From contig JAHISK010000055.1 of the NCBI GenBank assembly GCA_018818105.1, positions 4,781-68,780 of the forward strand: 64,000 nt of DNA, written 5' to 3'. The translations under genes and the position numbers were made by a program. The notes under the pieces are model-generated. The model was not told where the DNA came from and ran no database searches. It saw nothing but the letters and a program-made list of their open reading frames with translations. Positions 1 through 64,000 of the stretch are shown piece by piece. How positions within the stretch are numbered: the first letter of the stretch is position 1; every line of letters starts with the position of its first letter. The stretch comes from Candidatus Omnitrophota bacterium. GTDB taxonomy: Bacteria > Omnitrophota > Gorgyraeia > Duberdicusellales > 4484-171.

Positions 1-3000
1 TTTCCTCCCTTGCTGTCATCGACATAATCCTGAGCCTGCGCGCTGCCGGCTAACATCCATTTAGCGTCTTGGTCAGGAACAACAATTAAAGCGGAAGGAT
101 TAAACTGTTTTAACGCGTAAGGAAGCGCGTCATAGGGAAGGTTTGCCTTTATCATCGCCTGAGTCGCGGCGTCAAAATGAAAAATCATTTCTTCTGACTT
201 AACGTCATATTCATATTTAGTAACACCTAAAGAATAAATTTTCTTATCGAAATTAACTGAAAGGTTAGCAAAAACAGGATGCGTTCGCATGAACGTTTGC
301 GCGAATTCTTTTTCGTTGGCTAAATTATCTTCGTGAGATTGTCCTAAATAAGCGCCAAACTCATGAATAAAAGAAAGGGATAATTGGAAGGGATTTTCTG
401 TTTCTTTTTCGTTGATAAACCATCCTTTACCGGGGATAAACGCGGAATGTAAATACTCAGACGGTCCCGCTCGTGTTTTACCGCTACGGCTTACATATTC
501 CAAGAAACTACTTACTTCGTTATGAGAATATTTAGTTAACAACCAATCTATCGCTAGCGTAAAATTCTTATTAATCTCATTAAAATCTACGATTTTTAAT
601 GAACTCCATTGGCTTGCCTTAGTATTGGCTTCTTTCTCAGCTACATTAAGCGCGACTCCCGGCATCGCCCGATTATAATCTATTGCCCTACCCATATATC
701 TCGATTCTGAAGCTGAAACATTTTCTATCCATTCTTGGTTCACTTCATAAACATTTTCTATCCATTCTTGGTTCACTTCATAAACATTTTCTATCCATTC
801 TTGGTTCACTTCATAATTATCTAATTCATTCTGCCAATACTCAACTTCTTCTTCCACCACCTCTGTTTCCGGTAAAACATTCCTGATGCCAATATTCTCT
901 TTCCTACTTCTCTCTTCCCTAAACTTATCCCCCATAATATTACGCAACCTGGAATAAATATAGGCCTGCCAATAATTTACCGGCTCAAAAGATACCGCGG
1001 CTTGAGCGTCCAACATAAACTCAACACTATCAATACCCTCATCAGAACAAAATATTATCCGGCCATGGCTGGCGCCAACACCTTTATGGCTATTACTGTT
1101 AAAGACTTCATTTAAATATGGAACTTCTTCCCAATCATTCTTTGAAACATCACTCCTATTACATTTGATTCGTATCAGCCCGCGTTCACTGTTATTCAAT
1201 TTAATATCGCTATCTGTTTTTATCTCATCCTTCAATACCTTAGAAATCAGCATATCCACAGCTATTTTTCTATTACTAGTTTCTAAGTATAATTCTGCTA
1301 CTTCCAAATCCCAAGAAACAGATTCTAGCGCTTCTCCATCTTGAAGAGTAGGTTTATAACTTATAGGATTTTGATGATCTTTATATACAAGAAAACCATC
1401 CTGACCCAATGAAAAAGATAATCGTCCTAAATATTTTTCGTCATCATAATATATTTTATAACACGCTACGCCTAAATCACAATCAACCTGCATAACTCCT
1501 ATGACATTTCTCCTATTATCCGCCTCAACATCAACGTCATCCTCCGCATCCTCTAAAGGTTTTCTTATCACACTACTGGCGCCTAAATTTATAATTATAT
1601 CCTCTGTATTAGTATATCCATAAACTTTTGCCCCAACGACAACCACATTTATTAACTCATCCCCATTGGAAACATTATACCTCTGAGGCGATGACATATA
1701 TTTCTCAATCTCAATCCATCCGTCTGGGCCTAGCTTATAATTAACATCCGCGTATACTCCTTTCTGGGAAATCATCTCCGAACATACACCAGACATATCC
1801 CGATTATCATAATCTGCCAACTTTACAGCTTCTCCCGGCCCCGCTTCGGCGCTACCAACAAAACTAAAAGCCCAATTAATAATACTCGCGATCTTCCCTA
1901 ATACCGAATTGGCCTTAGATTGTTTTTCCTCTTTCTCTCCAGCAAACACGCCTAACTTATAAAGCGCTTCTTCCTGAGAAACGACTCTAACCGCGTTACA
2001 CTTAACGCTGTTCCACATATTATCGTTATCACCATCTACCCTCATAAAATCTTCGGCTGTCCGTCCTTTTCTCTGGCTTAACATACTCATCGCGGCAGAA
2101 GGCCCATTATAAAAAGCATACGTCCAGAAATCTCTCTCTATCGCTGACATCCTTGAAACTTGCCCTTTACCTAAAATACGCTCAGCGTTTTTAACAAACT
2201 TCTCTCCTCTATAAACTAAAAACGCCGCTAAAATATCCAACGCTTCCTGCCCTGTCTTAAACTGCGACCCAGGTATATCTTTTGTGACCTGAACATCCTT
2301 ATCCAATAATCCTACAGCTTTAACTTCCCCTAACTCAACTTGAATGCTATCCAACCAATGATGCATACCGATCATATCGCTAATTTCGGCCCAATATTCG
2401 TTTTTATCGGCGAACTTATAATATCCTTTGGTATTCATACGCAGCCCAAACCCTTCACCTATCGCCGCTGAATAAAGAAACGCCGGCGATATTCTAGTCT
2501 CAAACCCTAACTTCTGAGATCTCTCATTAATTTTATCAGCGGCGTTAATAACCCATTGCGCCACGGCAAGTTCTTTAGGAGAATCTATCCATCCAAAAAT
2601 CTTTCTTACGCGATAATTATAAGAATCGCCTAACTCTTCATATATACGGCTGACTACTAAAGGACTATTTTCTGACAAACAAACCAGCACAGATTCAATA
2701 TTATTCAACAACGTAATTCTTTGCCCTCTTGAGACAATTTCTCGCGCGCTTATAACACCTTTACTTAATAACGTTTTTTTCCAGTCACTAACATTTTGTT
2801 TGTAAACTTTTAATAATTTCGCGACTGCTTCTTCACTCAACTGCTTAGCCAACTCCGGCCTAGCCTCAACTGTTCGCGCTAAAGATAAATATACTTGGTT
2901 GCTGCCATCTTCTAATACAGCTCTGTCGAGAAGACTAATCACCTGATCTTGACCATGTTTATCTATTAAATTATTCACGTCGGCGTTATCGTTTCTGTAC

Positions 3001-6000
3001 TCTTCGAATTCTTTCAATAATCCCTCTATTGTAGGTATGCCGACTTTTTCATCTCCCTGTTTTAAAAAGACTACTTTTTCAATATTAACCTGACAATCCA
3101 AATCTTCAATCATTGCTTTCCTTCCCTCTTCAATACCTAAATAAGCGCCTCTTGATAAAGAGTCATCGCCAATACCTAACCCAATATGGACTACCCGAGA
3201 TTTATCAAAATCAAACAAGCGATAGATATCTAATTTCTTAAGATCAAAAACAAAACAATCACCTTCCAACTCCCCCTTAACACTGGCAGCAACAATATCA
3301 AACCTATTCCACTTATCATCAAAAAACATAAGCCGCGCGCGAGGAATGCCTAACTTATCCTTTTCGCTATTAAACTTAACATACACTTTCACGAATTCAT
3401 CACCTGATATATCAATAGGGCTCTTTAACGACATCACGACACTTGCCCACCCTAAAGATTCTCTACCTAAAGTTATAGGAAATACATTTTCAGATACTTT
3501 TTCTTTTGCTGACCCATAAAATCCTACGTGGTTAATATCTTCAGAGGAAATCATTCTTTGTTTCTTATCTTTTCCTTTAAATAAACCTGCCGCTACACTA
3601 CTAATAAAACATGTCGGCATCCTATCTTTAAAGGAATCCCATAAAACGCCTACGGTACAATCGCCTGAATCATCTTTTACTGGCTGATTGGGCAATGAAA
3701 CGCCCCCCTTCTCCCTTATTGATACATACTGACTTTTCCATACCGCAAAAGATTTCTCTTCGATTTTTAATCGTTCATCAACACCGGCTATCATTGATTC
3801 TATTTCCGACAGCCACTCAGAAGGAACTTCCTTTTTTCTTCTCTCAAGCCTTGACTTTAATTGTCTTAAATTATTACAATTCTGCCCAAACGATAACTGC
3901 TCCATATACGCCCGCCGCAAAGCCGAATTACCAATATATTTATCTTCCATCACTCTATCTTTAATAGCAAACCATACGTTGCCGCCAAACTCATGACCTA
4001 AAGCGGACATTAAATATTCGAATTTATCTTCAGCGAAAATTGATTGATCCAGTAAAACAATAATTAATTTACCCTTAACATCTCGCCCTTGACCTAACCG
4101 CGCTCCCCCTATAGTCAAAGCGTCTATATACTCATAAGAAACTCCCGGATCTAAAATTCTCATCACTTCTTTCATATCGCAAGCAAGAAAAGTTATTTTG
4201 GCCTTAGCATCGATCGCTTCTTTAAGTGTATTGCCGGAAATATCCTCGACGTCTTCTACTCCATTTGTATTTTTTATATTTTCTCCAGCAATTTCATCCC
4301 ATATCGCGAAAGCTTCATGAAGACTGCTTTTTTCCGGCCCAGATAAATCTCTCGTAATTTTTAATACTTCTTGCAACTGAGTAAGTTCAAAAGAGTTGAC
4401 AACTTTACTTTCCGGCTGAGCATGAGTTGAAAAATAAAAACTTCCGGACTCAACCTTATTTGGGGAGGTTGGAATGGTGAGCCCGGAAATATTAATCGGC
4501 TTTCTGCTGTCTGCTGTCTGCTCTCTGCTGCTATTATTCGTATTTATTTCTTGCTGAGAGCTGATAGCTGACGACTGACAGCTATTATTACTAACTCCAG
4601 ACCCGTCCCCATAACGAGTACCACTTGGGAAAGTGGTAGATGTACCGTTACCAAAGGTAACGGGCCCGGAAATATTTCCATTATTACCTGTCTGTATATC
4701 TGAAACCTGATTATCTATTAAACCTTGTTCCAAACCCGCAGTGGAACATAGGTCAGTGGAACATGGGTTTGCGAGAATATTAGGCCACCCGTACCCGCCG
4801 CCCATATTCCCTGAATAATCATACACTCTTGACAAATCTAAAATAACATGGTACACTTGTGGCAATAACAAAAAGGAGAGTAAATTATGACCGTTATAGC
4901 CCTTCCCAAAATCCTTCGTGAGAAACTCACCGATGCCGGAGCCGATGCTTTCGTTGAAATCCTCGATAAGGTTGAAGAACGCAACCAAAAAGTTACGTTG
5001 GAAATCGCTGAGGAGCGGTTTGAAAGACGGATCGCAGATTTGAGAACTGAAATTGCCGGGACCAAAGCTGAACTTATCAAATGGATGTTCATCTTTTGGA
5101 TTGGGCAGATTGGCGTTACTACGGCTATTTTTTTCACCTTCCTTAAACGGATCTGAATTCATCTTATCCTCGCCGGAAATCATCCATTCTAACGCCGCCA
5201 AACTCTCTAATTTCAATATTTTGTTCGTTATCTCTTTGTCATATCCCGCTAAAAACGCCATCCGCACTTCTCTTGCTTCAAGATGAGGTTTTCCAGTTTT
5301 TTCCAAATACTCCTCCAAAATCACCGCCGCTAAAACAACCGGCAGTTCTTCGCCTGAAAAATTCTGCTTTAAATATTCAACTACCGCCGGCGAACAACAG
5401 ATAATTAATTTATCCGGCTGAGAAGAATCATCTACGCGGTTAATAAATAGCTGAACCCCAGCAACGGTGCCGTATCTGAATTCTATATCTTCAGGAACCA
5501 AACCATACTTAGTTAACAATCCAACCGCTTTCTCTTTATTATTATTAAATTCCGTGATAGGATCACCCGACGTAACTTCCCAATTAACCCTGAAAAAGCT
5601 GTTGTCTTTTTTATAAAAACAATCTATCGGCCAATACAGAATACTGCTAATCTCATCGGGAGAAACCATCAGATAAGAAACAGGACTGTATATCCGCTCA
5701 ATAATATTCATCTCTTTATATGCCTTGGGAACAGACAGCATAAAACCATTGAGCCTCAAACGATAAGTAATAAGAAGCTGCCTTAAAAAGTCTCCAAATT
5801 TCATATTGGGATATCCCCTGACAATATCTACAGCGGAATCAGAAAAAGTATTTTCATCTATAGGATGACTTTCTATCCATTCGAGCTGGGCAAAAGCTGT
5901 TTCATATTTTCCCGTAACCATAGAATTTCCCTCTTTCGCCACACTATACATTCCATACAAAGAGACTTTCTCCCAAGCTTCTATGATAATTTGATTTTCG

Positions 6001-9000
6001 ATTAATTTAAAAATGTTTAAATTGTGAATAACTTGCCTAGCTACTCTCTCTGCGACAAATTCATGAATAGCATCATCCACATGACAAGAAATAAATGAGT
6101 GGGCCTGCTCATGGCTCAATAAAGCGATAAAAATACCCTTTGATAACTCGTCATATTCCTCGATAGACAAACCTGCCTCAACAGCAAATTTTTGCATAAA
6201 ATTAATATATACTTGTATTGCGCCAATGCCCATTTCAAAAAGATGATTTATCTCATAAGAATCACTAAAATGAGAAAATAATAATATTCTATCTACCAAC
6301 GCCGTATATTCTTCTTTACTAAAACGAAAAGTTAAATTCTGATAAAATAATAAGACGGCTAATTGATAAATCTTATATTCTTTTTCTGCGAAAGGACTTT
6401 TTATTAAATTATCTAAACTTGGCATATGGCTTAATATCTCCTGAGCTTTATCTAATCCGGGTATTCCTAAATTATCAAAAATATTGTCTATATCCATCAG
6501 GTAAGCATAACATTCCTCTATTCCTTTTATATCCGCCGCTATATCTCTAATTATTTGTCTATCTTTCTCAACTTCCGCGTAGAAAATGTTAATAAACGCG
6601 CCAAACCCATATTTCTCAATAACATTAAGCACTCTTTTCTTTCCAAAGGGATATCTCTCAAATAATTCCTCAAACTTATCCCTAAATTTGTCAAAATCGA
6701 GCAAAACTACAATATATGTCTTAACATCTTTTTCCCACGCGCTATCCACAATATCTCTACCTAAAATTTTCTCTAAAGAACCTATAGCGCTACCTGCCGT
6801 TTCCAAAAATTCATCAACAAACTTCATTAAATCCACGCCAATAATTTCAACTACCTGAGCAAAGTTTTCCAAAAACACACAAGCCTTATCTAAATCCTTG
6901 AATAACTCTACTAATAAACCAAATCTATTTACCCCTATTTGCTTAATTAAACTTGCTGGAATCTTCTTATCTGAAGTTTCTATCCACGGCAACCTGATTT
7001 CTGGCGGCACTATCCCCCTGGGGCCATTTCTGACATTCCCATATTTTGCTAAATATTCTCCAATAGAATTAGGACTTCTGACATCTGACATATATTTTAC
7101 AATATATAATTTACCATCTATATCAATTGCAAAATTTGTTTCCTTTGTTGTTTCAACATAATACTCTATTTTCGACTCATTACTAAAATATTTCCCTCCG
7201 GAAACCTCCATAGCCTTTACAGGCTGCACATCTTCTCCAAAAGAATTACTTAAAACCAAAGTAACGACCCCATTGGAATCCACCCCTAACACAGCGTATA
7301 TCGGCATTAAAACAACATTGGGGTTCATACTTAAATAATCCCTCATCGCTTTACTTACAACAACAAATAAATCTTCTCCTTTTACAGGAGCAGATTCAAA
7401 TTTTAAAACATTGGCTATTATATAGGAAAGGAAAGATATTCTATTAACCGCATTTGAGGATACGATATTATCATTTTCATGGGAAGGAAGAATAAAAACA
7501 TTGGCAAATTCTCTACTCTGTTGACTATCAACTTTTGTACATAGACTATTCCCCGGAGGTCCATTAATAAATAAACCTGCCATTATTTTTTGTAATTTTT
7601 CATAAACAATATCTAAATTATCAATTAATACCTTTTGGTTCTCTGAATACACCTTATCTAATAAAACAAAAATAACCGGATTACCTCCCACTCCTTTTAT
7701 CGTTTCACCATTCACTGCTATCGCTGGTAAATTTTGAGGAATCCGCGAAACAGCCGCTCCACCTAACAACGCCACTACTACTATTTTATCTTGAATAAAA
7801 GGGATTTTCTTACTTCCAACACTACCATCCACCGAATTAGCGGCTACATCATCTTGATCTGCTTCTAAGTTCCCTGCTCCTTCAACACTTAAAACACCCT
7901 TACTTATTGAATCAACAAATTTAGCTAACTTCCCAGGGTTTTCCGTTTGAAAACCACTAATTGCTATTGTCTTACCATTACAGCTAACATCATTAGTACC
8001 TTGTGGAAATTCCAGGCTCCCGGCCCATATAATAAGGGGCTTATTATTGGGGTTTTCTTGGGGTTTTGAGCTTAAGAGCCCGGAATTATCACAAGAATCA
8101 TCTAACTTATTTAAAAAACAAATAATCGCGCAAACTGCCTTATTAATCATCTGATTATTATCCGTAGATACCATTGCTTTTACTAACTCTTGCGCTAACA
8201 TCGTCGACATTATCTCATTCTCATTTTCACTGCTATTTTTTTCATCTTTATTTTCCGTTTTATTCGACGTGTTTTTCCCAACTAAATTTTCTTTAGATGA
8301 ATCACCATTCCTATCCTTAGAAGAATAATCTGAATAAACACTTTCGCGAAAAGAAGATCCCGCTAATAGTTTATAGAATCTCCCCATTTTTTCACCAAAA
8401 ATAACCAAAGAACATATCGACTGACCTTTATCATTCTCAATAACTGTATTCACATCAAACTTATAATCTCCTTTACGGCTCAATAATACAGCATTTAAAA
8501 CTCTTTTTAAAATTTTAAGATCTTCTTTTTTATCATTCTTCGGAACATTAACTGAAACTGTTTTTGCTTTTTCTTGTTTAACAGAGTCCGTTGTTTCAAC
8601 CTCATCAAAACCATCAACAATTTTATTCGTATCATTTACTAACTGTTCAAAATCATCAATTAATTCATCCCCATCAGAAACACTATATCCAATCATCATA
8701 TTAATATTCTGTACCGCTATTTCTACTAAATAGCCCACAACTATATCTCCAAATGAACCCTGATCTACCACCTGACTAACATGGTAAGTAATTTCTGAAT
8801 CCTGGCCGCCAAAAATACTATCAATATAAGCGACTATACTTTCTAAATAAGTATCACCATTAACTCCCTCTAATTTATTTAAATTATTTATCGCCCAATT
8901 TGTTATATCTCCAATATCGCTACTATCATTAATAGAAGGCAAATCACTCTCTATGCTATTTGGACCTATTACTTGAGTTGTGCCCCTCATTTTCGACGGT

Positions 9001-12000
9001 AAAAAATTAACAACCGGTATCAACAACGGTATTTCTACCCTCGCATCAGATTCTTCATCATTTTCATTATACCCCTTCTGAGGGTTACCATTTAGCAATT
9101 CGTTTATTCTATTATCCGGATCATCCTCTTTATCATTAACCCCATCATCTATTTTTCTTCCTCTTACATTTGCCATAGCCTCCTCATCAAGGTTTTCCGC
9201 TTTACCTCTAACCGCAATTTCTTTATCCTTACTTATTAACGCGTTACCTGTCCAAAGTTCTAAAAACTTATCAAACTCAACTATTTTAGTTTTTCCGTTA
9301 TCTAAATATATAACGTTGCCTTCACTATCTACCCCTAAAAAAGTCACAAAGTGATCATCAAAATGAGCGATAAACGGCCCAATTTCTACTAAGACAGCTA
9401 ATAACTCTTGTTTTTGTTCCGTGGTAAGATTTTCTGTATTAAACTTTTTGCCGGAAAGGTCTATTCCCAACTCTTTAGCGGCGTTAAACATGCCTAACAT
9501 AGATATAGAAAACGACACTTGGCCATCTTCACCAACAACCTCTTCTGTAAACTCTAAAAGTAAATCAACTAAAACAGCCGGTAATTGGTCAGCGCTAACG
9601 CCTAAATCGCCGCCATTAATAATAAGGAAAGCGGATAAGGCGTTTACAGCGCAGTTATATCTCTTATCACCGACTTCGATTTTAAGCGTACGGCTAAGTT
9701 TTATATAATCCAACTGCGCGGCAATTGCTTGCGATTCTGTAGGTTGAGATTCATGAATGAAAAGTAAAACTATAAACTCATCTATTTCTTCCCGCTTATA
9801 TCCCGCGGCGTCAAGAACTTCTCGAATTTGTGACATATCTATATTAAAAACAATACGCCCCTCTTCTGTACGATAAAACGGAGGCGAGTTATTGCTAAGC
9901 CCTGTGTTATAATAATACTCTTCTAACGCCGCCAGCATTGTGCACCAATCTAATAATACTACCTTTGATTCATAATCCGGGTCATCTATCGCCACTATCC
10001 CAATTTGGTCTCTTATCTTTTGCGAATCAGCTAAATGCGCGATTGCCCCCTCTTCTTCAGGTATAAAAGCCACATTATCCGGTACGGGAACTGTTAAATC
10101 CGTATCTTTAGGCAGACGCGGATTAGAATCTTTATCAAACATAGCCGCGACCAATTCCCCTCCTTTACTTAATCCCGCGACAACCGCGGTTAACGGAGAA
10201 AGTATACGCATTAACAACGACGCTTTATACGCTGGGCCATAATTAATGTAATCGCCAGCCGCCTGCATTTGTACAGAAGTAAATACACCCATGCCCTGTT
10301 TATACCCTGTTACTACTTCTAAATGCTTATAAAACAATCCTTCCCATATATCTAAAATCTCTTCTTTATCAAAAATACCTTCAGCAGATAATTTATCGTT
10401 TAACTCAGCCGGTCCGCTAAATTTGTTCCATCTACCTGCACCTTGACTGCTGTCTGAAGCGTCTAAAACAATCACGCCGCAAGCGCAAAGCTGTTCCCAC
10501 TGACCTCTTTTGATAAAATAATCCCTGGAAACAAACATGTTTTCCGTAACAACGTCAGCTATAGTTTTTAAAGTAACTATACCTAAAATACTTTTCAGCC
10601 GCGGATTACTCTTAATATTTTTATTAACTAATTGTTTAAGCTCGTTTGAAGCAGCCGCAATTCTTTCCTGGCTTTCAGGGGAAATACCGCCGGAAACCAA
10701 TGAACTCGAAAACTCGGTCTTAATCACAAAAGAATAATATAATATCGCGAAGTAAGGCGCGATCTTTTCTCTAATATCATAACTAAGTTCTGGGAACAAC
10801 TTCTCATCGCCTAAAGCAGTGGCCAAATTAAAATGTTTACCGTCTCTCTCTGCTATCTGCCCTAATACCCCTACATAATTTTCAATATCACTTACCGCCA
10901 CAGTAGACACTCCTAACTCGCATAATTTATAAGCTATATCGGAAAACACATCCTGATATCCCTGATAAATACCTGTCATATTAGTTCCAAACTCTCTATT
11001 CTCAGGATATACGTCTGAATCCATCATATAAGCAACCACGCTTTGCCCCCAGGCGCTATACAGCTGCCGCGGTTCATATTCTTCTTCCGCCCTCTTATCC
11101 ATATCGATAGAATATTCAGGAATTGTCCTGCCAAACTGGCGAAGAACATCTCTCATCTGCGGAGTAATACCAGGAAATACTTCATTCACTGTCTTAATAA
11201 CTGGCTGCCCGCGATCATTCAAATCAACATAACAGGCATATTCAGTTTTATCAAAAATAATTGGCATTCCCCGCGGCGCGGGTTTTGCCAGAGCACCGGC
11301 GACATCAGTTTGAGATTGACTAACCGTCTCCGTAACTGAAATAGCCGACTTTAACCTCTCAACATCAGGCCGAGGTTCAACTATAGCAAACTCGCTTATA
11401 TCTCTTCCAAAAAAGACGTATGTCTTAATTGAACTATTTCTGGTATTCATCAACACGAAATCATCCGCGGCGGCAACTTTATCAATGACAATGATCTCAC
11501 CAAAACTAAACCTTACTTCTTCTTTACCGTCAATAGTCACTGTCTTCTTTAAAACTTCTCTAACTTCTAAATTACCCCTGCTGGTTTCACCGGTAACCTG
11601 CCACATTCTTGATACACTTAAATCCCCAGGATACTTACTGTATCCATAGGCAGCGTTAGATATAAGGCTTCCTATATTAATATTCTTTTCTAAATTCAAC
11701 TCGGGTCTTAAATATCTGCTGACAACAGTGATAATCGGGTTTTCTTCTTCCTGATAAAAATCATAATACCCGCTATCAAAATCAGGATGAGCAATTACAC
11801 CCGCCGGAACCCCTCCTTCCAACACAGCGCTTCCCGGCCCGGTAAGAACTGTCCCATCGCGTAAGGTCATAATAAAATTCATTACCCATCTTCTTAAAGC
11901 ATCAAGCCAATCTTCTCCAAAAAACCCAAAATAACTGCCTGTTCCCCGCTTCTTACTGCCATTCTGAGATAATAATAACCGCGTTGAATCATAATAACTG

Positions 12001-15000
12001 CTGCCGACAGTATAACTAGGATTATACGGCTGCCCCGCGCTCATTAAAATGCCGGTTTTTTCTGGCTTATTCTTACTATCTTTATCGTCAAAACTTTCCG
12101 CTAAATATCTTTCAAAATTACTATCTACAAACTTAAGCATCCCTTCAAAATCAATCCAAGCAACTCCTGAGGCCGGTTTAAACTCTTTTGACTCAACGGT
12201 TTTAACTACCAATTTACCTTCACTGTCCTCTGTTAAATAACTGGTTTGTCCGCCATTAATACCTAACACTAACACTTTGCGCCCATTTATCTCAACGTAT
12301 GTACCGCCAATAATACCTGCTATTTTATCCGCCGGTATTTTCTCCTTCACAGGTCCTTCCTTCCCCGCTCTAAAAATAGTAATACCATCATCATCCACAG
12401 ACACAACCGCCGCTTCTATTAATACACCATCCTGACTTATAATTAACCGTGCCGGATTCTGAGCAAGAACATTTCTCAATTTCTTCCCCGCGGTTTCACT
12501 TAAAGCGACCGCGCAATATGTACCGTCAATTTCTAAACTGCTGTTAAATGTATTTTTACCCCTAACTCTTTCTTTATAATTCCGCGCTGCTTGTTTTAAA
12601 TCTTGCGTTTTCTCACTACCATTAATATCCCTGTACACAAACTCAAACTTCGCCGTTTCCCAAAGACTCAAAATAGCGGCAACTTTATCCACGCTTAACT
12701 CACCCTGCCCAACAGCCGCTAACAAAACATCCGCGTCTCTTAACCTAGCAGTTAAATCCTCTCGCGTAAGAACACCGCTAATATTCCATAGAATAAACTC
12801 TTGACCGGCTTTCCCTTCAACCACTCTAACTACACCGCTATTAATTAACGCAGTTAATTCATTTTCTGTAATACTAGTTTTGTCGCAAAAATATTCTTTA
12901 TCATAATATTCAGCATTCACATCTATCACCGTGTTATTAAAAAATAAATCTAATCTTTTACCTTCACCGCTACGAGCCGGCGGCGGGTTGTATTTCCATT
13001 CACCATTATGGTAAGCCATTTCAAACAAGGCGGTAAACAATTCCTGACCGCTGCCGCCAATAGATGACGACGCTTTCACAAATCTGTATTGGCCAAAATT
13101 CGAAGAATTCGAATCAACATCTAACACAAACATCGGAGCCGTAATTCCTTCATCCACAGCAGATGAAATCAAACCGCGCCAAAATCTATTTTCCGGACGA
13201 TTTTTTCTTTCATTTTCACTCATCACCCCTTTATCATTCGTACCCCATTTATAATGAATTCCGTCAATAGTTTCTTCATTCACATACAAATCCGCGGCCG
13301 TAGGATCTTCTACCTCTGCCGCGCTAATAAGCCAATCTGTCAATAGAGTAGTACAATAACTCTGAAAGAAGTTAACAAATACATAGCCCAAGGTATCCTT
13401 TAAATATGTTTCCGTAATACTCGGCTTTTCATACCCTGCCATCTCAAGCTCAGCATTTTCTTTAACAAGGCTTTCACGATCTCTAAAAATAATTTCCTGA
13501 CCGTTATTATTAGAATCTATCTTAACCATCATATCATTAATTAACGCCTGAACTAAAACCATAGCAAATATGCGTAAAGCGTCATTATCCATTTCTTCGG
13601 CTAAATACATACCCGCGCCCTGCACTAAACCGGCTTGAATAATTTCTCCCCACAACTGGCTTAACTGCGCACCGTTTGCCGCCTGCATAGAAAGATTTCC
13701 GCCCGCAGGTCCAACACTGTAAGATATCCTCGCGAAAGCGTTAGAAAACCTTTCACTCCAAGGCCCTTCCGATACAGATAAACCAGCTTTTTCAGTTCCT
13801 TTCGGCGGTTTTTGATCATTATCAGTAGAAGCCAACATATAATTATTAACAGCCTCGATACACCACCTCAGGCCCCAAATGCCCATTCGTAACACTTGCG
13901 CCAGAGCCGCCGGTAAATAACTTAAATAAGCAAAATTACCCGCGTTGCTAACACAGGCTTTTACTATTTCATCTAAAAATTCAATTAGCTGAGTTAAAAT
14001 CTCGGCTATTCCATTAAGTATCTCTGAGACGATTTTATATACCCCATCAATAATTTCTCCTACAACAGGAATCATCCGTAATATAGTCATTGCTATAGTT
14101 ATAATCCAGCTATCGCCTGACTGATATATCGAATCCATAAACCCATCACCAAACGCTTCCCACATACTATCCGGTTTATCGTTTTCCTCTTCCAACCTAT
14201 GATCGTTACTGCCAGCCTCAACCGCATCTGAAGCGCTATCATTATCAAACTTATGCTGTATGTTATATGTCATAGCAGCTTTAGTTCCGGCAACCACCGC
14301 CGAAAACAGCGCCGCGCACAACGCCCCCACTAAAGCCGCCATCGGCGCCCCTAATGTTCCCGCGCTATAAATGGTAACTACCACCGCGATAACAATCGCG
14401 ACAATTATAATAATTATTGTCCATACCCACCACATAAGACCTTTATCAACATCAATGTTTTCCTCTTCATAATCAATCATATCTTTATCACTTTGAACAC
14501 GCGTAGTTTCAGCGCTGGAAGAAACAAATCCGCCTTCCAAATATGAAATAAACGATAACGGAAACAGCACAACACCAAGACAAAGGACTATCGCTGTCTC
14601 TGCTAAATCACCAATTATTTCTCCTAAATCACCGCCAATAAAATCTTCTACGGCTTCACCCAAATCATCAAAATCAACACCTAAAAACGTAGAGCTTGTC
14701 TCCTGATTCGAATAAGTATCAATCTCCTGACTGCAAATAGCTCCGCCTATATCCATAAAAGTCTCAGTTATTACATCCTGAACTTGAGTAGTAGTTTTCT
14801 TCGTAATACCTAAAAACCCGCTCTCTGTCTGTTTTCCATAATAATGGTTATGAGCATTCATCCACATAGCACAAAGAACAAGCGTGCCGAAGAAATACTT
14901 AAACTCCTGAACCGACTGATACCACAAATGATCATTAGACATACTTCCCGGACGGTAATACATCATCGTCTCAACCGCGGATTTACGCGGCCCGTTAAAC

Positions 15001-18000
15001 TTCACAAAATTATGGGCAATATGAGCCCTTTCTTTATCATCCGTTTGAATAGTAGCGTAATACGCCGCTTCTTTTCCGCTAAACGAATTACGCAGCATGC
15101 CAAACTGAACCGAAGGTTTCTCTTCTTCCAGCCTAGCCCTATCCGCCCGTTCTGTTATACCGCGCCAAGCATTAGCCGCGGCTGTTGAATCACCAGCTGC
15201 TATCGCTTGGCAATATTCTTCAGTGTAATTATTGAACTTCTCATCTTCATCGGCAAAAACCACATCTTCACTGCCAACTTTCACTTCCACGCCGCTGCCG
15301 CCGGGAGCGATAGAAATTTGCGCATCACCATTTTCAATCGCGCGCAATAACTTATTATAATAATCCACTTTAGCCGTATCATACCACGCGTGATGAGCCG
15401 CTAAATCAGCTATCTGCCTTGTCACCCAATCAACAGCTTCATCTAAATTATCAAAGTTACCCCTAAGATACGGTTTATCAGCCCAACTCCAGGTCATAAC
15501 AGAAAAACCAGCTACATCTAATATCTCCCAACGAATTGAAGATACCGTTCCCCAGCGAGGATCCCTTCCTACGGCTTCATCAACATACCCTTCCGTACTG
15601 CTAAGAACTAATCTATAATTACCTGTCGATAATACTGATTCCGTAATATGCGTAAAAATTTTACATCCATACGGTCCATACTCTTCTAATCCTTGATATT
15701 TATCAATAAGGCCTTCTTCAACAAACCGGTCATGATTAGCGTGCATAAACCGAACAAGACTAATCCAATTATAAGCCCCTGTTCCATAAGGTCCTAAATT
15801 ATATTCACTAGATTTTTCTTCGCCGTCATCACTAGACCGCGGATTCAGCATAAACGCCTGTTTAAGATTATTCCATGCCTGATCAATTTTTGTATAATTT
15901 CCAACAAGCTCATAATATGTTGTATCATACTCTTGCGTCTCTTGGTTATACTGATACTTCACCGCGTAAAAATGCTTAATTGTCAAAGTTGTAGTAGCTC
16001 CAACCACTTTCTTAATAGTTCCCCCGTTGCTGTCTAGAACTAATTCATATTGTAAAGTTATCTTGCCATCCCTCACATAAACAGATCCGTCATAAGATTC
16101 ACTGTACGTACCTAACTCATACCGTTTTCCTGTATTTTCATCTATATACCAGAAAGTATACGACCCAAGGTCAGTTTCACTACAATATGGCGGCGGATTA
16201 TATTCAAACTGAAGATTAACCGTTCTTTCTTCATTCCCTATCACTAAAATTGGCCTATCGGCAGGATCTGTAAGCACGTATTCTGATTGATATGGCATAT
16301 ATGTTACTTCCTCAGCGTTCTCATCAATAAACTTGGGAGAAATCTCAAAAACAGGCGACACAATATATATATCCTGAACCGTCATGCGCCGGGAACTTAC
16401 CGGCTGGCCAACAAACATATTCTTAATCGAGGTAAAATCTCCATCTCCAATTTCCCAATAACACGCCTTACCGGCCTTATCATAAGTAACCGCGTAATGA
16501 TGAATAGATTTCGTCCCATCTTCTTCTAAAACATACCCTGTAACTAAAACTCCTCTCCCGGAAGCGTCACATAAAACCTGTTCTTTTTCTTCAAGAGCGT
16601 CTATTTCCTCCGGTAAAGTTTCTGTCTTATTTATGCTATCAACCGCTAACGCGTTATCATTTGCCGCCACACCATCGCTATCATCACTAACAAACAATAC
16701 CGGTATTGTTCCATCAGGATTTGTCATCTCAACAGCATCATCATTCCACATTTCCAGTAGATCTGAATTAACCCCAAAATACGGTTTAGATTCATATCTA
16801 TCTTTTTTCGTACTCAAATATTCTCCGTACTCATCATAGATAAAAGTAATATGATTTTTCTCTATATAATGTTCTTCAGGTAAATCTACCACGCTATCAT
16901 TAAATTTTTGACCAAATTGATCTTCCGTTTCCACATAAATAGTTTCCTTATAACTGGCAATTTTCTCCCCTCTCTTACTGCCTTGTCCAACACGGCGATA
17001 TTTACTATCTTCTACAATTCTCCATGTCGCCGAACCTACTCCCACTATCTTATCTTGACTAACTTCATTATACGCCCCTAAGATAGCTTCTCTATTCTCA
17101 ACCCCGGCATCAATTAACTTTTCTTCTAAATCCTTACTATCAACAACATTCCAGACAATATAATCATTATAATCCCGAGGTTTTTCAATTATTTGCTCTT
17201 CCGTTAAAATATCAATATCTTCTTGAGAAATACCTCTATTTCCAAATTCCTCTTTAAGCGTAATTTTCTTTTCTTTAAATTCCTCACTTTTTGTCCTTGA
17301 AGAAACTACTTCAAACTTATCATCAAAATTAACATACTTAATATCATAAGTTGTATTTCTTTCTCTAATACAGCCTTCATTATTATCTCCCTTTAAACTT
17401 AAATCATAATTTAACGTAACCATTCCGCCGTCTTTATCGCTGTTAAACATATTATTATCATTATCAATATCTGTTGTGATATCTAATCCATTAACCTTTG
17501 CTACGATATACGCCATTGGACTAGAAAACCAAGTAGACTTAATTTCTGTTATCTGAAAAGCCTGACCCTCAAATTCACCCTCATCTTCATCCGTAGAAGA
17601 ATAATACTGATTAAATAAAAATTTAGTTTCGATTTTGTTATCTCTCTTACTTTTATAAGTTCTTAACCTTGTCACCTTAGTAGAACTACCCCATAATCCA
17701 CACTTTCTTCCCGTTCCCCCAGTATGTGAACTAGATACCCCTACACATACACCCGCTTCCGGATCACTTATACTGCTTTCATACATATCCCTAACATCTC
17801 TTGCGGAAATTGCTCCTTGAGATTCTGACCAATACTGATACTCATGAGTATCTGAATGACAAAAATGCTCCGTTGTTATATCTTTAGTATAATCATCCGT
17901 CATAATCATATACATCGGACTTTGTTCAGTCACCACGCAAGAAAGTAAAGGTTTCGTTGAATCTGGATCAGCCGCGCCTAGATTAGCATACATATCATTT

Positions 18001-21000
18001 CTAATTTTATCATCTGCCTCACCGGTAATCGCTTTTACTCCGGCAATGATTTCCGCCTCATTAGCTTTTATCTCATCTATAGAAAAATAATTATGCCCTT
18101 TAAGGGTTTTCGAATCAATAACAACTAAATTATAGTCACGCGATAAAAAATACTTAGTTTCCTTTTCTTGATAATCAACTAATCCGCCGGCATCATTATA
18201 CGTATACTCTATACTTTCTGAATAGGTAAACTCTCCTATATTACTCATTGCTTCCACTAACCCCATATTTAAATCCGCGGCATTATTTAAATTTAAATAC
18301 GGATTTGCCCCGGATAAAATTTGACTAAACGGTGTATGTTCTTCAATAACACCCCCGTCTTCTTCTTCAGAATTTACAAATTCAATAACTTCTGAATTAT
18401 TAAGCATATAACCAATCACTGCCTTAAAATCACTAATTGTCATATTTTTAATAGTTTCTTCAAAATCAGCAAATCCCGGATGAAAATCTTCTTTCACCTG
18501 AGCCAACATTGCCGGTAATTCATTTGCAAATCTCTGCAAACTTAAATCAATTTTGTTATAATTCTTTACATCCGGATCATCTGACAACTCTTCCACAAAT
18601 ACCTTATAACAATCTATATTATCAATTCCGGTTTGTCCTCCCGCTACCCACAATACATCCCCTTTCTGTTCAATTGCACCCAAACTAGTGCTTGACCACC
18701 TCACATTACGCCGAAACGGTTTACCTTCCGGCGCAAATTCTATCCCTAAATAAACCAAATATGATAACATATTAGTTATCTGTCTCGATAATTTGCTCCT
18801 AGTTAACAAATCTTTAACTTCCTGCGGCCAATTCGCCTCATCTTCAGGAAAAAACTGCTCTCCATTAAAATGCTCACTTACTCTAGCTGTCAACGCTAAA
18901 ACAATAGGCCCATAATCAATATTAAAGCTTAATTTTTTATTATCTATAATTGCTCCTAAATTATTAAACTGAACATATTTCCAAGTTTTAGCAATAAAAT
19001 CTGATTGCCATATACAAACATCAATTTTAAACTCTTCTTCTCCCGGCGTACCGCTCAAAAGATAAGTTTCCTGCAAAAAATCATGCGGACGCTCAACAAT
19101 TGAAACCATCTTCCCTCTACTATAATTCCTATCCCACATAAACTCTTGACCCAAAATATAACCTTCTTCTTTATTAATTCCCTGCTTCACTAAAAAATCT
19201 TTTACATAATCTAAATCACTTTGATCTGCCTGCGTACCTTCTTGAATTCCTCTTAACATTAAAAGTAAAAGATCTAAATTCCCCATATCTGTTCTTGACT
19301 GAAGACCTTCGTTATCCAACTCATTAAAAAAACAACTAAAATCAACGACATATAATTCACCATCAATAAAAATAAAAGCCGTAATATAACGCATATCATT
19401 TATTGAAATTTCATAGCTAAAATAATCATCCAGCCAATTTGACGTAGTATATCCCGGATCCATACCCCAAGCATCAGTAAATACAATATTCACATTTGAG
19501 CCAACCGCTCCGGCTTTTATATCTTTCATTTCAGGATTAGTAAGTTTTCTCGGTCCTGCTTCCGATTCCTTTACACTGCCGCGAGTTGCTAACCCTGTAC
19601 CCTGCCAATAACAAGTATCTCCCTCTTCAGTAGTAAAACGGTAAGAAATATTACCTTCATCAGTAGTAACCGTATCAGCAATGGCTTTAACTTCTTCGCC
19701 ATTACTTATATAGGTAAAAGCGCCTGTTTCTAAATTAACATCAACTACCCTGATATAATGCCCACGGCCATCAGCAAGAGTAACATGAGCTATAAATACA
19801 CCGTCTCGTGCTAACGTATCAGCAATATTTTCCAGATTTAAACCTGTAAATCCGTCTAAATCATACCCTAAAATACCCGCGTTTTCCTGTAGATTATCCA
19901 TAGTAGTCATGCCATCGCTGTCAATCAAAGGATTGGCGGCAACTGGTAAGTCTCCATTAGGAGTTAACCCCTCTAATATATAGGTAGCACAATTTGCATC
20001 ATTTACATTGAAAATAGTAGTTATAGGATTTATGGAAGTGCTTATAGGAAGAGTATCATTAACTGTATCATTAGTAGGCGGTCCGCGGGAACTAATACTA
20101 GTATAGGTAATCTGATTAAGAACCGTATCAGGATTTAAACCAAAGCTTCCCTCTGGACAATCATTATTTACTTCATTTAGATAGAAGAATAGAGTTGTTT
20201 GGTCGTTGGCAGGATTAACTGTATCAACAATATCAAAAACAATATCATTTTTTTGAGGAAGTTCGCTGGCAGGAGGACCATTACTAGGCATTATATTGTT
20301 ATATATATCAATTGGTTTTTTACTATCTGTGTTTTCTATTGTAAAAAGGCTATTTGTGTTCAATACTGGAGAATACCCTTGAGAAACCATATCATATTGA
20401 GAACCAGCATATTCCTGCTGATATCCGCCGATATCATCGCTGATAGGAACCTCTGATACACTCGCTCCCACACCGACTAAATTATCAACAATATCATCAT
20501 TATTTGAATTGGCCAATACGTCTTCATTTGCCGGCGCAATATCTTCATAAACTACTGATTCCGGCTCTACTGTAATAACAGGCACCTCTGTATCAGCATC
20601 AGCAACAATCTGCTCAGCCGCTTCCACAACACGCTGATCTTGGCAATAATAAAAATACGTTGTTAATACTTCTAAATAATCATTAATTACACCTTGATTT
20701 TGAGTTAAGACATTATCATTTGTAATAATACTACCATCAGAAACATCAGTATCACCAACAGTATCATCATTCTCTTCTATGCCAAATTCGCCCTGTTTTC
20801 CTCTAATCGGAGCCACAGGCAAAACCGCGACAAAAGGCTCAGAGGTCGGTAAAACTGCTGTGGTTGCCTGATTTTCTACATCAGAAACTTGTGTATCAAT
20901 CCCATAAATCCTAGCAACGAATTCCATAAAATTAGTTCGTTCCTGCGCGGAAAGGTCAATAACAACCGGGGACTGCTTAATTTGTGTAATCACAGCTTCC

Positions 21001-21515
21001 GCGGCTATTGTGCTAGGATCACCATTTAACTGTCTCATTAATCGCCACATAACCGTATCATCAGCACTTGCCGACGGAAGAAGAAGATTTATAATTCCCT
21101 GAAACAATCCTTTTAAACTGCTTTTATTCGTAGATGCCTTCGGCGAAAAACGTTCAGAAAGCTGTTTATATACTTGAAATAAAAGTTCGGGATTAGTCTT
21201 TAATTCTGTGATTTCTTCTTGCGTAAAGGGTAATTTAGATAATTCTTCAATGATTTTATCTATTGGAAGGAGATTCTTTAAATTCTGAATATTGGCCTTT
21301 GCAAGAAGAGGAATATCTAAACTGCCGCTTCTAGCCCAGGCAACATTAGATATAATAAGCGAAAAAGACAAAAATAACGCGATAATCCTCATCCAAGGTT
21401 TAACCCGCGGTTTCTGCAAATCGCTTACAGACAAAAAGCCGTCCTCTTGATTATTCTTATTAGAAAAATCTTGAGGATTTAAATTATTTATATTATTAGG
21501 TCTTCCCTCGCCCAT
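1..21515 (-). CDS. Giant secreted/membrane protein, partial (C-terminus beyond window start; >=7,170 codons in window). N-terminal signal peptide (MRIIALFLSFSLIISNVAWA), internal TM helices encoded ~14285-14460, C39-like papain-fold peptidase domain encoded ~9270-9720
   Basis: The ORF track lists no minus-strand ORF between 1 and 22657, only short antisense plus-strand ORFs. My own reverse-complement read from the ATG at 21515 (MGEGRPNNINNLNPQDF...) stays open over the N-terminal ~460 codons, and spot checks of the same phase at 3-122 and 4500-4540 show no stops; continuity across the remaining ~20 kb is inferred from the track, not read codon by codon. A GGAAG ribosome-binding site lies upstream. 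An alternative start at internal MRII... would give a classical signal peptide. The TM segment WWVWTIIIIIVAIVIAVVVTIYSAGTLGAPMAALVGALCAALFSAVVAG is read from 14285-14460, and the C39-like motifs ...KRYNCAVNALSAFL... and ...IAHFDDHFVTFLGVD...YLDNG... from 9270-9720. Confidence 0.7.
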   Translation of the reverse strand, partial: MGEGRPNNINNLNPQDFSNKNNQEDGFLSVSDLQKPRVKPWMRIIALFLSFSLIISNVAWARSGSLDIPLLAKANIQNLKNLLPIDKIIEELSKLPFTQEEITELKTNPELLFQVYKQLSERFSPKASTNKSSLKGLFQGIINLLLPSASADDTVMWRLMRQLNGDPSTIAAEAVITQIKQSPVVIDLSAQERTNFMEFVARIYGIDTQVSDVENQATTAVLPTSEPFVAVLPVAPIRGKQGEFGIEENDDTVGDTDVSDGSIITNDNVLTQNQGVINDYLEVLTTYFYYCQDQRVVEAAEQIVADADTEVPVITVEPESVVYEDIAPANEDVLANSNNDDIVDNLVGVGASVSEVPISDDIGGYQQEYAGSQYDMVSQGYSPVLNTNSLFTIENTDSKKPIDIYNNIMPSNGPPASELPQKNDIVFDIVDTVNPANDQTTLFFYLNEVNNDCPEGSFGLNPDTVLNQITYTSISSRGPPTNDTVNDTLPISTSINPITTIFNVNDANCATYILEGLTPNGDLPVAANPLIDSDGMTTMDNLQENAGILGYDLDGFTGLNLENIADTLARDGVFIAHVTLADGRGHYIRVVDVNLETGAFTYISNGEEVKAIADTVTTDEGNISYRFTTEEGDTCYWQGTGLATRGSVKESEAGPRKLTNPEMKDIKAGAVGSNVNIVFTDAWGMDPGYTTSNWLDDYFSYEISINDMRYITAFIFIDGELYVVDFSCFFNELDNEGLQSRTDMGNLDLLLLMLRGIQEGTQADQSDLDYVKDFLVKQGINKEEGYILGQEFMWDRNYSRGKMVSIVERPHDFLQETYLLSGTPGEEEFKIDVCIWQSDFIAKTWKYVQFNNLGAIIDNKKLSFNIDYGPIVLALTARVSEHFNGEQFFPEDEANWPQEVKDLLTRSKLSRQITNMLSYLVYLGIEFAPEGKPFRRNVRWSSTSLGAIEQKGDVLWVAGGQTGIDNIDCYKVFVEELSDDPDVKNYNKIDLSLQRFANELPAMLAQVKEDFHPGFADFEETIKNMTISDFKAVIGYMLNNSEVIEFVNSEEEDGGVIEEHTPFSQILSGANPYLNLNNAADLNMGLVEAMSNIGEFTYSESIEYTYNDAGGLVDYQEKETKYFLSRDYNLVVIDSKTLKGHNYFSIDEIKANEAEIIAGVKAITGEADDKIRNDMYANLGAADPDSTKPLLSCVVTEQSPMYMIMTDDYTKDITTEHFCHSDTHEYQYWSESQGAISARDVRDMYESSISDPEAGVCVGVSSSHTGGTGRKCGLWGSSTKVTRLRTYKSKRDNKIETKFLFNQYYSSTDEDEGEFEGQAFQITEIKSTWFSSPMAYIVAKVNGLDITTDIDNDNNMFNSDKDGGMVTLNYDLSLKGDNNEGCIRERNTTYDIKYVNFDDKFEVVSSRTKSEEFKEKKITLKEEFGNRGISQEDIDILTEEQIIEKPRDYNDYIVWNVVDSKDLEEKLIDAGVENREAILGAYNEVSQDKIVGVGSATWRIVEDSKYRRVGQGSKRGEKIASYKETIYVETEDQFGQKFNDSVVDLPEEHYIEKNHITFIYDEYGEYLSTKKDRYESKPYFGVNSDLLEMWNDDAVEMTNPDGTIPVLFVSDDSDGVAANDNALAVDSINKTETLPEEIDALEEKEQVLCDASGRGVLVTGYVLEEDGTKSIHHYAVTYDKAGKACYWEIGDGDFTSIKNMFVGQPVSSRRMTVQDIYIVSPVFEISPKFIDENAEEVTYMPYQSEYVLTDPADRPILVIGNEERTVNLQFEYNPPPYCSETDLGSYTFWYIDENTGKRYELGTYSESYDGSVYVRDGKITLQYELVLDSNGGTIKKVVGATTTLTIKHFYAVKYQYNQETQEYDTTYYELVGNYTKIDQAWNNLKQAFMLNPRSSDDGEEKSSEYNLGPYGTGAYNWISLVRFMHANHDRFVEEGLIDKYQGLEEYGPYGCKIFTHITESVLSTGNYRLVLSSTEGYVDEAVGRDPRWGTVSSIRWEILDVAGFSVMTWSWADKPYLRGNFDNLDEAVDWVTRQIADLAAHHAWYDTAKVDYYNKLLRAIENGDAQISIAPGGSGVEVKVGSEDVVFADEDEKFNNYTEEYCQAIAAGDSTAAANAWRGITERADRARLEEEKPSVQFGMLRNSFSGKEAAYYATIQTDDKERAHIAHNFVKFNGPRKSAVETMMYYRPGSMSNDHLWYQSVQEFKYFFGTLVLCAMWMNAHNHYYGKQTESGFLGITKKTTTQVQDVITETFMDIGGAICSQEIDTYSNQETSSTFLGVDFDDLGEAVEDFIGGDLGEIIGDLAETAIVLCLGVVLFPLSFISYLEGGFVSSSAETTRVQSDKDMIDYEEENIDVDKGLMWWVWTIIIIIVAIVIAVVVTIYSAGTLGAPMAALVGALCAALFSAVVAGTKAAMTYNIQHKFDNDSASDAVEAGSNDHRLEEENDKPDSMWEAFGDGFMDSIYQSGDSWIITIAMTILRMIPVVGEIIDGVYKIVSEILNGIAEILTQLIEFLDEIVKACVSNAGNFAYLSYLPAALAQVLRMGIWGLRWCIEAVNNYMLASTDNDQKPPKGTEKAGLSVSEGPWSERFSNAFARISYSVGPAGGNLSMQAANGAQLSQLWGEIIQAGLVQGAGMYLAEEMDNDALRIFAMVLVQALINDMMVKIDSNNNGQEIIFRDRESLVKENAELEMAGYEKPSITETYLKDTLGYVFVNFFQSYCTTLLTDWLISAAEVEDPTAADLYVNEETIDGIHYKWGTNDKGVMSENERKNRPENRFWRGLISSAVDEGITAPMFVLDVDSNSSNFGQYRFVKASSSIGGSGQELFTALFEMAYHNGEWKYNPPPARSGEGKRLDLFFNNTVIDVNAEYYDKEYFCDKTSITENELTALINSGVVRVVEGKAGQEFILWNISGVLTREDLTARLRDADVLLAAVGQGELSVDKVAAILSLWETAKFEFVYRDINGSEKTQDLKQAARNYKERVRGKNTFNSSLEIDGTYCAVALSETAGKKLRNVLAQNPARLIISQDGVLIEAAVVSVDDDGITIFRAGKEGPVKEKIPADKIAGIIGGTYVEINGRKVLVLGINGGQTSYLTEDSEGKLVVKTVESKEFKPASGVAWIDFEGMLKFVDSNFERYLAESFDDKDSKNKPEKTGILMSAGQPYNPSYTVGSSYYDSTRLLLSQNGSKKRGTGSYFGFFGEDWLDALRRWVMNFIMTLRDGTVLTGPGSAVLEGGVPAGVIAHPDFDSGYYDFYQEEENPIITVVSRYLRPELNLEKNINIGSLISNAAYGYSKYPGDLSVSRMWQVTGETSRGNLEVREVLKKTVTIDGKEEVRFSFGEIIVIDKVAAADDFVLMNTRNSSIKTYVFFGRDISEFAIVEPRPDVERLKSAISVTETVSQSQTDVAGALAKPAPRGMPIIFDKTEYACYVDLNDRGQPVIKTVNEVFPGITPQMRDVLRQFGRTIPEYSIDMDKRAEEEYEPRQLYSAWGQSVVAYMMDSDVYPENREFGTNMTGIYQGYQDVFSDIAYKLCELGVSTVAVSDIENYVGVLGQIAERDGKHFNLATALGDEKLFPELSYDIREKIAPYFAILYYSFVIKTEFSSSLVSGGISPESQERIAAASNELKQLVNKNIKSNPRLKSILGIVTLKTIADVVTENMFVSRDYFIKRGQWEQLCACGVIVLDASDSSQGAGRWNKFSGPAELNDKLSAEGIFDKEEILDIWEGLFYKHLEVVTGYKQGMGVFTSVQMQAAGDYINYGPAYKASLLMRILSPLTAVVAGLSKGGELVAAMFDKDSNPRLPKDTDLTVPVPDNVAFIPEEEGAIAHLADSQKIRDQIGIVAIDDPDYESKVVLLDWCTMLAALEEYYYNTGLSNNSPPFYRTEEGRIVFNIDMSQIREVLDAAGYKREEIDEFIVLLFIHESQPTESQAIAAQLDYIKLSRTLKIEVGDKRYNCAVNALSAFLIINGGDLGVSADQLPAVLVDLLLEFTEEVVGEDGQVSFSISMLGMFNAAKELGIDLSGKKFNTENLTTEQKQELLAVLVEIGPFIAHFDDHFVTFLGVDSEGNVIYLDNGKTKIVEFDKFLELWTGNALISKDKEIAVRGKAENLDEEAMANVRGRKIDDGVNDKEDDPDNRINELLNGNPQKGYNENDEESDARVEIPLLIPVVNFLPSKMRGTTQVIGPNSIESDLPSINDSSDIGDITNWAINNLNKLEGVNGDTYLESIVAYIDSIFGGQDSEITYHVSQVVDQGSFGDIVVGYLVEIAVQNINMMIGYSVSDGDELIDDFEQLVNDTNKIVDGFDEVETTDSVKQEKAKTVSVNVPKNDKKEDLKILKRVLNAVLLSRKGDYKFDVNTVIENDKGQSICSLVIFGEKMGRFYKLLAGSSFRESVYSDYSSKDRNGDSSKENLVGKNTSNKTENKDEKNSSENENEIMSTMLAQELVKAMVSTDNNQMINKAVCAIICFLNKLDDSCDNSGLLSSKPQENPNNKPLIIWAGSLEFPQGTNDVSCNGKTIAISGFQTENPGKLAKFVDSISKGVLSVEGAGNLEADQDDVAANSVDGSVGSKKIPFIQDKIVVVALLGGAAVSRIPQNLPAIAVNGETIKGVGGNPVIFVLLDKVYSENQKVLIDNLDIVYEKLQKIMAGLFINGPPGNSLCTKVDSQQSREFANVFILPSHENDNIVSSNAVNRISFLSYIIANVLKFESAPVKGEDLFVVVSKAMRDYLSMNPNVVLMPIYAVLGVDSNGVVTLVLSNSFGEDVQPVKAMEVSGGKYFSNESKIEYYVETTKETNFAIDIDGKLYIVKYMSDVRSPNSIGEYLAKYGNVRNGPRGIVPPEIRLPWIETSDKKIPASLIKQIGVNRFGLLVELFKDLDKACVFLENFAQVVEIIGVDLMKFVDEFLETAGSAIGSLEKILGRDIVDSAWEKDVKTYIVVLLDFDKFRDKFEELFERYPFGKKRVLNVIEKYGFGAFINIFYAEVEKDRQIIRDIAADIKGIEECYAYLMDIDNIFDNLGIPGLDKAQEILSHMPSLDNLIKSPFAEKEYKIYQLAVLLFYQNLTFRFSKEEYTALVDRILLFSHFSDSYEINHLFEMGIGAIQVYINFMQKFAVEAGLSIEEYDELSKGIFIALLSHEQAHSFISCHVDDAIHEFVAERVARQVIHNLNIFKLIENQIIIEAWEKVSLYGMYSVAKEGNSMVTGKYETAFAQLEWIESHPIDENTFSDSAVDIVRGYPNMKFGDFLRQLLITYRLRLNGFMLSVPKAYKEMNIIERIYSPVSYLMVSPDEISSILYWPIDCFYKKDNSFFRVNWEVTSGDPITEFNNNKEKAVGLLTKYGLVPEDIEFRYGTVAGVQLFINRVDDSSQPDKLIICCSPAVVEYLKQNFSGEELPVVLAAVILEEYLEKTGKPHLEAREVRMAFLAGYDKEITNKILKLESLAALEWMISGEDKMNSDPFKEGEKNSRSNANLPNPKDEHPFDKFSFGPGNFSSQICDPSFKPLLSDFQRNFLVAFFNLIEDFNESIGSGIGEFLTKDFGKGYNGHNLLSFLLLPQVYHVILDLSRVYDYSGNMGGGYGWPNILANPCSTDLCSTAGLEQGLIDNQVSDIQTGNNGNISGPVTFGNGTSTTFPSGTRYGDGSGVSNNSCQSSAISSQQEINTNNSSREQTADSRKPINISGLTIPTSPNKVESGSFYFSTHAQPESKVVNSFELTQLQEVLKITRDLSGPEKSSLHEAFAIWDEIAGENIKNTNGVEDVEDISGNTLKEAIDAKAKITFLACDMKEVMRILDPGVSYEYIDALTIGGARLGQGRDVKGKLIIVLLDQSIFAEDKFEYLMSALGHEFGGNVWFAIKDRVMEDKYIGNSALRRAYMEQLSFGQNCNNLRQLKSRLERRKKEVPSEWLSEIESMIAGVDERLKIEEKSFAVWKSQYVSIREKGGVSLPNQPVKDDSGDCTVGVLWDSFKDRMPTCFISSVAAGLFKGKDKKQRMISSEDINHVGFYGSAKEKVSENVFPITLGRESLGWASVVMSLKSPIDISGDEFVKVYVKFNSEKDKLGIPRARLMFFDDKWNRFDIVAASVKGELEGDCFVFDLKKLDIYRLFDFDKSRVVHIGLGIGDDSLSRGAYLGIEEGRKAMIEDLDCQVNIEKVVFLKQGDEKVGIPTIEGLLKEFEEYRNDNADVNNLIDKHGQDQVISLLDRAVLEDGSNQVYLSLARTVEARPELAKQLSEEAVAKLLKVYKQNVSDWKKTLLSKGVISAREIVSRGQRITLLNNIESVLVCLSENSPLVVSRIYEELGDSYNYRVRKIFGWIDSPKELAVAQWVINAADKINERSQKLGFETRISPAFLYSAAIGEGFGLRMNTKGYYKFADKNEYWAEISDMIGMHHWLDSIQVELGEVKAVGLLDKDVQVTKDIPGSQFKTGQEALDILAAFLVYRGEKFVKNAERILGKGQVSRMSAIERDFWTYAFYNGPSAAMSMLSQRKGRTAEDFMRVDGDNDNMWNSVKCNAVRVVSQEEALYKLGVFAGEKEEKQSKANSVLGKIASIINWAFSFVGSAEAGPGEAVKLADYDNRDMSGVCSEMISQKGVYADVNYKLGPDGWIEIEKYMSSPQRYNVSNGDELINVVVVGAKVYGYTNTEDIIINLGASSVIRKPLEDAEDDVDVEADNRRNVIGVMQVDCDLGVACYKIYYDDEKYLGRLSFSLGQDGFLVYKDHQNPISYKPTLQDGEALESVSWDLEVAELYLETSNRKIAVDMLISKVLKDEIKTDSDIKLNNSERGLIRIKCNRSDVSKNDWEEVPYLNEVFNSNSHKGVGASHGRIIFCSDEGIDSVEFMLDAQAAVSFEPVNYWQAYIYSRLRNIMGDKFREERSRKENIGIRNVLPETEVVEEEVEYWQNELDNYEVNQEWIENVYEVNQEWIENVYEVNQEWIENVSASESRYMGRAIDYNRAMPGVALNVAEKEANTKASQWSSLKIVDFNEINKNFTLAIDWLLTKYSHNEVSSFLEYVSRSGKTRAGPSEYLHSAFIPGKGWFINEKETENPFQLSLSFIHEFGAYLGQSHEDNLANEKEFAQTFMRTHPVFANLSVNFDKKIYSLGVTKYEYDVKSEEMIFHFDAATQAMIKANLPYDALPYALKQFNPSALIVVPDQDAKWMLAGSAQAQDYVDDSKGG
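717..824 (-). repeat. Perfect 3 x 36-bp tandem repeat inside the giant ORF, encoding (VYEVNQEWIENV) x3
   Basis: The unit aacattttctatccattcttggttcacttcata is repeated three times head-to-tail. The antisense ORF 683..886 shows the same periodicity. Confidence 0.9.
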
Positions 21516-21534
21516 ATCTTTTTTACTTCCGGCA

Positions 21535-21572
21535 TAAAAAAAAGCCGGGTTACCTTTTGAGGTAACCCGGCT
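21535..21572 (-). terminator. Intrinsic terminator / attenuator hairpin (perfect 12-bp stem AGCCGGGTTACC/GGTAACCCGGCT, loop UUUUGA, then U8) about 20 nt upstream of the giant-gene start codon
   Basis: Plus strand reads aaaaaaaagccgggttaccttttgaggtaacccggct. On the minus strand this is a hairpin followed by TTTTTTTT and then ATGCCGGAAGTAAAAAAGATATGGGC. Confidence 0.6.
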
Positions 21573-21599
21573 ATCCTGAATCAATTTTGTACCGAAAGA

Positions 21600-21740
21600 C
21601 GATAGATGTCCGTTCTCTACATCGCTCGGACGATAAACGTTCTTATACTCTCGTTTTTCGTCCTTCGTCTTACATCCTTCGTTACTAGGACCCGTGGCTT
21701 TGCGCCTCCCGATTACTCGAGATTTGCCATTTCTGAAAAA
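21600..21740 (-). ncRNA. Candidate c-di-GMP-I (GEMM) riboswitch aptamer in the 5' leader of the giant gene
   Basis: The minus-strand leader reads AAAUGGCAAAUCUCGA-GUAA-UCGGGAGGCGCAAAGCCACGGGUCC. This resembles the remembered Vc2 consensus GGCAAACC-stem-GNRA-stem-GGGACGCAAAGCC-nCGGG, including a 6-bp stem capped by a GNRA tetraloop. A terminator lies immediately downstream. Not run through a covariance model. Confidence 0.35.
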
Positions 21741-21777
21741 GCGTTAAACTCTAATTATTGTTGTCAAATCGTAGTTA

Positions 21778-21806
21778 AATATACCACACTAATCTAATGT
21801 TTTCAA
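21778..21806 (-). promoter_or_regulatory. Sigma70-like promoter for the giant-gene leader (-35 TTGAAA, 17-nt spacer, extended -10 TGgTATATT) on the minus strand
   Basis: The reverse complement of 21761-21810 reads ttgcTTGAAAacattagattagtgTGgTATATTtaactac. Confidence 0.4.
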
Positions 21807-21839
21807 GCAAAAATAAGCTTTTTTTTAAAAAAAATTCAA

Positions 21840-21920
21840 TATTTTACTAAATGATATTGTTATGATTCGGCTTGATATCGTTATGATATTGTTATGATAT
21901 CATTGTGATGCTGTATCATA
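21840..21920. repeat. Array of ATGATAT / GTTATGATAT iterons and ATGATATCAT palindromes between the divergent giant-gene and RAYT promoters
   Basis: Sequence reads aaatgatattgttatgattcggcttgatatcgttatgatattgttatgatatcattgtgatgctgtatcata. Confidence 0.5.
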
Positions 21921-22065
21921 CAAATTCACCACCTAAAAAGATCCTCATATAACCATATCATAACCATGGTAGACGTCCCTAAAGGAGGGCCCTATAAAAA
22001 ATTTTAAAAATTTGAAAGAAAAACACCTTCTCATTCGTCTATTATATAAGAGGGTGAAATTCACA

Positions 22066-22617
22066 ATGAAAAACAGAAAAAAGAACAGATTGCTTGGATA
22101 TGATTATCGGCAATATGGCTATTATTTTGTAACCATTTGTAGCAACAATAGGATCAAATGGTTTGGAAATATTGAAAATAACCATATGGTTTTAAATCTA
22201 TCTGGGCAAATTGTTCGACAACAATTGCAATGGTTAGAAAAAAGGTATTCGTATATAAAATTAGATGAATACATTATTATGCCCAATCATATACATGGAA
22301 TAATAATTATAAAAAATTATGTAGGGAACGGTCGCGACCGTTCCCTACAACAAATAAAATCATTATCATCAATAATAGGCGCGTTTAAAACAACGTCGTC
22401 AAAATTAATCCATCGAAATAAATTATTAGAATTCAAATGGCAAAAATCATTTCATGATCATATAATCAGAAACGATAAATCATTACACCAAATCCGCGAA
22501 TATATTATAAATAACCCTCTGAATTGGAATAACGATGAAAATAATATTATTCCAAAATATAGTAAGGACGGTATCTCCAAAAAGCCCCTCCCGACAATAA
22601 AAAACCGGCTATTTTGA
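22066..22617 (+). mobile_element. RAYT / IS200-like HuH tyrosine transposase (Y1 transposase, TnpA_REP-like)
   Basis: HuH motif NHIHGII and catalytic tyrosine in IREYIINNP. Core reads YYFVTICSNNR. The start is chosen at the internal Met with an AGAGGGTGA ribosome-binding site; the track ORF starts at 22012. Confidence 0.65.
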
Positions 22618-22632
22618 AATAGCCGGAATTAT
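22598..22632. terminator. Bidirectional terminator hairpin (CCGGCTATTT-TGAA-AAATAGCCGG) between the convergent RAYT and WD40 genes
   Basis: Perfect 10-bp stem. The minus-strand reading is followed by TTTTT. Confidence 0.5.
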
Positions 22633-22656
22633 AATCATCTAGTTTTAGGTATAATT

Positions 22657-23838
22657 TTAATTTGGCTGGAGATATTCAGATATTACGTTTTCTTTAGGAT
22701 TAGCTTCCTGAACCGCTTCCACTCCCGATTCAGATATTAAATCCCGCCAGTTATAAATAAATACTTTTCCTTCTTTTCCCGCTACGGCTAAGTATTTACC
22801 ATTATTAGAAAAAGCAAAATCAAATATCGGCTGACTTGAAAACACAGGTATCAATTTAATCAATTTCATTGTGGAAAGATCCCAAATACGTAAATCACCA
22901 AACTGACTCGATGTAACAAAAAACTTATCATCTCTAGAAAAACCTACTCTGGTCACCCATCCCTTATGAATATAATACAGTATCGGCTCATCTGATAGAA
23001 GCAATTTTCCTTTCTTGAAATCTAGGCGCCAAAGATTAGCAATATTATCCGCGCCGCCGGAAGCAAGAAACCCTCCCTTGGGAGAAAATTTGGCGTCTAA
23101 CACTATATGCATATGCGCCTCTAAGATTTTTTGCGTATCTTTAGTTCCTATAGGCCATATACGTATTTCTTTATCTTTACCTGAAGAAACTAAATATTTA
23201 TTATTTGGATGAAACGATACCGAATACACACTACCTTGATGTCCCGTTAAAGACGTGACATGATAAAACCCGCCATCTTTAGCCTCCCAAAGCTCAATTA
23301 AATTGTCTAAATTAGCTGACGCCAATATACTATTATCCGGCGAGAATTGAAGAGCATCTATCGTTCCTGTATAAGCGCGAATTGTTTTTACCAAACTTTT
23401 ACTGGCAATATCCCAAACTTTAATAAACTGGTCTGCCCCGCCGGAAGCAAGATACTTACCGTCGGATGAAAACGCGACAGCATAAGCTTCTTTAGCGTGT
23501 CCCGCTAAAGTAAAACCTAATGAAAACCGCTTCTTAGTTTCCCACAATTTTATGCCACCACTTCTATCGGCTGTAACTAAAAATTCATCATTTTTGGGAG
23601 AAAACGCTACTGCCAATACAGGAAAATCTAACGTTACTTCTCCTACATGAGGAATTTTTCGTAAAATCCCCGCTTCAGCCATTATTGTATCCAAGCTTTG
23701 TTTTCTAGCCGCGCCGACAACTGTGTCCCCAGAATCTTGAGAAAACACTCCTCTCTCTGAAAGCAAAAAAAAGAGACTGACCAATATACCGATAAAAACA
23801 AACAAAAATATGTTTTTTCTAATCTTATAAATTTCCAT
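22657..23838 (-). CDS. Secreted or membrane-anchored WD40 beta-propeller repeat protein
   Basis: N-terminal hydrophobic segment IFLFVFIGILVSLFFLL. Repeated WD motifs: LAGHAKEAYAVAFSSDGKYLASGGADQFIKVWD, LTGHQGSVYSVSFHP..., IRIWP. Confidence 0.75.
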   Translation of the reverse strand: MEIYKIRKNIFLFVFIGILVSLFFLLSERGVFSQDSGDTVVGAARKQSLDTIMAEAGILRKIPHVGEVTLDFPVLAVAFSPKNDEFLVTADRSGGIKLWETKKRFSLGFTLAGHAKEAYAVAFSSDGKYLASGGADQFIKVWDIASKSLVKTIRAYTGTIDALQFSPDNSILASANLDNLIELWEAKDGGFYHVTSLTGHQGSVYSVSFHPNNKYLVSSGKDKEIRIWPIGTKDTQKILEAHMHIVLDAKFSPKGGFLASGGADNIANLWRLDFKKGKLLLSDEPILYYIHKGWVTRVGFSRDDKFFVTSSQFGDLRIWDLSTMKLIKLIPVFSSQPIFDFAFSNNGKYLAVAGKEGKVFIYNWRDLISESGVEAVQEANPKENVISEYLQPN

Positions 23839-23865
23839 ACCACCCCTCCATCTTTTTCAATTCTT

Positions 23866-23900
23866 CCGTCTTCTGGTTTCTATACTCTGGTTTCTGATTA
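23866..23900. repeat. REP-like GAAACCAG-family repeat (CTGGTTTC orientation), single copy
   Basis: Sequence reads ttctggtttctatactctggtttctgatt. Confidence 0.5.
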
Positions 23901-23907
23901 CTCTATA

Positions 23908-25296
23908 TTATATCCCATACTCTTCCAATCCTAAAATTCTTAGTTTTCTTCCGTCTTCTACTTCCCCATGAGCCTCTAAAACTATAATATCCGATTCCTT
24001 TATGCCGCTTAAAATCTGAGTATAATCCGGACCCATATAACCTATTTTCACTTCTCTAAAGGTTATAGTTCCACTGCCTTCTCCTCGTTTAATTTTTTCT
24101 AAATCAATACCTTGATCTAATTTAACCACAGGAATAACAACAACATCCGGCGTCATTTGTAACAAGCTCATTGTTGGAACCATTATTTCTGAATCGAATT
24201 TTGCTAGAAGAATCGAAACCTGCGCGAACATCCCAGGAAGAAGAACTTTTTCTTCATCCACAATATTAACCTCGGCTTTCATTGTCCGGCTTCTTCCTTC
24301 AACAATAGGATAAAGATTACCTACTTTACCAATGAATTCTTTATTAGGATAAGCGTCTACTTTAATTACCGCTGTCTGTCCAATAGAAGCTTTATGAATA
24401 TCACGTTCCACAACACCAACCTCGGCATATACATCTTTAAGCCCTAACAAGTTTACTACAATATCCCGCGGTGTAAAAAATTCTCCCTCTTCAGCATCCC
24501 GCGATCCAACTATACCGTCTATCGGCGAGCGTAACTCTGTTTTTTCTAGCGAAGACGTGGCCATCTTAAATTCCTCTTGAGACACTCTTACCTTAGCCCG
24601 TTCACTTTCAATCCGTAGCTTAACTTCTTGTAATTTGCTTTCTATTATCGCTCCTTTGTCATATAATAAAGTATTTAACTCCAGCTCCTTTTCAGCTGCC
24701 CCTAACGCCGCGGTATCAGAGTCCAGTTTACCTTGAGCACGAGCTATCGCTAATAGTGAATCCTTCTTATTAAGTATCGCGATAATTTCTCCTTCTTTTA
24801 CGCGGTCGCCTTCTTTTACCATAATTTTATCAATAACCCCTTCTTTTTCAAACCTCATCTTAATTTCTTTCGAGCTTTTAATATCTCCCGTTACTGGTAA
24901 CGCGTTTTCATACCTTACCTTTTTCACGTTAAATACCCTCGCCGGCAAAGGCGGTTCCTGACTAACTTCTTCTCCCTGCTGCAACAGCTTACCCAAAATA
25001 CCCTGAATTTTTTCTTCTTTCGAGGCTTTTTCATCTTCATGATATTTTTTTTGTTCCTCTAGCATCTCCAGCAAAGAAATATCCTCTTCTCCCTCGCCAT
25101 TTGTTTCATCCGCTAAATTAGAGTCTTCTTCTACCACGTATCCCGAAGCATATTCTTCAGTGTCAACTGAAACAGATTCTATCTCTTTTCCCCTATTTAC
25201 TCGTTGAGCCCTTTGAGATGAATCCCATAAAACTAACACCGCAAAAATAACTATAATCACCACAAAAACAAAAAATAATTTCTTTTTCTCATTCAT
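23908..25296 (-). CDS. Efflux RND transporter periplasmic adaptor subunit (HlyD/MFP family)
   Basis: N-terminal TM helix, coiled-coil hairpin region and a beta-barrel/lipoyl-like region (...RSPIDGIVG..., ...LLPGMFAQV...). Confidence 0.7.
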   Translation of the reverse strand: MNEKKKLFFVFVVIIVIFAVLVLWDSSQRAQRVNRGKEIESVSVDTEEYASGYVVEEDSNLADETNGEGEEDISLLEMLEEQKKYHEDEKASKEEKIQGILGKLLQQGEEVSQEPPLPARVFNVKKVRYENALPVTGDIKSSKEIKMRFEKEGVIDKIMVKEGDRVKEGEIIAILNKKDSLLAIARAQGKLDSDTAALGAAEKELELNTLLYDKGAIIESKLQEVKLRIESERAKVRVSQEEFKMATSSLEKTELRSPIDGIVGSRDAEEGEFFTPRDIVVNLLGLKDVYAEVGVVERDIHKASIGQTAVIKVDAYPNKEFIGKVGNLYPIVEGRSRTMKAEVNIVDEEKVLLPGMFAQVSILLAKFDSEIMVPTMSLLQMTPDVVVIPVVKLDQGIDLEKIKRGEGSGTITFREVKIGYMGPDYTQILSGIKESDIIVLEAHGEVEDGRKLRILGLEEYGI

Positions 25297-25324
25297 AACT
25301 TTTCTCTCCCTTAAATATTACTGA

Positions 25325-27397
25325 TTAATCTTTCTTACAGATTTGTGTATTTTCAACAAACGGGAATAACCCTAAGGAATAAGATGTGGTATTATCTAAA
25401 CTCGCTAAAGAAATCAGATAACTTACCTTAGCACGAATTAATGCCAATCGCTTACGTATATAATCCGCCCTAGCCTTAACTATTTCTGAAAGATTGGCTT
25501 TTCCTATTTTAAATGCTTCTTTTTTTAAATCTAAATTCACACTGCTAAATTTAGCCTCAAATAAAGCAACCTCATATTCATCATAAGACTGCTGATACTC
25601 TAAAAAACTTTTTCTAGTATCAAAAACTACTTCCTGTTTATTCCTAGATAAATTACTCAAATTTTGAGAGTACGCGATATCGGCTTCTTTTTTCTGCACA
25701 TAATACTGTAACTTATCCATAATACCTAATTTTGCCGAATACGTTGTTGACGCGACTTTTCGAGAAATCTCTGTTACGTCTTTAGAACTTATTCTTTCAT
25801 CAGAACTGGATACTTCAAAAGAATTACCGCCAAACAGCCATGTAACAACGCCCATCATCTTCCATTCTTCACCTAAATTTAAATCTTGCTCAGAAAAAGC
25901 CTCACCTGAAGCGCCATAAGAAGTAACAACATCAAACCGGGGCGCGCTTTCACTACTGGCAATATCTCTAGCGTATTTCGCTGATTCTAAACTTATTTCC
26001 CACAACTTAACATCAGGTTTATTTTCTAATGCTAGCTTTATACACCGGTCAACATCAATATCTATTTCCCCCAACAATGGGATTTCCTTCTCTATAAAAG
26101 CAATCTTTTCTTCCGGCGGTAAATTCATAGCCGCGCGCAACTTTGCTTTTGACAATATAAGTTCATTATTAGTTTGTCCTATCATGTTTAAGGTTCGTTT
26201 ATTTTCTGCTTCTATTTCCATAAACTCAATTCGGGAAATAGCTTTGACTTCATAAATATCTTTAGCTAAATTAAAATCACGGCTGATATTTTCTTTAAAA
26301 GAAGATAACTCTTCCAACTCTTCATTCTTTCCTAAAATATTAACATAAGACCTAACAACCTCTAATTTCAATTCCTGCAAAGTCTTTTTATATTCATTCT
26401 CCGCTACTTCAAGATTTAATTTTTCTTTACGAAAAGTTTTAGCGGTTTTACCTCGATCATAAAGATTATGTCTTAATTGAATAGCATAAGCCTGGCTTTC
26501 ATAAGGATCGGTTATAGTATTGCCTTCGGAAACACTATACTGCATTTCCATTTTTGGAAATAAATTTCTCCTAGATTCATTTATTTTCAAACGCGCTAAG
26601 CCCAACTGCTGCCGCGCTACTTTCGCGGGATCAGACTTATCTAACGCTTCCTTGAATAATCTTTCAGCTTCCGTAACTACTCCTCTTATTTTACCCTCCT
26701 CTCCTATAAATTCTCTACCCACAGAAGTTTCGGATAACATCATTTCTGGTTGTCCACTGGGTTTACTCTTCCCAACCTTTGCGCTGATATCTACCTTATG
26801 TTCTCCCGAATCTATCATAGATTGATCATTCATCTTGATATCGCTTTTACACCTCGCTTTCTCAATTTCATCATCTATTAGCTTCTTTCTTCTACTTTCG
26901 TCTTTCCCTTCTATCTCTATCTCCCCTGCCCCTATTCTCTCTTCTCCATCTCCTCTCCTATCTCCTATCTCCTGCTTGCCCTCCGTAGCCTTGGCGAAGG
27001 AGGGTCTTCGGTCTTCAGTCTGACATCCCACAACTTCTATAGGCAACCTCATTGTTAACTTAGTTCCTTGGGAAGCCGGCAACGGTGGATATGGTGATAA
27101 CGCTTTGACCAAATTCTTAGCTTCCCAATCAAAATCGGGTACGCCGGAACTGTTTACCACTCTGACTAAATATATCTTGCCGCTAGATAAAATGCTAACC
27201 TCTAAAACAGTACGTATTTTACCCGCGGGAATAGTTGAGTGAGGAAACTGACTATATTGGATATGATTAGCTATTCTTCGCGAAACCGTAGATACATAAT
27301 CAGTTACATCATCTTCGGCAAAAGATAACGACATACCGCCTAAAAAAACAAAACCAGTAACCGCCAGAACAATAAAAGCATTCTTTATTTTTTTCAT
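25325..27397 (-). CDS. TolC-like outer membrane efflux factor with an N-terminal TonB C-terminal-like domain
   Basis: Signal peptide, then YLVRVVNSSGVPDFDWEAKNLVKALSPYPPLP (TonB_C-like), a low-complexity linker, then outer-membrane-factor coiled-coil/barrel repeats. Confidence 0.6.
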   Translation of the reverse strand: MKKIKNAFIVLAVTGFVFLGGMSLSFAEDDVTDYVSTVSRRIANHIQYSQFPHSTIPAGKIRTVLEVSILSSGKIYLVRVVNSSGVPDFDWEAKNLVKALSPYPPLPASQGTKLTMRLPIEVVGCQTEDRRPSFAKATEGKQEIGDRRGDGEERIGAGEIEIEGKDESRRKKLIDDEIEKARCKSDIKMNDQSMIDSGEHKVDISAKVGKSKPSGQPEMMLSETSVGREFIGEEGKIRGVVTEAERLFKEALDKSDPAKVARQQLGLARLKINESRRNLFPKMEMQYSVSEGNTITDPYESQAYAIQLRHNLYDRGKTAKTFRKEKLNLEVAENEYKKTLQELKLEVVRSYVNILGKNEELEELSSFKENISRDFNLAKDIYEVKAISRIEFMEIEAENKRTLNMIGQTNNELILSKAKLRAAMNLPPEEKIAFIEKEIPLLGEIDIDVDRCIKLALENKPDVKLWEISLESAKYARDIASSESAPRFDVVTSYGASGEAFSEQDLNLGEEWKMMGVVTWLFGGNSFEVSSSDERISSKDVTEISRKVASTTYSAKLGIMDKLQYYVQKKEADIAYSQNLSNLSRNKQEVVFDTRKSFLEYQQSYDEYEVALFEAKFSSVNLDLKKEAFKIGKANLSEIVKARADYIRKRLALIRAKVSYLISLASLDNTTSYSLGLFPFVENTQICKKD

Positions 27398-27453
27398 ATT
27401 ATAAATTTATTTTATCCAGATATCGCCCACATGTCAATCTCATCGACGTAAAA

Positions 27454-27485
27454 AGAAACCAGTAACCAGTTTACAGAAACCAGAA
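27454..27485. repeat. REP-like repeat AGAAACCAGTAACCAGTTTACAGAAACCAGAA; left arm of the inverted pair flanking 4HB gene 27497..27853
   Basis: Identical copy at 29112-29143. Reverse-complement partner at 27880-27914. Confidence 0.7.
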
Positions 27486-27496
27486 AATTGCCCAAA

Positions 27497-27853
27497 TCAA
27501 CTATTTAATAAACCTCTCAGCATACTTGTAATTTCTCTAACAGCTAACCTTAACTCTAAATAACATTGTTCCTCTATCAAATTCTGTCTTTTTAAAACAT
27601 TAAGAACAGACGCACATTCTCTTGCAGAATCAGAAGAAATATCAAAATATCTATTCTTTTCTTTTTTAGATTTCTTACCATTTCCCTCTGCTATATTATT
27701 AGCAATAGATAATGCCGCTCTAATAAAATTATTACCAATAGAATATTTATAATCGATTTTTAATCGTTTATATATTTCAAATACTTTGTCTATAAAAACT
27801 AACGTCTTCTGATATACTTTTAAATTTTCAAAATCAAATCTAAACTCTTCCAT
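27497..27853 (-). CDS. Four-helix-bundle protein (23S rRNA intervening-sequence protein family, TIGR02436-like)
   Basis: YQKTLVFIDKVFEIYKRL...AALSIANNIAEGNGK...ECASVLNVL is typical of this family. Confidence 0.75.
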   Translation of the reverse strand: MEEFRFDFENLKVYQKTLVFIDKVFEIYKRLKIDYKYSIGNNFIRAALSIANNIAEGNGKKSKKEKNRYFDISSDSARECASVLNVLKRQNLIEEQCYLELRLAVREITSMLRGLLNS

Positions 27854-27855
27854 TC

Positions 27856-29088
27856 CTATTTGCTCTCTCTTCTCTCTTGTTCTCTGGTTTCTGTACTCTG
27901 GTTTCTGGTTTCTAATAAAAAATATCTCCCCGGCCCAGAAGGGCCATGCGGCATTATAAATCCTTTATCCTGCATTTCCTTTAAATCACGCGCCGCTGTT
28001 GGAGTAGAAACATCAAATTTATCAGAATACTCTTTTCTTGTAATTTTTTGATTTTCTTTTAAATATTCTAATGTTTTTCTTTGTCGGTCATTTAAATCTA
28101 AGATTCGCGTAGCCTCATTTTTACTAACTTCAGCCACCGGAGATTTTTCTTCTAGCACAGGTTCATTTACTGATTCCTTACTCTGAAGTTGTTTTCTTAA
28201 AGATTCTATTTCCCTATTTAAATCCTCAATCTTTTTTGACAATTCTTCATTTTTTTTAATCATTTCCTCATCTACCGACTCTTGGATAGGTTGCTCTTCT
28301 CTTTCTTTAATCTGCCGCTGTAATTCATCATTTCTACCCACAGCTTCCTTTAACTTAGCCGCTACTTGCTCAAGCTTTACCGCCTGTTCCTTTATTTTCT
28401 GTTTGCTCTGCTCCGGATCCGGCGCTTGCGCTGCCTGAGCTTGGTAATCTTTAATTTTTTCGTCTTTATTTTTTAACTCTTCTCTTACTTTATCCAGCTG
28501 ACTCTGGCTTTCCTGAATTTTTGCCTGCATTAAGTCCTCTTTCTTAATAAGTAACTCTTTTTCTTCTTTTAATTTCGCTGACGCGATCTGCGCTTCTTTC
28601 GTTCTTATCTCTAACTCGCTCAATGCTTTACGTAACTCTTCCTCTTTAGTTTTTAACTTGTCGACGGTAGTTTTAAGCTCAGTTTGTAGAGAACCTAATT
28701 TAGAATCAAATCCTGCTTTATTAGCGTCTATTTTATTTAATTGATCCTGAAGCTGGATAACTTTAGCTTCATGAGAATTCTTCTCAACTGTTACATCCTG
28801 AAGTTGATTCCTTAAATTATCTACATTCAAATTAGCATCGTTACATGCTTGATCTTTTTCCTGTAGCTGCTTCTTTAGTATTTCTAATTCCTCGGATAAA
28901 GAATTTATTTGCTCTCCAGCCGCTGATTCCTGTTCATTATAAGATTCTTTCGTTTCTTCTCGAGCATGTTTTATATTATCTTCCCGCGAAGACTCCCTTT
29001 CCTCAGCAGATTTCTCTTCGGGGAAAAAAATATAGTACAACATAACAATCGCGCCCGCCCCAACTAATAATACAAGAATAAAAAACAA
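27856..29088 (-). CDS. Membrane-anchored long coiled-coil protein with C-terminal winged-helix DNA-binding-like domain
   Basis: N-terminal TM helix MFFILVLLVGAGAIVMLYYIFF, then about 300 aa of K/E/Q-rich coiled coil. C-terminus reads ITRKEYSDKFDVSTPTAARDLKEMQDKGFI...GRYFLL. The 3' end of the ORF reads through a GAAACCAG repeat. Confidence 0.55.
   Translation of the reverse strand: MFFILVLLVGAGAIVMLYYIFFPEEKSAEERESSREDNIKHAREETKESYNEQESAAGEQINSLSEELEILKKQLQEKDQACNDANLNVDNLRNQLQDVTVEKNSHEAKVIQLQDQLNKIDANKAGFDSKLGSLQTELKTTVDKLKTKEEELRKALSELEIRTKEAQIASAKLKEEKELLIKKEDLMQAKIQESQSQLDKVREELKNKDEKIKDYQAQAAQAPDPEQSKQKIKEQAVKLEQVAAKLKEAVGRNDELQRQIKEREEQPIQESVDEEMIKKNEELSKKIEDLNREIESLRKQLQSKESVNEPVLEEKSPVAEVSKNEATRILDLNDRQRKTLEYLKENQKITRKEYSDKFDVSTPTAARDLKEMQDKGFIMPHGPSGPGRYFLLETRNQSTETREQERRESK
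27880..27914. repeat. REP-like repeat (CTGGTTTC orientation); right arm of the inverted pair flanking 4HB gene 27497..27853
   Basis: Sequence reads ttctctggtttctgtactctggtttctggtttctaa, the reverse complement of the 27454-27485 family. Confidence 0.7.
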
Positions 29089-29111
29089 AATATTTTTCCT
29101 TTTCTTTTTAT

Positions 29112-29208
29112 AGAAACCAGTAACCAGTTTACAGAAACCAGAATTAAATTTTTATTAATTTCCTCTGGTTATTCTTTCTTCTTTTACATTCTCTGGTTTC
29201 TGGTTACT
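29112..29208. repeat. REPIN-like doublet: GAAACCAG-family repeat (29112-29143) and its inverted partner (29191-29208) separated by about 47 nt
   Basis: agaaaccagtaaccagtttacagaaaccagaa ... ctctggtttctggttact. Confidence 0.65.
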
Positions 29209-29274
29209 TAACTACATTCTACCCAACAACTTACACCTTATCAATCAAAAAATATATTTTATTATTATTTTTAA

Positions 29275-32200
29275 TCAAAGAGATCGAGGCTTAATGAAAG
29301 AAAATATCTTTTTTATATCCTCTGCCATCATATAAATAGATGGAATAATAAAAAGCGTTAAAAAAGTAGAAGTTATCATACCCCCTACAACTGTTACTGC
29401 CAACGGCCGCCAAAGAGAAGAAGTTCCTCCTCTTTGAAAAATTAACGGAATCATTGTTAAAATGGTAGTTAAACTTGTCATAAGAATCGGGCGCAGCCGC
29501 CAAACGACTGCCTTAATTATAGATTCTCGCGCTCCAAAAAAACTATTATTTTTTAAACCTTTATACGCGCCTACGCCGCGCAGCCGGTTAATATAATCTA
29601 TCAGAATAATAGCATTGTTTACTACTATCCCTATAAGAATAACCGAGCCTATATATACGCCTAAACCTATAGGTTCTCCTGATAAACGCAACCCTATTCC
29701 TACCCCAATTATAGCCATGGGCACAGAACTTAACACAATAAATGGTTGAGTATATGATTCAAACACAGAAGCTAATACAAGATATACTAAAAATAGCGCT
29801 AAAAACATCGCCTGAGTTAACTCTCGTTGATTACGTATCATTTTATCGTAATCACCGCCAAAACTATAATGATAATCTTTAGGAAAATCCATTCCGGCAA
29901 GCGCCTCATTTACTAAATCAGCGGATTCACTCAATGACAGCTTACCTGAATCAGCGCTTACCTGAACCATTCTTTCTTTATTTTTACGCCAAATTTCCGC
30001 GGGACCAACGCCAGATTTCACCTCAGCTATCTGCTGTAAATATACCATAGTATTATCCTTTCCTCTCAATGAAAGGTTATAAATATCAGTTAACGTGTCT
30101 CTAAACCCTTTTTCCAACCGCGCTATAGTTTCAATTTGACGCGTCCCTTCGCCTTCAAAGCTGCCAATTCCTCCCATCGCCGCGGAAAGTTTTTTAGTCT
30201 CCTGATGAACTAACTCGTTTCCGTAATTTTTTATCGTGGGTAAATTCTTAACTTCCGAACTCTGCGTCTTAAGCATTACTCCTTCGGCGGATGAAGCATG
30301 AAACCGTGTAGCAATCAACCCACGCAATTTAGCGTGCAAAATATTAGAAACATCCAGCATTGTAAGACCGTATAAAGCTAATTTATTTCTATCAAACAAA
30401 ATATGAACTTCCGGCCGGCCGCTGCGCATCCTTAACTTAACATCATTAAACTTACCCGTACTCTGAATTAATCCTCCTATTTGCTGGGCTAAACTTTTCA
30501 GCAATTCATAATCCGGGCCAAAAACTTCAACCATTATTTCCTTTCTACCAACAGATTCCGGCTGCTGCGCGTATACAAACGCCGGGTCCATATCTTTTGT
30601 TTTCTGTCGTATCTCTTCAATAATCTCATCAACCCCGCGCTTAGAGGAAGAAGGTTTTAACTCAACATAAATTTGTGAAGACCACCCTTTAATTCTTGAA
30701 GTGTGATTTTTTATTTCCGGGATACTATCTAAAATCGCCTCAACTTTCGTTACTACATCGTCGGAAATCTCTATCTTTGTACCTGACGGCATCTGAACGT
30801 ACACAGTAAACCTACTCTGTTCGGCTATCCCTATAAACTCACGTCCCAACCGAGACATCTGAATAAATACTATTATTAGTAAAATAACTGTTCCCGCGAT
30901 AAATAGATATCTTTTTCCTAACACAAAATTTATGCATTTCTTATATCCTCCTACTAAATCATTAAAACGATATCGTTCTATAATTTTGTAAATTTTGTGA
31001 AACCAAATTTTACTGTTTTTTCTCTCATCATTATTAGGTTCAATGACTTGTAATAATTCTTTATCCTCTCTTTTATTTTTTCTTCCCAAATTACCCTTCT
31101 TTGTTGATATTCGAGAAGCCAACAAAGGAACCAGTGTAAAAGAAAAAAATAAAGACGCGAATAACGAGAACACTACCGTTAACGCCAACCCACTGTACAA
31201 ACGTTTAATTTCTTTATTCACAAAAAATAAAGGTAAAAACACAACAATAGTTGTAAGCGTTGAAGCGGCTATCGCGATTAATACTTCGCTGGAACCTTCT
31301 TCAGCGGTTGTTTTTAAATCCTCTGATTCGCTCTGTTTATCAGCTTCCCTTAATTCCTCTCTTTTTTTAAAAATGTTCTCAAGAACAACAATGGAACTAT
31401 CCACTAATATTCCTATCCCTAAAGCTATTCCGCTTAAAGTAACAACATTAATACTAATTCCGCTAAGATACATTAAAGAAAAGGCCGTTATTACTGAAAA
31501 AGGAATAGTTAAAGCGACGACTAAAGTATATTTGAAGTTACGTAAAAAAAGCCATAGCACAATCATCGTTAAAAACGCGCCGATATATAAAGCGTGACGC
31601 ACGGTCGTAATTGCCTGTTTAATGTAATCAGCATGATTAAAATATGGGCGCGTATTTACATCTTGGGGCAAACTTTTCTTCAATTTAGCTAACTCTTTTT
31701 CTACTTCTTCAACAACTTTAATAGTGTTGGCTCCCGACGCTTTTTGAATATACAATGATACTGACGGTTCAGAATTCACTCTTGCCAAAGCATGAGGATC
31801 TAAATAAGAAACACTCACCTTAGCCAAATCTCTTATTCTAACCATATGAGCTTCCCCGCCGGGATTAATTGGCAAATCTTTTATGTCATCTAAAGAAACA
31901 AACTGTCCTACAGTTCTTACTAAATATGTTGTTGAACCGCGTTTTACGTCTCCCGCGACTAAATTCAAATTATTTACGTTTAGCGCCTGGATAACATCAT
32001 CTATGGTAATTCCGTGAGACCGTAACGCGACTTCGTTTAACTCAACAAAAATTTTCTCTTCCCTTCCTCCACCAACCTCAACTTTCGCCACGCCCTCAAT
32101 ACGAGAAAAACGGCTTTTCATTTTGCTTTCGGCTAACCGACGCAACTCCTCAACCGTTCTTATAGGACTGGTTACACCCAAAATAACTACCGGTACCTGT

Positions 32201-32604
32201 GAATACTCATATTTAGCTATAACGGGGCGCTCAACTTCTTTAGGCAAACTCTCCTGCACCTGAGAAAAATGCTCCCTTACTTCTACTACCGCGTAATCTA
32301 AATTAATTTCCGGTTTAAAATAAAGGATAATTCGGCACTCGCCTTCTTCTGAAATTGTAATAATATCTTCTAACCCATCGATAACTGATAACGCGTCTTC
32401 TAAAGGCTTTGCTATTCTATCCTCTACTTCCTGAGGGCTAACCCCTCCTCTAATACGTAAATCAACAGAGATATTTCCAATTTCTACATTAGGTTTCAAT
32501 TCTACCGGCAGGCGAAAAAGAGCAAAGAGCCCTAAAAGAAGAAAAATCAAAAACACCATGGAAATGGCAATTGGTCTACGTATAGATAATTTAGGTAGAT
32601 TCAT
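29275..32604 (-). CDS. RND efflux transporter permease subunit (AcrB/MdtB/C family), copy 2
   Basis: 1109 aa, 12-TM RND architecture. N-terminus MNLPKLSIRRPIAISMVFLIFLLLG... Confidence 0.8.
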   Translation of the reverse strand: MNLPKLSIRRPIAISMVFLIFLLLGLFALFRLPVELKPNVEIGNISVDLRIRGGVSPQEVEDRIAKPLEDALSVIDGLEDIITISEEGECRIILYFKPEINLDYAVVEVREHFSQVQESLPKEVERPVIAKYEYSQVPVVILGVTSPIRTVEELRRLAESKMKSRFSRIEGVAKVEVGGGREEKIFVELNEVALRSHGITIDDVIQALNVNNLNLVAGDVKRGSTTYLVRTVGQFVSLDDIKDLPINPGGEAHMVRIRDLAKVSVSYLDPHALARVNSEPSVSLYIQKASGANTIKVVEEVEKELAKLKKSLPQDVNTRPYFNHADYIKQAITTVRHALYIGAFLTMIVLWLFLRNFKYTLVVALTIPFSVITAFSLMYLSGISINVVTLSGIALGIGILVDSSIVVLENIFKKREELREADKQSESEDLKTTAEEGSSEVLIAIAASTLTTIVVFLPLFFVNKEIKRLYSGLALTVVFSLFASLFFSFTLVPLLASRISTKKGNLGRKNKREDKELLQVIEPNNDERKNSKIWFHKIYKIIERYRFNDLVGGYKKCINFVLGKRYLFIAGTVILLIIVFIQMSRLGREFIGIAEQSRFTVYVQMPSGTKIEISDDVVTKVEAILDSIPEIKNHTSRIKGWSSQIYVELKPSSSKRGVDEIIEEIRQKTKDMDPAFVYAQQPESVGRKEIMVEVFGPDYELLKSLAQQIGGLIQSTGKFNDVKLRMRSGRPEVHILFDRNKLALYGLTMLDVSNILHAKLRGLIATRFHASSAEGVMLKTQSSEVKNLPTIKNYGNELVHQETKKLSAAMGGIGSFEGEGTRQIETIARLEKGFRDTLTDIYNLSLRGKDNTMVYLQQIAEVKSGVGPAEIWRKNKERMVQVSADSGKLSLSESADLVNEALAGMDFPKDYHYSFGGDYDKMIRNQRELTQAMFLALFLVYLVLASVFESYTQPFIVLSSVPMAIIGVGIGLRLSGEPIGLGVYIGSVILIGIVVNNAIILIDYINRLRGVGAYKGLKNNSFFGARESIIKAVVWRLRPILMTSLTTILTMIPLIFQRGGTSSLWRPLAVTVVGGMITSTFLTLFIIPSIYMMAEDIKKIFSFIKPRSL

Positions 32605-32616
32605 AATTATTTAAAA

Positions 32617-32645
32617 GGGTCAAGGGGCAGGGGGCAAGGGGCAAG
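32617..32645. repeat. GC-rich TTGMCCC/GGGKCAA-family repeat; left arm of the inverted pair flanking 4HB gene 32652..33041
   Basis: GGGTCAAGGGGCAGGGGGCAAGGGGCAAG; about 25/28 complementary to 33059-33087. Confidence 0.7.
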
Positions 32646-32651
32646 AAAAAT

Positions 32652-33041
32652 TTAAGATTTCAAAGACTTAATTAACCCCTTTAATAACCGGCCTACTTCT
32701 TGACGTCTATCATTAATCATTTTGTATATTTCAATATTTATATAACCTAAATCTTTAGAAAATAAAAAATACGTTTCCACTTCACCTAATGACCCTTTTG
32801 CTATCATCAAAAACTGAATATATTCTTTACGATACTGCCTTTCATACCCCTCTGCTATATTAGCAACAACCGATATAGCGGCCCTTCTCAATTGAGAAAC
32901 TAAACCATACTGTTCACTCCTAGGATAATCACGCGTAATTTTATATACTTCTAACGCCAATTCATATGCTTTCTTCCATACAATTAACTTCTTAAAACCC
33001 TTCTCCATTTCTTTCTCTCTATATTTTTCTCTCTTAACCAT
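32652..33041 (-). CDS. Four-helix-bundle protein (23S rRNA intervening-sequence protein family), second copy
   Basis: KKLIVWKKAYELALEVYKITRDYP...QLRRAAISVVANIAEGYERQ...MIAKGSLGEVETY. AAGGAAGAAG ribosome-binding site upstream. Confidence 0.8.
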   Translation of the reverse strand: MVKREKYREKEMEKGFKKLIVWKKAYELALEVYKITRDYPRSEQYGLVSQLRRAAISVVANIAEGYERQYRKEYIQFLMIAKGSLGEVETYFLFSKDLGYINIEIYKMINDRRQEVGRLLKGLIKSLKS

Positions 33042-36000
33042 CTCTATATTCTTCTTCCTTGACCCTTGCCCCCTGACCCTTGCCCCTATTTATAAATGCT
33101 GTAACAGAATCATACAGCACAGGGACGAACAAAAGCGTTAGGAACGTGGACGAAAGCAAACCTCCAATTACAGTAATAGCCATAGGAGCCCGTAATTCAG
33201 AACCTTCACCAATACCTATAGCAAGAGGTATCATTCCTAAGACAGTGGTGAAAGTCGTCATAAGAATAGGACGTAGCCGATGCTGACTGGCTTCTAAAAT
33301 AACTTCTTTTAAAGGCAAATTCTTTTTCTTTAAATGGTTCATATAATCCACTAAAACTATCCCGTTATTTACAACAATCCCGCCCAACATAATAGCGCCC
33401 AAAAGAGCGACTACATTCAAAGAAGTAGAAGTTAACTTCAACGCGACGCTTATGCCTATAAGAGAAAGAGGAACTGTAAACATAATAATAAACGGCTGCC
33501 ATAACGACTCAAATTGCGCCGCCATAATCATATAAATTAAAAGAATCGCTAATAAAAAAGCAAACTTCATGCTGTTAAATGATTCCCGCATACGAACGCT
33601 CTCACCAGAAAGGCCTACGTTATATCCTAACGGAATATTTAATTTCTCTACTATACCGGTTAACTGCGTATTAATTTCGCTAACACTGCGTCCATATAAA
33701 TTAGCATTAACAGATATTGTACGGCGCTGGTCTATCCGTTTAATTTCTGTGGGGCCTCTGCCTTTCGCAAGACGGGCAACCTGATAAAGAGGAACCATAA
33801 CATTCCTATACGCCGTCCTAATACCTAAAGATCTGATTCGGGATAAATTCTTTCTATCTTCTTCCTGCAAACGTACTCTAATATCTATAGGATGCGTTAC
33901 ATCCTCCTTAAACTTAGTAAAAACTCTTCCCTTAATGGCAGTATGCGCGGTTAACGCGATATCCTGAGTAGATAAACCTAACAAAGAAGCTTGGTCTTTA
34001 AGTATATATATTTTTGTTTCGGGAGAAGAAGGGACCCTATCATCTTCTATACTATAAACGCCTTTTATCGAAGATAGTTCTTTTTTTATCTGATCAGCTA
34101 CATCGCCCATCTGTAAAAGGTTCTCCCCTTTTATTTCAATTTGAATAGGTTTATCCTCAAACGCTTCCTTCAAAACACTTTCCTGCAAAACATACTCTAA
34201 CTGAGCGCCGATTAAATGTTTTTCTTTCATAATATCCCGCAAACGTTGAATAACGTCTTGCGTGGAAAACAACGAAACAGCTTCCTTTTCCTTTAATTCT
34301 TTATAGGAATACAGCTTCACCATAATTTCGCCCTCATAAGAAGCCAAAGTTTGCACCGCTTTTTCCGTGGGGTTATCTTTATCCGAACCTACTTTTATAC
34401 TAACATCTTTAACTTCTTTTATTTCATTGAGAAGAACTTCCTCCACCATACGCACAGCGTTATCAGTAACTTCTAAACTTGTTCCCGGCTCCATGGTAAG
34501 TTTTATTATAAACTGCCGCTGATCAAGCCGAGGCAAAAATTCGCTGGGCACAGTTTTTAAAATCACCAAGCTTAAAAGAAATAATCCTATAACAACAAAT
34601 ACAAGAATCGCTTTATTATCTAAAGTTTTTGATAAAAGACGGCGGTATAAATTATCAATTCCATTAAAAAGGAGATCAACTTTTGCTTGGCCGTCTTTGC
34701 TTTCTTTAATTCCACCGCCTAAAGAAGAAAGCATCGGCACCAACATCAACGCTATCAATAACGACGAAACCAAAGAAAAGGTTACCGTAAACGCCAATTG
34801 CTTAAAAAGCTGTCCGGCTATACCGGAAAGAAACATCATCGGAAAAAATACGCACACTGTTGTGAGAGTGGAAGAGATAATTGCTCCTTTCATCTGAAAA
34901 GACGCCTGAGACACAAGCGATAACGCTTCTTGCTTTGAGAGTTTTTTGTCCTGTTTTGATCTTTCCTGCTGCCGGCGAAAAATATTTTCAAGAACAACAA
35001 TAGAGTTATCCACTAACATTCCTACTCCTAATGCCAACCCTCCTAAAGAAATCATGTTCAAAGAAATATTCCTGGAAAACATCAATATAAACACACCCAT
35101 AATTGATATAGGAATAGCTGTAGCAATAATTAAAGAAATCTTAAGGTTCCTTAAAAAAACGAGTAAAACTAGAAAAGCCAAAACCCCGCCGCCTATGGCA
35201 GCGTTCCTAACTCCTTTTATCGAATTCGCGACATACACCGACTCATCATAAGCAATATCCAACTTTACGTCTAAAGATGGATTTTTATTCATTCGATACA
35301 CTTCTTCTTTAACCCTCTCACAAACGTCTATTACATTAGCGCCAGACTGTCTCTTAATTGAAATAGATATGTTTTCAACACCATTATGGCGGGAAATACT
35401 TTCTTTTTCTTTAGCTACATTTTTTACCTGAGCGATATCACTTAGCCGAACTAACCGGGCAGTTTTCTCCTGAAGCTCATCCTTAATGCCAAGTTGGCGT
35501 TCTCTCTGCTCTTCTTCAGTTTCAGGAACATCCACTAAAACTGTTAACTCACTGATTTCATCTAACGTCTCAAACTCACCTATTGTTCTGACCAAATGCT
35601 CATAAAAACTTCCCTTTATCGACCCCGCGGGATAATTAATATTTGATTTTTTTATTACCGAGCCTAAATCCAACAAAGAAAGGCCTGAAGCCTGTAGCCG
35701 TGACTGATCAACCTCTATTAGAATCTCCCGCCCAACTCCTCCTGTAATAACCGCGGCGGCAACACCTTTTAACTTTTCTAAATCATCTTTCATTTGCCGC
35801 TCACAAACTTCCCTCAATTCTAACAAAGACTCTTTTCCCGTCACGCTTAACACAATAACCGGTTTCTCAAAGGGATTATACTTCATAACAATCGGTTCAC
35901 CGCAATCCCTCGGAAGGCGTTCCTTAACTAAATCTATTTTTTCACGCACCTCCAAAGCGGCTAAATCCATGTTCGTTCCCCAGTCAAAACGCACCATTAC

Positions 36001-36291
36001 CATAGATAACGCTTCCCGGGAAATTGAGCTAATCTGTTTAACCCCGCTTATCGCCCCGCCCGATTCTTCTAAAATTTGAGATATTAAACTTTCAACTTCT
36101 TCCGGGGCCGCCCCTTCATAGGGTGTCAAAATTGTTATTTGAGGATACGATATGGAAGGAAATAATTCCTGAGAAAGGCGGGACAAAGAAACCATTCCCA
36201 TAACTACAACCGCTAAAAAAATCATAGCCGTAGTAACAGGGCGCATTATGAAGATACTAATCTTTTCCAGTTTCTTTCTTCGGTCTTTCAT
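33034..36291 (-). CDS. RND efflux transporter permease subunit (AcrB family), copy 1. The start is probably ATG at 36291; the track start 36333 reads through a repeat
   Basis: MRPVTTAMIFLAVVVMGMVSLSRL...PYEGAAPEEVE; 12-TM RND fold. Confidence 0.8.
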   Translation of the reverse strand: MKDRRKKLEKISIFIMRPVTTAMIFLAVVVMGMVSLSRLSQELFPSISYPQITILTPYEGAAPEEVESLISQILEESGGAISGVKQISSISREALSMVMVRFDWGTNMDLAALEVREKIDLVKERLPRDCGEPIVMKYNPFEKPVIVLSVTGKESLLELREVCERQMKDDLEKLKGVAAAVITGGVGREILIEVDQSRLQASGLSLLDLGSVIKKSNINYPAGSIKGSFYEHLVRTIGEFETLDEISELTVLVDVPETEEEQRERQLGIKDELQEKTARLVRLSDIAQVKNVAKEKESISRHNGVENISISIKRQSGANVIDVCERVKEEVYRMNKNPSLDVKLDIAYDESVYVANSIKGVRNAAIGGGVLAFLVLLVFLRNLKISLIIATAIPISIMGVFILMFSRNISLNMISLGGLALGVGMLVDNSIVVLENIFRRQQERSKQDKKLSKQEALSLVSQASFQMKGAIISSTLTTVCVFFPMMFLSGIAGQLFKQLAFTVTFSLVSSLLIALMLVPMLSSLGGGIKESKDGQAKVDLLFNGIDNLYRRLLSKTLDNKAILVFVVIGLFLLSLVILKTVPSEFLPRLDQRQFIIKLTMEPGTSLEVTDNAVRMVEEVLLNEIKEVKDVSIKVGSDKDNPTEKAVQTLASYEGEIMVKLYSYKELKEKEAVSLFSTQDVIQRLRDIMKEKHLIGAQLEYVLQESVLKEAFEDKPIQIEIKGENLLQMGDVADQIKKELSSIKGVYSIEDDRVPSSPETKIYILKDQASLLGLSTQDIALTAHTAIKGRVFTKFKEDVTHPIDIRVRLQEEDRKNLSRIRSLGIRTAYRNVMVPLYQVARLAKGRGPTEIKRIDQRRTISVNANLYGRSVSEINTQLTGIVEKLNIPLGYNVGLSGESVRMRESFNSMKFAFLLAILLIYMIMAAQFESLWQPFIIMFTVPLSLIGISVALKLTSTSLNVVALLGAIMLGGIVVNNGIVLVDYMNHLKKKNLPLKEVILEASQHRLRPILMTTFTTVLGMIPLAIGIGEGSELRAPMAITVIGGLLSSTFLTLLFVPVLYDSVTAFINRGKGQGARVKEEEYRDG
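33059..33087. repeat. GC-rich TTGMCCC-family repeat; right arm of the inverted pair flanking 4HB gene 32652..33041
   Basis: TTGACCCTTGCCCCCTGACCCTTGCCCCT. Confidence 0.7.
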
Positions 36292-36304
36292 AAAAATATT
36301 TTGT

Positions 36305-36662
36305 AGGGTCAAGGGGCAGGGGTCATGGGTCAAAGAATTAGAAAGCTAACCAATCCTTTCACCAAAAACCTAATTTTATATCTAAAAACGAAACTAAATA
36401 CCCCTTATTACAACTTAATATCTATTTTAAAGATAAAAACAAATATTGAAAGATATTTTTATCTCTTACCCCATTTTCTTATCTTGATTTATCTTTTTCT
36501 ATCTCCCCTCTTCATCTATGGACTATGGTCTATCGACTATGGACGAATTATTCTCCCTTCTCCCCTTTCTCTAACTTTGCTTTCTCCTTAACCTAAAACT
36601 TAAAACCATTTTTCCTTGCCCCTTGACCCTTCTTCTCTTAATTCTTCCTTGACCCATGACCC
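36305..36662. repeat. Inverted pair of TTGMCCC-family repeats (36305-36334 and 36612-36662) enclosing about 270 bp with no convincing gene
   Basis: GGGTCAAGGGGCAGGGGTCATGGGTCAAAG ... CCTTGCCCCTTGACCC...CCTTGACCCATGACCCAT. The interior contains ctatggac x3. Confidence 0.55.
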
Positions 36663-36780
36663 ATATCATTTACCATTTATCATTTATCATTTTAAATTAT
36701 TATATATTTTTCCTCTTAAGCAAATGCTAATTTTAAAATGTTAATTGGTAAATTTAAAATTTCTATCCCTTGACCCTCTT
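36647..36780. repeat. About 150-bp dispersed repeat element, copy A, with (CATTTAC/T) x3 tract; it abuts the stop codon of gene 36781..38631 and lies upstream of the RND locus
   Basis: More than 90% identical to 44555-44710 outside the heptad tract. Both ends carry TTGACCC boxes. Confidence 0.8.
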
Positions 36781-38631
36781 TTACATCTGCTCCACCATCT
36801 CCACATACTCCTGCCCCCAATCTTTCACTAAATCACCAAAATTATCCGAAATAAAACTTTTTAATTCGTCAGGGTCTTCATTAATAGGAATGCTTACTTC
36901 ACCAAAACTTTGATTATCCACTATCTTTTCTAGAGCTTGAACTTTTAAACTTAACATCCTAAGATAAACTTTACCTAATTCTGTATCTAAATCAATTAAA
37001 TCTTGCTGATACGTTTCTTGAAACTTATCAAACATATCTAAAACTTTACCATTTTCACCCCACTCTAAATAATTCTGAGCTTGACTACGCATAAAATTAG
37101 CGTCCGCGGCAGCAGCATCAACCTCTGACGCGGTTATTGTGAAATCTATATCATCTACAAAAGTAATCTCAATCAAATAAATATCTTCTTTATTCAAAGC
37201 GGCCGCGGATAATCCATAACTTGCTCTAGCAAACATTTCAACTCCGGCTTTATTCATTGTTTTATATTCCTGAATAACATCATAAATCGTACCGGCAACA
37301 TCCTCAGTTGTATGGAAAAAATCCCGTAACTGCTCAACATTCATATCCTGAACTTGATAAAAACATACATACCTTTCCTGCAAAAGACTATCCCCTATCT
37401 CAAACACCACTTTATCTCCGTCTTTATACATATCATTAATCCAATCCTGATTAAATTCATTAACTTCCAAACCTATGGAATCCATCCCTCCCTCAACAGT
37501 ATATGATATATATTTACCTGAATAAACCGATTCCCCGGTAGCTGAATCAAGACTAAGCTCCCAAGCCTTCACATGTAAACTTCCTTTCCACTCATGAACC
37601 CAACTGGCATATTCAGTACCATCATCATCAATAACCCCCTGTTCAGCTATGCCGAACGCATTATGTTTTTCATAAGTTCCTTCAAAATAATTTATCACTT
37701 TAACTAAATGATGATTCTCCCAAAGATAGGTTATCTTTAACGCCCCAAACCTATCCCGCGTCTCATACATTTCGCTTCCCCACTTATCAAACTTGGTAAC
37801 ATCACCGTCAACCATTTCATACTGAAACATTTTTCCGTCTTTTAAAATAGGATTATCCTCCTCATCAACAACTAAAATACTTATCTTCTCAATTCTCAAT
37901 AAACTATCCCCTTCCTGCCGCCAATAAGCTACTAATTCTCCATCCTTAGACCCTTTTCTTTCTTCTATGGGACTGCCGTTATTATAGCGTTTCCAAACTT
38001 GAGTGGCAAGATTATGCTCCCAATATCCTGTTCCCGACTGATCATATTCATAGATATGCGTAATATTATGATGGCTATCATTCCTTTCCATAAGATTATT
38101 TCTCCAGTACCGTTCATATTCTAAAACATCACCCCATTCATTCGTCACCCTACATTCAATTACTTTACTACCATTCTGTTCCCCTACCGCATACCAATCA
38201 TATTTCCTTATCGCGAGTTTCTCATCAAGACGCCATCCATTAGCCTCAAATGTTTCCGCGTCCATCTTAAACGCTTTTTTACCGCCTCTAAACCGAATAA
38301 CATCTCCATTCCGTTCAATCCGCAACTCAGGTTTACCATTAAAATAGAAAGTTTTGTTACCATATTTATCAACAATTATTGAAGGATATTTTGACGCGAT
38401 TTGAGGAATTTGAACGTTTAAAGGATAAGCCACTTCAGCATAATTACTTATTTGTTTCCACTGCGGTATTATACGGGGATCACCGGGATCAGTATGAAAA
38501 GCGGACCCGGGAAGAACCATCATGTCTTGAGCAAAACTTAGTAAAGGAAAAATAACGATAAAGACAAAAAGTATTCCTTTAAAATACTTATTGAAATTAA
38601 TTCCTTTTATAATTTTTTCTATATGATTCAT
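36781..38631 (-). CDS. Secreted protein of unknown function (616 aa from ATG 38631; signal peptide ILFVFIVIFPLLSFA)
   Basis: AAGGAAGAAG ribosome-binding site before ATG 38631; the track start 38781 overlaps the upstream gene. W/Y/E-rich beta-type sequence, no motif recognised. Confidence 0.6.
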   Translation of the reverse strand: MNHIEKIIKGINFNKYFKGILFVFIVIFPLLSFAQDMMVLPGSAFHTDPGDPRIIPQWKQISNYAEVAYPLNVQIPQIASKYPSIIVDKYGNKTFYFNGKPELRIERNGDVIRFRGGKKAFKMDAETFEANGWRLDEKLAIRKYDWYAVGEQNGSKVIECRVTNEWGDVLEYERYWRNNLMERNDSHHNITHIYEYDQSGTGYWEHNLATQVWKRYNNGSPIEERKGSKDGELVAYWRQEGDSLLRIEKISILVVDEEDNPILKDGKMFQYEMVDGDVTKFDKWGSEMYETRDRFGALKITYLWENHHLVKVINYFEGTYEKHNAFGIAEQGVIDDDGTEYASWVHEWKGSLHVKAWELSLDSATGESVYSGKYISYTVEGGMDSIGLEVNEFNQDWINDMYKDGDKVVFEIGDSLLQERYVCFYQVQDMNVEQLRDFFHTTEDVAGTIYDVIQEYKTMNKAGVEMFARASYGLSAAALNKEDIYLIEITFVDDIDFTITASEVDAAAADANFMRSQAQNYLEWGENGKVLDMFDKFQETYQQDLIDLDTELGKVYLRMLSLKVQALEKIVDNQSFGEVSIPINEDPDELKSFISDNFGDLVKDWGQEYVEMVEQM

Positions 38632-38702
38632 TTTGTCTTCTTCCTTAGTAATTATTAGGACAGACTGTTCTCTTTTAACTGATCCCCATACAGCTAAAAG
38701 CA

Positions 38703-38740
38703 TGGAAGGGAAAAAGAAAAAGAGGGGGATAGCCCCCTCT
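38703..38740 (-). terminator. Intrinsic terminator (AGAGGGGG-AUAG-CCCCCUCU, then U-rich tract) after gene 38760..41789
   Basis: Perfect 8-bp GC-rich stem. The minus-strand reading is followed by TTTTTCTTTTT. Confidence 0.6.
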
Positions 38741-38759
38741 TTTTCTAATGTTTTCTTTA

Positions 38760-41700
38760 TTACATAAGTAAATCTTGCCAACCGACATGAGCTTGAAAAT
38801 CACCGCTGTTAAACCCTAACATATACACGTATACGCCAACACCGGAAGCATCACCTTCTCGCGCCTCGCTCTGTAACCCGTAACATGTTAACGGATTTGC
38901 CGCCGGATCTGTTAACGTATTTTGTATTTGAGTAACAGCTTCTGCTCTCTCATATCCTTCCACATACCGAAAATCTACTGTAATTTTACTTACTAATACA
39001 GCTTCCGGGTTCTCTTCCTCATTATAAAACTGTTTTACTGCCGGTTTTTCACCCGCCGCTAAATTAGCATTACAATTAGCGATTTCAGCATCAAAGGCAT
39101 TACGTTGATCCTGAGTTATTAGATTATTCCACCAATACTGATCCACATGAACCACATTCTCTATATCAGTCCAATACCATACCGCAGCATCAACCCTTAT
39201 CCGATCTAACCCGTTAGCCGGATCTTTATACTGTTCTAAATTTGAACTAGTTAACGCAACCCCCTGCTCATCAGTAACCCCAAGAACATATGATGTATAC
39301 GCCGGATCACCACCGTCTTGAATAGCCATTGCTAACTGATCCAAATTAATACTCAATATCTGATTCTCCTTAGGTAATTCCTTGGTAAAATCTTCACCGA
39401 CAAGATTAACATTTTTTAAAGTACCTTGCATGGAAACTCCCGAAATATAAACGTTCACTTTTGCTAAATTATTCAGAAATGTTTGGTCATAAGTTATCTC
39501 TGCCGCGGCAGAATCCCTCAGTCTTAAAAAATCAGCCTTTACAATAGAAGCATCATACGCAATAACATTATCATTATTATATTGAGTACTTTTTACTCCA
39601 TTAGTATCGACTGTTTCTTCCCCAATCCATAGCCTAATCTCGCCGTTCTCTTCTAAAAAATTCATGCATATTCTTTCTCCATCCTCACCAAAAAATCTAG
39701 TGTCAGATCTATTCAATACAACACCCTCCGGATTACCGTTAACAAGGTTAAATAAAAAATCAACTAACTCCCGCTTATCTTCCATACTCATGCTTTTCAA
39801 CTTACTCCGAGTACTCGCATCTAAACAATAGCTTGTATGGTAATCTTTTTTGTCAGCTATATAATTTATAATAGCATCTATATTCTCATCTGTAAATTCA
39901 AGATTACCATAAATAACACTCTCTAATGTATTGTTTTCAGCGGCATTGGTTTTGCCGAACATAATATGCGTAGTCCTTTCTCTGCTAAGACTAAGACCTA
40001 CTTCCGGAGCAAGAGAGCATAATGTATCAGCGTAAACCGCTTTCGCATTATCTAGATCTTCTTCTGTTAAATTAGGATTTAACATCCACTCATAACGGCT
40101 GGCACTTGTCTCATCACCTACTTCAACCATTACTTTTTTCTTATAAACTTTTAAATAACCTTTGTATTTACCGATAACTTCTCCTGTTGCCACATCTAAT
40201 TCAATCTCTTCAATATTAATATCAGCGATTGTCTCAATATCACCGCCTAAACCTATAACCATATACTGATATGTCCCATCACTAATAAGGCTTCCCGCTA
40301 AAAGGCCATTCACTCCAAAAAGTTCTTCTAACCGCTGATCTAATCGGCCTAAAAGAAGATCTAAGTTCGTAGGGACATAATCTATAATCTCTATCATCGC
40401 GACAGCAGTATCTTCTATACTCAAATACTCATGATGATACGTATTTGGATCTATAACATCCCCATTCTCATCCAAATAAATAATTGTATCTACCCCTCCA
40501 GCAAAATATCTTTGCCTTAAAGATCTAATTTGAAAATCCGTAAGTTTAACCGCATTAAGTTGTCCGGACCTTGCGCCCCATACATGCAACCGTTCTAATA
40601 TAACTGAATAATCCGCATAATTATCACCTGCAGTGCTAGCATCAAAAAGCGTATATAACTGATAATATATCGGTGTTTTATTGCCGTCAGCATCAACTAC
40701 CGCTACATTAGTTATTATATTTTGTTCCAATATTTCCCGATCGGCAGACGCAAGCCTATCTACCAACTCATTGACCGACTCTGCATCTTTAAAAAACGCG
40801 TCTACATCATTTAGTTTATTCTTAATAATAGCTCGAGCACGATTAATCGATGTACCTTCAGCATCTGTATCACTATCATTAGCAAGCAACCCTAACTTCA
40901 TAGTACTATCCGGATACGCTGGATCATCATACCGATAATCCATAATCGCATTAACTACAGCTATAAATTGCTCTGCTCCGGCAAGATTATTCAAATATGC
41001 ATCTAACCCGCCGTCACTTACAGTATTCGGAGTTACCGCATTTATCGCATCAATAATCATATTTTCATCCGCATGCATCGCCTTTATTGCCTCTCTTAAA
41101 TTTCCTATCTCTACGAGATCCTCGCTCGCAATAATACTTTCTATTAAATATTCTATGCTGACAAGCCCCAACGCCTGTTTTCTTACGTCTTTAATATCAA
41201 CTATAATTTTTTGCTCATTTGATCCTGTTAAGCAAAATTGTCCATCAATAAATTCTAAATTAATAGCATCCGGCCCCGCTTTTATAAACAAATCGTTAAC
41301 CCACTTGACAATTTTATAATCATTTGGCGTATTATCTGATAAAGCTATTCGGAAAGTGGGTTGTCCAAACTCATCAAATAAAGTCCATACATTGTTCATT
41401 TCTATTGATCCATCTTCATTCATAGTAAAAGAAACACTATAAATAGGTTTATTCCCTTCATAAATTATTGTTGCAATTTTATACATAGCTCCGCTTTCTG
41501 CATCCCAAATAAAAGTAAAAAGAGTTTTACCTCCCGGACTTGTGATATATTCCCCCTTATTATTAACAGTTAAGCTTACATCCCCGCGGGAATCCTTAAG
41601 CTGGATAGAATTCAGACTATTAGTATTAAGATCATTTAAAGCACGCAAAATACCCCCGGTTTCTATATAAGCCCCTATCATTCTAAACGCCGTATTCTTA

Positions 41701-41789
41701 TCAGCGCCGCTCAGCGTTTCCGCATCCACGCGTATCCCAAAAGAACAAACTAACCCAACTAACACAAAAAGTTTAAACATCCTACTCAT
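38760..41789 (-). CDS. Large secreted protein of unknown function (about 1009 aa from ATG 41789; signal peptide MSRMFKLFVLVGLVCSFGIRVDA)
   Basis: GGGAGG ribosome-binding site 9 nt before ATG 41789. The track's extended start 41906 reads through a polypyrimidine, repeat-rich leader. Confidence 0.6.
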   Translation of the reverse strand: MSRMFKLFVLVGLVCSFGIRVDAETLSGADKNTAFRMIGAYIETGGILRALNDLNTNSLNSIQLKDSRGDVSLTVNNKGEYITSPGGKTLFTFIWDAESGAMYKIATIIYEGNKPIYSVSFTMNEDGSIEMNNVWTLFDEFGQPTFRIALSDNTPNDYKIVKWVNDLFIKAGPDAINLEFIDGQFCLTGSNEQKIIVDIKDVRKQALGLVSIEYLIESIIASEDLVEIGNLREAIKAMHADENMIIDAINAVTPNTVSDGGLDAYLNNLAGAEQFIAVVNAIMDYRYDDPAYPDSTMKLGLLANDSDTDAEGTSINRARAIIKNKLNDVDAFFKDAESVNELVDRLASADREILEQNIITNVAVVDADGNKTPIYYQLYTLFDASTAGDNYADYSVILERLHVWGARSGQLNAVKLTDFQIRSLRQRYFAGGVDTIIYLDENGDVIDPNTYHHEYLSIEDTAVAMIEIIDYVPTNLDLLLGRLDQRLEELFGVNGLLAGSLISDGTYQYMVIGLGGDIETIADINIEEIELDVATGEVIGKYKGYLKVYKKKVMVEVGDETSASRYEWMLNPNLTEEDLDNAKAVYADTLCSLAPEVGLSLSRERTTHIMFGKTNAAENNTLESVIYGNLEFTDENIDAIINYIADKKDYHTSYCLDASTRSKLKSMSMEDKRELVDFLFNLVNGNPEGVVLNRSDTRFFGEDGERICMNFLEENGEIRLWIGEETVDTNGVKSTQYNNDNVIAYDASIVKADFLRLRDSAAAEITYDQTFLNNLAKVNVYISGVSMQGTLKNVNLVGEDFTKELPKENQILSINLDQLAMAIQDGGDPAYTSYVLGVTDEQGVALTSSNLEQYKDPANGLDRIRVDAAVWYWTDIENVVHVDQYWWNNLITQDQRNAFDAEIANCNANLAAGEKPAVKQFYNEEENPEAVLVSKITVDFRYVEGYERAEAVTQIQNTLTDPAANPLTCYGLQSEAREGDASGVGVYVYMLGFNSGDFQAHVGWQDLLM

Positions 41790-41919
41790 ACTACCGTACC
41801 TCCCTCTTTTTTCTACAATATTATTATTCTTATTATTACCTACTCTCTGTTTTCTCATCCTTCGTCCTTCTTCCCTCATCTCTCGTTTCATCTTCATCCT
41901 CCCCATATTTATTTATATC

Positions 41920-42390
41920 TATTATCTCCAATCTCCCATCTATAATCTGCCATCTAAAAAAAAGCCGGGTCACCCAACTTTTCTGTTCGGCAACCCGGCT
42001 CCTAAATACGTAGAAACGCGACTAAAAATACTTTAGCAATCACATTTCCACTATCTACGCCGTGGCTTTCCCCTCTTACTCTAAACGAATAAGAAGAGCT
42101 TTTTCGTAGAAAGTCAAAATTAACTTATTCCCTTCAAAGAACCTTTATTTCACCCACTTACCACCTCGTAGGTGGTAAGTATCTGCTATCTGAAATCTCC
42201 CATCTCCCATCTAAAAAAAAGAAACCGGGCCACCTTCTATTCGGCAGCCCGGCTAAACTAAATGTAGAAATGCGCATGTATCTAAGAGAAAAACCTCCCC
42301 TCATCAACTGCTACCTTCTACTCCCGTGGCTTTCCCCTCTTACTCTAAACGAATAAGAAGAGCTTTTCGTAGAAAGAAAACTAAGAAAAA
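41920..42390 (-). repeat. Two tandem ~264-bp leader units, each ending in a GCCGGG hairpin terminator (41955-42000 and 42212-42253), upstream of secreted-protein gene 38760..41789
   Basis: Conserved block ccgtggctttcccctcttactctaaacgaataagaagagctttt(t)cgtagaaag at 42060-42114 and 42324-42376. AATCTCCCATCT repeats sit before each A-tract plus hairpin. Confidence 0.65.
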
Positions 42391-42711
42391 AATAGCCCGA
42401 CTAAATAACTATTTTCCTCTATTATAATAAAGAACTGTTAAATTCCTAATTACCCTAATTGTTAAATACTTATTGAAAATATTGATCTTATGCCTCCCCT
42501 TTGGCATGTTACACATATATACCATATATTTACCATATTTTTCAAGCTTTTCTAGCATTTTTTTTCAAAAAATTCATCTTCTTTCATAACTATTTGATAA
42601 TCAACCAGTAATGAACCTCAAAAATAGAGAATTTTTATATTTATTTTCCCGTATCTTTAAATAAAGCATATTTTTCACGCATATTAGCCTCTTCGGTATA
42701 AAATAGTTCCC

Positions 42712-42745
42712 TGCCCCCCTTTTTCAAAAAAAAAAAGGGGGGGGA
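42712..42745. repeat. Homopolymer hairpin CCCCCCTTTTT-CAAAAAA-AAAAAGGGGGGGG, about 70 nt upstream of the HTH-MNT promoter
   Basis: C6 and G8 tracts are unusual in this AT-rich context. Confidence 0.5.
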
Positions 42746-42809
42746 GGAGATAGTTGTGGTTTTTCCATCTTTCACGATATCTACAAACATTCACCCAACA
42801 GAAAATTAC

Positions 42810-42864
42810 TTGACAAACACCCTAATGTAAGATATATTTTACACATGTAAACAAAAATTTACAT
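42810..42864 (+). promoter_or_regulatory. Near-consensus sigma70 promoter (TTGACA-17-TATATT) plus palindromic operator ATGTAAA-N6-TTTACAT, upstream of the HTH-MNT/HEPN/PIN operon
   Basis: ttgacaaacaccctaatgtaagatatattttacacATGTAAAcaaaaaTTTACATaattATG. Confidence 0.5.
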
Positions 42865-42868
42865 AATT

Positions 42869-43498
42869 ATGCAAAAACTACTCGACAATATCTTAAATAC
42901 TCCGGTAAAAGTGAAAATATTACGCTTGCTCACCTACAGGCCCCCCACTTACTTAGTCTCTGGACGAGAAATTGCCCGATTAATACATGTTAGCGCGCCC
43001 ACCGCGCATGCCGCGCTAAAAGAATTATATAATACTGATATTTTGCAATTAGAAATCATTAGCAGAAACCATATCTATCGGCTAAACATAAAGAATAGAA
43101 CCGTTAAAGATATTATTATTCCTATGTTTAAAAAAGAGGAGTCTCTAAAACAGGACATTATTACTTTTATAAAAAAACAGATTACATCTAACAATATAAA
43201 AAAGAACATTATTTCCCTCATTCTCTACGGAAGCTTTCAAACAGAAACAACCACTGAAAAAAGCGACATCGATATAGCAATAATTGCTGAGTCTAGCGCG
43301 GCTACACAAAAAATCGAAAAAACATTCAGTAAAGAGATAACAGATAAATTTCATGATTATTTCGGTATTCATCTCGATATTTACATAAAAACTAAAGAAG
43401 AATTTATAGAGCGGCTCAAGAAAAATTTACCGCCAGTTTCGACATTAATAAAATCTTACTATATAATTTATGGTAAAGATCCTTTGGATTTAAAATAA
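42869..43498 (+). CDS. Winged-HTH + minimal nucleotidyltransferase (MNT, Pol-beta superfamily) protein; antitoxin-like partner of HEPN
   Basis: N-terminal wHTH (LVSGREIARLIHVSAPTAHAALKEL). NTase motif LILYGSFQTETTTEKSDIDIAII. Confidence 0.65.
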   Translation: MQKLLDNILNTPVKVKILRLLTYRPPTYLVSGREIARLIHVSAPTAHAALKELYNTDILQLEIISRNHIYRLNIKNRTVKDIIIPMFKKEESLKQDIITFIKKQITSNNIKKNIISLILYGSFQTETTTEKSDIDIAIIAESSAATQKIEKTFSKEITDKFHDYFGIHLDIYIKTKEEFIERLKKNLPPVSTLIKSYYIIYGKDPLDLK

Positions 43499-43499
43499 A

Positions 43500-43907
43500 A
43501 TGTCTCCTAAAAAAATTAAAATACGACAAGAAGAAAAATCAGCAGCGGCAGATTACCTTAAAAAAGCTGAAGATAATCATGCTGAAATGATACTTGCGTT
43601 ACAAAATAAAAATTATAACGCGGTAGGAACATTAGCCATACAACGCGCTATCTCATCCGCCGATGCTATCTGTGTTTATGAAAAAGGAATAAGATCTATC
43701 TCTGAAGTCCATCTTGATGTATGTGAACTTTTAAAATCTCTGCCCCTTCCAGACGCGAAAGATAAAAGTAATATTTTAAAACGGATTATTGCCAAAAAAA
43801 ATATCATCCAATATGAAAGGCGAAGTATTTACGAAAAAGAAGCACATGAAATAGCTAAATCCGCTAATAGACTTTATCAATGGGTTATTATAGTGCTGAC
43901 AAAATAA
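43500..43907 (+). CDS. HEPN-domain protein; candidate RNase toxin of the HEPN/MNT pair
   Basis: 135 aa, all-alpha, R-x7-H-like motif in ERRSIYEKEAHE. A 1-nt gap to the MNT gene indicates translational coupling. Confidence 0.55.
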   Translation: MSPKKIKIRQEEKSAAADYLKKAEDNHAEMILALQNKNYNAVGTLAIQRAISSADAICVYEKGIRSISEVHLDVCELLKSLPLPDAKDKSNILKRIIAKKNIIQYERRSIYEKEAHEIAKSANRLYQWVIIVLTK

Positions 43908-43954
43908 CATTTAAATATATTGCGAAAAATATACCCTTGCATTACAATAAAAAC

Positions 43955-44545
43955 ATGACAAAAAAAATAATAAAGATCATCCTCGACACCAGCATATTCG
44001 TTAACCCTGACTCCCGGCACTTTTTCGGCAATAAACCCCATGAGGCCCTCGATAATTTCTTAAGTTTAGTTAAAAAAACAAATCACATAACCTGTTATAT
44101 CCCCCCTTCTGTATATGAAGAACTGATGAAATTCATGGAAAAGCCTATTTCTGCTAAAAAAGCCATACTTATCAATAAAAAACCGCCAGCTTCTTATAAA
44201 ACGCCGATACCAGCCCTTTTTCTATATGAATTTATTGAAGAAATGCGGCAGCGCTTAAATAAAGGCCTGCGAATTGCCGAAAAGTACGCCCGTAAAAGTT
44301 CCGGGGGCAGTAAAACAACCCCTCACGATAGCATCATTAAAAGCCTTCGTGAAGAATACCGAGTAGCTTTACGGGAAGGAATTCTCGACAGTAAAGAGGA
44401 TTTTGACTTAATTCTTCTTGCTTATGAGCTCGGCGCTCACTTATCTACTTCTGATAACGGCCTCATAAAATGGGCGCAAAAACTAGGCATCCCCTGTCTA
44501 TCCGCGGAAGAACTGAAAGAAATAATCAATCAGACTGAAGACTAA
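43955..44545 (+). CDS. PIN-domain nuclease-like protein (196 aa from ATG 43955)
   Basis: IILDTSIF... N-terminal acidic motif, ...YEEL..., and DFDLILLAYELGAHLSTSD C-terminal acidic motif. The track start 43880 overlaps the HEPN gene. Confidence 0.5.
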   Translation: MTKKIIKIILDTSIFVNPDSRHFFGNKPHEALDNFLSLVKKTNHITCYIPPSVYEELMKFMEKPISAKKAILINKKPPASYKTPIPALFLYEFIEEMRQRLNKGLRIAEKYARKSSGGSKTTPHDSIIKSLREEYRVALREGILDSKEDFDLILLAYELGAHLSTSDNGLIKWAQKLGIPCLSAEELKEIINQTED

Positions 44546-44554
44546 ATCTTTTCT

Positions 44555-44710
44555 TCGTTGACCCATGCCCCATATAATTTACCATTTACCATTTACCATT
44601 TACCATTTACCATTTACCATTTTAAATTATTAAATATTTTTCCTCTTAAGCAAATGATAATTTTAAAATGTTAATTGGTAAATTTAAAATTTCTGACCCT
44701 TGACCCTTTT
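44555..44710. repeat. About 150-bp dispersed repeat element, copy B, with (CATTTAC) x5 tract, between the convergent PIN and CNNM genes
   Basis: Aligns with 36647-36780; differs in heptad copy number and about 6 substitutions. Confidence 0.8.
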
Positions 44711-44714
44711 TATA

Positions 44715-45689
44715 TTATATCTTAATAATCGACGTAAGAATCTCGCGAATTAAATCCTGCAGAGTTACTATTCCATATACTTTTTTATCTTTAATCACTA
44801 AAGCTATACTTTCTTTTTTAGATTTGAGCAGCGTAAATGCTTCATAAAGTTTTTGGTTAGCATTTATCTTTGTTAGCGGACGAATAAACTTTTTCCAATC
44901 ACAGAGAGGGTTATAAAATAAATCATATATATTAATGTATCCAATAATTTCTTTATTCTTTTCTTTCGATGAAAATACCGGATAGCGCGTTAACCCACTC
45001 TTCTTTGCTATTTTTAATATATGGTCATAAGAATCGGAATAATTCACGGTAACCACTTTCTCTAAATCCATGCTGACATCCCTAACATTATCTACCCGAA
45101 AATCAAAAACGTCCTCGATCGCCTGTTGTTCACCTTTATCAATACCCCCTTCTTTCTCTATCTCTTTTATAATAAACTTAATTTCCTCCTTGGTGACAAA
45201 CAAAGATTTCCTTTTCACTTTACCTATAAAAGTTTTTACTAAAAATTTAGTGACCCCATCAATACTCCTTACTCCCAGAAAAAAAAGTTTTTCAAAAAAA
45301 GTAAGTACTCTGCTAACTCGACAATTAAACTCTTCCCTAAAAAGACGGCCTATATTCTTAGGGATAAGCTCCGCGAAAATAACAATTACCGGCGTGTATA
45401 AAAGAGTAATCCACACGTTACTGTTTCCCACTCCTATTTTTATCAAAAAAAATGTGAGCAAACTTGAACTAATTACTAATGAAATATTTGTGCCTATCAA
45501 TGTGGTAGCCAAAAATCTTTCCGGCTCCAGCATAAGACGGTAAACCTCCTCCGCGCGCCAATCCCCTTTAGCCTGGCGATGCCGCAGTTTTATAAGCCGC
45601 GATGAAATAAAACTAATCTCACTAGCGGCGAAAAAAGCCTGTAGCAATATGAAAAATACGCATCCTATTATATAAAAATATATCATCAT
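44715..45689 (-). CDS. CNNM/DUF21 + CBS-pair hemolysin-family (CorC/TlyC-like) membrane protein
   Basis: Four N-terminal TM helices, then CBS pair. Confidence 0.7.
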   Translation of the reverse strand: MMIYFYIIGCVFFILLQAFFAASEISFISSRLIKLRHRQAKGDWRAEEVYRLMLEPERFLATTLIGTNISLVISSSLLTFFLIKIGVGNSNVWITLLYTPVIVIFAELIPKNIGRLFREEFNCRVSRVLTFFEKLFFLGVRSIDGVTKFLVKTFIGKVKRKSLFVTKEEIKFIIKEIEKEGGIDKGEQQAIEDVFDFRVDNVRDVSMDLEKVVTVNYSDSYDHILKIAKKSGLTRYPVFSSKEKNKEIIGYINIYDLFYNPLCDWKKFIRPLTKINANQKLYEAFTLLKSKKESIALVIKDKKVYGIVTLQDLIREILTSIIKI

Positions 45690-46897
45690 TTTTGCAAAAT
45701 TACACTAAGAATTCTTCGTTTAGTCGCTTTTTCCACAAAGAAGATTAGATTACCATACTTAAAAGTATCTCCTTTTTTAGGGATTTTCTCCATAGCCGAC
45801 AATAAAAATCCTGCCACCGTATCCTCTTCTTCGGGAAGACCTAAATCCAATTCTAAATTTAAAGTCTTTATCGGTTCTTTACCGTGCACCCGCCATTTAC
45901 CTTCATCTATTTTTTGTAAAAGTTGGCGCGGAGTCTCAAACTCATCATAAATCTCGCCAAATATTTCCTCTTGAATATCTTCTAACGTAACTAGGCCTTC
46001 TGTTCCGCCATATTCATCCAGAACAATCGCCGCGCGTTGTTGTTTTTCTTTGAATATTTTAAGAAGGTCATCAATCCTTTTACTTTCAGGAACAAAGATA
46101 ACCTCTCTTAATAATTTACGATAATCTTTACTGGGATTAAGAAAAACATCTTTAGCATAAAGAATTCCTATAATATTATCTAAAGATTTATCGTATACGG
46201 GAAACTTAGAATGTTTCTTTTCCCTCAATATGTCAAAAACCTCTTTTTGAGAATGAGTACTGTCTATACCTTGAATATCAATACGCGCTGTAATAACCTC
46301 ACTAACCCAAGTATCCTTAAACTCTAAAACATAGCTAATCATTTCCTCTTCAGCGGCGGTAATTTGCCCTTCCTTTTTACCTAAAAATAACACCGTCTTT
46401 AGCTCTTCATCACTAAACGTTACTCTCGTTTTATATCGATGAATAAACAAAGATAAAAACCACTCTACCACCTTCTCCATAGTAACAATAAAAGGAGCGA
46501 AAATTTTAGAAAAAATTGATAATACCGGTGACGAACCAAGAGATATTTTTTCTGCTAAATGAATCGCGATAGTTTTAGGAAAAATTTCCCCAAGATAAAG
46601 AATAATCGTACCACTACCAATTATCGCTAGAATCATGCCGGGTTTACCCCAAATTTTCACGCAAATAGCCACGGCTAACGATGAAAGACCTATATTAACA
46701 AGTATATTGCCAAAAACAAGCGCCGAAAGTAGACGCGCGGGACGATTAAGTAACTTTTCAATAATTTGAGCTTGAGGATACTTTTCTTTAAGCCGTTGCA
46801 GACGTAACTTACCTAGAGAAAATATAGCAGTTTCCGAAGCGGAAAAAAACGCGGAAAGAATAATAAACGTAATAAAAATAAATATATTAAGTATCAT
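45686..46897 (-). CDS. CNNM/DUF21 + CBS + CorC_HlyC transporter-associated domain protein; paralog of the downstream gene
   Basis: 403 aa; DUF21 TM region, CBS pair and C-terminal CorC-like region. Overlaps 44715..45689 by 4 nt. Confidence 0.7.
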   Translation of the reverse strand: MILNIFIFITFIILSAFFSASETAIFSLGKLRLQRLKEKYPQAQIIEKLLNRPARLLSALVFGNILVNIGLSSLAVAICVKIWGKPGMILAIIGSGTIILYLGEIFPKTIAIHLAEKISLGSSPVLSIFSKIFAPFIVTMEKVVEWFLSLFIHRYKTRVTFSDEELKTVLFLGKKEGQITAAEEEMISYVLEFKDTWVSEVITARIDIQGIDSTHSQKEVFDILREKKHSKFPVYDKSLDNIIGILYAKDVFLNPSKDYRKLLREVIFVPESKRIDDLLKIFKEKQQRAAIVLDEYGGTEGLVTLEDIQEEIFGEIYDEFETPRQLLQKIDEGKWRVHGKEPIKTLNLELDLGLPEEEDTVAGFLLSAMEKIPKKGDTFKYGNLIFFVEKATKRRILSVILQK

Positions 46898-47048
46898 CTC
46901 TCAATCAAAACATTTTCCTTAGATTCTTGCCCTAAACCACGCTTACGAAATAAACTCTGGTTAGGGGGGTCGTTAAATTATACCATCCTTCACTCTAAAA
47001 AGAAATCATATTTCCACCCCTATATTCTGAGCTAGGATTAGAGCATGA

Positions 47049-47942
47049 TTAAAAAATACATTTATTATGTATAAACAATAGGCTGTTTATAGGTAAAGAT
47101 AAAAATTCACTTACCGCCGGACATTTTGATTTAAAAAGATAAAAAATATCCTTATCCCCCCTAAACGCCTCAAAATTCCCCTGGCCCTTACTTATAACAA
47201 AATCCGCGTTTTTATAAACCTTCTTAAAGTAATCAGAAGTCTTTGATAAAATTAATCCTGGATAATCACACCCGGAAGAAAACACTTTAGCCACAGCATG
47301 CAATCCAACGCGCTTAGCGTCTGAAATCAAAATATCATTTATAATAGGCGCTGACCTGACCGCGTAAAAAATTTTTATTCGCGGATTATCCTTCAAAATA
47401 GCTTTTATAAAAAACTTATCAAAAAACGCTTCCCCGCAATTATCCCCCACAATTAAAACATTTTTGGCGGTATCTAACTTATTTATAAAAATATTAAAAT
47501 GATCAATTCTCAACTTGGCTCTTTTAAGTTCCTCAATAAGCTTATCTAGCTCAGGAATTTTACCCACGCCAAAATCTATAGCATTAGCGGCGCAACTCAT
47601 TCTGGCGGTAGTATGCAAAAAATTTCCTCCCGTTTTAAATAACCTCTCTATTTCATCCGCTGACTTTATTAAATAGTTTTCAATTCTTAATTTTTCTTTG
47701 AGGAAAATATCTTTTACACCGCTGACTTTAGATATACTTCTATATATTGTCCTGCCAAAAACAACCGGCGGCTGATCAAAGTCAAAAGTTAACAACTTCT
47801 TAGTCAAAATACTAAATAATTCTTTTCTTTTCGATTTAGTAAGCTTAATTAAAGAAGCGGTAACATCTGCCTGCCTTAGAAAACAACTAATACATTTAGA
47901 AGAAGTCTTCATAGCCCAATTATCATACCAACTAATTTTCAA
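47049..47942 (-). CDS. DUF89 / ARMT1-like damage-control phosphatase family protein
   Basis: DNxGE motif in VGDNCGEAFFDKFF; Cys-rich N-terminus. Confidence 0.55.
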   Translation of the reverse strand: MKISWYDNWAMKTSSKCISCFLRQADVTASLIKLTKSKRKELFSILTKKLLTFDFDQPPVVFGRTIYRSISKVSGVKDIFLKEKLRIENYLIKSADEIERLFKTGGNFLHTTARMSCAANAIDFGVGKIPELDKLIEELKRAKLRIDHFNIFINKLDTAKNVLIVGDNCGEAFFDKFFIKAILKDNPRIKIFYAVRSAPIINDILISDAKRVGLHAVAKVFSSGCDYPGLILSKTSDYFKKVYKNADFVISKGQGNFEAFRGDKDIFYLFKSKCPAVSEFLSLPINSLLFIHNKCIF

Positions 47943-48154
47943 TTTGCAACCTTCTTATCGGAAACAAAAACAAAAGACTTCAGACATTTGACATCCGACT
48001 ATAGACAGAAAAACAAAGACTCCAATCTATTGTCTGTGGTCAGCTATCTAAAGTCGATAGTCTTGACTTGGCTTTTTCATGAATTTTTGATAAGATAGAA
48101 AACCATGAAAAATAATCTATTTATAGGAACCAGCGGCTATAATTATAATTAAAA

Positions 48155-50107
48155 ATGAAAAATTACGAACTAAAACCTTTCACGGGAGATTCAACTTTCA
48201 ATTACAAAAAAAATCTAAATCCTCAACAAATAAAAGTTATTGAAGAAGCCGACGGACCCTGCCTAGTCTTAGCGGGAGCGGGCAGCGGTAAAACAAGAAT
48301 ATTAATTTACCGCCTAGCCTATCTGCTAAATCAAGGAGTTTATCCGGAAAATATTCTCTTAGTTACTTTTACTAATAAAGCGGCGCTTGAAATGATTCAC
48401 CGCTCAGAAGCGCTTATGAACTCAACTCTATCAAAATTATGGGCGGGAACTTTCCATCATATAGGAAACTTAATCTTAAGAAAAGAAGCCCCTCTAATTG
48501 ACTATACATCCAACTTCACAATCGCCGATACCGCTGACGCCTGCGATTTAATTGATGATAGTGTGCAGGAACTGGGCATTTTTAATAAAGACAAACTTTT
48601 TCCCAAGAAAAACATTATTTATAATATCCGCAGCCTCGCCGATAACACGCAGAAAGATGCGGAAGAAATCATAGACGAATTCTATCCTTACGTTGGGGAA
48701 TACACTCCTTACATTAAAAAAGTCCTAACTCATTACGCGAAAAAAAAGAAAGAGGCAAATGTCATGGACTTTGACGACTTACTCATCAACTGGCTCAAAC
48801 TCCTCAACATAGACCAAGTCTGCCAGCGATACTCTCAGTTATTTCGATATGTCATGATAGACGAATATCAGGACACTAACAAATTACAGTTTAAGATCTT
48901 GCAGAAACTATCGTCTTACTATAAAAACATCCTTGCCGTAGGAGACGACGCGCAATCAATCTATTCTTTTAGAGGAGCTGACATTAAGAATCTATTAGAT
49001 TTCCCCCGTGTTTTTAAAAACGCGAAAATTTTCAAACTGGAAACAAACTATCGGTCAACGCCACAGGTACTTTCTCTGGCTAATGAAGTAATAGCCCGCA
49101 ACATTAATCAGTTCCCTAAAAAACTTCAGGCGGTTAAAGAATCTGGCGAAGCGCCTATGGCAATTAAAGCTAAAGACGTTTACCAACAGGCAAAGTTTGT
49201 CGGTCAACGCGTTATAGCACTGCATAATGAAGGAATCCCCTTAAAAGAAATGGCAGTATTATTTCGATCCCGTTTCCAGGCCCTAGAACTGGAAGTTGAA
49301 CTTCTAAAAAGAAATATTCCTTACGTTGTAAGAGGCGGCGTACGTTTTTTTGAACAAGCTCACATTAAAGATGTCCTCTCCTATCTTAAAGCCTTAATTA
49401 ACCCAAAAGATGAACTTGCATTTAAAAGAGCTTTATCTTTACACAAAGGTATCGGCAGAGGGTTCGCTCATAAAATATGGGGGGAAATGACAAAAGAAAA
49501 TAAAAGCCTCTCTGAAATAGAAAAAACTCTTCCTAAAAGAACAAAGGAAGGATTCAACCACTTTGCCTCAATCATGGAAACCCTTAAACAATCAACCACT
49601 CCTCAAAAAGCGATAACTGAAATACTAAAGTTTTATAAAGACCATTGCTACTTATCCTTTGAACGGCCGGAAGACCGAATTCTTGATTTGGAAGAACTAT
49701 CAAAAATGGCCGCGCGGCAATCTTCAATTAAGAGTTTCGTTACTGACTTAGACGCCTTTGAATCGTTTAAGGGGCAATCTTTTACTTCGACCACAGATAT
49801 TGAAGACCTTCTCATTCTATCCACAATTCACCAGGCTAAAGGACTGGAATGGGAAACGGTTTTTATCATTGGATTCAGCGACTATGATTTCCCTCACCCC
49901 AAAGCGTTAAACTCTAAGGAATCCATGGAAGAAGAACGGCGGCTATTCTACGTAGCCAGTACGCGGGCAAAATCCTTACTGCACATAGTGTATCCGGAAC
50001 AAAAACAGACTTTTAAAAATGGGCTAGTTATTACGCGGGCGTCACAGTTTTTGCATGAACTGCCCAAAGAAACTTACGAAGAATACGATTTAGTAGAAAA
50101 CAGATGA
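48155..50107 (+). CDS. UvrD/PcrA/Rep-family ATP-dependent DNA helicase
   Basis: Walker A GAGSGKTRIL; helicase motifs (…TFTNKAA…, …VGDDAQSIYSFRGA…, …TNYRS…, …TIHQAKGLEW…). Confidence 0.85.
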   Translation: MKNYELKPFTGDSTFNYKKNLNPQQIKVIEEADGPCLVLAGAGSGKTRILIYRLAYLLNQGVYPENILLVTFTNKAALEMIHRSEALMNSTLSKLWAGTFHHIGNLILRKEAPLIDYTSNFTIADTADACDLIDDSVQELGIFNKDKLFPKKNIIYNIRSLADNTQKDAEEIIDEFYPYVGEYTPYIKKVLTHYAKKKKEANVMDFDDLLINWLKLLNIDQVCQRYSQLFRYVMIDEYQDTNKLQFKILQKLSSYYKNILAVGDDAQSIYSFRGADIKNLLDFPRVFKNAKIFKLETNYRSTPQVLSLANEVIARNINQFPKKLQAVKESGEAPMAIKAKDVYQQAKFVGQRVIALHNEGIPLKEMAVLFRSRFQALELEVELLKRNIPYVVRGGVRFFEQAHIKDVLSYLKALINPKDELAFKRALSLHKGIGRGFAHKIWGEMTKENKSLSEIEKTLPKRTKEGFNHFASIMETLKQSTTPQKAITEILKFYKDHCYLSFERPEDRILDLEELSKMAARQSSIKSFVTDLDAFESFKGQSFTSTTDIEDLLILSTIHQAKGLEWETVFIIGFSDYDFPHPKALNSKESMEEERRLFYVASTRAKSLLHIVYPEQKQTFKNGLVITRASQFLHELPKETYEEYDLVENR

Positions 50108-50802
50108 TGAAAAAAAACGACTATATATCAATCAATAACTGGCCTAAAGATGACCGTCCCAGAGAAAAACTACTTAAATACGGAGAACATACCTTAAACA
50201 ACTCTGAATTACTGGCAATTCTTTTAAGAAGCGGGGTAAAAGGACAAAGCGCCCTTGACCTAGCGCGGGCAATATTAAAAAAGTTTAAAACTTTGCGAGA
50301 TTTATCCCACACCGACTCCTGTGACTGGAAAGAGTTTAAAGGTCTAGGCAACGCGAAAATCGCTCAAATTAAAGCGGCAGTTGAAATCGGAAGAAGATTT
50401 ATAGAAGAAGAAACAAAAGAAACCAAACCTAAAATAACATCATCCAAAGACATCGCGAAAATTTTTATCCCCCGAATGAGAGATTTAAAAAAAGAGATAT
50501 TTAAAGTCCTGTTTCTTACCTCTAAGAATCAAATTATTGATATATTAGAAATGGCTGAAGGAACAGTTAATCAAGCTAACCCTATAATAAGAGATATTTT
50601 TCAGAAAGCGCTGCAAAACTTTGCCGTCTCAATTATATGCGCGCATAATCACCCTTCGGGAGATCCTACGCCAAGTACAGAAGATAAAGAATTCACCCAA
50701 CAACTAACCGCCGCGGGCAAAACATTACAAATTCAAATGCTTGACCACATAATAATCGGCAATAATACCTACTTTAGTTTCGCTGATAAAGGATTGATTT
50801 GA
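50104..50802 (+). CDS. radC: RadC-family JAB/MPN domain protein
   Basis: JAMM motif AHNHPSGDPTPSTEDKEFT; N-terminal helix-hairpin-helix-like region. Confidence 0.8.
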   Translation: MMKKNDYISINNWPKDDRPREKLLKYGEHTLNNSELLAILLRSGVKGQSALDLARAILKKFKTLRDLSHTDSCDWKEFKGLGNAKIAQIKAAVEIGRRFIEEETKETKPKITSSKDIAKIFIPRMRDLKKEIFKVLFLTSKNQIIDILEMAEGTVNQANPIIRDIFQKALQNFAVSIICAHNHPSGDPTPSTEDKEFTQQLTAAGKTLQIQMLDHIIIGNNTYFSFADKGLI

Positions 50803-50804
50803 TT

Positions 50805-51030
50805 AAGCTTTCAGCTGTCGGCTATCTGCTTTCAGCTTAAAAAATATAAATGGTATCGCACTTTGCGATACCATAACCAGTTAAATTAACAACATCAATC
50901 TCTTGAACTGGCCGCTTTTTGCGACCAGTTCATTCTCTTCCTCTTTAATAAACTGAAAGCTGATGACCGAAAGCCAATAGATTCACTATTCTAATCTCCA
51001 TTAAACCCTATCTTTCGCTTTGGCGCTTTC
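50805..51030. repeat. Cluster of GCTTTCRG / CYGAAAGC REP-like motifs and perfect hairpins (ATGGTATCGCA-CTT-TGCGATACCAT; GAACTGG...CCAGTTC) between convergent radC and the ORF6N gene
   Basis: Read directly; probably convergent terminators plus REP-like repeats. Confidence 0.5.
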
Positions 51031-51170
51031 GGCTCTACTATAAGTTGATGAATTACATTAAAAATATCTTGAATTGATCTATCATGTTTCCCTATTCGTT
51101 TTTCTAACTCCCGCAATTTATATAATAAATCTTTATGAGCATAAATCATTTCCTTAAGTCGGACAAAAAC

Positions 51171-51539
51171 TCACATAATAGCAATATTCATCTGTATCGC
51201 TTTTTTACTAGATAATACACTTGAAAGCATAGCAATTCCTTGTTCTGTAAATACCATGGGCATATATCTTAATCCTTGCTTGATTTCTTTGGAGATGCCA
51301 AATTGGCACCTCCAATTTTCAAATTCTTGTTTTGATAATACCCACATAAAATCTGCTGGAAAACGATCATTATTTCTTCTAACTTGTCTTTTCAACTGCG
51401 CGGTTACTACTCCATACAGCATCGCCAAATCTCTATCCAACATGACCCTTTTCCCCCTGACTACAATTATCTTTTCCTCAATGGTTTCCTGCTGAAGCAT
51501 ACGATCATTCCCTTTCATTCTCTTACTCATAAAATTCAC
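51171..51539 (-). CDS. ORF6N-domain protein (phage antirepressor / KilA-like DNA-binding family)
   Basis: VRGKRVMLDRDLAMLYGVVTAQLKRQVRRNNDRFPADFMWVLSKQEFENW is the ORF6N signature. Confidence 0.65.
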   Translation of the reverse strand: MNFMSKRMKGNDRMLQQETIEEKIIVVRGKRVMLDRDLAMLYGVVTAQLKRQVRRNNDRFPADFMWVLSKQEFENWRCQFGISKEIKQGLRYMPMVFTEQGIAMLSSVLSSKKAIQMNIAIM

Positions 51540-51608
51540 CTCCTTTTCGATAGTGTAGAGCGTTTAGCGGATAGCGTATAGTTTTTTCTAAACGCTGCCC
51601 GCTAAGCG

Positions 51609-52007
51609 CTATCCGCTAATCTTTAGTATTAAACATATTTTTCTATACAGGTTGTCAAACTTAAACGGTTTCTGCAAATATTGATCACTATCGCTTGCAT
51701 AAGGCACAATTTCCCGCACATGCCCCGGGATACAAAAGATAATGGGTATATCTTTAATGCTTTCATCTGTCCTTATTCCCTCACAGATCATCATTTCATC
51801 GACGCCCCACCTTTCAATATCTAAAATAATTATATCCGGATTGTTATCCTTTATTACCTTTAAAGCCTTTACTTCAATGCTCATGTACTCCGCATGGAAT
51901 CCTCTTCGAACTAACATTATTCCTAGAATTTCGTTTATATCTTCATTTTTACCAATAAGTACTACTCTTATTTCTTTTTCTGCCATCATTGCCTCCTTAT
52001 GATTCAT
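51609..52007 (-). CDS. Stand-alone response-regulator receiver (CheY-like) domain protein, with atypical N-terminal acidic pocket
   Basis: Phospho-acceptor-like Asp in IIILDIERW; conserved Lys in QKPF. NED replaces the usual DD. Confidence 0.55.
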   Translation of the reverse strand: MNHKEAMMAEKEIRVVLIGKNEDINEILGIMLVRRGFHAEYMSIEVKALKVIKDNNPDIIILDIERWGVDEMMICEGIRTDESIKDIPIIFCIPGHVREIVPYASDSDQYLQKPFKFDNLYRKICLILKISG

Positions 52008-52009
52008 TT

Positions 52010-52140
52010 TTAATGATATGATTTACTAAAAAAATATAGCCCCCTCAGGCTATATTCCATGTATATCACCAAAAATGATATATGTCAAGAAAGTTTTCAC
52101 ATTTAATGAATTTAATTTATTTGATTTTTCAGTTAAGATG
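52010..52140. promoter_or_regulatory. Divergent promoter region with three ATGATAT boxes and a perfect hairpin ATATAGCC-CCCTCA-GGCTATAT
   Basis: aatgatatgatt ... aaatgatatatgtc ... agatgatataaag. This is the same motif as the iterons at 21840-21920. Confidence 0.4.
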
Positions 52141-52156
52141 ATATAAAGTTGTATTA

Positions 52157-52762
52157 ATGCATTTAGGTGAGAGAATCCGACAATTACGAAAAAAACACAG
52201 CTGGCAGCAAAAAGAACTCGCCTTAAAGCTTAATTGCCCTCAATCCACAGTTTCAATGTGGGAAACAAAAAAGCAAGAGCCAAATCCTTCCATGCGTAAA
52301 AAAATCTGCGCGATATTCGGTATAACTCAAGCAGAACTATTTGCTGACTCTTGCATAAAAGAAACCTGCTCCACGCAAAGCGCTCCCGTATTAAACTGGA
52401 ACCAACTAAACCAACTCGCGCCGCTTAAAGACTCCCTCCCTAAAAACAGCTCTAATAACTATATTTACACGTCCGTGAAAGGAAATAATATATTCTCTTT
52501 GGAAATCAATGACGACCGCATGTCCCCTGAATTCAAAGAAGGCGACACGATTATCATTAATCCCAACGCCCAAATAAATCCTAATGACTATATTATTATT
52601 TTAGATAAAGAATCAGAAACTTCATCTATCACGCAGTTCAAAAAATACGGCGACAAAATAATTTTCCATCCCCTAAATCCTAAATATCACGATTTAGAAA
52701 TGATCGATAAAAGCCAATATATAGTTGTTGGAAAAGTAGACGAAAAAATTAAAAAGTATTAA
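52157..52762 (+). CDS. XRE-family HTH + S24 (LexA/cI-like) peptidase-domain repressor
   Basis: N-terminal HTH LGERIRQLRKKHSWQQKELALKLNCPQSTVSMWE. C-terminal S24-like beta domain (DDRMSPEFKEGDTIIINP...VVGKV). Confidence 0.65.
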   Translation: MHLGERIRQLRKKHSWQQKELALKLNCPQSTVSMWETKKQEPNPSMRKKICAIFGITQAELFADSCIKETCSTQSAPVLNWNQLNQLAPLKDSLPKNSSNNYIYTSVKGNNIFSLEINDDRMSPEFKEGDTIIINPNAQINPNDYIIILDKESETSSITQFKKYGDKIIFHPLNPKYHDLEMIDKSQYIVVGKVDEKIKKY

Positions 52763-53317
52763 TTACTTCTTTATAAGGCTCATTGCCTCCTGGCGAGTTT
52801 TTGAATTAGTTCTAAATACACCACGTACAACTGAGGTAACAGTTACTGTTCCTGGTTTTTTTACTCCTCTCATAGTCATGCAATAATGCTCGGCTTCAAC
52901 CACTACCATAACCCCTTTAGGTTTCAATTTTTTCATGATAACATCAGCAACTTCAGTAGTAAGGCGTTCCTGCACTTGAAGCCGGCGGGAAAGGACTTCT
53001 ACAACTCTTGCGATTTTACTTAAACCAGTGATTCTTTTATCAGGGATATAAGCAACATGCGCCTTACCAACAAAGGGAAGCATATGATGCTCACACATCG
53101 AATAAAGAGGGATATCCCGTAGAAGAATAATTTCATCGTGCTTATGTTCTAAAATTACTTCCAGTTCATCTTCGGCTTTCTTAAACTGGCCGCTTAAAAT
53201 CTCTTCATACATATCAGCCACCCTGGCAGGAGTAGCAGCGATATCTTTCTTTTCTAAATCGGCGCCTACCGCCTCCAATATCATCCTAACGCCCTTCTCT
53301 ATCTTCCTCTTATCCAT
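52763..53317 (-). CDS. folE: GTP cyclohydrolase I
   Basis: [19 protein letters not shown] and HYCMTMRGV motifs. Confidence 0.9.
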
Positions 53318-53329
53318 TTTTTCCTCCGT

Positions 53330-54784
53330 TTATTTACCTATACAAAACTTACCAAAGATGTTCTCTAAAATTTCTTCCGATAAAACTTCGCCGCTCAACT
53401 TACCTAAATTATCCAGCCCTTCTCCTAACGCTAAATTTACAAAATCTATAGTATACCCTTCCTCTAAAAGCCTAGCGGCCTTAGTGAGACTATCTCTGCT
53501 ATTGGCCAAAACCTGACGCTGATACTGATTGAGAAAAACTATATCCTGTCTATCTAAGCCCTCTTTACAAATACTATTATAAATCGCTTCTTCTAAACTT
53601 TGAAGGCCAATATTCTTTAACGCGCTAAACTTCACCTTAGGCCCCTTAAAATTAGGAATATTACTAAGGCTTAATTTCTGTTTGCGGTCAGCCTTATTAA
53701 TTACCATAACTGCCGTCTTATCCTTAATCTTTTCCAATAAAAACAAATCATCTTTATTAAGACAATGCGTCCCATCTAAAACAAAAATAATTAAATCCGC
53801 TTCATTAAATAACAGCATTGTACGATCTATTGCCTGCGCCGTAACAAAATCTTGAGGTTCCAGCAACCCGGCGGTATCATAAATCCGCAGCGGCAATCCC
53901 TTTATAGTTAGAACCTCCTCAATTACATCTCGAGTCGTACCCGGCATCTTACTTACAATTACACGCTCCTGCTTTAGAAGACAGTTAAAAAGAGTTGATT
54001 TACCAACATTAGTCTTTCCGCAAATCACGCATCGAGCACCTTCTTTTAAAACCTGGGCCTGCTTACTTCCTTCTAAAAGACGCGAAAGTTGGTTTTCAAT
54101 CGCTGTTACTGTTGTTTTTATTTTTCCCGCGGCGATATTAATTTCATCTTCAGGAAAATTTATAAACGCCTCTGTCTGAGTGAACACATCTTTTAGCTGT
54201 TCTTTAATTTTTCTAATTTTCTGTGACGCTTCTCCCTTCAACTGCAACGCCGCCAAACTTAAACCATCTTGACTCTTCGCCTCAACAATACTAAGAATAC
54301 CCTCTGCCTGCAATAAATCTATCCTTCCCTTAACCAACGCTCTATAAGTAAACTCTCCCGGCAAAGCAAGCCGCCCACCTTCTCCTAAAACTAATTCCAG
54401 AATTTTATTTATAACAACCGCGCCGCCATGAGAAGATATCTCAACAACATCCTCACGAGTATAAGAAGCCGGCCCCCGCATAACGCTAATCAAGACCTCA
54501 TCAATAATAGTTGGGAGTTTTTGATTTTTCTCTTGTGACTTTTGTTTTTTCTGTGGACTATGGACTATGGACAATGGACTCTCTATGATCCATCCATAAT
54601 GAAGGGTGTGACTTTTTACTTTCTTAATATTTTTCTTGCGCCTGGGAAGAAAAACTCTAGAAACAATATTAATTGCCTGTTTTCCTGAAATCTTAATTAC
54701 ACCCAAGGCAGACCGCCCAGGATACGTCGCCGGCGCGGCAATAGTATCAGCCAAATTATAATCTTTTAGTTTAAAATTATTCAT
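53330..54784 (-). CDS. mnmE: tRNA modification GTPase MnmE (TrmE), carrying an in-frame insertion encoded by a heptamer repeat
   Basis: N-terminus DTIAAPATYPGRSALGVIKISG; G1 motif GKTNVGKSTLFN; C-terminal CIGK. The insertion SPLSIVHSPQKKQKSQEKNQKLP is encoded at 54510-54590. Confidence 0.85.
   Translation of the reverse strand: MNNFKLKDYNLADTIAAPATYPGRSALGVIKISGKQAINIVSRVFLPRRKKNIKKVKSHTLHYGWIIESPLSIVHSPQKKQKSQEKNQKLPTIIDEVLISVMRGPASYTREDVVEISSHGGAVVINKILELVLGEGGRLALPGEFTYRALVKGRIDLLQAEGILSIVEAKSQDGLSLAALQLKGEASQKIRKIKEQLKDVFTQTEAFINFPEDEINIAAGKIKTTVTAIENQLSRLLEGSKQAQVLKEGARCVICGKTNVGKSTLFNCLLKQERVIVSKMPGTTRDVIEEVLTIKGLPLRIYDTAGLLEPQDFVTAQAIDRTMLLFNEADLIIFVLDGTHCLNKDDLFLLEKIKDKTAVMVINKADRKQKLSLSNIPNFKGPKVKFSALKNIGLQSLEEAIYNSICKEGLDRQDIVFLNQYQRQVLANSRDSLTKAARLLEEGYTIDFVNLALGEGLDNLGKLSGEVLSEEILENIFGKFCIGK
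54541..54572. repeat. GTCCATA / CTATGGAC heptamer tandem repeat inside the mnmE coding sequence
   Basis: ctgtggactatggactatggacaatggact. The same motif occurs at 36500-36560 (tctatggactatggtctatcgactatggac). Confidence 0.7.
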
Positions 54785-54823
54785 ATCTGTACTTCGCCCT
54801 ACTTCCCTGCCCCCATCTGCAAT

Positions 54824-56221
54824 CTACAATCTATTCAATGCCTTTTTTGCCTCCGCGCCTAAAAAAAACGAACCGGCAATAAGTATCAACGAATCCTTAT
54901 TATATAACCGCTTTGCTATTTTTAAAGCGTTACTTACATCTCGCGTAATATGCGCCTCCTTTAATCGGAATTTCTTTTTTATGTCTTCGGGAACGGCCGA
55001 CCGAGAATTATTAAATCTCGTTAATATAAGATGTTTATACTTAATTATCTTTAACATTTTACCTATATTCTTATCTTGCGCTGCGGCAAAAATCAGAACA
55101 ATCTCTTTATTAGGAAAGTATTCTTTTAAATTATCTTTTAAAACATCAAATGATGACTGATTATGCGCTATATCAATAACAATAATAGGATTCCTTTTTA
55201 CTACTTCAAATCTGCCCTCAATAGAAGTTAAGTTTATCCCAGAAAAATTAATCTCTCTCTTCAAATCTCCGCTATCTTTCAATAACTTAACCGCCGCCAT
55301 CGAAAGGCAAGCATTATCCACCTGACATCTTCCCTTAAGTCTAACTTTTATATTTTTACGGCTAACCTCGTTGAATTTAAAATCAAATTTGGTATAGCTA
55401 TTTTTTAGTTTAACGCTGGAAGCATTAAAGTCTTTTTCTAAAACAAACAACTTAGAATTCATCTCTTTGCATTTTTTCTTAATAACATTATAAACGCTTC
55501 TTTTCTGATCGGCACACACAACTAAGCTATTTTCTTTTATAATCCCCGCTTTCTCATAAGCTATATCAGCTAATTTAGTGCCCAGTTTATCAGTATGATC
55601 ATATCCAATTCTTGTAATTATACTAACTAACGGATTTACAACATTTGTCGCATCAAGCCTGCCGCCCATGCCGGTTTCTAAAACAGTAAAATCAACCTTT
55701 TTATCAATAAAATATTTCAAGGCAACAGCTGTATACACTTCAAAAAAAGTCAGACATCCAAACTTTTTCCTATCACGCCACTTCTCTAAATACGACCTCA
55801 TATTCTCAACTATCTCAACTACAGCCTTTCTTGCAATTAACGTAGTTTTTATTTTTCCCGATTCCCTATCATCCCTCGTCTTTCGTCTTTCGTCCTTCGT
55901 TTTCAACACGATTCGCTCTCTAAAATCAAAAAAATGAGGTGAAGTATATAACCCTATTTTATACCCACTTCCAGCAAGCAAATCCGCGCACATTGTAGCT
56001 GCTGACCCTTTACCTTTTGTACCCGCGACATGAATAACTTTCAAATCTTGATATGACAATCCCAAATCTCTCAAAAAACATTTTACTCTTTCTAATTTAA
56101 AAGATTCTCCATATGAAAAGGCAACATTATTTTCGTAATTTATGAACGACTCCAAATATGCCTTTATCTGCTGATATTTTTCCATACGAGAATTCATACA
56201 AATCTTTGCCCAATTATCCAA
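54824..56221 (-). CDS. folC: Bifunctional folylpolyglutamate synthase / dihydrofolate synthase (Mur-ligase family)
   Basis: P-loop IHVAGTKGKGSAATM; Mur ligase middle and C-terminal regions. Confidence 0.8.
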   Translation of the reverse strand: MDNWAKICMNSRMEKYQQIKAYLESFINYENNVAFSYGESFKLERVKCFLRDLGLSYQDLKVIHVAGTKGKGSAATMCADLLAGSGYKIGLYTSPHFFDFRERIVLKTKDERRKTRDDRESGKIKTTLIARKAVVEIVENMRSYLEKWRDRKKFGCLTFFEVYTAVALKYFIDKKVDFTVLETGMGGRLDATNVVNPLVSIITRIGYDHTDKLGTKLADIAYEKAGIIKENSLVVCADQKRSVYNVIKKKCKEMNSKLFVLEKDFNASSVKLKNSYTKFDFKFNEVSRKNIKVRLKGRCQVDNACLSMAAVKLLKDSGDLKREINFSGINLTSIEGRFEVVKRNPIIVIDIAHNQSSFDVLKDNLKEYFPNKEIVLIFAAAQDKNIGKMLKIIKYKHLILTRFNNSRSAVPEDIKKKFRLKEAHITRDVSNALKIAKRLYNKDSLILIAGSFFLGAEAKKALNRL

Positions 56222-56247
56222 AATCTATTATAGACATCAGATATCCA

Positions 56248-56296
56248 ATGTCTATTGTCTGATGTCTGTTGTCTGTTGTCTTCGGTCTTCGGTCTC
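56248..56296. repeat. TGTCTG / GTCTTCGGTCTTC short tandem repeats between folC and purH
   Basis: tgtctattgtctgatgtctgttgtctgttgtcttcggtcttcggtctc. Related copies at 62186-62208 and 27008-27022. Confidence 0.6.
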
Positions 56297-56297
56297 T

Positions 56298-57812
56298 TTA
56301 ATGCCGAAAATGGCGGATGCCGGTAAAAAGCATTGTTATCCCCAACTTATCACAAAGCTCTATAATATCTTTATCCTTTATAGAACCTCCCGGCTGGATT
56401 ATAGCTTTAATACCCTTTTTATAAGCAGATTTAATAGAATCCTCTTTAGGAAAAAATCCGTCAGAAGCTAACACCGCCCCCTTAACAAGCTTGTCTGCCT
56501 TACTTATCGCGATTTTCACCGAACCAACTCTAGACGGCTGCCCCCCCCCGATGCCTAAAACCGAAAGATTTTTCGCGATAACTATAGCATTAGATTTTAC
56601 ATGCTTAACCACCTTCCAAGCAAAAATAAGGTCTTTACGCTCTCTATCCGTCGGATTCCTTTTAGTAACCACTGTTAATTTATTCTTATCTAACTTTACA
56701 GAATCATTATCCTGAATAAGATATCCAAATTGTGTCGCCCGGATATCTTTAAAGTTATTCTTAGCAAGAAAATCAACCTCCAATACCCTCAAATTCTTTT
56801 TCGAGGAGAACATTTTTAACGCCTCTTTAGAATAAGAAGGCGCGGCAATACATTCTTTAAACTCACTCTTTAAAATTTGGCTCGCGGTATCTTTATCTAC
56901 CTTTCGATTAAGACCGATTATTCCTCCAAAGCTGGAAATAGTATCTGTTAAATATGCTTTTTTATATGATGCCGATAGCTTTTTATCTATCCCCACACCA
57001 CAAATGGAAGCGTGTTTAACAATCACTGCCGCGGGATCTAGAAACTCTTTTACACAGGCAAGCGCGGCATCTAAATCAAGAATATTATTAAATGACAATT
57101 CCTTACCCTGCAGCTTGTGAAACTTCACATTACTAGACTCAAGCTGTTTATATAAATCTGCCTTCTGATGCGAATTCTCGCCATATCGCAACGATAATTC
57201 TTTTTCCAAATTCCAGGTTATAACTTCTTTTCCTTTAAAATAGTTGTAAACACAATTATCATATTCTTTAGTAAGGTAAAAAGCTTCCTGCGCCAGGTAT
57301 TTTAAAGTATCCTGAGACATGAATCCTTTATTCTTTTCTAATTCTCCTAAAACAGCCTTATATTGGCTAACATCACTAACGGCAGCCACATTCTTAAAAT
57401 TCTTTGCCGCGGCCCGTAACATCGACGGTCCACCAATATCAATATATTCTATCATTTCCTCCCAACCTAAATTATCCTTCATCTTCTCAGGAAAAGGATA
57501 AAGGTTAACGATAACCATATCAATCGGCTGTATCCCTAAATTCTTTATTTCCTCCATATGAAGGGGATGCTTTTTATTAGCAAGGATACCACCAAATACT
57601 TTAGGATGTAAAGTTTTAACTCTACCTGAAAGAATCTCCGGAAACGCCGTTAGCGTCGCGACTTCCGTAACTTTAATATCATGCCTTCTTAACAAAGCGG
57701 CTGTCTTGCCTGTTGAGATTATCTCAATATTTAAATCTGATAACCTCCTCCCTACCTCAGCGATTCCTTTCTTATCCCACACGCTAATAAGCGCTCTTCG
57801 TATCTTTACCAT
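56298..57812 (-). CDS. purH: Bifunctional AICAR formyltransferase / IMP cyclohydrolase
   Basis: N-terminal MGS-like domain ALISVWDKKG...ISTGKTAALL...VKTLHPKVFGGILA; C-terminal AICARFT region. Confidence 0.9.
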   Translation of the reverse strand: MVKIRRALISVWDKKGIAEVGRRLSDLNIEIISTGKTAALLRRHDIKVTEVATLTAFPEILSGRVKTLHPKVFGGILANKKHPLHMEEIKNLGIQPIDMVIVNLYPFPEKMKDNLGWEEMIEYIDIGGPSMLRAAAKNFKNVAAVSDVSQYKAVLGELEKNKGFMSQDTLKYLAQEAFYLTKEYDNCVYNYFKGKEVITWNLEKELSLRYGENSHQKADLYKQLESSNVKFHKLQGKELSFNNILDLDAALACVKEFLDPAAVIVKHASICGVGIDKKLSASYKKAYLTDTISSFGGIIGLNRKVDKDTASQILKSEFKECIAAPSYSKEALKMFSSKKNLRVLEVDFLAKNNFKDIRATQFGYLIQDNDSVKLDKNKLTVVTKRNPTDRERKDLIFAWKVVKHVKSNAIVIAKNLSVLGIGGGQPSRVGSVKIAISKADKLVKGAVLASDGFFPKEDSIKSAYKKGIKAIIQPGGSIKDKDIIELCDKLGITMLFTGIRHFRH

Positions 57813-57862
57813 CTCTAATCACACTCCTATAATAAATTTAGCGTTTAGGGTTTCCCTATACG

Positions 57863-58561
57863 CTATACGTTAAACCTTATTTCAATAATATCGCCTTCGC
57901 TCATAATATAATCTCTATCCACAAGCTTAACAAGCCCTTTAGCCTTTGCTTGGGTCATATTAAAAAAATCATCCAGCTTATCACAATTAACCACGTCCGC
58001 TTTTATAAATCCTCTGGCTAAATCACTGTGAATTCTACCCGCCGCTTCTAAAATGCTCTGTCCCTTTTTAATGTCCCAAGCGCGAACTTCTTTTTTCCCC
58101 GCGGTAAAAAACAAAACAACACCGCTTTTTTCTATAATTTTCGTGATTAATTCGTTCATCTCCCCAACCTGACTTACTCCCACAGACGGCTTATACGTAA
58201 CAGGAGCCAACGGTTTTAAAATCACGTGTTCACTTTCAGAAAACTCAGCATCGCATAACAACGTCTCTTTTTCCAACAGTTCTTTAACTTTATCAAGTAG
58301 TTTTTTTTCCTCATCGCTTTCTGCCCGGGAAAGTCGTTTATCAATTTTTTCTAAATCAATAAACACAAAATCAAATTTTTTATTAATATCGAATACAACC
58401 GCGTCGGTTTTATCGAAGTCTTCTTCTAGAAACTCTATAGTATACGGAGTAGTTTTCCCCGGCAAAAACTTCTCTACTAATTTATCAAAATAGACGTTTT
58501 TATATTTATACTTGCCCGGCTCAATATCTAACCCAAAAGTTGAAACTTTCATAAAAACCAC
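57863..58561 (-). CDS. YchF-like protein lacking the P-loop G1 motif (coiled-coil plus C-terminal TGS domain retained)
   Basis: C-terminus GKKEVRAWDIKKGQSILEAAGRIHSDLARGFIKADVV...GDIIEIRFNV matches the YchF TGS domain. No GxxxxGKS/T motif at the N-terminus. The upstream 180 nt is non-coding. Confidence 0.5.
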   Translation of the reverse strand: MVFMKVSTFGLDIEPGKYKYKNVYFDKLVEKFLPGKTTPYTIEFLEEDFDKTDAVVFDINKKFDFVFIDLEKIDKRLSRAESDEEKKLLDKVKELLEKETLLCDAEFSESEHVILKPLAPVTYKPSVGVSQVGEMNELITKIIEKSGVVLFFTAGKKEVRAWDIKKGQSILEAAGRIHSDLARGFIKADVVNCDKLDDFFNMTQAKAKGLVKLVDRDYIMSEGDIIEIRFNV

Positions 58562-58740
58562 TTCTCCCTAATAATTATTACCAAACGATTATTAAATCCC
58601 AAATCGTAATTTCAAAAATTATAAATAATCAATCATCAATCTTTAGCGGTTCAGGCAGGCCTGAACTCTACAGGATTGGAACATTGGAATTTGGTGCTTA
58701 TTTGTTATTTGGTACTTGGAATTTGTTATTTCAATATTCT

Positions 58741-60732
58741 TTACTCCTCTTTCTGATCACTATTCGCCTTCTCAATAATACTCTGGGCGAGTCGGGCAGG
58801 AACGATATCATAATGCGAGAAACTCATCATATATGAACCTCTACCTCCTGTAACAGACCGCAAATCTGAGGCGTATTTAAACATCTCTGTTAAAGGAACT
58901 AGCGCTTTGACAACTTCATTTTTCCCTTTGACTTCCATACCTAAAATTCTTCCTCGTTTAGAATTTATATCTCCTGTAACTTGCCCCATAAACTCTCCCG
59001 GGACAGATATCTCCACACGCATTATCGGTTCCAGAATCACACTACCAGCTTCCTCCAACGCCTTCTTAAACGCCATGGTCGCGGCAATTTGAAAAGCAAT
59101 ATCAGAAGAATCTACCGGATGATAGGATCCGTCATATAAAATCACCCTTATATCTGTAACAGCAAGACCGGCTAAAATTCCTGTCGCCATTGCCTTGCGA
59201 ACACCTTTTTCAACAGACGGAATAAAGTTACGCGGAATTGCGCCGCCTACTACTTTATTTACAAACTCAAAGTTCTTACCTCGTTCTAGAGGCTGAACCT
59301 CAATCCAACAATCTCCGTACTGACCGCGTCCACCGCTTTGTTTTTTATGTCGGCCCTGGACTTTAACCGATTTAGTAATCGTTTCCAAATAAGGAACTTT
59401 TGGCTTTCCTAAATCTACATCGGCATCGTACTTCTTACGCATCCTTTCAATGATCACATGAAGATGCAGCTCTCCCATTCCGGCAATTATTAATTCCTTA
59501 GTTTGAGCATCTCTAGAAATTTTAACAGTCGGATCTTCCGCCATCAACCGAGACAACGCAGTCGAGATCTTTTCTTCATCATGCCGTGTCTTTGGTTTAA
59601 CTGACGCCGAATATGCCGGTGATGGAAAATCTAAAGTTGGCAATTCTATTCCTTTTATAGCACTGTCACAAAGAACATCTAATGTATCTGTATCTTTCAA
59701 TTTAGCTACTGCTCCTATTTCTCCCGCGCATATCGCGTCTTGAGCCAACTGTTGTTTACCCTGTAAATGGTACAAAGTACCGATTTTTTCATTACTGTCT
59801 TTAGTTGTATTACAAACCTCGCTGTTAGATGAAATCTTACCGGAAAAAACTTTAAATATACTTAACTGACCTACGAAAGGATCAATAATTGTCTTAATCA
59901 CTTGCGCCACTGCCGGCGCGTCTATCTTAGGCTCAATAGTAATTTCCTGACCCTCCTTGCTGCCTTTTCGAAAACAAGACACAGCAACTGACGGCATATC
60001 CTCTACAATAAAATTTAAAACATCTTCTATTCCAACATTTTGAGTAGCAACCCCGCACATTACAGGAAAAAGGAGAGAATTAATTATCGCTGCCTTTACA
60101 ACAGGCACAAACTCACTCTCATCCAATGTTCCTTTCTCTAAATATTTCTCAAGAAGCGCGTCATTACTTTCGGCAACTGCCTCTACAATTTGACCATAAT
60201 ACGGGCTGTTTTTATCCTTTAAAACACATTTCACGACTCCTTCTTCAAACACAGAGAAAGGAATCGCTTTTTTTGTCAAAGACTTTATATCATCTAAAAT
60301 ATTATCGTAATTTGTATTCGCTTTATCTAATTTATTTATAAAGAAAAGACAAGGAATATTTTCTTTTCTTAAAATATCCCATGCTTTTTCTGTCCCTACT
60401 TCCACGCCTGCCGTGGCATCAACAACAATTATCGCGAAATCAGCAGCACGGCTGGAAGCGATTAGTTCTCCTATAAAATCTAAATATCCCGGAACATCAA
60501 TAAACTGTAAAAAATTACCTTTATATTCCGCGTGAAGAACAGATAGATTAATAGAACTTTTTCTATCCTTCTCATCATCTTCATAATCACTTACCGACGA
60601 TTCATCATCAACTTTTCCTAACCGCGTAACTACTCCGCTTTTAAAAAGAAATCCTTCCGAAAGCGAAGTTTTTCCTGATTGAGCATGACCGCAAAGAATA
60701 AAGGATCGCTTTTTTGTTAAATCCTCTCTCAT
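58741..60732 (-). CDS. Elongation factor G-family translational GTPase (EF-G paralog); start at ATG 60732 with an AAGGGGGAG ribosome-binding site
   Basis: G1 GHAQSGKTS, G3 DVPG, G4 NKLD. Domains IV/V read ...GSYHPVDSSDIAFQIAA... Confidence 0.75.
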   Translation of the reverse strand: MREDLTKKRSFILCGHAQSGKTSLSEGFLFKSGVVTRLGKVDDESSVSDYEDDEKDRKSSINLSVLHAEYKGNFLQFIDVPGYLDFIGELIASSRAADFAIIVVDATAGVEVGTEKAWDILRKENIPCLFFINKLDKANTNYDNILDDIKSLTKKAIPFSVFEEGVVKCVLKDKNSPYYGQIVEAVAESNDALLEKYLEKGTLDESEFVPVVKAAIINSLLFPVMCGVATQNVGIEDVLNFIVEDMPSVAVSCFRKGSKEGQEITIEPKIDAPAVAQVIKTIIDPFVGQLSIFKVFSGKISSNSEVCNTTKDSNEKIGTLYHLQGKQQLAQDAICAGEIGAVAKLKDTDTLDVLCDSAIKGIELPTLDFPSPAYSASVKPKTRHDEEKISTALSRLMAEDPTVKISRDAQTKELIIAGMGELHLHVIIERMRKKYDADVDLGKPKVPYLETITKSVKVQGRHKKQSGGRGQYGDCWIEVQPLERGKNFEFVNKVVGGAIPRNFIPSVEKGVRKAMATGILAGLAVTDIRVILYDGSYHPVDSSDIAFQIAATMAFKKALEEAGSVILEPIMRVEISVPGEFMGQVTGDINSKRGRILGMEVKGKNEVVKALVPLTEMFKYASDLRSVTGGRGSYMMSFSHYDIVPARLAQSIIEKANSDQKEE

Positions 60733-61039
60733 AATCTCCCCCTTGCTTCTCGCCTCAGATATAACTGTTCGGCTCATCTTAGAGTATTAGGTTATCTTTA
60801 AATTAATATAAAGGTTTATACCATATTACCGATGAAAAACCTTATAACTATCCCTAGATTTGATACTCACTATCACCGTTAGAAAAAGTCCTTGTCTGTA
60901 TTCTTTTCAAAAAGCAAATGCCACCATGATACGTTCCGTATATATTGTTAGGTAATATTATAGTAGAAAGGCCCCATTTAGTCAACAAACATCGGACATT
61001 TTCGCCATAACTAATTGGGAAATATAGATTTATGAACTA

Positions 61040-62089
61040 TTAAATAATCAGGGTGGCGTCGCCAAAACTGTAAAACCGAAAATTCTTATCAATGGCATAC
61101 TTATAGGCAGTCGCTACTAAAGGACGCCCGCAAAAAGAAGAAATAAGGATAAGATTAGTCGAATATGGCGTATGAAAATTAGTAATAACACCATCAATAA
61201 TGTTAAATTTGTATCCCGGAGTAATATAAAGGTTAGTTTCTCCAAAAAAAGGATTAATATACACATTTTTACAAGAATCAAGGGAAGCCGCGCTCTCTAA
61301 AGACCTTATCGCCGTTGTTCCTACAGCTATTATACGGCGCGATTGGCTTTTGGCTTTATTTATAATTTCCGCGACGGCAGAATCAACCTCAATCCATTCC
61401 GATTCAATCTTATGATCACGAATATCAGATGTCTTTACCGGTTTAAAAGTTGCCAACCCGCAATGAAGAGTAATATATATAATCTTTACTCCTTTATCTT
61501 GTATTTTTTTTAATAAGCTTTCTGTAAAATGCAATCCCGCTGTAGGCGCGGCAATCGCGCCCTCATTCTTAGCGAACACTGTCTGATATTTACTAGAATC
61601 ATCAATATCTTTTTTAATGTACGGCGGTAAAGGAACTTGCCCCAATGAATCTAACGAATCATCGAAATCTTCAGGAACAAATTTTAATATTCGTCCACCG
61701 GCAGGAGTATGATCTAAAACTGTCGCTTTTAATTTACCCTCGCCGCCAAAAACAATATTATCACCGATTTTCGCTCTTTTCCCAGGCTTAACTAACACCT
61801 CCCATATTCCCTTTTCTATTTTTTTTAAAAGTAAAACCTCAAATTTAGCACCGCTGGTTCTTCTCGCGATTAGCCGCGCTTTAATTACTTTTGTGTTATT
61901 TAAAACAAGGACGTCTCCTTGACGCAAAAAATCCACGATGCCGCTAAACCGGCTTTCGCCAATAGCCCCTGTTTGCCGATCTATCGTAAGCAACCGGCTA
62001 CTATCCCGCGGAGAAACTGGAACTTGCGCGATAAGTTCCCCAGGAACACCAAAATCGTAATGTTTTCGGTCAAAAATGTCCTTCTTCAT
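61040..62089 (-). CDS. queA: S-adenosylmethionine:tRNA ribosyltransferase-isomerase
   Basis: YDFGVPGELIAQVPVSPRDSSRLL matches the QueA N-terminus. Start at ATG 62089 with a GGAGAAG ribosome-binding site; track start 62131. Confidence 0.8.
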   Translation of the reverse strand: MKKDIFDRKHYDFGVPGELIAQVPVSPRDSSRLLTIDRQTGAIGESRFSGIVDFLRQGDVLVLNNTKVIKARLIARRTSGAKFEVLLLKKIEKGIWEVLVKPGKRAKIGDNIVFGGEGKLKATVLDHTPAGGRILKFVPEDFDDSLDSLGQVPLPPYIKKDIDDSSKYQTVFAKNEGAIAAPTAGLHFTESLLKKIQDKGVKIIYITLHCGLATFKPVKTSDIRDHKIESEWIEVDSAVAEIINKAKSQSRRIIAVGTTAIRSLESAASLDSCKNVYINPFFGETNLYITPGYKFNIIDGVITNFHTPYSTNLILISSFCGRPLVATAYKYAIDKNFRFYSFGDATLII

Positions 62090-62297
62090 ACTTCTCCAGA
62101 AGTCAGAAAACAGACGACGGACAACAGACATCTAAATACAGAAAATATTTTTACCGCATTGAATTTTCAAGCGCCAGTCTTCTGTTATCTGTCTTCGGTC
62201 TTCAATGACCGGATTATTTTACCACACAAACATTCCAAGTAAACCAAAGAATAGTTGGGATATTTCAGATTGTAGATTGCAGTAAAAAACACTATTT

Positions 62298-62365
62298 TCC
62301 ATCTCCCATCCATTCTCTATCTCTAATCTGCCATCTGCCATCTATTCTCTATCTCCCATCTATTA
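62298..62365. repeat. ATCTCCCATCT / ATCTGCCATCT tandem repeats upstream of the GGDEF gene; the same motif precedes the terminator hairpins at 41925-41955 and 42195-42212
   Basis: ccatctcccatccattctctatctctaatctgccatctgccatctattctctatctcccatcta. Confidence 0.55.
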
Positions 62366-62390
62366 ACCATCTTGACTTTTATCCCTAAAT

Positions 62391-63587
62391 ATGTTATCTA
62401 TTAGGTTACATATGAAAAACGAAATAATAAGATTAAAAGAAGAACTGGAAAAAGCGCGTTGGCACCTATATATCTTTTACGAACTCACCAAAGCAATGCA
62501 CACAACCCTACATTTAGAAGAAATATCCTATATTATACTTACAGGATTAACCGCGCATCAAGGTCTTGCCTTTAACCGTGCCATACTTTTTCTTAGCGAC
62601 ACCACCACTAACACTATCAAAGGATTTATGGGAGTAGGTCCAATGGATAACCATGAAGCAACTGAAATCTGGCAGAATATAGAAGAAGAAAAAAAAGGTC
62701 TCTATGACTTAATAAAAACTTACCACCGCATAAAAGAAGGTAAAATAAAAGTTAAATTTATGGATTTTATTCAGTCCTTATCTTTCTCCCAATCAAAAGA
62801 AAGCGGATTTATTTCTAGCGCTCTTTGTGAAAAAGAACCACTTCACATAAAAAAAGACGATCCAAGAATACCCGAAACCGATCCCTTAAAGCGATTACTT
62901 CAGTTGGAAGAATTTCTTATCGCGCCATTATGGATAGAAGGCAGAAATAGCGGGTTGATTATTGTTGATAATTACGTCACAAAAAAACCAATCATAGAAG
63001 AAGACATAAAAATATTTAATATGTTTGTAGACCAATCTAGTGGGGCGATAAAAAATTCTCAATCCTTCGAAGACACTCTCATAAAAGCGCAAACCGACCC
63101 GCTAACAGGATTATGGAACTACAGGTATTTCCAGCGCCAGCTAGATGCCGCTATAAAAACAGCTAAAACTCAAAACCAAAATATCTCGGTAATGATGATA
63201 GATATTGATAACTTCAAGAAATTCAATGATACCTGCGGCCATATACACGGCAATTTAGCATTACAGGAAATAAGTAAAATCCTCAAAGATACCTGCCGTA
63301 AAATAGATACCCTTTGCCGATATGGCGGTGAAGAATTTTCTCTTATCCTGCCTCACTCAAGCAAAGAAAACGCCCATCTACTGGGAGAAAGAATCAGACA
63401 ATGCGTAGAAACAACTCCTATCCTAGATAACCACGCCTTCACAATAAGCATAGGAATTTCTTCTTTCCCGCAAGACGGAGACAACAAAGAAACCTTACTT
63501 CGAAAAGCCGACGAAGCCCTTTATGCGGCAAAAAGGAATGGCAAAAATCAAGTTGTTTTAGCTGATTTCATCCCCCAACCCATATAA
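62391..63587 (+). CDS. GAF-like sensor + GGDEF diguanylate cyclase (GGEEF active-site motif); alternative start at 62412
   Basis: ...RYGGEEFSLILP... and the inhibitory-site-like motif KIDTLCRYGG. Confidence 0.8.
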   Translation: MLSIRLHMKNEIIRLKEELEKARWHLYIFYELTKAMHTTLHLEEISYIILTGLTAHQGLAFNRAILFLSDTTTNTIKGFMGVGPMDNHEATEIWQNIEEEKKGLYDLIKTYHRIKEGKIKVKFMDFIQSLSFSQSKESGFISSALCEKEPLHIKKDDPRIPETDPLKRLLQLEEFLIAPLWIEGRNSGLIIVDNYVTKKPIIEEDIKIFNMFVDQSSGAIKNSQSFEDTLIKAQTDPLTGLWNYRYFQRQLDAAIKTAKTQNQNISVMMIDIDNFKKFNDTCGHIHGNLALQEISKILKDTCRKIDTLCRYGGEEFSLILPHSSKENAHLLGERIRQCVETTPILDNHAFTISIGISSFPQDGDNKETLLRKADEALYAAKRNGKNQVVLADFIPQPI

Positions 63588-63604
63588 TTCGCGAAACTAT
63601 CATA

Positions 63605-64000
63605 TTAGGCGGGAACTTCTTCCTGGGGGGTTTTCTGAGCCGATTGGGCGGCAAATTTTACCGATACTACTTTCGAAACGCCTTTCTCCTGCATAGTAAC
63701 CCCATACAAAACATCAGCGTTACTCATTGTTCGTTTATTATGCGTGATAATGATAAACTGAGAAACCGAAGAAAACTCCTTCAATAGCTGGTTAAACCTT
63801 ACCACATTCGCTTCATCTAGGGGCGCGTCAATTTCATCAAGCACGCATATTGGTGAAGGTCTTACTCTAAAAATAGCAAAAATTAACGAAATAGCGGTTA
63901 ACGCTTTTTCTCCGCCGGAAAGAAGAGAAACGTTCTGCAGTTTTTTACCTGGCGGCTGAACTTCAATTTCCACCCCTGACTCCAACACATCTTCAGGATC
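63605..64000 (-). CDS. smc: Chromosome segregation protein SMC, C-terminal ABC-ATPase part only (N-terminus beyond window end)
   Basis: Signature motif [18 protein letters not shown]; Walker B/D-loop [14 protein letters not shown]; ...[11 protein letters not shown]. Confidence 0.8.

Follow-up and report, generated by a model that had tools for sequence, protein, structure and literature searches.

Giant genes are already known in Omnitrophota. West-Roberts et al. described 46 "giant" genes encoding more than 30,000 aa, with divergent SecA_DEAD/SecA preprotein-binding domains in "most" of them, C39 domains located N-terminally near signal peptides and many transmembrane (TM) helices. They proposed self-cleavage and noted T2SS/pilus genes in the vicinity as well as a connection with c-di-GMP, through PilZ genes downstream and GGDEF domains; the predation model was motivated by the SecA_DEAD, glycosyl-hydrolase/transferase and dockerin domains (10.1101/2023.11.21.568195). 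Among Omnitrophota proteins of at least 10,000 aa, a signal peptide combined with TM helices (SP+TM) is the second commonest topology (38.9%), and the PF03412 group forms one of the two largest architecture clusters (10.64898/2026.06.07.730766). Of such giants, 80% are singletons, 15% are Pfam-dark and 17% contain short strict tandem repeats (10.1101/2023.11.21.568195, 10.64898/2026.06.07.730766). As for regulation by c-di-GMP, class I ON riboswitches precede surface adhesins, e.g. Bc2 before cbpA in Bacillus thuringiensis (PMC7423583), and examples from C. difficile and V. cholerae have been reviewed (PMC6366702). The word "riboswitch" occurs in neither of the two giant-gene preprints, and neither mentions a leader peptide shared among loci; in the literature searched we found no mention of a c-di-GMP-sensing RNA switch before an Omnitrophota giant gene.

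In the window (the whole 64,000-nt stretch of DNA analysed), the minus-strand frame that starts with the ATG at 21515 comprises 7,171 codons down to position 3. The original prediction had claimed a single ORF of more than 7,170 codons exiting the window and named in-frame stops as contrary evidence; we found none in any of the codons. The other five frames contain 294-989 stops; in the frame of the giant ORF composition would give about 559, with a log10 P(no stop) of about -253. Every 500-codon bin exhibits GC1>GC2>GC3 and purine-rich first codon positions. On the source contig k141_1760481 (ENA ERZ27247128; 92,032 bp) the gene is called from the same ATG with 13,326 aa. As its end is the exact end of that contig, it is still incomplete, and its length (at least 40 kb, with at least 6,155 more codons past window position 1) is a lower bound. 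With at least 13,326 aa it lies above the 10,000 aa used by Nielsen & Lui (10.64898/2026.06.07.730766) as the single-ORF criterion. Residues 1-1053 and 1074-4197 agree fully (100% identity) with P0001 and P0002, respectively, two fragments assembled independently; the last 8 residues of P0001 diverge. In the NCBI MAG the gene is split over several contigs. The features discussed in the text are the following, with the evidence in parentheses:

21778..21806, minus strand: sigma-70-like promoter, TTGAAA, 17-nt spacer, TG-extended TATATT (consensus scan, pattern match only)
21558..21738, minus strand: predicted c-di-GMP-I riboswitch aptamer, RF01051 (Infernal/Rfam)
21535..21572, minus strand: intrinsic terminator, 13-bp stem with 8 G-C pairs, loop UCAA, U8 (terminator scan)
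3..21515, minus strand: giant ORF, N-terminal 7,171 codons (zero stops, uniform coding signal, gene caller)
21393..21515, minus strand: N-terminal 41-residue extension before the hydrophobic segment (alignment A1 with loci L004 and L005)
21333..21392, minus strand: predicted signal peptide or signal anchor MRIIALFLSFSLIISNVAWA, residues 42-61 (translation, hydropathy 1.76)
19641..20003, minus strand: C39-like domain 1, weaker support, residues ~505-625 (BLASTP to domain 2, external profile)
14049..14594, minus strand: predicted internal TM cluster, residues 2308-2489 (Kyte-Doolittle segments 2.0-3.3)
9702..9938, minus strand: ~80-aa module, …LEEY…PP..YR…HESQxTE… (HMMER E=2.5e-4 vs 1.84e9 proteins)
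9216..9668, minus strand: C39-like papain-fold cysteine peptidase domain 2, residues ~3950-4100 (Pfam, homologues, profile, AF2, Foldseek)
9153..9191, minus strand: post-domain motif LDEEAMANVRGRK, residues 4109-4121, candidate double-glycine-type cis-cleavage site, a hypothesis (A2 alignment)
716..816, minus strand: tandem repeat, 3.1 copies of 33 bp, YEVNQEWIENV x3, residues 6901-6933 (Tandem Repeats Finder, direct reading)
62391..63587, plus strand: GAF-GGDEF diguanylate cyclase gene (Pfam GGDEF 164 bits and GAF; context, outside the operon)

The leader of the giant gene carries what, judged from its sequence, we consider a genuine c-di-GMP-I riboswitch. The RF01051 match extends over the complete model (1-87 of 87) with 54.7 bits (gathering score 35) and, for a search of the whole window, E=6e-8; it includes the P1 hairpin with a GUAA tetraloop and the P2 helix, which is interrupted by a ~111-nt insertion (21577-21687). 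The junctions GGCAAA and CGCAAAGCC, as well as the 3' strand GGGUUACC, match the consensus with posterior probabilities of "*", and we take these segments to hold the equivalents of the Vc2 ligand contacts G20, A47 and C92. The strong terminator, whose hairpin is placed at 21572-21543, has as its 5' arm AGCCGGGUUACC, the 3' strand of P2 (12 nt shared), hence the terminator would be the expression platform, and this double use of one strand implies an ON switch. The unconstrained minimum-energy fold of the leader is the terminator state, with the P2-forced state costing +17.2 kcal/mol in the window, +7.3 in L004 and +7.5 in L005; from the overlap and the computed folds we infer that ligand binding would permit transcription. 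The aptamer together with the overlapping terminator gives substance to the earlier suggestion that the gene is "riboswitch- or attenuator-controlled". The putative promoter agrees with the consensus at 10 of 12 positions plus the TG and lies ~40 nt upstream of the aptamer; this pattern match places the predicted transcription start ~250 nt upstream of the ORF. The GAF-GGDEF protein retains an intact GGEEF motif and RxxD I-site, so the genome can make the ligand.

Using the aptamer itself as the query, we retrieved two loci from a landfill metagenome (L004 and L005), in which the aptamer core (21688-21728 in the window, about 45 nt) is 96-98% identical. Both have the overlap of the terminator with P2 and, as read by eye, TTGACA/TTGATT ... 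TATATA elements before the aptamer. The leader peptides are homologous (BLASTP E=8e-4 over 118 aa for L004 vs the giant, E=3e-14 for L004 vs L005), and the ORFs that follow encode at least 2,292 and at least 265 aa, respectively, run off their contigs and have unrelated bodies. By sequence comparison, the riboswitch and leader peptide form a reusable head that also precedes at least two other unrelated long ORFs. Because L004 and L005 were found by the aptamer search, the co-occurrence of riboswitch and leader in three of three loci is not an unbiased association. In bin140, the nearest Omnitrophota genome, the same neighborhood has neither the giant gene nor the riboswitch, and no riboswitch was found with the C39-bearing relatives P0003 and P0006, which indicates that riboswitch control is not general. 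Tentatively, one may imagine a construction principle for the giant genes of one or more Omnitrophota lineages: a reusable head, made up of an ON riboswitch of the c-di-GMP-I class with a large P2 insertion and a conserved extended signal-peptide leader of ~100 aa, would be combined with interchangeable bodies, unrelated in sequence and multi-kb to at least 40 kb long. In these ultrasmall, host-dependent bacteria c-di-GMP would then directly trigger transcription of the giant attachment or attack proteins, and C39 domains would cleave the product at double-glycine-like sites; we regard this generalization as possible rather than probable. If it were true, the cost of transcribing 40 kb would be avoided unless a host-contact signal is present.

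Hydropathy supports a Sec-type signal or anchor at the N-terminus of the giant protein and a cluster of TM helices within it. The segment MRIIALFLSFSLIISNVAWA is preceded by basic residues and ends with A-W-A. A signal peptide had indeed been claimed, though for the ATG at 21515 and not for residue 42, where it begins. At the position of Met42 the homologous leaders of both L004 and L005 carry Ile, which puts the true start upstream of the hydrophobic segment. The TM cluster contains three strong and one to three weaker hydrophobic helices (four to six across residues 2308-2664), with segments at residues 2308-2326, 2364-2382, 2392-2410 and 2471-2489; the GC-rich TM helices noted earlier at 14285-14460 correspond to residues 2353-2411 and have a GC content of 0.494 vs 0.381 for the whole ORF. 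Comparison of this cluster with membrane families yielded weak compositional matches alone (EI24, RTX N-terminal and tape-measure TM segments). The tandem repeat (100% matches, score 202 in Tandem Repeats Finder) is real and perfect, as had been reported, with a unit of 33 bp (11 aa) at 716-816 rather than 36 bp at 717-824; being perfect, it is probably recent. Outside this repeat the body is non-repetitive: a search of the visible 7,171 aa gave no internal repeats.

Only two domains are recognizable in the visible protein, both of them of the C39-type papain-fold cysteine-peptidase kind and located at ~4% and ~30% of the known length. The assignment of domain 2 to a C39-like papain fold is solid as a homology- and model-based prediction. 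Its catalytic candidates are Cys3955, His4055 and Asp4072/Asn4073, of which the Cys and His are invariant across alignment A2. Pfam PF03412 matches with 20.8 bits (E=3.6e-4; cutoff 22) at profile positions 46-131 only, and since this score is below the gathering threshold, we call the domain C39-like and not a curated PF03412 member. The original prediction had read a C39-like peptidase here and named the lack of a peptidase HMM match as contrary evidence; the match exists, slightly below the threshold, and homologues, profile and fold all point to C39. The only remote homologues found among 1.84e9 proteins are P0003, P0005 and P0006, all of them PF03412-positive (44-51 bits), and a profile made solely from external C39 sequences gives 55 bits on residues 3954-4120. 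Comparison of the A2 profile with the PDB detected PCAT1 (7n87, E=7e-6) and LahT (6mpz, E=9e-5). In the AF2 model (pLDDT 82.5, pTM 0.82) the Cys is at the N-terminus of a helix, and all 18 Foldseek matches at E<=1e-3 are C39 or papain-like (7n87, E=1.2e-5; 6mpz, 6e-5). Domain 1 has Cys509 in NCATY and His586 in GHYIR, followed by ISNG, with Ser at the expected Asp position. It aligns collinearly with domain 2 (BLASTP E=0.26), is matched by the external C39 profile at residues 533-623 (12.8 bits; i-E 6e-6 with two sequences searched), and has the invariant columns N-C-A, H..H, N-G and W.G in common with domain 2 and the C39 relatives. The external profile found no other match in the giant.

Domain 2 is followed by the motif LDEEAMANVRGRK. 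Double-glycine leaders have hydrophobic positions at -4/-7/-12, and the motif has the same spacing. Its R-G is invariant in five of five aligned sequences (overall pattern R-G-[GARS]): P0003 and P0006 have L-x4-M-x2-I-R-G-G, P0005 has I-R-G-A, and the giant has V-R-G-R (~4117-4120), i.e. Arg and not Gly at -1. The ~80-aa module is present twice (BLASTP 6e-9 and 2e-6) in P0004, a giant-gene fragment with SecA_DEAD and RHS that occupies an entire 7.3-kb MAG contig. SecA_DEAD itself was not found in residues 1-7171 of the giant, where glycosyl-transferase/hydrolase, methyltransferase, NUDIX, dockerin and TSP3 domains were not found either; the visible half is thus without the domains that motivated the predation model. 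Two published subtypes were considered and rejected. For the Archaeovorin subtype, the C39-like peptidase alone is detectable in the visible half, without the glycosyl transferase/hydrolase, methyltransferase and NUDIX set; for the dockerin-type subtype, there are no dockerin or TSP3 matches and no internal repeats there. For ~95% of the visible 7,171 aa, Pfam, protein and profile searches found no homologue or domain, so the function of the giant rests on analogy.

On balance, we think it rather probable that what the window shows is the 5' half of a giant Omnitrophota gene (at least 40 kb), turned on by c-di-GMP and encoding a Sec-targeted, membrane-anchored, largely extracytoplasmic protein, with C39-type cleavage of itself or a partner and a role in attachment or attack. 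At low c-di-GMP the terminator would form and the 40-kb gene would not be transcribed. A rise of c-di-GMP, e.g. from GGDEF enzymes such as the one in the window, would cause the liganded aptamer to keep the P2 strand, with the result that the terminator could not form and RNA polymerase would enter the giant gene. The protein would then be exported by means of its extended N-terminal signal, anchored by the TM cluster around residues 2300-2500 and, by analogy with other Omnitrophota giants, may help the bacterium to attach to a host or prey cell or to attack it. Its C39-like domains would most likely cut the giant or a partner at double-glycine-like sites, e.g. V-R-G-R ~45 residues after the domain.

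An alternative already proposed for Omnitrophota giants by West-Roberts et al. (10.1101/2023.11.21.568195) is a polyprotein precursor, for which the ORF would be a delivery format and which the embedded C39-like peptidases would split at double-glycine-like sites into many smaller, separately acting secreted or membrane proteins. It overlaps with the explanation given above and makes processing the main point. The two domains with catalytic Cys and His and the double-glycine-leader-like motif kept after every C39-like domain agree with it, and the absence of repeats and of a common fold signature would suit a string of unrelated modules, but the motif in the giant is V-R-G-R and not G-G, h..h.GG motifs are not clearly enriched (8 vs 3.2+/-1.9 expected), and domain 1 has the Ser instead of Asp; we therefore consider this variant doubtful, if still worth entertaining.

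Another alternative, improbable in our opinion, is an effector similar to polymorphic toxins, with a constant secretion head and a variable body, in which the papain-like domains are delivered toxins and not processing enzymes. The matches do include the papain-like toxin/immunity pair 9l5u (E=2e-5, TM 0.72) and Citrobacter CdiA-CT (8ssk/8ssm), the leader is common to three loci with unrelated bodies, and P0004, which shares the module, has RHS repeats. However, PCAT1 and LahT, which are C39 double-glycine peptidases, rank first in both sequence and fold comparisons, and the homologues score above the Pfam C39 threshold. Moreover, such toxin domains are usually C-terminal, unlike those of the giant, no immunity-like small gene is visible, and Pfam and profile searches of the visible giant revealed no filamentous haemagglutinin, Rhs, PAAR or VENN markers.

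Analysis of the genomic neighborhood bears on a third alternative. The neighboring AcrB is 73% identical to that of Candidatus Omnitrophota bacterium bin140 (CP070797.1) in a context of seven-gene synteny, which places the window in Omnitrophota. Genes for an HlyD-family membrane-fusion protein and a TolC-like OEP lie 2-6 kb upstream of the giant, and no T2SS, pilus or PilZ genes were found in the 42 kb upstream. This arrangement, together with the LapA paradigm of c-di-GMP control over giant adhesins, could suggest a giant adhesin of the T1SS/RTX or LapA type, with the adjacent TolC/HlyD as its exporter. We find this very unlikely, as these neighbors belong to an RND efflux set (AcrB x2) without an ABC exporter, the set is likewise conserved in bin140, where there is no giant gene, between it and the giant lie a divergent RAYT gene and a WD40 gene, and the giant itself has an N-terminal Sec-type signal, internal TM helices and no RTX, Ig-like or other repeats in its visible part. 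Least credible of all is an artefact, in which the frame would be a chimera of the assembly, or open but decaying or non-coding: the assembly is metagenomic and from short reads, the NCBI MAG divides the gene among contigs and the end of P0001 diverges, but a stop-free frame with P of ~1e-253, even codon-position bias in all bins, 4,177 residues in 100% agreement with independent fragments, and a dedicated promoter, riboswitch and terminator immediately before the start make it barely conceivable.

The locus offers three testable handles, without cultivation, on genes whose timing of expression, export and single-chain action are functionally opaque. First, the RNA sensor predicts transcription only at high c-di-GMP, and this can be addressed with a ~220-nt RNA; the riboswitch would turn the suspected PilZ/GGDEF-c-di-GMP link into a direct mechanism, and if such control is common, the expression state of giant genes might be predicted simply from metatranscriptomes. 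Second, the confidently modelled C39-like domain and the conserved motif lead to the hypothesis that Cys3955 cuts V-R-G-R at ~4117-4120. Third, the leader found on three long ORFs that are otherwise unrelated could serve as the marker of a family and make it easier to locate the starts of further giant genes in fragmented metagenomes.

Comparison with known systems puts these predictions in perspective. As in Bc2/cbpA, a class I aptamer is followed by an intrinsic terminator, and high c-di-GMP would turn on a large surface protein according to the usual motile-to-attached logic. Unlike in Bc2-type systems, the host is an ultrasmall, probably host-dependent member of Omnitrophota, the regulated gene has at least 40 kb, the aptamer has a ~50-134-nt insertion in P2, and the aptamer core and leader peptide are reused before unrelated ORFs. 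In the LapA/LapG/LapD system c-di-GMP likewise decides on the display of a giant surface protein, and a cysteine protease that acts near the N-terminus takes part in this. Lap systems are controlled post-translationally by an inner-membrane receptor and a separate periplasmic protease, and they export repetitive adhesins by T1SS, whereas the predicted control of the giant is transcriptional via RNA, its protease is in cis and its body is non-repetitive.

Domain 2 has the papain-like fold of the C39 domains (PF03412) of PCAT1, LahT/AMS and ComA, in which the catalytic Cys sits at the N-terminal end of a helix and the His lies in the beta-sheet, matches PCAT1/LahT in profile and fold (E ~1e-5, TM 0.64-0.67) and has a double-glycine-like motif nearby. 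In PCAT-type proteins C39 is a cytoplasmic, usually N-terminal domain of an ABC transporter and cleaves behind a double-glycine motif, while in the giant it is embedded twice, without ABC fusion, in a predicted secreted or membrane protein, and the substrate may be the giant itself. The papain-like toxins 9l5u and Citrobacter rodentium CdiA-CT (8ssk/8ssm; model systems for the toxin alternative, with CdiA-CT and PAAR/Rhs-linked papain-like toxins) have the same fold (Foldseek E=2e-5 to 6e-4) and also occur in very large secreted proteins; by contrast, the domains of the giant are internal, have no immunity gene or CDI/Rhs/PAAR delivery module, and their sequence relatives are Pfam C39 and not toxin families.

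With other Omnitrophota giants the gene shares the phylum (by synteny), one ORF encoding more than 13,000 aa, the SP+TM combination of N-terminal signal and TM helices, C39-like domains both close to the signal peptide and further inside, and a mostly unannotatable, unique sequence. The original prediction was correct in its main observation, with two details misstated, while its view of the architecture as unusual has been overtaken: for Omnitrophota, C39-bearing giants of the SP+TM type are documented (38.9% SP+TM, the PF03412 cluster), hence such an architecture is typical there. What distinguishes this gene from the published giants is a c-di-GMP-I riboswitch predicted to control it directly in cis, together with a leader peptide common to several loci.

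Between the ATG at 21515 and the edge of the window, the minus strand comprises 7,171 codons without a single stop, and each of the remaining five frames has 294-989 stops over the same 21.5 kb; approximately 559 stops would be predicted from the nucleotide composition of the coding strand, and the log10 probability of finding none is about -253. In every 500-codon bin GC1 exceeds GC2, GC2 exceeds GC3 and the first codon position is rich in purines, and we therefore regard the whole stretch as coding. The gene call on an ENA contig (ERZ27247128, k141_1760481; 92,032 bp) begins at the same ATG and gives a product of 13,326 aa, which stops exactly at the contig end (52054 + 39978 = 92032); thus, the gene is larger than the window shows and still incomplete. 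Two fragments of the protein from another assembly, an NCBI MAG (P0001 and P0002), are 100% identical to it over residues 1-1053 and 1074-4197. Since such independent identity argues against chimeras and frameshifts, we reject the explanation of the ORF as an artefact; the original prediction of one incomplete giant ORF leaving the window is confirmed, and both its observation and its interpretation were essentially right. The strands of the window (1-64000) are very strongly asymmetric, with 15,099 C and 8,656 G on the plus strand and a GC skew along the giant gene of about -0.3 to -0.5; this is attributable to purine-rich coding strands, almost every gene lying on the minus strand. The main features are as follows:

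Features of the giant gene and its surroundings (window coordinates)
716-816, minus strand: tandem repeat within the giant ORF
6099-6113, minus strand: HExxH motif of the giant protein (residues 5135-5139)
14285-14460, minus strand: transmembrane (TM) helices (residues 2353-2411)
21333-21392, minus strand: hydrophobic segment MRIIALFLSFSLIISNVAWA (residues 42-61)
21572-21543, minus strand: terminator
21558-21738, minus strand: c-di-GMP-I aptamer
21851-21909, minus strand: array of 11-nt units
22012-22617, plus strand: RAYT-like IS200/Y1-transposase gene, divergent to the giant gene
25325-27397, minus strand: TolC-like outer-membrane factor (OEP domains)
62391-63587, plus strand: GAF-GGDEF diguanylate cyclase gene

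No Rfam family other than c-di-GMP-I (RF01051) exceeds its threshold anywhere in the window; the c-di-GMP-I match on the strand of the giant gene covers the full-length model and scores 54.7 bits (gathering score, 35). Helix P1 of the aptamer has a GUAA tetraloop, helix P2 contains an independently folding insertion of ~111 nt, and a sigma-70-like promoter with an extended -10 was found by pattern match ~40 nt upstream. Directly after the aptamer lies the terminator (13-bp stem, U8 tail), whose 5' arm, AGCCGGGUUACC, also forms the 3' strand of P2; the giant's ATG is located 20 nt past the U-tract, and the terminator cannot be that of the upstream gene, which is divergently oriented. Folding of the full leader yields the terminator state, and forcing P2 in this leader costs 17.2 kcal/mol; in the leader devoid of the terminator 3' arm, the shared strand closes P2. 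The giant gene is thus preceded by an aptamer and a mutually exclusive terminator, which bears out the proposed riboswitch or attenuator control, the switching itself being predicted: in the standard reading, ligand-stabilised P2 would act as an anti-terminator and c-di-GMP would turn the gene on. The GAF-GGDEF cyclase retains an intact GGEEF active site and the inhibitory RxxD I-site, so the ligand is presumably made by this organism, with this enzyme as its possible source. Between the divergent RAYT gene and the giant's promoter, 45-100 nt upstream of the latter, an 11-nt unit (ATATCATAAC[A/G], gene's strand) is repeated in tandem ~5.5 times; the array could bind a regulator, and nothing of the kind occurs upstream of the aptamers in the two related loci described below.

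A scan of the JGI metagenomes with the 33-nt aptamer core returned two contigs (termed here L004 and L005), both from Ga0265294, an accession prefix that appears in a municipal-landfill study (PMC10076291); the core had no match in IMG/VR. The contigs have only ~45 nt in common with the window (96-98% identity), and each carries a match to the riboswitch clan CL00126 of Rfam. P2 of L005 was mis-paired by Rfam, its true 3' strand (AGGAUAGCCGGGUU) being located ~134 nt downstream, and P2 of L004 exhibits one G.U to A-U change; in both loci a terminator overlaps the P2 3' strand, and the terminator state is preferred over the P2-forced state by 7.3-7.5 kcal/mol. L004 was labelled as c-di-GMP-I-GGC (RF03167, 59.4 vs 59), but we rejected the implied variant ligand, since its CGCAAAGCC resembles the standard class and the GGC consensus is CGCGAA. 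The downstream ORFs run off their contigs; that of L005 spans at least 2,292 aa and that of L004 at least 265 aa. Over their first ~100 residues the two are homologous (E=3e-14), and this stretch is also homologous to the leader of the giant protein (E=8e-4), and beyond this leader the ORFs are unrelated and Pfam-dark. This head, i.e. the riboswitch with the leader peptide, precedes at least three different long ORFs, although the association is biased, because the loci were found by searching with the aptamer. A homologue search with the profile of the three leaders gave nothing even at E<=10, and no riboswitch was found upstream of P0003 and P0006, two remote relatives discussed below. Beside the riboswitch locus L005 encodes two other Pfam-dark products, a 660-aa signal-peptide protein (7361-9343, minus strand) and an ORF of at least 874 aa running off the contig (10301-12922, plus strand).

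A signal peptide is present, as was expected, but not at the first residues after the ATG at 21515: the hydrophobic segment occupies residues 42-61. Both homologous leaders have Ile at the position of Met42, hence translation starts upstream of it, and the comparison of leaders indicates that the signal has an N-terminal extension of 25-41 residues. The NCBI start of the same gene (P0001, ABII25_08080) is a TTG 23 codons upstream of the ATG (window ~21584); it is doubtful, because translation would cross the P2 3' strand of the aptamer and the terminator hairpin, and was probably mis-called. The TM helices predicted in a locally GC-rich stretch were recovered (GC 0.494 vs 0.381 for the ORF) as part of a cluster at residues 2308-2489, with weaker segments to 2664. 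The tandem repeat is likewise real and perfect, yet instead of three 36-bp copies at 717-824 it comprises 3.1 copies of a 33-bp unit encoding 11 aa (YEVNQEWIENV); apart from it, no internal divergent repeats were detected in the visible giant protein.

The protein is almost entirely dark. Searches of Pfam, NCBIfam and PHROGs with overlapping 800-aa tiles gave no significant match; Peptidase_C39 came close to its threshold, the TM cluster had compositional matches (EI24, RTX N-terminal, tape-measure), and phmmer of the tiles against all PDB sequences gave nothing significant. Word-indexed searches of 5.8e9 protein clusters yielded no match at E<=1e-3 for residues 3701-4200 and only a fragment of the same protein for residues 1-1000, and none of the 185,579 GTDB species representatives has a relative of the N-terminal 1,200 aa. 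SLT/lytic-transglycosylase motifs spotted by eye at residues ~6330-6510 were dropped, with no Pfam support and no PDB match at E<=10. The HExxH motif (ALLSHEQAHSF) is the only one in the visible protein and has no metallopeptidase family match in Pfam; further "hydrophobic helix + HE" motifs occur at residues ~3921, ~5841 and ~7051.

Within this dark body the Pfam model PF03412 matches residues 4005-4098 with E=3.6e-4, which sustains the expected peptidase match in part, the score of 20.8 bits falling short of the cutoff of 22. When 1.84e9 representatives were searched exhaustively by HMMER with residues 3801-5000, five proteins were returned, one of them the same gene; three others (P0003, P0005 and P0006; E=3e-7 to 5e-4) align exactly to giant residues ~3952-4140, and all lie above the Pfam C39 cutoff (44-51 bits). 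A profile built from these three external domains alone detects residues 3954-4120 (55 bits) and 533-623 (12.8 bits) of the giant protein and nothing elsewhere; the latter match is collinear with the former and corresponds to an N-terminal candidate spotted by eye (NCATY...GHYIRVV...ISNG). The five-sequence profile matches solved C39 peptidase domains (PCAT1 peptidase domain 7n87, E=7e-6; PCAT1 4ry2, 6e-5; double-glycine protease 6mpz, 9e-5). With the same alignment AlphaFold2 produced a confident model (pLDDT 82.5, pTM 0.82) with the invariant Cys at a helix N-terminus, for which Foldseek retrieved 18 PDB matches at E<=1e-3, all C39 or papain-like (7n87, 1.2e-5; 9l5u, 2e-5; 6mpz, 6e-5; also PCAT1 cryo-EM entries and CdiA-CT 8ssk). 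A single-sequence AlphaFold2 model (pLDDT 55), for which a fold search is meaningless, was discarded in favor of the alignment-based one. As these five lines of evidence agree, we name the region C39-like: it is homologous and has the papain fold but lies outside the curated PF03412 membership. The embedded peptidase of the original prediction thus stands as a fold, with predicted activity, and the giant protein has two C39-like domains, one of them (residues ~3950-4100) assigned with high confidence.

An R-G pair is kept ~30-45 residues after the W-x-G-N motif in 5/5 aligned sequences:

Post-domain R-G motifs
P0003: LNDLQMREIRGG-RGG
P0006: LVDLQMRQIRGG
P0005: LDLEGIKGIRGA
Giant protein, second domain (residues 4109-4120): LDEEAMANVRGR
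Giant protein, first domain: ...GLATRGS

C39 peptidases act on double-glycine leaders, which have hydrophobic residues at -4, -7 and -12. Hydrophobic residues at these positions relative to G-G are also found in the post-domain motifs, and the motif of the giant has Arg at -1. This likeness suggests a candidate site of cleavage in cis. Enrichment of double-glycine-like motifs along the giant protein was weak or unconvincing. P0003 (GCA_016213925.1, JACQZH010000065.1; L006 10001-13664) comprises a signal peptide, UBA-like helical repeats and the Pfam-positive C39 domain, followed by I-R-G-G-R-G-G and a Gly/Ala-rich TM cluster, and its ORF runs off the contig end; it looks like the start of another very long gene with a canonical double-glycine motif directly after the peptidase. 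P0004 (GCA_026387385.1, JAPLLU010000009.1; L008 1-7278), an internal giant-gene fragment that fills its whole contig, contains SecA_DEAD, SecA_PP_bind, RHS repeats, ~15 hydrophobic segments and two copies of a ~80-aa "LEEY...HESQxTE" module, which also occurs at giant residues 3860-3938.

The flanks of the giant gene encode bacterial housekeeping and efflux proteins: two AcrB, the TolC-like OEP, an HlyD-type MFP and a WD40 protein, as well as the RAYT-like Y1 transposase, MnmE, FolE, PurH, EF-G, QueA and the GAF-GGDEF cyclase. The 1,109-aa AcrB is 73% identical to that of Candidatus Omnitrophota bacterium isolate bin140 (CP070797.1), which keeps the order AcrB-AcrB-HTH-TolC-HlyD-WD40-RAYT, followed by an ordinary 639-aa gene; neither the giant gene nor the riboswitch is found at this syntenic locus. 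The giant gene is therefore a lineage-specific addition alongside this conserved block, whose efflux genes are not dedicated to it. The RAYT-like gene, at the same position in bin140 (L003 19028-19579), contains within its reading frame a perfect palindrome with a 13-bp stem (TGTAGGGAACGGTCGCGACCGTTCCCTACA, 22320-22349). The TolC-like protein displays an unusual N-terminal fusion to a TonB_C/TonB_2 domain, and the NCBI MAG carries the same 690-aa protein. Nothing in Pfam matches two adjacent large ORFs (36781-38781 and 38760-41906, minus strand; 666 and 1,048 aa). Among the RND efflux genes there are also small four-helix-bundle genes (23S_rRNA_IVP / bAvd; L001 798-1187 and 5986-6342, i.e. window ~32652-33041 and 27497-27853, minus strand); diversity-generating retroelements use bAvd proteins as accessory factors, but no reverse transcriptase was seen.

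A giant coding ORF in an Omnitrophota context, with signal and TM elements and a head shared by three loci, is the basis of the following model. C-di-GMP would switch the gene on, the protein would be exported by Sec and anchored in the membrane, and its C39 domains may mediate self-processing; the analogy of V. archaeovorus and the predation hypothesis (10.1101/2023.11.21.568195) suggest that it may attach to or attack a host at the cell surface. A polyprotein precursor is compatible with this scheme. A polymorphic-toxin-like effector is a rival explanation, and papain-like toxins are among the fold matches. A T1SS/RTX adhesin, suggested by the TolC/HlyD neighbours, was rejected, because the RND set is conserved in a genome without the giant gene.

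The architecture that had been considered unusual, a giant protein with signal peptide, TM segments and C39 domains, turned out to be of an already known kind in Omnitrophota. C39 domains near the signal peptides of such giants have been noted and self-cleavage suggested (West-Roberts et al., 10.1101/2023.11.21.568195), and the PF03412 group is among the two largest architecture clusters (Nielsen & Lui, 10.64898/2026.06.07.730766). In the latter study 38.9% of Omnitrophota proteins of at least 10,000 aa have the signal peptide and TM topology, 17% contain short strict tandem repeats, 80% are sequence singletons and 15% are Pfam-dark; the almost entirely dark protein described here matches this picture, and it is a new, sequence-unique member of the known Omnitrophota giants. 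PilZ genes found downstream of the giants, as well as GGDEF domains inside them, have led to the suspicion that c-di-GMP signalling is involved (10.1101/2023.11.21.568195). Neither preprint (10.1101/2023.11.21.568195, 10.64898/2026.06.07.730766) mentions a riboswitch, and the searched literature revealed no link between riboswitches and Omnitrophota giant genes. The new element with respect to the known giants is the c-di-GMP-I head common to other long ORFs, a putative ON-riboswitch that provides a giant gene with a direct and testable mechanism of regulation.

Follow-up and report, generated by a model that had tools for sequence, protein, structure and literature searches.

A probable c-di-GMP-I riboswitch, predicted to act as a transcriptional ON switch, precedes a giant gene of an uncultured Omnitrophota bacterium

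The leader of a giant gene in a Candidatus Omnitrophota genome contains a c-di-GMP-I (GEMM-I) aptamer whose pairs are intact and whose 3' half is at the same time the 5' arm of an intrinsic terminator, an arrangement that is kept, in other metagenomes too, before related large signal-anchored proteins. We consider it likely that this leader is a genuine c-di-GMP-I riboswitch working as a transcriptional ON switch. From the standpoint of riboswitch biology it is an unexceptional example of a familiar class. The giant genes of Omnitrophota are at present puzzling, with the bacteria uncultured and the proteins mostly devoid of recognisable domains, and a c-di-GMP sensor preceding a gene more than 7,000 codons long would be a first testable clue to their regulation. 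Testing it does not require cultivation, only a transcript of about 200 nt and c-di-GMP in vitro. The riboswitch would also connect giant genes to a c-di-GMP network of PilZ proteins, GGDEF enzymes and Tad-type pili, a network compatible with the attachment or predation roles proposed for giant proteins. In what follows, the window is the whole stretch of DNA that was analysed (64 kb).

A complete c-di-GMP-I aptamer with a long P2 extension

The aptamer and its parts are located as follows:

21558-21738, minus strand: c-di-GMP-I (GEMM-I) aptamer, RF01051 covariance model
21702-21727, minus strand: first aptamer hairpin (P1a), 6-bp stem and GUAA loop
21689-21699, minus strand: P2 5' strand (A-GCC-[A]-CGGGUC), 10/10 standard pairs
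21576-21688, minus strand: distal P2 extension of 113 nt, a 102-nt insertion in Rfam
21733-21742, minus strand: candidate P1 5' strand (GCUUUUU-C-AG), from an aptamer-enforced fold

Scanning the whole window with Rfam cmscan gave one match above gathering score in 64 kb, to RF01051 (c-di-GMP-I), at 21738-21558 on the minus strand. It spans the full model (positions 1-87 of 87 aligned) with 54.7 bits against a gathering score of 35, and its E-value is 6.2e-8 for the whole window and 5.8e-10 when a 600-nt region alone is scanned. The score is lower than that of many relatives (60-74 bits). A permissive scan of 21400-22000 returned no significant family besides RF01051, which stayed the best match within its clan; an L20-leader match in that scan, at 25 bits against a gathering score of 58.7, was driven by the terminator and was rejected. 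The region around the aptamer is AT-rich.

An earlier sequence-only reading of this DNA had assigned the leader to GEMM-I from its core motif, and the covariance model bears this out, with P1a and P2 pairing as the family demands. The core is present at 21731-21688 of the minus strand, where it reads AAAUGGCAAA-UCUCGA-GUAA-UCGGGA-GG-CGCAAAGCC-ACGGGUCC, although a 'UC' had been duplicated once in transcribing it and only the 5' half of the aptamer had been listed. That reading overlooked the 113-nt interruption of P2 and the identity of the aptamer 3' half with the terminator 5' arm.

In the window sequence, every one of the 18 modelled aptamer pairs is of a standard type. P1a is closed by G21727-C21702 and C21726-G21703, and its 6-bp stem UCUCGA/UCGGGA (21722-21717 with 21712-21707) is capped by a GUAA tetraloop of the GNRA type (21716-21713). 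The equivalents of G20, A47 and C92 (Vc2 numbering) are, by the model alignment, G21728, A21701 and C21562. A47 is a ligand-contacting position in the Vc2 structures. G20 and C92 are reported to contact the guanines of the ligand, and G20 is changed to A in the cGAMP-sensing GEMM-Ib (PMC6140456).

P2 joins 21699-21689 to 21575-21564, with 10 of 10 standard pairs across the extension, and the aptamer 3' half (AGCCGGGUUACC) accordingly sits 113 nt downstream of the 5' half. When the extension is folded alone, CGAAGGAUG pairs with CGUCUUUCG to close a long stem that contains two inner hairpins (-27.8 kcal/mol). Placing the 3' half inside the insertion was considered and rejected: nothing like AGCNNNGNUNCC is found there, and the best Infernal alignment takes the distal strand. 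Long P2 extensions were found repeatedly and in several phyla. In the first set of loci, Rfam-confirmed aptamers of 15 loci have extensions of similar length, more long aptamers appeared in later sets, and extensions of 70-120 nt are common, again across several phyla, among aptamers scoring 46-74 bits in Rfam; L065, L105, L003 and L109, which had matched the long-gap pattern, and L153, for all of which Rfam prefers a nearer 3' half, were left out of these cases. The extensions share no common sequence across loci, and many are made of heptad repeats.

In the aptamer-enforced fold a candidate P1 can form between GCUUUUU-C-AG and CU-C-AAAAGGU at 21561-21552, in which AG (21734-21733) faces CU (21561-21560) and the helix is extendable via UUUUU/AAAAG. 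Its 3' strand overlaps the terminator loop and the start of the terminator 3' arm. A helix at 21733-21742 would be consistent with the P1 of the RF03167 consensus structure, with a linker of 4 nt in the window against 5 nt in that consensus; linkers of 4 nt also occur in the relatives L149, L138, L157 and L124. The aptamer tail reads ACCUCA in the window, against the usual (A/G)CCGAA.

Aptamer and terminator compete for one strand

The remaining elements of the leader are:

21561-21575, minus strand: shared switching segment, P2 3' strand (GAU-AG-CCGGGUU) plus A-C92-C, in both aptamer and terminator
21536-21572, minus strand: intrinsic terminator, AGCCGGGUUACCU / CAAA / AGGUAACCCGGCU plus U-tract, 13 bp
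21778-21806, minus strand: candidate sigma-70-type promoter (TTGAAA, 17-nt spacer, TG-extended TATATT), called by position only
21513-21530, minus strand: GGAAG ribosome-binding site (21530-21526) and ATG (21515-21513) of the giant ORF, read from the sequence

The terminator stem (21572-21543) has 13 pairs, 8 of them G-C, and a 4-nt loop, and is followed by eight T at 21543-21536; terminator-like sites number two in the region, against 0.6 expected. Positions 21572-21561 are the aptamer model segment AGCcggGcUgCC and at once the terminator 5' arm. Because the aptamer 3' half doubles as this arm, aptamer and terminator are mutually exclusive, from which a transcriptional ON switch is predicted, with c-di-GMP permitting read-through. 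Since the terminator arm consists of the P2 3' strand together with the C92-equivalent segment, a separate antiterminator is unnecessary for this polarity.

The unconstrained minimum-free-energy fold is dominated by the terminator. For the full leader we obtained -69.7 kcal/mol with the terminator and -53.1 kcal/mol with the aptamer enforced, so that the terminator is more stable by 16.6 kcal/mol. In a nascent RNA ending at the aptamer 3' end, the aptamer fold comes within 1.2 kcal/mol of the minimum-free-energy fold, and the terminator 3' arm follows the completed aptamer after only 6 nt. Given this short gap and the greater stability of the terminator, switching must therefore be kinetic, with tight and fast binding.

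The candidate promoter matches the consensus at 10 of 12 positions and has a TG preceding its -10 element. Promoter-like sites show no enrichment in the region (6 against 7.1 expected), so it is by its position that this one is called. Transcription would probably start near 21771, which gives a leader of about 236 nt up to the end of the U-tract and of about 256 nt up to the ATG. The predicted accessibility of GGAAG and AUG showed no useful difference between the aptamer-enforced and terminator-enforced ensembles, and translational control via sequestration of the ribosome-binding site was rejected as unsupported by this constrained folding.

Much of this layout had been anticipated by the sequence-only reading. 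Its promoter (TTGAAA-17-TG-TATATT, 21806-21778, minus strand) and its GGAAG with the start codon are present, and its hairpin followed by U8 does stand before the giant ORF, with 13 bp in place of the 12 that it counted; its leader of about 210 nt was too short. The competitor of the 21543-21572 hairpin, which it had proposed to seek in an alternative antiterminator pairing, is the aptamer's own P2 3' strand with the C92-equivalent segment (21575-21561).

The giant ORF and its surroundings

Two coding features matter here:

1-21515, minus strand: 5' part of the giant ORF, which runs off the window, at least 7,171 aa
62391-63587, plus strand: GAF-GGDEF diguanylate cyclase, GGEEF motif at 63324, Pfam GGDEF 164 bits

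The reading frame of the giant ORF stays open for at least 7,171 codons, from 21515 down to window position 1, and the gene exceeds 21 kb. The ORF encodes an N-terminal signal-anchor (VKPWMRIIALFLSFSLIISNVAWA, aa 38-61), and the signal-anchored protein is probably surface-exposed. A C39-like papain-fold domain lies at aa 3951-4133; a further C39-like match near aa 537-608 is weak (14.4 bits), and a small local HMM supports it weakly. This N-proximal region gave no significant BLASTP match to L036, and NCBIfam holds no model for the N-terminal region of the protein.

Searches for relatives of the protein mostly returned the protein itself. A scan of genome contigs found no orthologues of the N-terminus, a word search of 5.8 billion proteins retrieved only P0001, a fragment of the same giant protein, and full HMMER against 1.84 billion representatives gave only self fragments and one weak local hit. 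With tblastn, the first locus set yielded 0 matches and the second a match to the C39-like region of L157 only. Since the giant protein has no detectable orthologue, there is no orthologous leader to compare, and relatives were sampled riboswitch-first and motif-first.

The Omnitrophota host is supported by EF-G, which is 100% identical to a protein of an NCBI Omnitrophota MAG. The genes upstream in the window encode WD40, HlyD, TolC-like and RND proteins, with no T2SS-like locus, and an IS200-like ORF adjoins the riboswitch locus. As the window encodes a GAF-GGDEF diguanylate cyclase, the organism can make c-di-GMP; the cyclase gene is physically separate from the switch.

The arrangement recurs before related proteins

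Among 101 aptamers examined in the riboswitch-first set, 10, the window included, lie before ORFs whose N-terminus carries the motif [KR]x[WF][MIFL][RK][VIG][VI]A. An overlapping terminator is present at all 10 motif-bearing loci and at 26 of the 91 other aptamers. L157 is an eleventh aptamer locus with the motif. A signal-anchor motif (FKPWMRvvAF) at the N-terminus and C39-like domains are common to the ORFs behind related riboswitches, and two other members of the motif family have a T2SSF gene upstream. The converse, protein-first sampling used seven loci chosen solely by an N-terminal protein profile: six have a c-di-GMP-I clan match above gathering score just upstream on the same strand, in a sample that is mostly one subfamily (L160 is almost identical in sequence to L157, and L158 closely resembles L155). 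All six carry the overlapping terminator.

Related leaders retain the GCAAAGCC core, and their stems show compensatory changes. Over 21 related cores the share of cells that pair is 97.6%, falling to 30-44% once the partners are slid, and 6 of 6 pairs of the P1a stem have compensatory changes; the comparative sets were gathered by patterns fixing parts of the core, which biases the covariation of helix 3. At L159, L161 and L163, GGUAAA...CACAAA amounts to a swap of one closing pair from C-G to U-A. In metagenomes, a strict pattern (P2 and receptor fixed, insertion variable) found 0 loci and a looser core pattern 39. The related leaders answer the check on homologues to which the earlier reading had pointed, and its biological rationale, c-di-GMP control of a huge surface or membrane protein, is upheld by the cyclase that it had rightly located in the window, by the signal-anchored and probably surface-exposed target, and by the association kept at other loci.

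A broader proposal can be made only tentatively, with the balance tipping slightly against it: an ON-type c-di-GMP-I riboswitch may be the conserved leader of a family of very large and giant proteins, with c-di-GMP as the trigger and with functional P2 extensions. The family would comprise secreted or membrane-anchored proteins of Omnitrophota and neighbouring lineages that combine an N-terminal FKxW(I/M)R(V/I)(V/I)AF signal-anchor with an N-proximal C39-like domain. If this is true, c-di-GMP licenses the transcription of giant genes alongside the PilZ and GGDEF elements already noted around them, and the P2 extensions are not neutral expansions but a functional unit that might, for instance, favour P2 kinetically over the overlapping terminator. 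The conserved pairing of riboswitch and N-terminal signal-anchor also offers a simple means of locating the 5' ends of giant genes that are fragmented in metagenomes.

Proposed mechanism and alternative explanations

During transcription, the hairpin with the GUAA loop would form first, the long P2 extension next, and the P2 3' strand with the C92 tail (21575-21561) last. Binding of c-di-GMP at G21728, A21701 and C21562 would then lock P2 and probably the short P1, keeping AGCCGGGUUACC from pairing with GGUAACCCGGCU, which emerges 6 nt later, and RNA polymerase would pass the U-tract into an ORF of at least 7,171 codons. When no ligand is bound, the perfect 13-bp terminator would oust the weaker P2 and transcription would end at 21543-21536.

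A real aptamer might act with the opposite polarity or at another level, c-di-GMP promoting termination (OFF) or control being mainly translational via GGAAG. Characterised c-di-GMP-I OFF switches do exist, e.g. Cd1 (PMC9262584), and in one unconstrained fold the region upstream of the terminator pairs with AUGCCGGAAG. Yet an OFF switch would need an antiterminator sequestered by the bound aptamer, and here the aptamer 3' strand is the terminator arm, so both can never form at once; GGAAG and AUG do not shift in accessibility in a useful direction between the enforced folds, and the overlapping design is kept in relatives. We give either departure little probability. It is very unlikely that the GEMM-I fold has a natural ligand other than c-di-GMP, be it 3'3'-cGAMP or the ligand of a variant class: GEMM-I variants of changed specificity are known (GEMM-Ib with A at 20, RF03167, RF03168) and many of the relatives collected score best against RF03167, but the window has the G20, A47 and C92 equivalents, RF01051 is its best clan match, and a canonical GGDEF (GGEEF) enzyme is encoded nearby. 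Moreover, the loci that score best with RF03167 read CGCAAA or CACAAA, which puts A at the A47 position (in L082 directly and in all cores inspected), and their assignments reflect competing similar models and not the variant nucleotide.

Just as little probability attaches to a decayed, non-responsive aptamer, whose leader would be a constitutive attenuator with switching disabled by the long P2 insertion. The score below most relatives, the size of the interruption (113 nt), the atypical flanks (4-nt P1 linker and ACCUCA tail) and the adjoining IS200-like ORF could all be read in this way. On the other side, all conserved junction nucleotides and 18 of 18 pairs are intact, extensions of 70-120 nt are common elsewhere and lengthen the helix distally with the binding junction untouched, and placing a constitutive 13-bp/U8 terminator before a gene of more than 21 kb would be costly and lead nowhere. 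A chance likeness to the GEMM-I consensus beside an ordinary terminator, in an AT-rich region, is effectively refuted by the E-values (6e-8 for the window, 5.8e-10 for the 600-nt region), by the full-length structural match, by the covariation and by the same element preceding related genes elsewhere.

Comparison with known systems

Like RF01051 and Vc2 of Vibrio cholerae, the window element has two hairpins in the order GGCAAA...GNRA hairpin...CGCAAAGCC...AGCCGGGUUACC, with the G20, A47 and C92 equivalents. Its first hairpin is closed by the G-C and C-G pairs of GGCAAA...CGCAAA and has a GNRA cap, and P2 forms from AgCc-A-cgGguC with Gac-AG-CcggGcU, both as in the family. It differs from the consensus in the 113-nt distal extension of P2, where that consensus has a loop of about 8 nt, and in a tetraloop that is GUAA and not GAAA, with a plain P2 helix where the GAAA receptor would sit. 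We take this tetraloop and receptor arrangement to be the 'type 2' GEMM of the original papers. The c-di-GMP-I-GGC variant RF03167 belongs to the same clan, has the same fold and is the best-scoring model for many relatives of the window element, but its consensus has G at A47 (CGCGAA) whereas the window and the relatives inspected have A. Membership of the window element in RF03167 was rejected: CGCAAA keeps A47, RF01051 is the best match, and a score of 54.7 bits falls short of the 59 that RF03167 has as its gathering score. Membership in the 3'3'-cGAMP-sensing GEMM-Ib was rejected as well, with G and not A at 21728 (criterion from PMC6140456).

Omnitrophota giant genes have been described as having a domain-poor N-terminal region and a C39-like peptidase near a predicted signal peptide, and PilZ genes and GGDEF domains have already been taken to suggest a link to c-di-GMP (West-Roberts et al. 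2023, bioRxiv 10.1101/2023.11.21.568195). The traits listed there also include a SecA_DEAD domain, many transmembrane helices, a T2SS-like locus upstream and PilZ downstream. The window ORF resembles these genes in its Candidatus Omnitrophota host, its length of at least 7,171 codons, its signal-anchor and its C39-like domains. The 7,171 aa available gave no SecA_DEAD match and the upstream genes are not T2SS genes; the remainder of the ORF and the genes downstream of it, where PilZ would be expected, fall beyond the window. The word 'riboswitch' is absent from West-Roberts et al. 2023, from the 2026 complete-genome preprint and from Seymour et al. 2023; the papers searched are silent on the control of giant-gene expression, and the link between c-di-GMP-I riboswitches and giant genes of this type is apparently unreported.

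A mechanistic parallel is the GEMM-Ib riboswitch of pilM in Geobacter metallireducens, an ON switch with mutually exclusive aptamer and terminator, in which the terminator sequesters C75, the C92 equivalent, and ligand binding blocks termination (PMC9262584). The window element has the same wiring; the pilM switch has A at the G20 position, senses 3'3'-cGAMP and controls pilus genes, whereas the window has G and precedes a giant signal-anchored protein. Bc2, a c-di-GMP-I riboswitch of Bacillus thuringiensis upstream of the collagen adhesion protein gene cap, is likewise an ON switch acting through transcription termination, and de-represses a large surface protein when c-di-GMP is high (PMC4933901). 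Its host is Gram-positive and its target a cell-wall-anchored adhesin of ordinary size, unlike the giant gene that follows the leader in the window.

A c-di-GMP-I aptamer overlaps a terminator ahead of the giant gene

The sequence-only reading had proposed a c-di-GMP-I (GEMM) riboswitch with a terminator on the minus strand, and both finding and interpretation are supported. RF01051 (c-di-GMP-I) is the sole Rfam family above its gathering score in the whole 64-kb window, and it matches at the proposed place (21738-21558, minus strand; 54.7 bits vs a gathering score of 35, E 6.2e-8). A permissive Rfam scan of 21400-22000 gave no further credible family: the next-best match, L20_leader (25 bits vs 58.7), takes its signal from the terminator and was rejected. 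The relevant features are:

21806-21778, minus strand: candidate promoter TTGAAA-17-TG-TATATT, a promoter-like site guessed from its position
21731-21688, minus strand: aptamer 5' core as read in the sequence, AAAUGGCAAA-UCUCGA-GUAA-UCGGGA-GG-CGCAAAGCC-ACGGGUCC
21572-21543 (hairpin), minus strand: terminator as read in the sequence, perfect hairpin AGCCGGGUUACCU/CAAA/AGGUAACCCGGCU, then eight U
21530-21526, minus strand: GGAAG
21515-21513, minus strand: ATG of the giant ORF
62391-63587: GAF-GGDEF enzyme with GGEEF

Apart from one duplicated 'UC', the core motif had been transcribed correctly. The giant ORF, of at least 7,171 codons, is indeed open from 21515 up to position 1 of the window, and the GGEEF protein that had been noticed is the GAF-GGDEF enzyme. 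Aptamer and terminator are both present, but the aptamer's 3' half had been missed and the terminator taken as separate. Covariance-model alignment covers all 87 RF01051 model positions and places the 3' half, GAU-AG-CCGGGUU-ACC, at 21575-21561. The first hairpin (P1a), with stem UCUCGA/UCGGGA and a GUAA loop, is closed by G21727-C21702 and C21726-G21703; in the second (P2), A-GCC-[A]-CGGGUC (21699-21689) pairs with GAU-[AG]-CCGGGUU (21575-21564). An insertion in distal P2 separates the halves (102 nt by the Rfam count, 113 nt from the last P2 pair to the first). Each of the 18 modelled pairs is standard, and the defining features of RF01051 that could be judged from sequence are present, including equivalents of the ligand-contacting nucleotides (Vc2 numbering): G20 at 21728, C92 at 21562, and A47, the intercalating contact in Vc2 structures, at 21701.

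The 12 nt AGCCGGGUUACC (21572-21561) double as aptamer (P2 3' strand and C92 tail) and as terminator 5' arm, so the two structures are mutually exclusive. In constrained folding, the transcript to the aptamer 3' end has an aptamer-consistent fold at -48.3 kcal/mol and a minimum free energy fold at -49.5 kcal/mol; through the U-tract, the terminator fold reaches -69.7 kcal/mol and the aptamer-enforced fold -53.1 kcal/mol. From these energies the terminator is expected to win without ligand, and would displace the aptamer strand. Ligand binding would lock the junction through P2 and probably a short P1 (AG 21734-21733 with CU 21561-21560, the helix being prolonged by UUUUU/AAAAG as far as the loop and 3' arm of the terminator), so that polymerase would read through, i.e.: an ON switch. 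Weaknesses of this scheme are the promoter, a guess from position; a P1 linker of 4 nt vs 5 in the consensus, though four relatives have the same length; and the gap of just 6 nt between the completed aptamer and the competing terminator strand, so that the switching decision must be kinetic. With considerable confidence, we take the most likely mechanism to be antitermination that depends on c-di-GMP, an ON switch governing a giant, signal-anchored Omnitrophota protein.

A different polarity or control level seems unlikely, and constrained ensemble folds gave no sign of extra control at the ribosome-binding site. A ligand other than c-di-GMP is quite improbable too. G20 and C92 are described as ligand contacts, and the cGAMP-sensing GEMM-Ib variant has A in place of G20 (PMC6140456); the window RNA has G there and is not a GEMM-Ib member. 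Nor does it belong to the RF03167 'GGC' variant, whose consensus (CGCGAA) has G at the A47 position where the window has A. With G20, A47 and C92 present, and A rather than the variant G at A47, the element would be a canonical c-di-GMP sensor, judging by sequence. We also give little credit to an inactive relic; the long P2 extension recurs elsewhere and is no defect. Chance resemblance is barely conceivable.

Long P2 extensions recur across phyla

A scan for GEMM-I cores with halves 100-130 nt apart, covering one genome per GTDB species, gave at least 118 loci, 21 of them with P2 10/10 paired across the gap. Rfam alignment gave single aptamers spanning 139-183 nt at 15 of the 20 loci tested, a count that leaves out four other long-gap loci at which Rfam favours a nearer 3' half. 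Their hosts are Omnitrophota (loci L020, L092, L100, L111), Planctomycetia-labelled MAGs (L036, L059), Chloroflexota (L010, L016, L051), Bacillota (L070, L082) and others; L146, L155, L124 and L158 are further long aptamers. No sequence is common to the insertions. Most extend P2 by folding into a long, imperfect hairpin, and in the window the fold is a long stem enclosing two hairpins. From this distal position, away from the binding junction, the insertions need have no effect on ligand recognition.

Many of these extensions carry ~7-nt tandem repeats on the 5' arm and complementary repeats on the 3' arm. Averaged over 32 insertions, autocorrelation is highest at lags 7 and 14, with lag-7 z of 5-9 in L010, L016, L051, L054, L070, L082, L015 and L092 (Chloroflexota, Bacillota, Omnitrophota); the window insertion (21576-21688) has a weak heptad signal (z 2.4; ACGAAGG/AUGUAAG/ACGAAGG/ACGAAAA/ACGAGAG).

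RF03167 was assigned above cut-off to L082, L016, L070, L010, L051, L058, L136, L149, L147 and others, yet these aptamers carry A (CGCAAA) and not the variant-defining G. P1 is modelled as a helix in RF03167 and unpaired in RF01051; we think that RF03167 outscores RF01051 through this and its narrower seed. The assignment is an annotation pitfall. Elsewhere, L065 (1728-2442, minus strand) holds four Rfam-scored c-di-GMP-I aptamers in tandem within ~700 nt; its contig, binned as 'Methanosarcinales archaeon', is probably bacterial and mis-binned.

The riboswitch accompanies a family of N-terminal motifs

EF-G assigns the window to Candidatus Omnitrophota: it matches a protein of an NCBI Omnitrophota MAG at 100% identity, and the following ~100 best named matches belong to Omnitrophota or Omnitrophica. 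In Pfam the giant protein matches nothing above cut-off and leaves only a weak C39 peptidase trace, and no homologues of its first 1,200 aa beyond self fragments turned up in sets of 5.8 billion and 1.84 billion sequences. It does share an N-terminal architecture with ORFs behind related riboswitches: a short hydrophilic head, then F/V-K/R-P-W-M/I-R-V/I-V/I-A-F/L, then a hydrophobic helix.

N-terminal motifs of the giant protein and of ORFs at comparison loci
Window: KPWMRIIA
L020, L099: KPWMRVVA
L036: KPWMRIVA
L155: RPWIRGIA
L153: RPFIRVIA
L157: KAWIRVVA
L147, L125, L130, L135: KLWFK(I/V)VA

Contig ends truncate most motif-bearing ORFs at 1,100 to 2,300 aa or more. Three have a Pfam C39 domain above cut-off, and a small HMM built from these matches the giant protein at aa 537-608 (NCATY...FIAHV...GHYIRVV).

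Starting from the riboswitch (101 aptamers), an overlapping ON-type terminator preceded 10/10 motif-bearing ORFs vs 26/91 others. Starting from the protein, a profile of eight N-termini gave 25 short N-terminal fragments, with DNA for seven, a set mostly of the L157-like subfamily in which two loci are near-duplicates of loci already sampled. At six of the seven, a c-di-GMP-I clan match that passes the gathering score lies upstream on the same strand at a distance of 40-260 nt, each time with an overlapping terminator; the seventh contig (L162) has no aptamer, and its called gene overlaps an ATP-synthase ORF. The riboswitch appears to mark a conserved regulon.

Among these loci, L159, L161 and L163 have GGUAAA...CACAAAGCC in place of GGCAAA...CGCAAAGCC in the aptamer core; both partners of a closing pair have changed in compensation (C-G to U-A), and this pair is invariant among the other 21 sequences. 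The KLWFK(I/V)VA-subfamily loci carry a second c-di-GMP-I aptamer of 95-155 nt (L147 3202-3355, L125 5286-5440, L130 2074-2168, L135 3230-3384), ~2.5 kb from the first on the opposite strand. A second long-P2 c-di-GMP-I riboswitch, L096 (1500-2044, minus strand), shares its contig with L099, which has a KPWMRVVA-type large ORF; the two small ORFs behind the L096 riboswitch have N-termini resembling Flp/Tad pilins (MRVKSKKAQSIIEY..., MRNKKTQSIIEY...). This contig suggests a c-di-GMP riboswitch regulon spanning pili and large surface proteins.

Surroundings of the giant gene

An 11-nt tandem repeat of 5.5 copies (ATGATATCGTT, plus strand; 21851-21909) lies 45-100 nt upstream of the giant-gene -35 and could be either a binding array for a regulator or what is left of a mobile-element end. 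An ORF between the WD40 gene and the promoter of the giant gene (22012-22617, plus strand) gives a borderline match to an IS200-like Y1 transposase (23.4 bits vs a cut-off of 23); a strong terminator-like hairpin inside it on the opposite strand (22349-22320, minus strand) may make this call doubtful. In the operon upstream of the giant gene, two small '23S rRNA intervening sequence'/bAvd-like four-helix protein genes (27497-27853 and 32652-33041, minus strand) are interleaved with RND efflux pump genes.

Comparison with known systems

Publications on Omnitrophota giant genes (West-Roberts et al. 2023, the 2026 complete-genome preprint, Seymour et al. 2023) do not mention a riboswitch, and a search joining Omnitrophota, di-GMP and riboswitch yielded nothing but unrelated work on ComFB. 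Automated annotation by PGAP, which uses Rfam, may already label the element in the GenBank record. A c-di-GMP link had been suggested from PilZ genes that follow giant genes and from GGDEF domains within the giant genes themselves (bioRxiv 10.1101/2023.11.21.568195). The element offers a cultivation-free way to test what switches giant genes on.

The window protein and the motif-bearing ORFs fit the published description of Omnitrophota giant genes, with domain-poor N-termini and C39 near the signal peptide. A secretion-system locus is reported upstream of such genes, in agreement with the T2SSF-family gene upstream of two motif-family members, at L159 (1-60) and on the contig of protein P0126; the window differs, having WD40, HlyD, TolC-like and RND genes upstream. 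As for the ON-type platform, experimental precedents exist. The wiring is the same as in the experimentally dissected pilM GEMM-Ib riboswitch, where aptamer and terminator exclude each other and the C92 equivalent is taken up by the terminator (PMC9262584), and in Bacillus thuringiensis the c-di-GMP-I ON switch Bc2/cap lies ahead of a surface adhesin (PMC4933901). As an RNA, the window element is an ordinary RF01051 member, and it is the genomic context that adds interest.

Follow-up and report, generated by a model that had tools for sequence, protein, structure and literature searches.

A conserved Omnitrophota efflux-pump gene cluster with a TonB/TolA-like outer-membrane factor, a membrane-held winged helix and a WD40 propeller

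A metagenome-assembled genome of Candidatus Omnitrophota, an uncultured phylum, carries a genuine efflux-pump gene cluster that is conserved within the phylum. With modest confidence, we lean towards reading it as a lineage-specific tripartite RND-type exporter in which a TonB_C domain on the outer-membrane factor (OMF) would serve as a docking module, a WD40 propeller as a scaffold and a membrane-held winged helix (wHTH) as a regulator. Within the window, the 64,000-nucleotide stretch of DNA that was analyzed, eight minus-strand open reading frames (ORFs) are ordered RND1, 4HBa, RND2, the TM/coiled-coil/wHTH gene, 4HBb, OMF, MFP (the periplasmic adaptor) and WD40. These ORFs, their order and their strand agree with a preliminary description of the locus, and Pfam runs on each ORF recovered the domains assigned there in all eight. 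The passages of Omnitrophota literature returned by a term search contain no mention of a pump cluster combining a TonB/TolA-like OMF, a tethered wHTH, a WD40 protein and a riboswitch-associated giant gene. The features of the cluster and its surroundings are as follows:

36781..38631, minus strand: up1, a secreted protein and recurrent neighbor of the cluster
36305..36662, minus strand: hairpin element without a 4HB ORF, just 5' of RND1
33034..36291, minus strand: RND1 permease, 1085 aa (ACR_tran, E 2e-239; listed ORF 33034-36333)
32606..33097, minus strand: hairpin element with 4HBa (gene 32652-33041; 23S_rRNA_IVP, E 8e-39) at the RND1/RND2 junction
29275..32604, minus strand: RND2 permease, 1109 aa (ACR_tran, E 2e-222)
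27856..29088, minus strand: N-terminal TM anchor, coiled coil of about 300 aa and C-terminal wHTH at aa 327-393 (HTH_24, HTH_DeoR, HTH_11)
27454..27913, minus strand: hairpin element with 4HBb (gene 27497-27853; 23S_rRNA_IVP, E 8e-26)
27409..27437, minus strand: promoter-like site, TTGACA-17-TAAAAT (11/12 matches), just 5' of the OMF gene
25325..27397, minus strand: OMF, 690 aa (two OEP stretches, E 1e-30), with a signal peptide at about aa 1-26, a TonB/TolA-like domain at aa 28-125 (nt 27023-27316), a disordered charged linker at aa 126-231 and TolC-like OEP repeats at aa 250-669
23908..25296, minus strand: MFP with N-terminal anchor and acidic linker (HlyD_D23, E 2e-26; TIGR01730, 179.6 against a cut-off of 94.9)
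22657..23838, minus strand: Sec-exported WD40 beta-propeller (WD40, 172 bits)
22605..22626, minus strand: terminator-like hairpin with T-run, 30 nt past the WD40 stop
21543..21738, minus strand: c-di-GMP-I riboswitch aptamer (21558-21738; RF01051, 54.7 bits, cut-off 35) and terminator-like expression platform (21543-21572)
3..21515, minus strand: giant gene of more than 7,171 codons, running off the window

The layout is operon-like: all genes share one strand, little space separates them, and the only terminator-like hairpin among them follows WD40, where the operon probably ends. The promoter-like site upstream of the OMF gene is a possible internal promoter, a candidate put forward from its match to the consensus. 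The six core genes (RND1, RND2, wHTH, TonB_C-OMF, MFP and WD40) occur in identical order in the related loci L001, L002 and L003, and L010, L012, L019, L051 and L052 share a permuted order of TonB_C-OMF, MFP, WD40, RND1::wHTH and RND2. Even where their OMFs are only 25–30% identical, the loci keep WD40, the wHTH and the TonB_C-OMF fusion together with the pump genes. Synteny among related Omnitrophota loci thus contradicts the idea that the WD40 and coiled-coil genes are unrelated insertions. The earlier picture of an RND machine spanning the envelope and fitted with further periplasmic or regulatory components is supported, the WD40 protein, the wHTH and the TonB_C-OMF all being conserved with the pump; the 4HB genes are insertions.

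RND1 and RND2 are paralogs of about 30% identity. The true start of RND1 is the Met at 36291, corresponding to Met15 of the listed ORF, and its L001 ortholog begins at the equivalent Met; the 14 codons preceding Met15 fall within a hairpin arm. Identity among RND1 orthologs is 71–76% in L001-L003 and 44–50% in distant loci. The two consecutive AcrB-like permeases noted previously form a widely kept tandem: of 58 non-redundant RND1 ORFs, 50 have an RND2-type gene directly downstream, and the two genes often overlap or are separated by a very short spacer. Among the remaining eight, three are RND1 fragments split by frameshifts, one is a fragment with a separate wHTH ORF behind it, and four lack a labeled downstream gene. 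The best PDB relative of RND1 is MdtB (9lyq_B, E 1e-99), and those of RND2 are ZneA (4k0e) and MdtB. Both permeases score under the HAE1, HME and MdtB/C family cut-offs (about 383 bits against 1584–1774 for the MdtB and MdtC equivalogs), and their likeness to MdtBC is therefore structural only. Compared by eye with AcrB motifs, both permeases show VDN or VDS in TM4 and VNN in TM10, with Asn at what we take to be the AcrB proton-relay Lys position. The MFP matches CzcB-type adaptors weakly. Two adjacent paralogous permease genes with a single adaptor recall MdtABC and MuxABC-OpmB of E. coli and P. aeruginosa; in contrast to these systems, the Omnitrophota gene order is different, the operon encodes an OMF with an extra domain, and a wHTH and a WD40 protein are added. 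By this analogy, RND1 and RND2 most likely form a mixed, MdtB/MdtC-like trimer in the inner membrane.

The membrane-anchored coiled coil ending in a winged helix, as originally proposed, was borne out by HTH_24 at aa 332-378 (30 bits, cut-off 21.9) and by SMC-like matches of the coiled-coil region. Its orthologs in L001-L003 retain both TM and wHTH. RND1 of the window ends in a short C-terminus without a wHTH, whereas at least 46 non-redundant loci (about 50 relatives) have the wHTH fused to the C-terminus of RND1, as counted in a survey of about 75 metagenome loci that was seeded with the wHTH and from which the number of RND1 genes lacking it is not derivable. The wHTH of the window is 50–57% identical to the RND1 tails in L010, L012, L015 and L016. 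Because most relatives carry it on the cytoplasmic C-terminus of RND1, the wHTH is taken to be cytoplasmic and tied to the pump; the window protein is almost certainly cytoplasmic except for its N-terminal anchor. A winged helix of DNA-binding type held permanently at the inner membrane resembles ToxR/CadC-type one-component regulators. However, the tether here is an RND permease in most relatives and a TM anchor plus a coiled coil in the window, and in the PDB the wHTH best matches the one at the C-terminus of a Fic family protein (8cil), not OmpR/ToxR-type domains.

The N-terminus of the OMF had been likened to a TonB C-terminal domain, an assignment that profile searches support: TonB_2 matches aa 33-116 (36.1 bits, cut-off 22), TonB_C matches aa 63-120 (25.8 bits, cut-off 24.6), and TIGR01352 tonB_Cterm reaches 29.6 against 27.1. 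In the alignment, the peptide quoted at the outset, YLVRVVNSSGVPDFDW..., is the SSG...D core of the TonB_C motif. The predicted AF2 model of the domain (pLDDT 92.5) agrees, its best 24 Foldseek PDB matches all being HasB/TonB C-terminal domains or TolA domain III, including 6s3w, TolA-III bound to the TolB N-terminal peptide; HasB was also matched in a separate PDB comparison of the OMF. The domain is thus predicted to share the helix-strand-strand-helix-strand fold of TonB/HasB and TolA-III. The fusion to a TolC-like protein is real and is not peculiar to this locus: it is a recurrent Omnitrophota architecture, found in seven close proteins, in 22 of the 70 nearest cluster representatives and, by local HMM, in 29 of 155. 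At their N-termini, the nearest OMF relatives bear AMIN or TPR modules or between one and three copies of TonB_C. Whereas in TonB and TolA the domain forms the C-terminus of an inner-membrane-anchored protein energized by ExbBD or TolQR, here it forms the N-terminus of a secreted channel. It has neither a TM anchor nor a proline-rich rod, and its YP motif is degenerate in the clade of the window; it is therefore unable to transduce proton-motive force in the known way.

A conserved strand-like motif (...DTVVGAARKQS...; consensus acidic-x-hydrophobic-hydrophobic-x-G/I-hydrophobic-x-x-KQ(S/P)) lies 5–15 residues past the signal peptide of the WD40 protein, including in orthologs down to 25% identity. 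Orthologs P0009-P0015 are 46–54% identical, and matches beyond them are generic WD40 proteins. The WD40 gene directly follows MFP in L001-L003, L010, L012, L019, L051 and L052. It accompanies TonB_C-OMFs only, in 7 of 14 distinct loci against 0 of 10 without TonB_C (Fisher p = 0.019, ignoring shared ancestry, the positive loci representing about two or three clades). No WD40 gene lies nearby in the other seven (L014-L016, L021, L023, L024 and L029), and the TonB_C domain must therefore also work without WD40. A TolA-type domain together with a periplasmic beta-propeller whose mature N-terminus is a conserved strand-like motif recalls TolA-III and TolB of the Tol-Pal system, a parallel in which the contact is hypothetical. 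Unlike TolB, which combines an N-domain with PD40, the Omnitrophota propeller is a canonical WD40; among the 25 WD40 matches listed there is no TolB-type family, and the cluster contains no TolQR or Pal genes.

On the flanks, up1 yielded no Pfam, NCBIfam or PDB match and has homologs beside the cluster in L001, L002, L010, L019, L020 and L051. The giant gene, in which no Pfam domain was found, has homologs adjoining the cluster in six other distinct loci (L002, L010, L012, L014, L016 and L051), making seven with the window. A c-di-GMP-I riboswitch lies directly 5' of it in all six loci scanned far enough (the window, L002, L010, L012, L014 and L016). In L031, a different giant ORF lies beside a cluster whose OMF lacks TonB_C.

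In the exporter that we favor, the mixed RND1/RND2 permease would be linked to the TolC-like OMF by one MFP. The TonB/TolA-type domain, placed at the mature N-terminus and followed by a disordered tether of about 100 residues, is most likely a periplasmic docking or anchoring module. Its preferred partner may be the co-encoded Sec-exported propeller, acting as a periplasmic scaffold, whose conserved N-terminal motif would extend the beta-sheet of the domain by one strand. Strand addition of this kind joins the TonB box to TonB and the TolB N-terminus to TolA-III. The wHTH would be held at the cytoplasmic face of the pump, as an RND1 extension in most relatives; in the clade of the window, the coiled coil of a separate protein may supply the oligomerization that the RND trimer supplies elsewhere. 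The wHTH most likely acts from the membrane as a transcriptional regulator of the system or its neighbors.

The main alternative, possible if doubtful, is that the OMF domain is instead a structural anchor from the channel or outer membrane to peptidoglycan or another envelope layer, with the WD40 protein an independent, non-binding scaffold. Sister OMFs carry tandem TonB_C copies, AMIN or TPR at the same position, AMIN being a peptidoglycan-binding module of secretins and amidases; general binding to the wall or a scaffold explains these swaps no less well than docking to one specific partner such as WD40, against which they count. The TonB_C loci without WD40 and the long tether, suited to reaching a wall layer, point the same way. 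However, the complete absence of WD40 from loci whose OMFs lack TonB_C, the conservation of the WD40 motif at the position where TonB boxes and the TolA box of TolB lie, and the weak and debated peptidoglycan binding of TonB-type domains argue against such an anchor. We consider it unlikely that the TonB_C-OMF and RND-type complex helps to export, anchor or display the neighboring c-di-GMP-controlled giant surface protein, a role loosely analogous to that of TolC-like LapE, which retains the giant adhesin LapA under c-di-GMP control. The seven adjacent giant genes, six of them with riboswitches, and the L031 arrangement favor such a role, but we know of no RND permease that transports proteins, and Pfam and NCBIfam detected no ABC or type I secretion component in the cluster. 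Moreover, no giant gene lies within 10 kb in L001 (a complete genome) or L003, many RND1::wHTH loci have no giant ORF nearby, and the genes could be neighbors through shared regulation or within a lifestyle island, not as parts of one machine. On the supporting side, a 2026 preprint reports two 'TonB-domain' genes on the flanks of Omnitrophota giant genes, their nature unrecognized.

An ordinary multidrug or metal efflux operon with the WD40, coiled-coil/wHTH and 4HB genes as unrelated neighbors or insertions is very improbable and already contradicted by synteny. The ZneA and CzcB-type matches of RND2 and MFP and the insertion of the 4HB genes would suit it, but the WD40 gene and the wHTH stay with the pump across deep divergence and changes in gene order, and most relatives have the wHTH physically joined to RND1.

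Rather than being pump components, the 4HB genes are carried by hairpin elements that have inserted at junctions between genes, because they are absent from relatives and lie inside elements resembling 23S rRNA intervening sequences. The 4HBa element has 43-nt inverted arms (81% complementary) that are paired in the RNA fold (z = -3.56), and it is missing from the RND1/RND2 junctions of L001 (gap of 4 nt) and L002 (gap of -16 nt). The 4HBb element, with 34-nt arms (88% complementary), is likewise absent from L001 and L002. The 23S rRNA intervening sequences with S23p/four-helix-bundle ORFs in Leptospira and Coxiella (PMC4990558) are similarly built, with long complementary arms around a PF05635 ORF, as in these elements of about 450–490 nt; the Coxiella element, of 428 nt, is called selfish there. 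In contrast to those sequences, the elements of the window lie between operon protein genes, not in rRNA, and their arms extend into the 3' ends of RND1 and the wHTH gene. The arms of the ORF-less element (36305-36337 and 36614-36662) are 94% complementary and belong to the same family as the 4HBa arms, and a further arm at 29105-29142 belongs to that of the 4HBb element.

Between 22.6 and 36.3 kb, the window carries eight consecutive open reading frames (ORFs), all encoded on the minus strand and separated by short gaps; the sole strong terminator-like hairpin of this operon, at 22605-22626, follows the WD40 gene. Each domain named in the preliminary description was recovered by Pfam and NCBIfam searches, and the genes are arranged as follows:

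33034-36291, minus strand: RND1, a permease, start corrected (ACR_tran, E = 2e-239)
32652-33041, minus strand: 4HBa, a four-helix-bundle ORF (PF05635)
29275-32604, minus strand: RND2, a second permease (ACR_tran, E = 2e-222)
27856-29088, minus strand: transmembrane (TM)/coiled-coil/winged-helix (wHTH) protein (HTH_24 at residues 332-378)
27497-27853, minus strand: 4HBb, a second four-helix-bundle ORF (PF05635)
25325-27397, minus strand: outer-membrane factor (OMF; two OEP stretches plus TonB_2, TonB_C and TIGR01352, each above its cut-off)
23908-25296, minus strand: membrane-fusion protein (MFP), the periplasmic adaptor (TIGR01730, 179.6, above the curated cut-off of 94.9)
22657-23838, minus strand: WD40 protein (WD40, 172 bits)

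The same gene order (RND1, RND2, TM/coiled-coil/wHTH, OMF with the TonB_C domain, MFP, WD40) is kept in three related loci, L001 (complete genome of 1.5 Mb), L002 and L003, whose OMFs share 52-62% identity with that of the window. Loci L010, L012, L019, L051 and L052 display a permuted order, in which an OMF with one or two TonB_C domains is followed by MFP, WD40, RND1 and RND2, and their OMFs are only 25-30% identical to the window OMF. The WD40 and coiled-coil/wHTH genes are thus kept with the pump genes across related loci rather than being unrelated insertions. The initial observation holds, and its view of an RND machine with extra parts was essentially right. We conclude that the cluster represents a variant of the tripartite RND exporter that is conserved in Omnitrophota. 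Its probable components are a heteromeric permease, an OMF bearing a TonB/TolA-type domain for docking or anchoring, a WD40 partner in the periplasm and a wHTH held at the membrane, with roles of the accessory parts that we infer.

Both permeases match PF00873 (ACR_tran) far above its cut-off of 28 (RND1, 797.6 bits; RND2, 741.6 bits) and exhibit the full-length AcrB architecture of 12 TM helices and two large loops. Since their scores fall below the cut-offs of TIGR00915 (HAE1; 450 and 403 versus 940), TIGR00914 (HME; 477 and 420 versus 701) and the MdtB and MdtC equivalogs (approximately 383 versus 1584 and 1774), they are assignable to no named RND subfamily. The closest solved relatives are MdtB for RND1, and ZneA and MdtB for RND2. 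Most orthologues matched in a pattern search contain VDN or VDS in TM4, VNN in TM10 and RxRP in TM11, as judged by eye against the AcrB motifs. The tandem of AcrB-like permeases described initially consists of two co-conserved paralogues served by one adaptor: RND1 and RND2 share approximately 30% identity, every locus encodes separate orthologues of each, and an RND2-type gene lies directly 3' of RND1 in 50 of the 58 non-redundant RND1 ORFs. Of the other eight ORFs, three are RND1 fragments split by a frameshift, one is a fragment with a separate wHTH ORF behind it, and four lack a labelled downstream gene. Judged from these sequences, a mixed RND1/RND2 trimer would be the natural reading of an ancient duplicate pair that has always been kept together.

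The OMF matches PF02321 (OEP) in two stretches (107.3 bits, cut-off 22) and scores below the curated cut-offs of the TolC-family models (TIGR01844, 63 versus 225; TIGR01845, 25 versus 210); it is a divergent outer-membrane factor. Its N-terminal domain, proposed from the outset to resemble a TonB C-terminal domain, exceeds the cut-offs of PF03544 (25.8 versus 24.6), PF13103 (36.1 versus 22) and TIGR01352 (29.6 versus 27.1), and structural modeling bears the proposal out. Using 30 homologous domain copies as input, the isolated domain was predicted with a pLDDT of 92.5 and a helix-strand-strand-helix-strand topology, and the best 24 Foldseek matches in the PDB were all HasB/TonB C-terminal domains or TolA domain III, including TolA domain III in complex with the N-terminal peptide of TolB. 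The model of the full-length OMF, which was of mediocre quality (pLDDT 64) and was left out of the fold search, contains a well-predicted region at residues 30-124 and a disordered one at residues 126-231. Among seven close OMFs, the N-terminal domain is conserved and the following linker is variable and of low complexity.

A TonB energy transducer combines an inner-membrane anchor for ExbBD, a proline-rich spacer and the C-terminal domain. The OMF is not so built: its TonB-like domain lies between a cleavable-looking signal peptide, which it directly follows, and the OMF part, with neither a TM anchor nor a proline-rich rod, and the protein is therefore one with a TonB-type domain rather than a TonB. 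The name "TonB family protein", under which an identical database entry from a Candidatus Omnitrophota metagenome-assembled genome is annotated, is accordingly misleading. An OMF-alignment profile was searched against 1.8 billion cluster representatives, and the best 70 matches were scanned with Pfam, revealing TonB_C in 22, tetratricopeptide repeat (TPR) modules in 11 and AMIN in four. Because TonB_C, TPR and AMIN all occur among its nearest relatives, the OMF lineage routinely bears exchangeable periplasmic N-terminal modules. With a local hidden Markov model of the N-domain, 29 of 155 representatives were found to carry between one and three copies in tandem. The fusion is not an artefact of assembly or of a frameshift, since its ORF is uninterrupted in 29 cluster representatives. 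All organism-named members of the family belong to Omnitrophota, and the TonB_C-OMF fusion is a recurrent architecture of this phylum. A scan of the genome collection with the OMF profile, a method that hinges on short conserved patterns, returned only six loci. In a sister clade, the OMFs of L005 (9170-11311), L007 (466-2622) and L008 (3301-5445) bear a different N-terminal extension of approximately 270 residues, in which AMIN was expected and no Pfam match was obtained at E 0.01; the clusters of these loci contain no WD40 gene, yet they retain an RND1 with a C-terminally fused wHTH.

The WD40 protein matches PF00400 with 172 bits against a cut-off of 27, together with many whole-propeller families. 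Of its 54 WD40 matches, the 25 listed include neither a TolB_N nor a PD40 family; TolB itself consists of a TolB N-terminal domain and a PD40-type six-bladed propeller, and any resemblance of the WD40 protein to it would be functional only. The true orthologues are a narrow group (P0009-P0015, 46-54% identity), beyond which generic WD40 proteins are found. All orthologues, those of L010, L012, L019 and L051 among them, possess a signal peptide, after which comes a short conserved motif in which hydrophobic residues alternate (DTVVGAARKQS in the window, IEIGLLLKQP in L010 and LELGIRMSQS in L012). In position and character, this motif recalls TonB boxes and the TolA-binding N-terminus of TolB. 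On the basis of this analogy, we hypothesize that the WD40 N-terminus docks on the TonB/TolA-like domain of the OMF. Across distinct loci, a WD40 gene accompanies seven of the 14 TonB_C-bearing OMFs and none of the 10 OMFs without TonB_C (Fisher's exact p = 0.019, with distinct loci taken as independent despite phylogeny). The other half of the TonB_C-OMF loci have no WD40 gene, and AMIN and TPR can take the place of the TonB_C modules. A serious rival explanation is therefore that the OMF N-domain anchors the channel to the wall or a scaffold instead of docking the WD40 protein.

The wHTH is predicted to bind DNA, as profiles of this class score above cut-off (PF13412 HTH_24, 30.0 versus 21.9; PF08220 HTH_DeoR, 27.1 versus 21), and among solved structures it comes closest to the wHTH at the C-terminus of a Fic protein. 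RND1 itself extends into a C-terminal tail ending in a wHTH in L010, L012, L019, L051 and L052, as well as in dozens of metagenome loci recovered with the wHTH as probe (reduced alignment A6), and these domains share 50-57% identity with the wHTH of the window. The C-terminus of RND permeases is cytoplasmic, as in the AcrB topology, so that fusion to it in relatives places the wHTH in the cytoplasm and ties it functionally to the pump. In the clade of the window, the RND1 C-terminus is short, and a separate protein combines a membrane anchor, a coiled coil of approximately 300 residues and the wHTH; the coiled coil would presumably substitute for the oligomerization supplied elsewhere by the RND trimer.

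Few envelope machines have been studied as thoroughly as the tripartite RND pumps. Three features of the present cluster lie outside the textbook picture, namely TonB/TolA-type domains on the channel, a predicted DNA-binding domain fused or tethered to the permease, and a dedicated periplasmic WD40 protein, and all three are kept across many Omnitrophota lineages. As Omnitrophota genomes are small (1.5 Mb for the sole complete genome here), these features are unlikely to be dispensable. Literature searches for TonB-domain/OMF fusions or an Omnitrophota efflux system returned unrelated papers only, and the Omnitrophota papers covered by a term search make no mention of efflux, RND, TolC, WD40 or riboswitches.

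Beyond the WD40 gene, the cluster adjoins a giant gene preceded by a predicted cyclic di-GMP (c-di-GMP) riboswitch, and similar leaders were identified in related loci:

21558-21738, minus strand: predicted c-di-GMP-I riboswitch (RF01051/RF03167 covariance model, 54.7 bits versus a cut-off of 35)
21543-21738, minus strand: riboswitch plus terminator-like platform, directly 5' of the giant gene
3-21515, minus strand: giant gene of more than 7,171 codons, continuing past the window edge
L002, 16341-16510: giant-gene leader riboswitch
L010, 9263-9365: giant-gene leader riboswitch
L012, 3457-3556: giant-gene leader riboswitch
L014, 6897-7053: giant-gene leader riboswitch
L016, 4145-4231: giant-gene leader riboswitch

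The 7,171 residues of the giant protein within the window have no Pfam match. Homologous giant genes adjoin the cluster in L002 (where the protein reaches 21,878 residues), L010, L012, L014, L016 and L051, giving seven distinct loci including the window, and in five of these further loci (L002, L010, L012, L014 and L016) a c-di-GMP-I-type riboswitch lies directly 5' of the giant gene. Additional riboswitches precede other unannotated genes near the cluster in L015, L003 and L051. No giant gene was found within 10 kb of the cluster in L001 or L003, and edge ORFs of L021, L023, L024, L031, L063 and L081, being non-homologous to the giant-gene family, were excluded from the count. A preprint describes two "TonB-domain" genes flanking Omnitrophota giant genes; riboswitches are unmentioned in the Omnitrophota giant-gene papers covered by the term search.

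The link to a riboswitch-controlled giant gene is the most interesting lead of this analysis. The repeated adjacency of cluster, giant gene and riboswitch bears on the regulation and deployment of giant proteins in Omnitrophota in two ways: c-di-GMP may control giant-gene transcription, and the giant proteins may act together with a specific envelope complex. A more far-reaching proposal, to which we accord only a slim chance, is that the TonB_C-OMF, MFP, WD40, wHTH-fused RND1 and RND2, together with the adjacent riboswitch-controlled giant gene, constitute a single envelope unit. A pump-like complex docked via the TonB/TolA-like domain would then serve the export, anchoring or turnover of the giant surface protein or, alternatively, would handle material freed when the giant protein attacks a host cell, and through the membrane-held wHTH giant-gene transcription would respond to the state of the machine. 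If true, such a unit would represent a new use of RND/TolC hardware and offer a first handle on giant-protein deployment in Omnitrophota.

The two 4HB genes (PF05635, 132.6 and 90.7 bits versus a cut-off of 33.8) are insertions. 4HBa is enclosed by 43-nt arms with 81% complementarity (32606-32648 and 33055-33097) and 4HBb by 34-nt arms with 88% complementarity (27454-27487 and 27880-27913); in the predicted RNA fold of the 4HBa element the arms are paired (z = -3.56), and the upstream arms overlap the 3' ends of both RND1 and the wHTH gene by their final codons. "Empty" arms of the same two families, enclosing no 4HB ORF, occupy other junctions between operon genes (29105-29142 and 36305-36337/36614-36662), and the arm at 36305-36337 explains why the listed RND1 ORF begins with 14 spurious codons. 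L001 and L002 contain no 4HB genes and no element at the RND1/RND2 junction. L003 harbors different palindromic repeat elements (GTGTCATTGCGAGGAGCGAACGAAG...) at 4346-4756 and 9451-10001, including the RND1/RND2 junction. Gene junctions occupied by 4HB elements in the window and by other palindromes in L003 appear to be insertion hot spots.

With long complementary arms around a PF05635 ORF, the 4HB elements resemble 23S rRNA intervening sequences, of which the 428-nt example in Coxiella is described as selfish (PMC4990558). The presence of the 4HB elements in an mRNA-coding operon suggests that such elements can colonize, and perhaps segment, polycistronic transcripts; the hairpin arms might be RNase III sites at which the polycistronic mRNA is cut into segments. 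Between the operon terminator and the riboswitch lies a borderline IS200/Y1_Tnp-like ORF (22012-22617, plus strand; 23.4 bits versus a cut-off of 23), which contains a perfect palindrome with a 13-bp stem (22320-22349). This ORF could be a RAYT-like mobilizer of the hairpin elements; no further 4HB or Y1 copies were found elsewhere in the window.

On the RND1 side, the cluster is neighbored by genes for two large secreted proteins, up1 (36781-38631, minus strand; no Pfam, NCBIfam or PDB match) and up2 (38760-41906; no Pfam or NCBIfam match), with a strong bidirectional hairpin (38715-38746) between them. The true start of up1 probably lies downstream of the listed TTG, and homologues of up1 lie beside the cluster in L001, L002, L010, L019, L020 and L051. 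A small basic Zn-ribbon-like protein (CxxC...C...C, 68-143 residues, no Pfam match) is conserved beside the OMF gene and has no homologue in the window. Its gene is located upstream of the riboswitch and giant gene in L010 (9433-9756), L012 (3682-3966), L014 (7122-7424) and L016 (4337-4543), and occurs further in L051, L052, L058, L060 and L079.

Genes at 42-64 kb of the window are housekeeping or toxin-antitoxin genes, which places the locus in a chromosomal context; a reading as a mobile island was dropped, given the flanking housekeeping genes. The window has approximately 37% G+C, its strongly negative GC skew stays between -0.1 and -0.4 over all 64 kb, and its long genes are nearly all on the minus strand. 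Upstream of up2, at 42869-44545 on the plus strand, lies a trio resembling a toxin-antitoxin module, made up of a nucleotidyltransferase, a small ORF and a PIN_5 ribonuclease.
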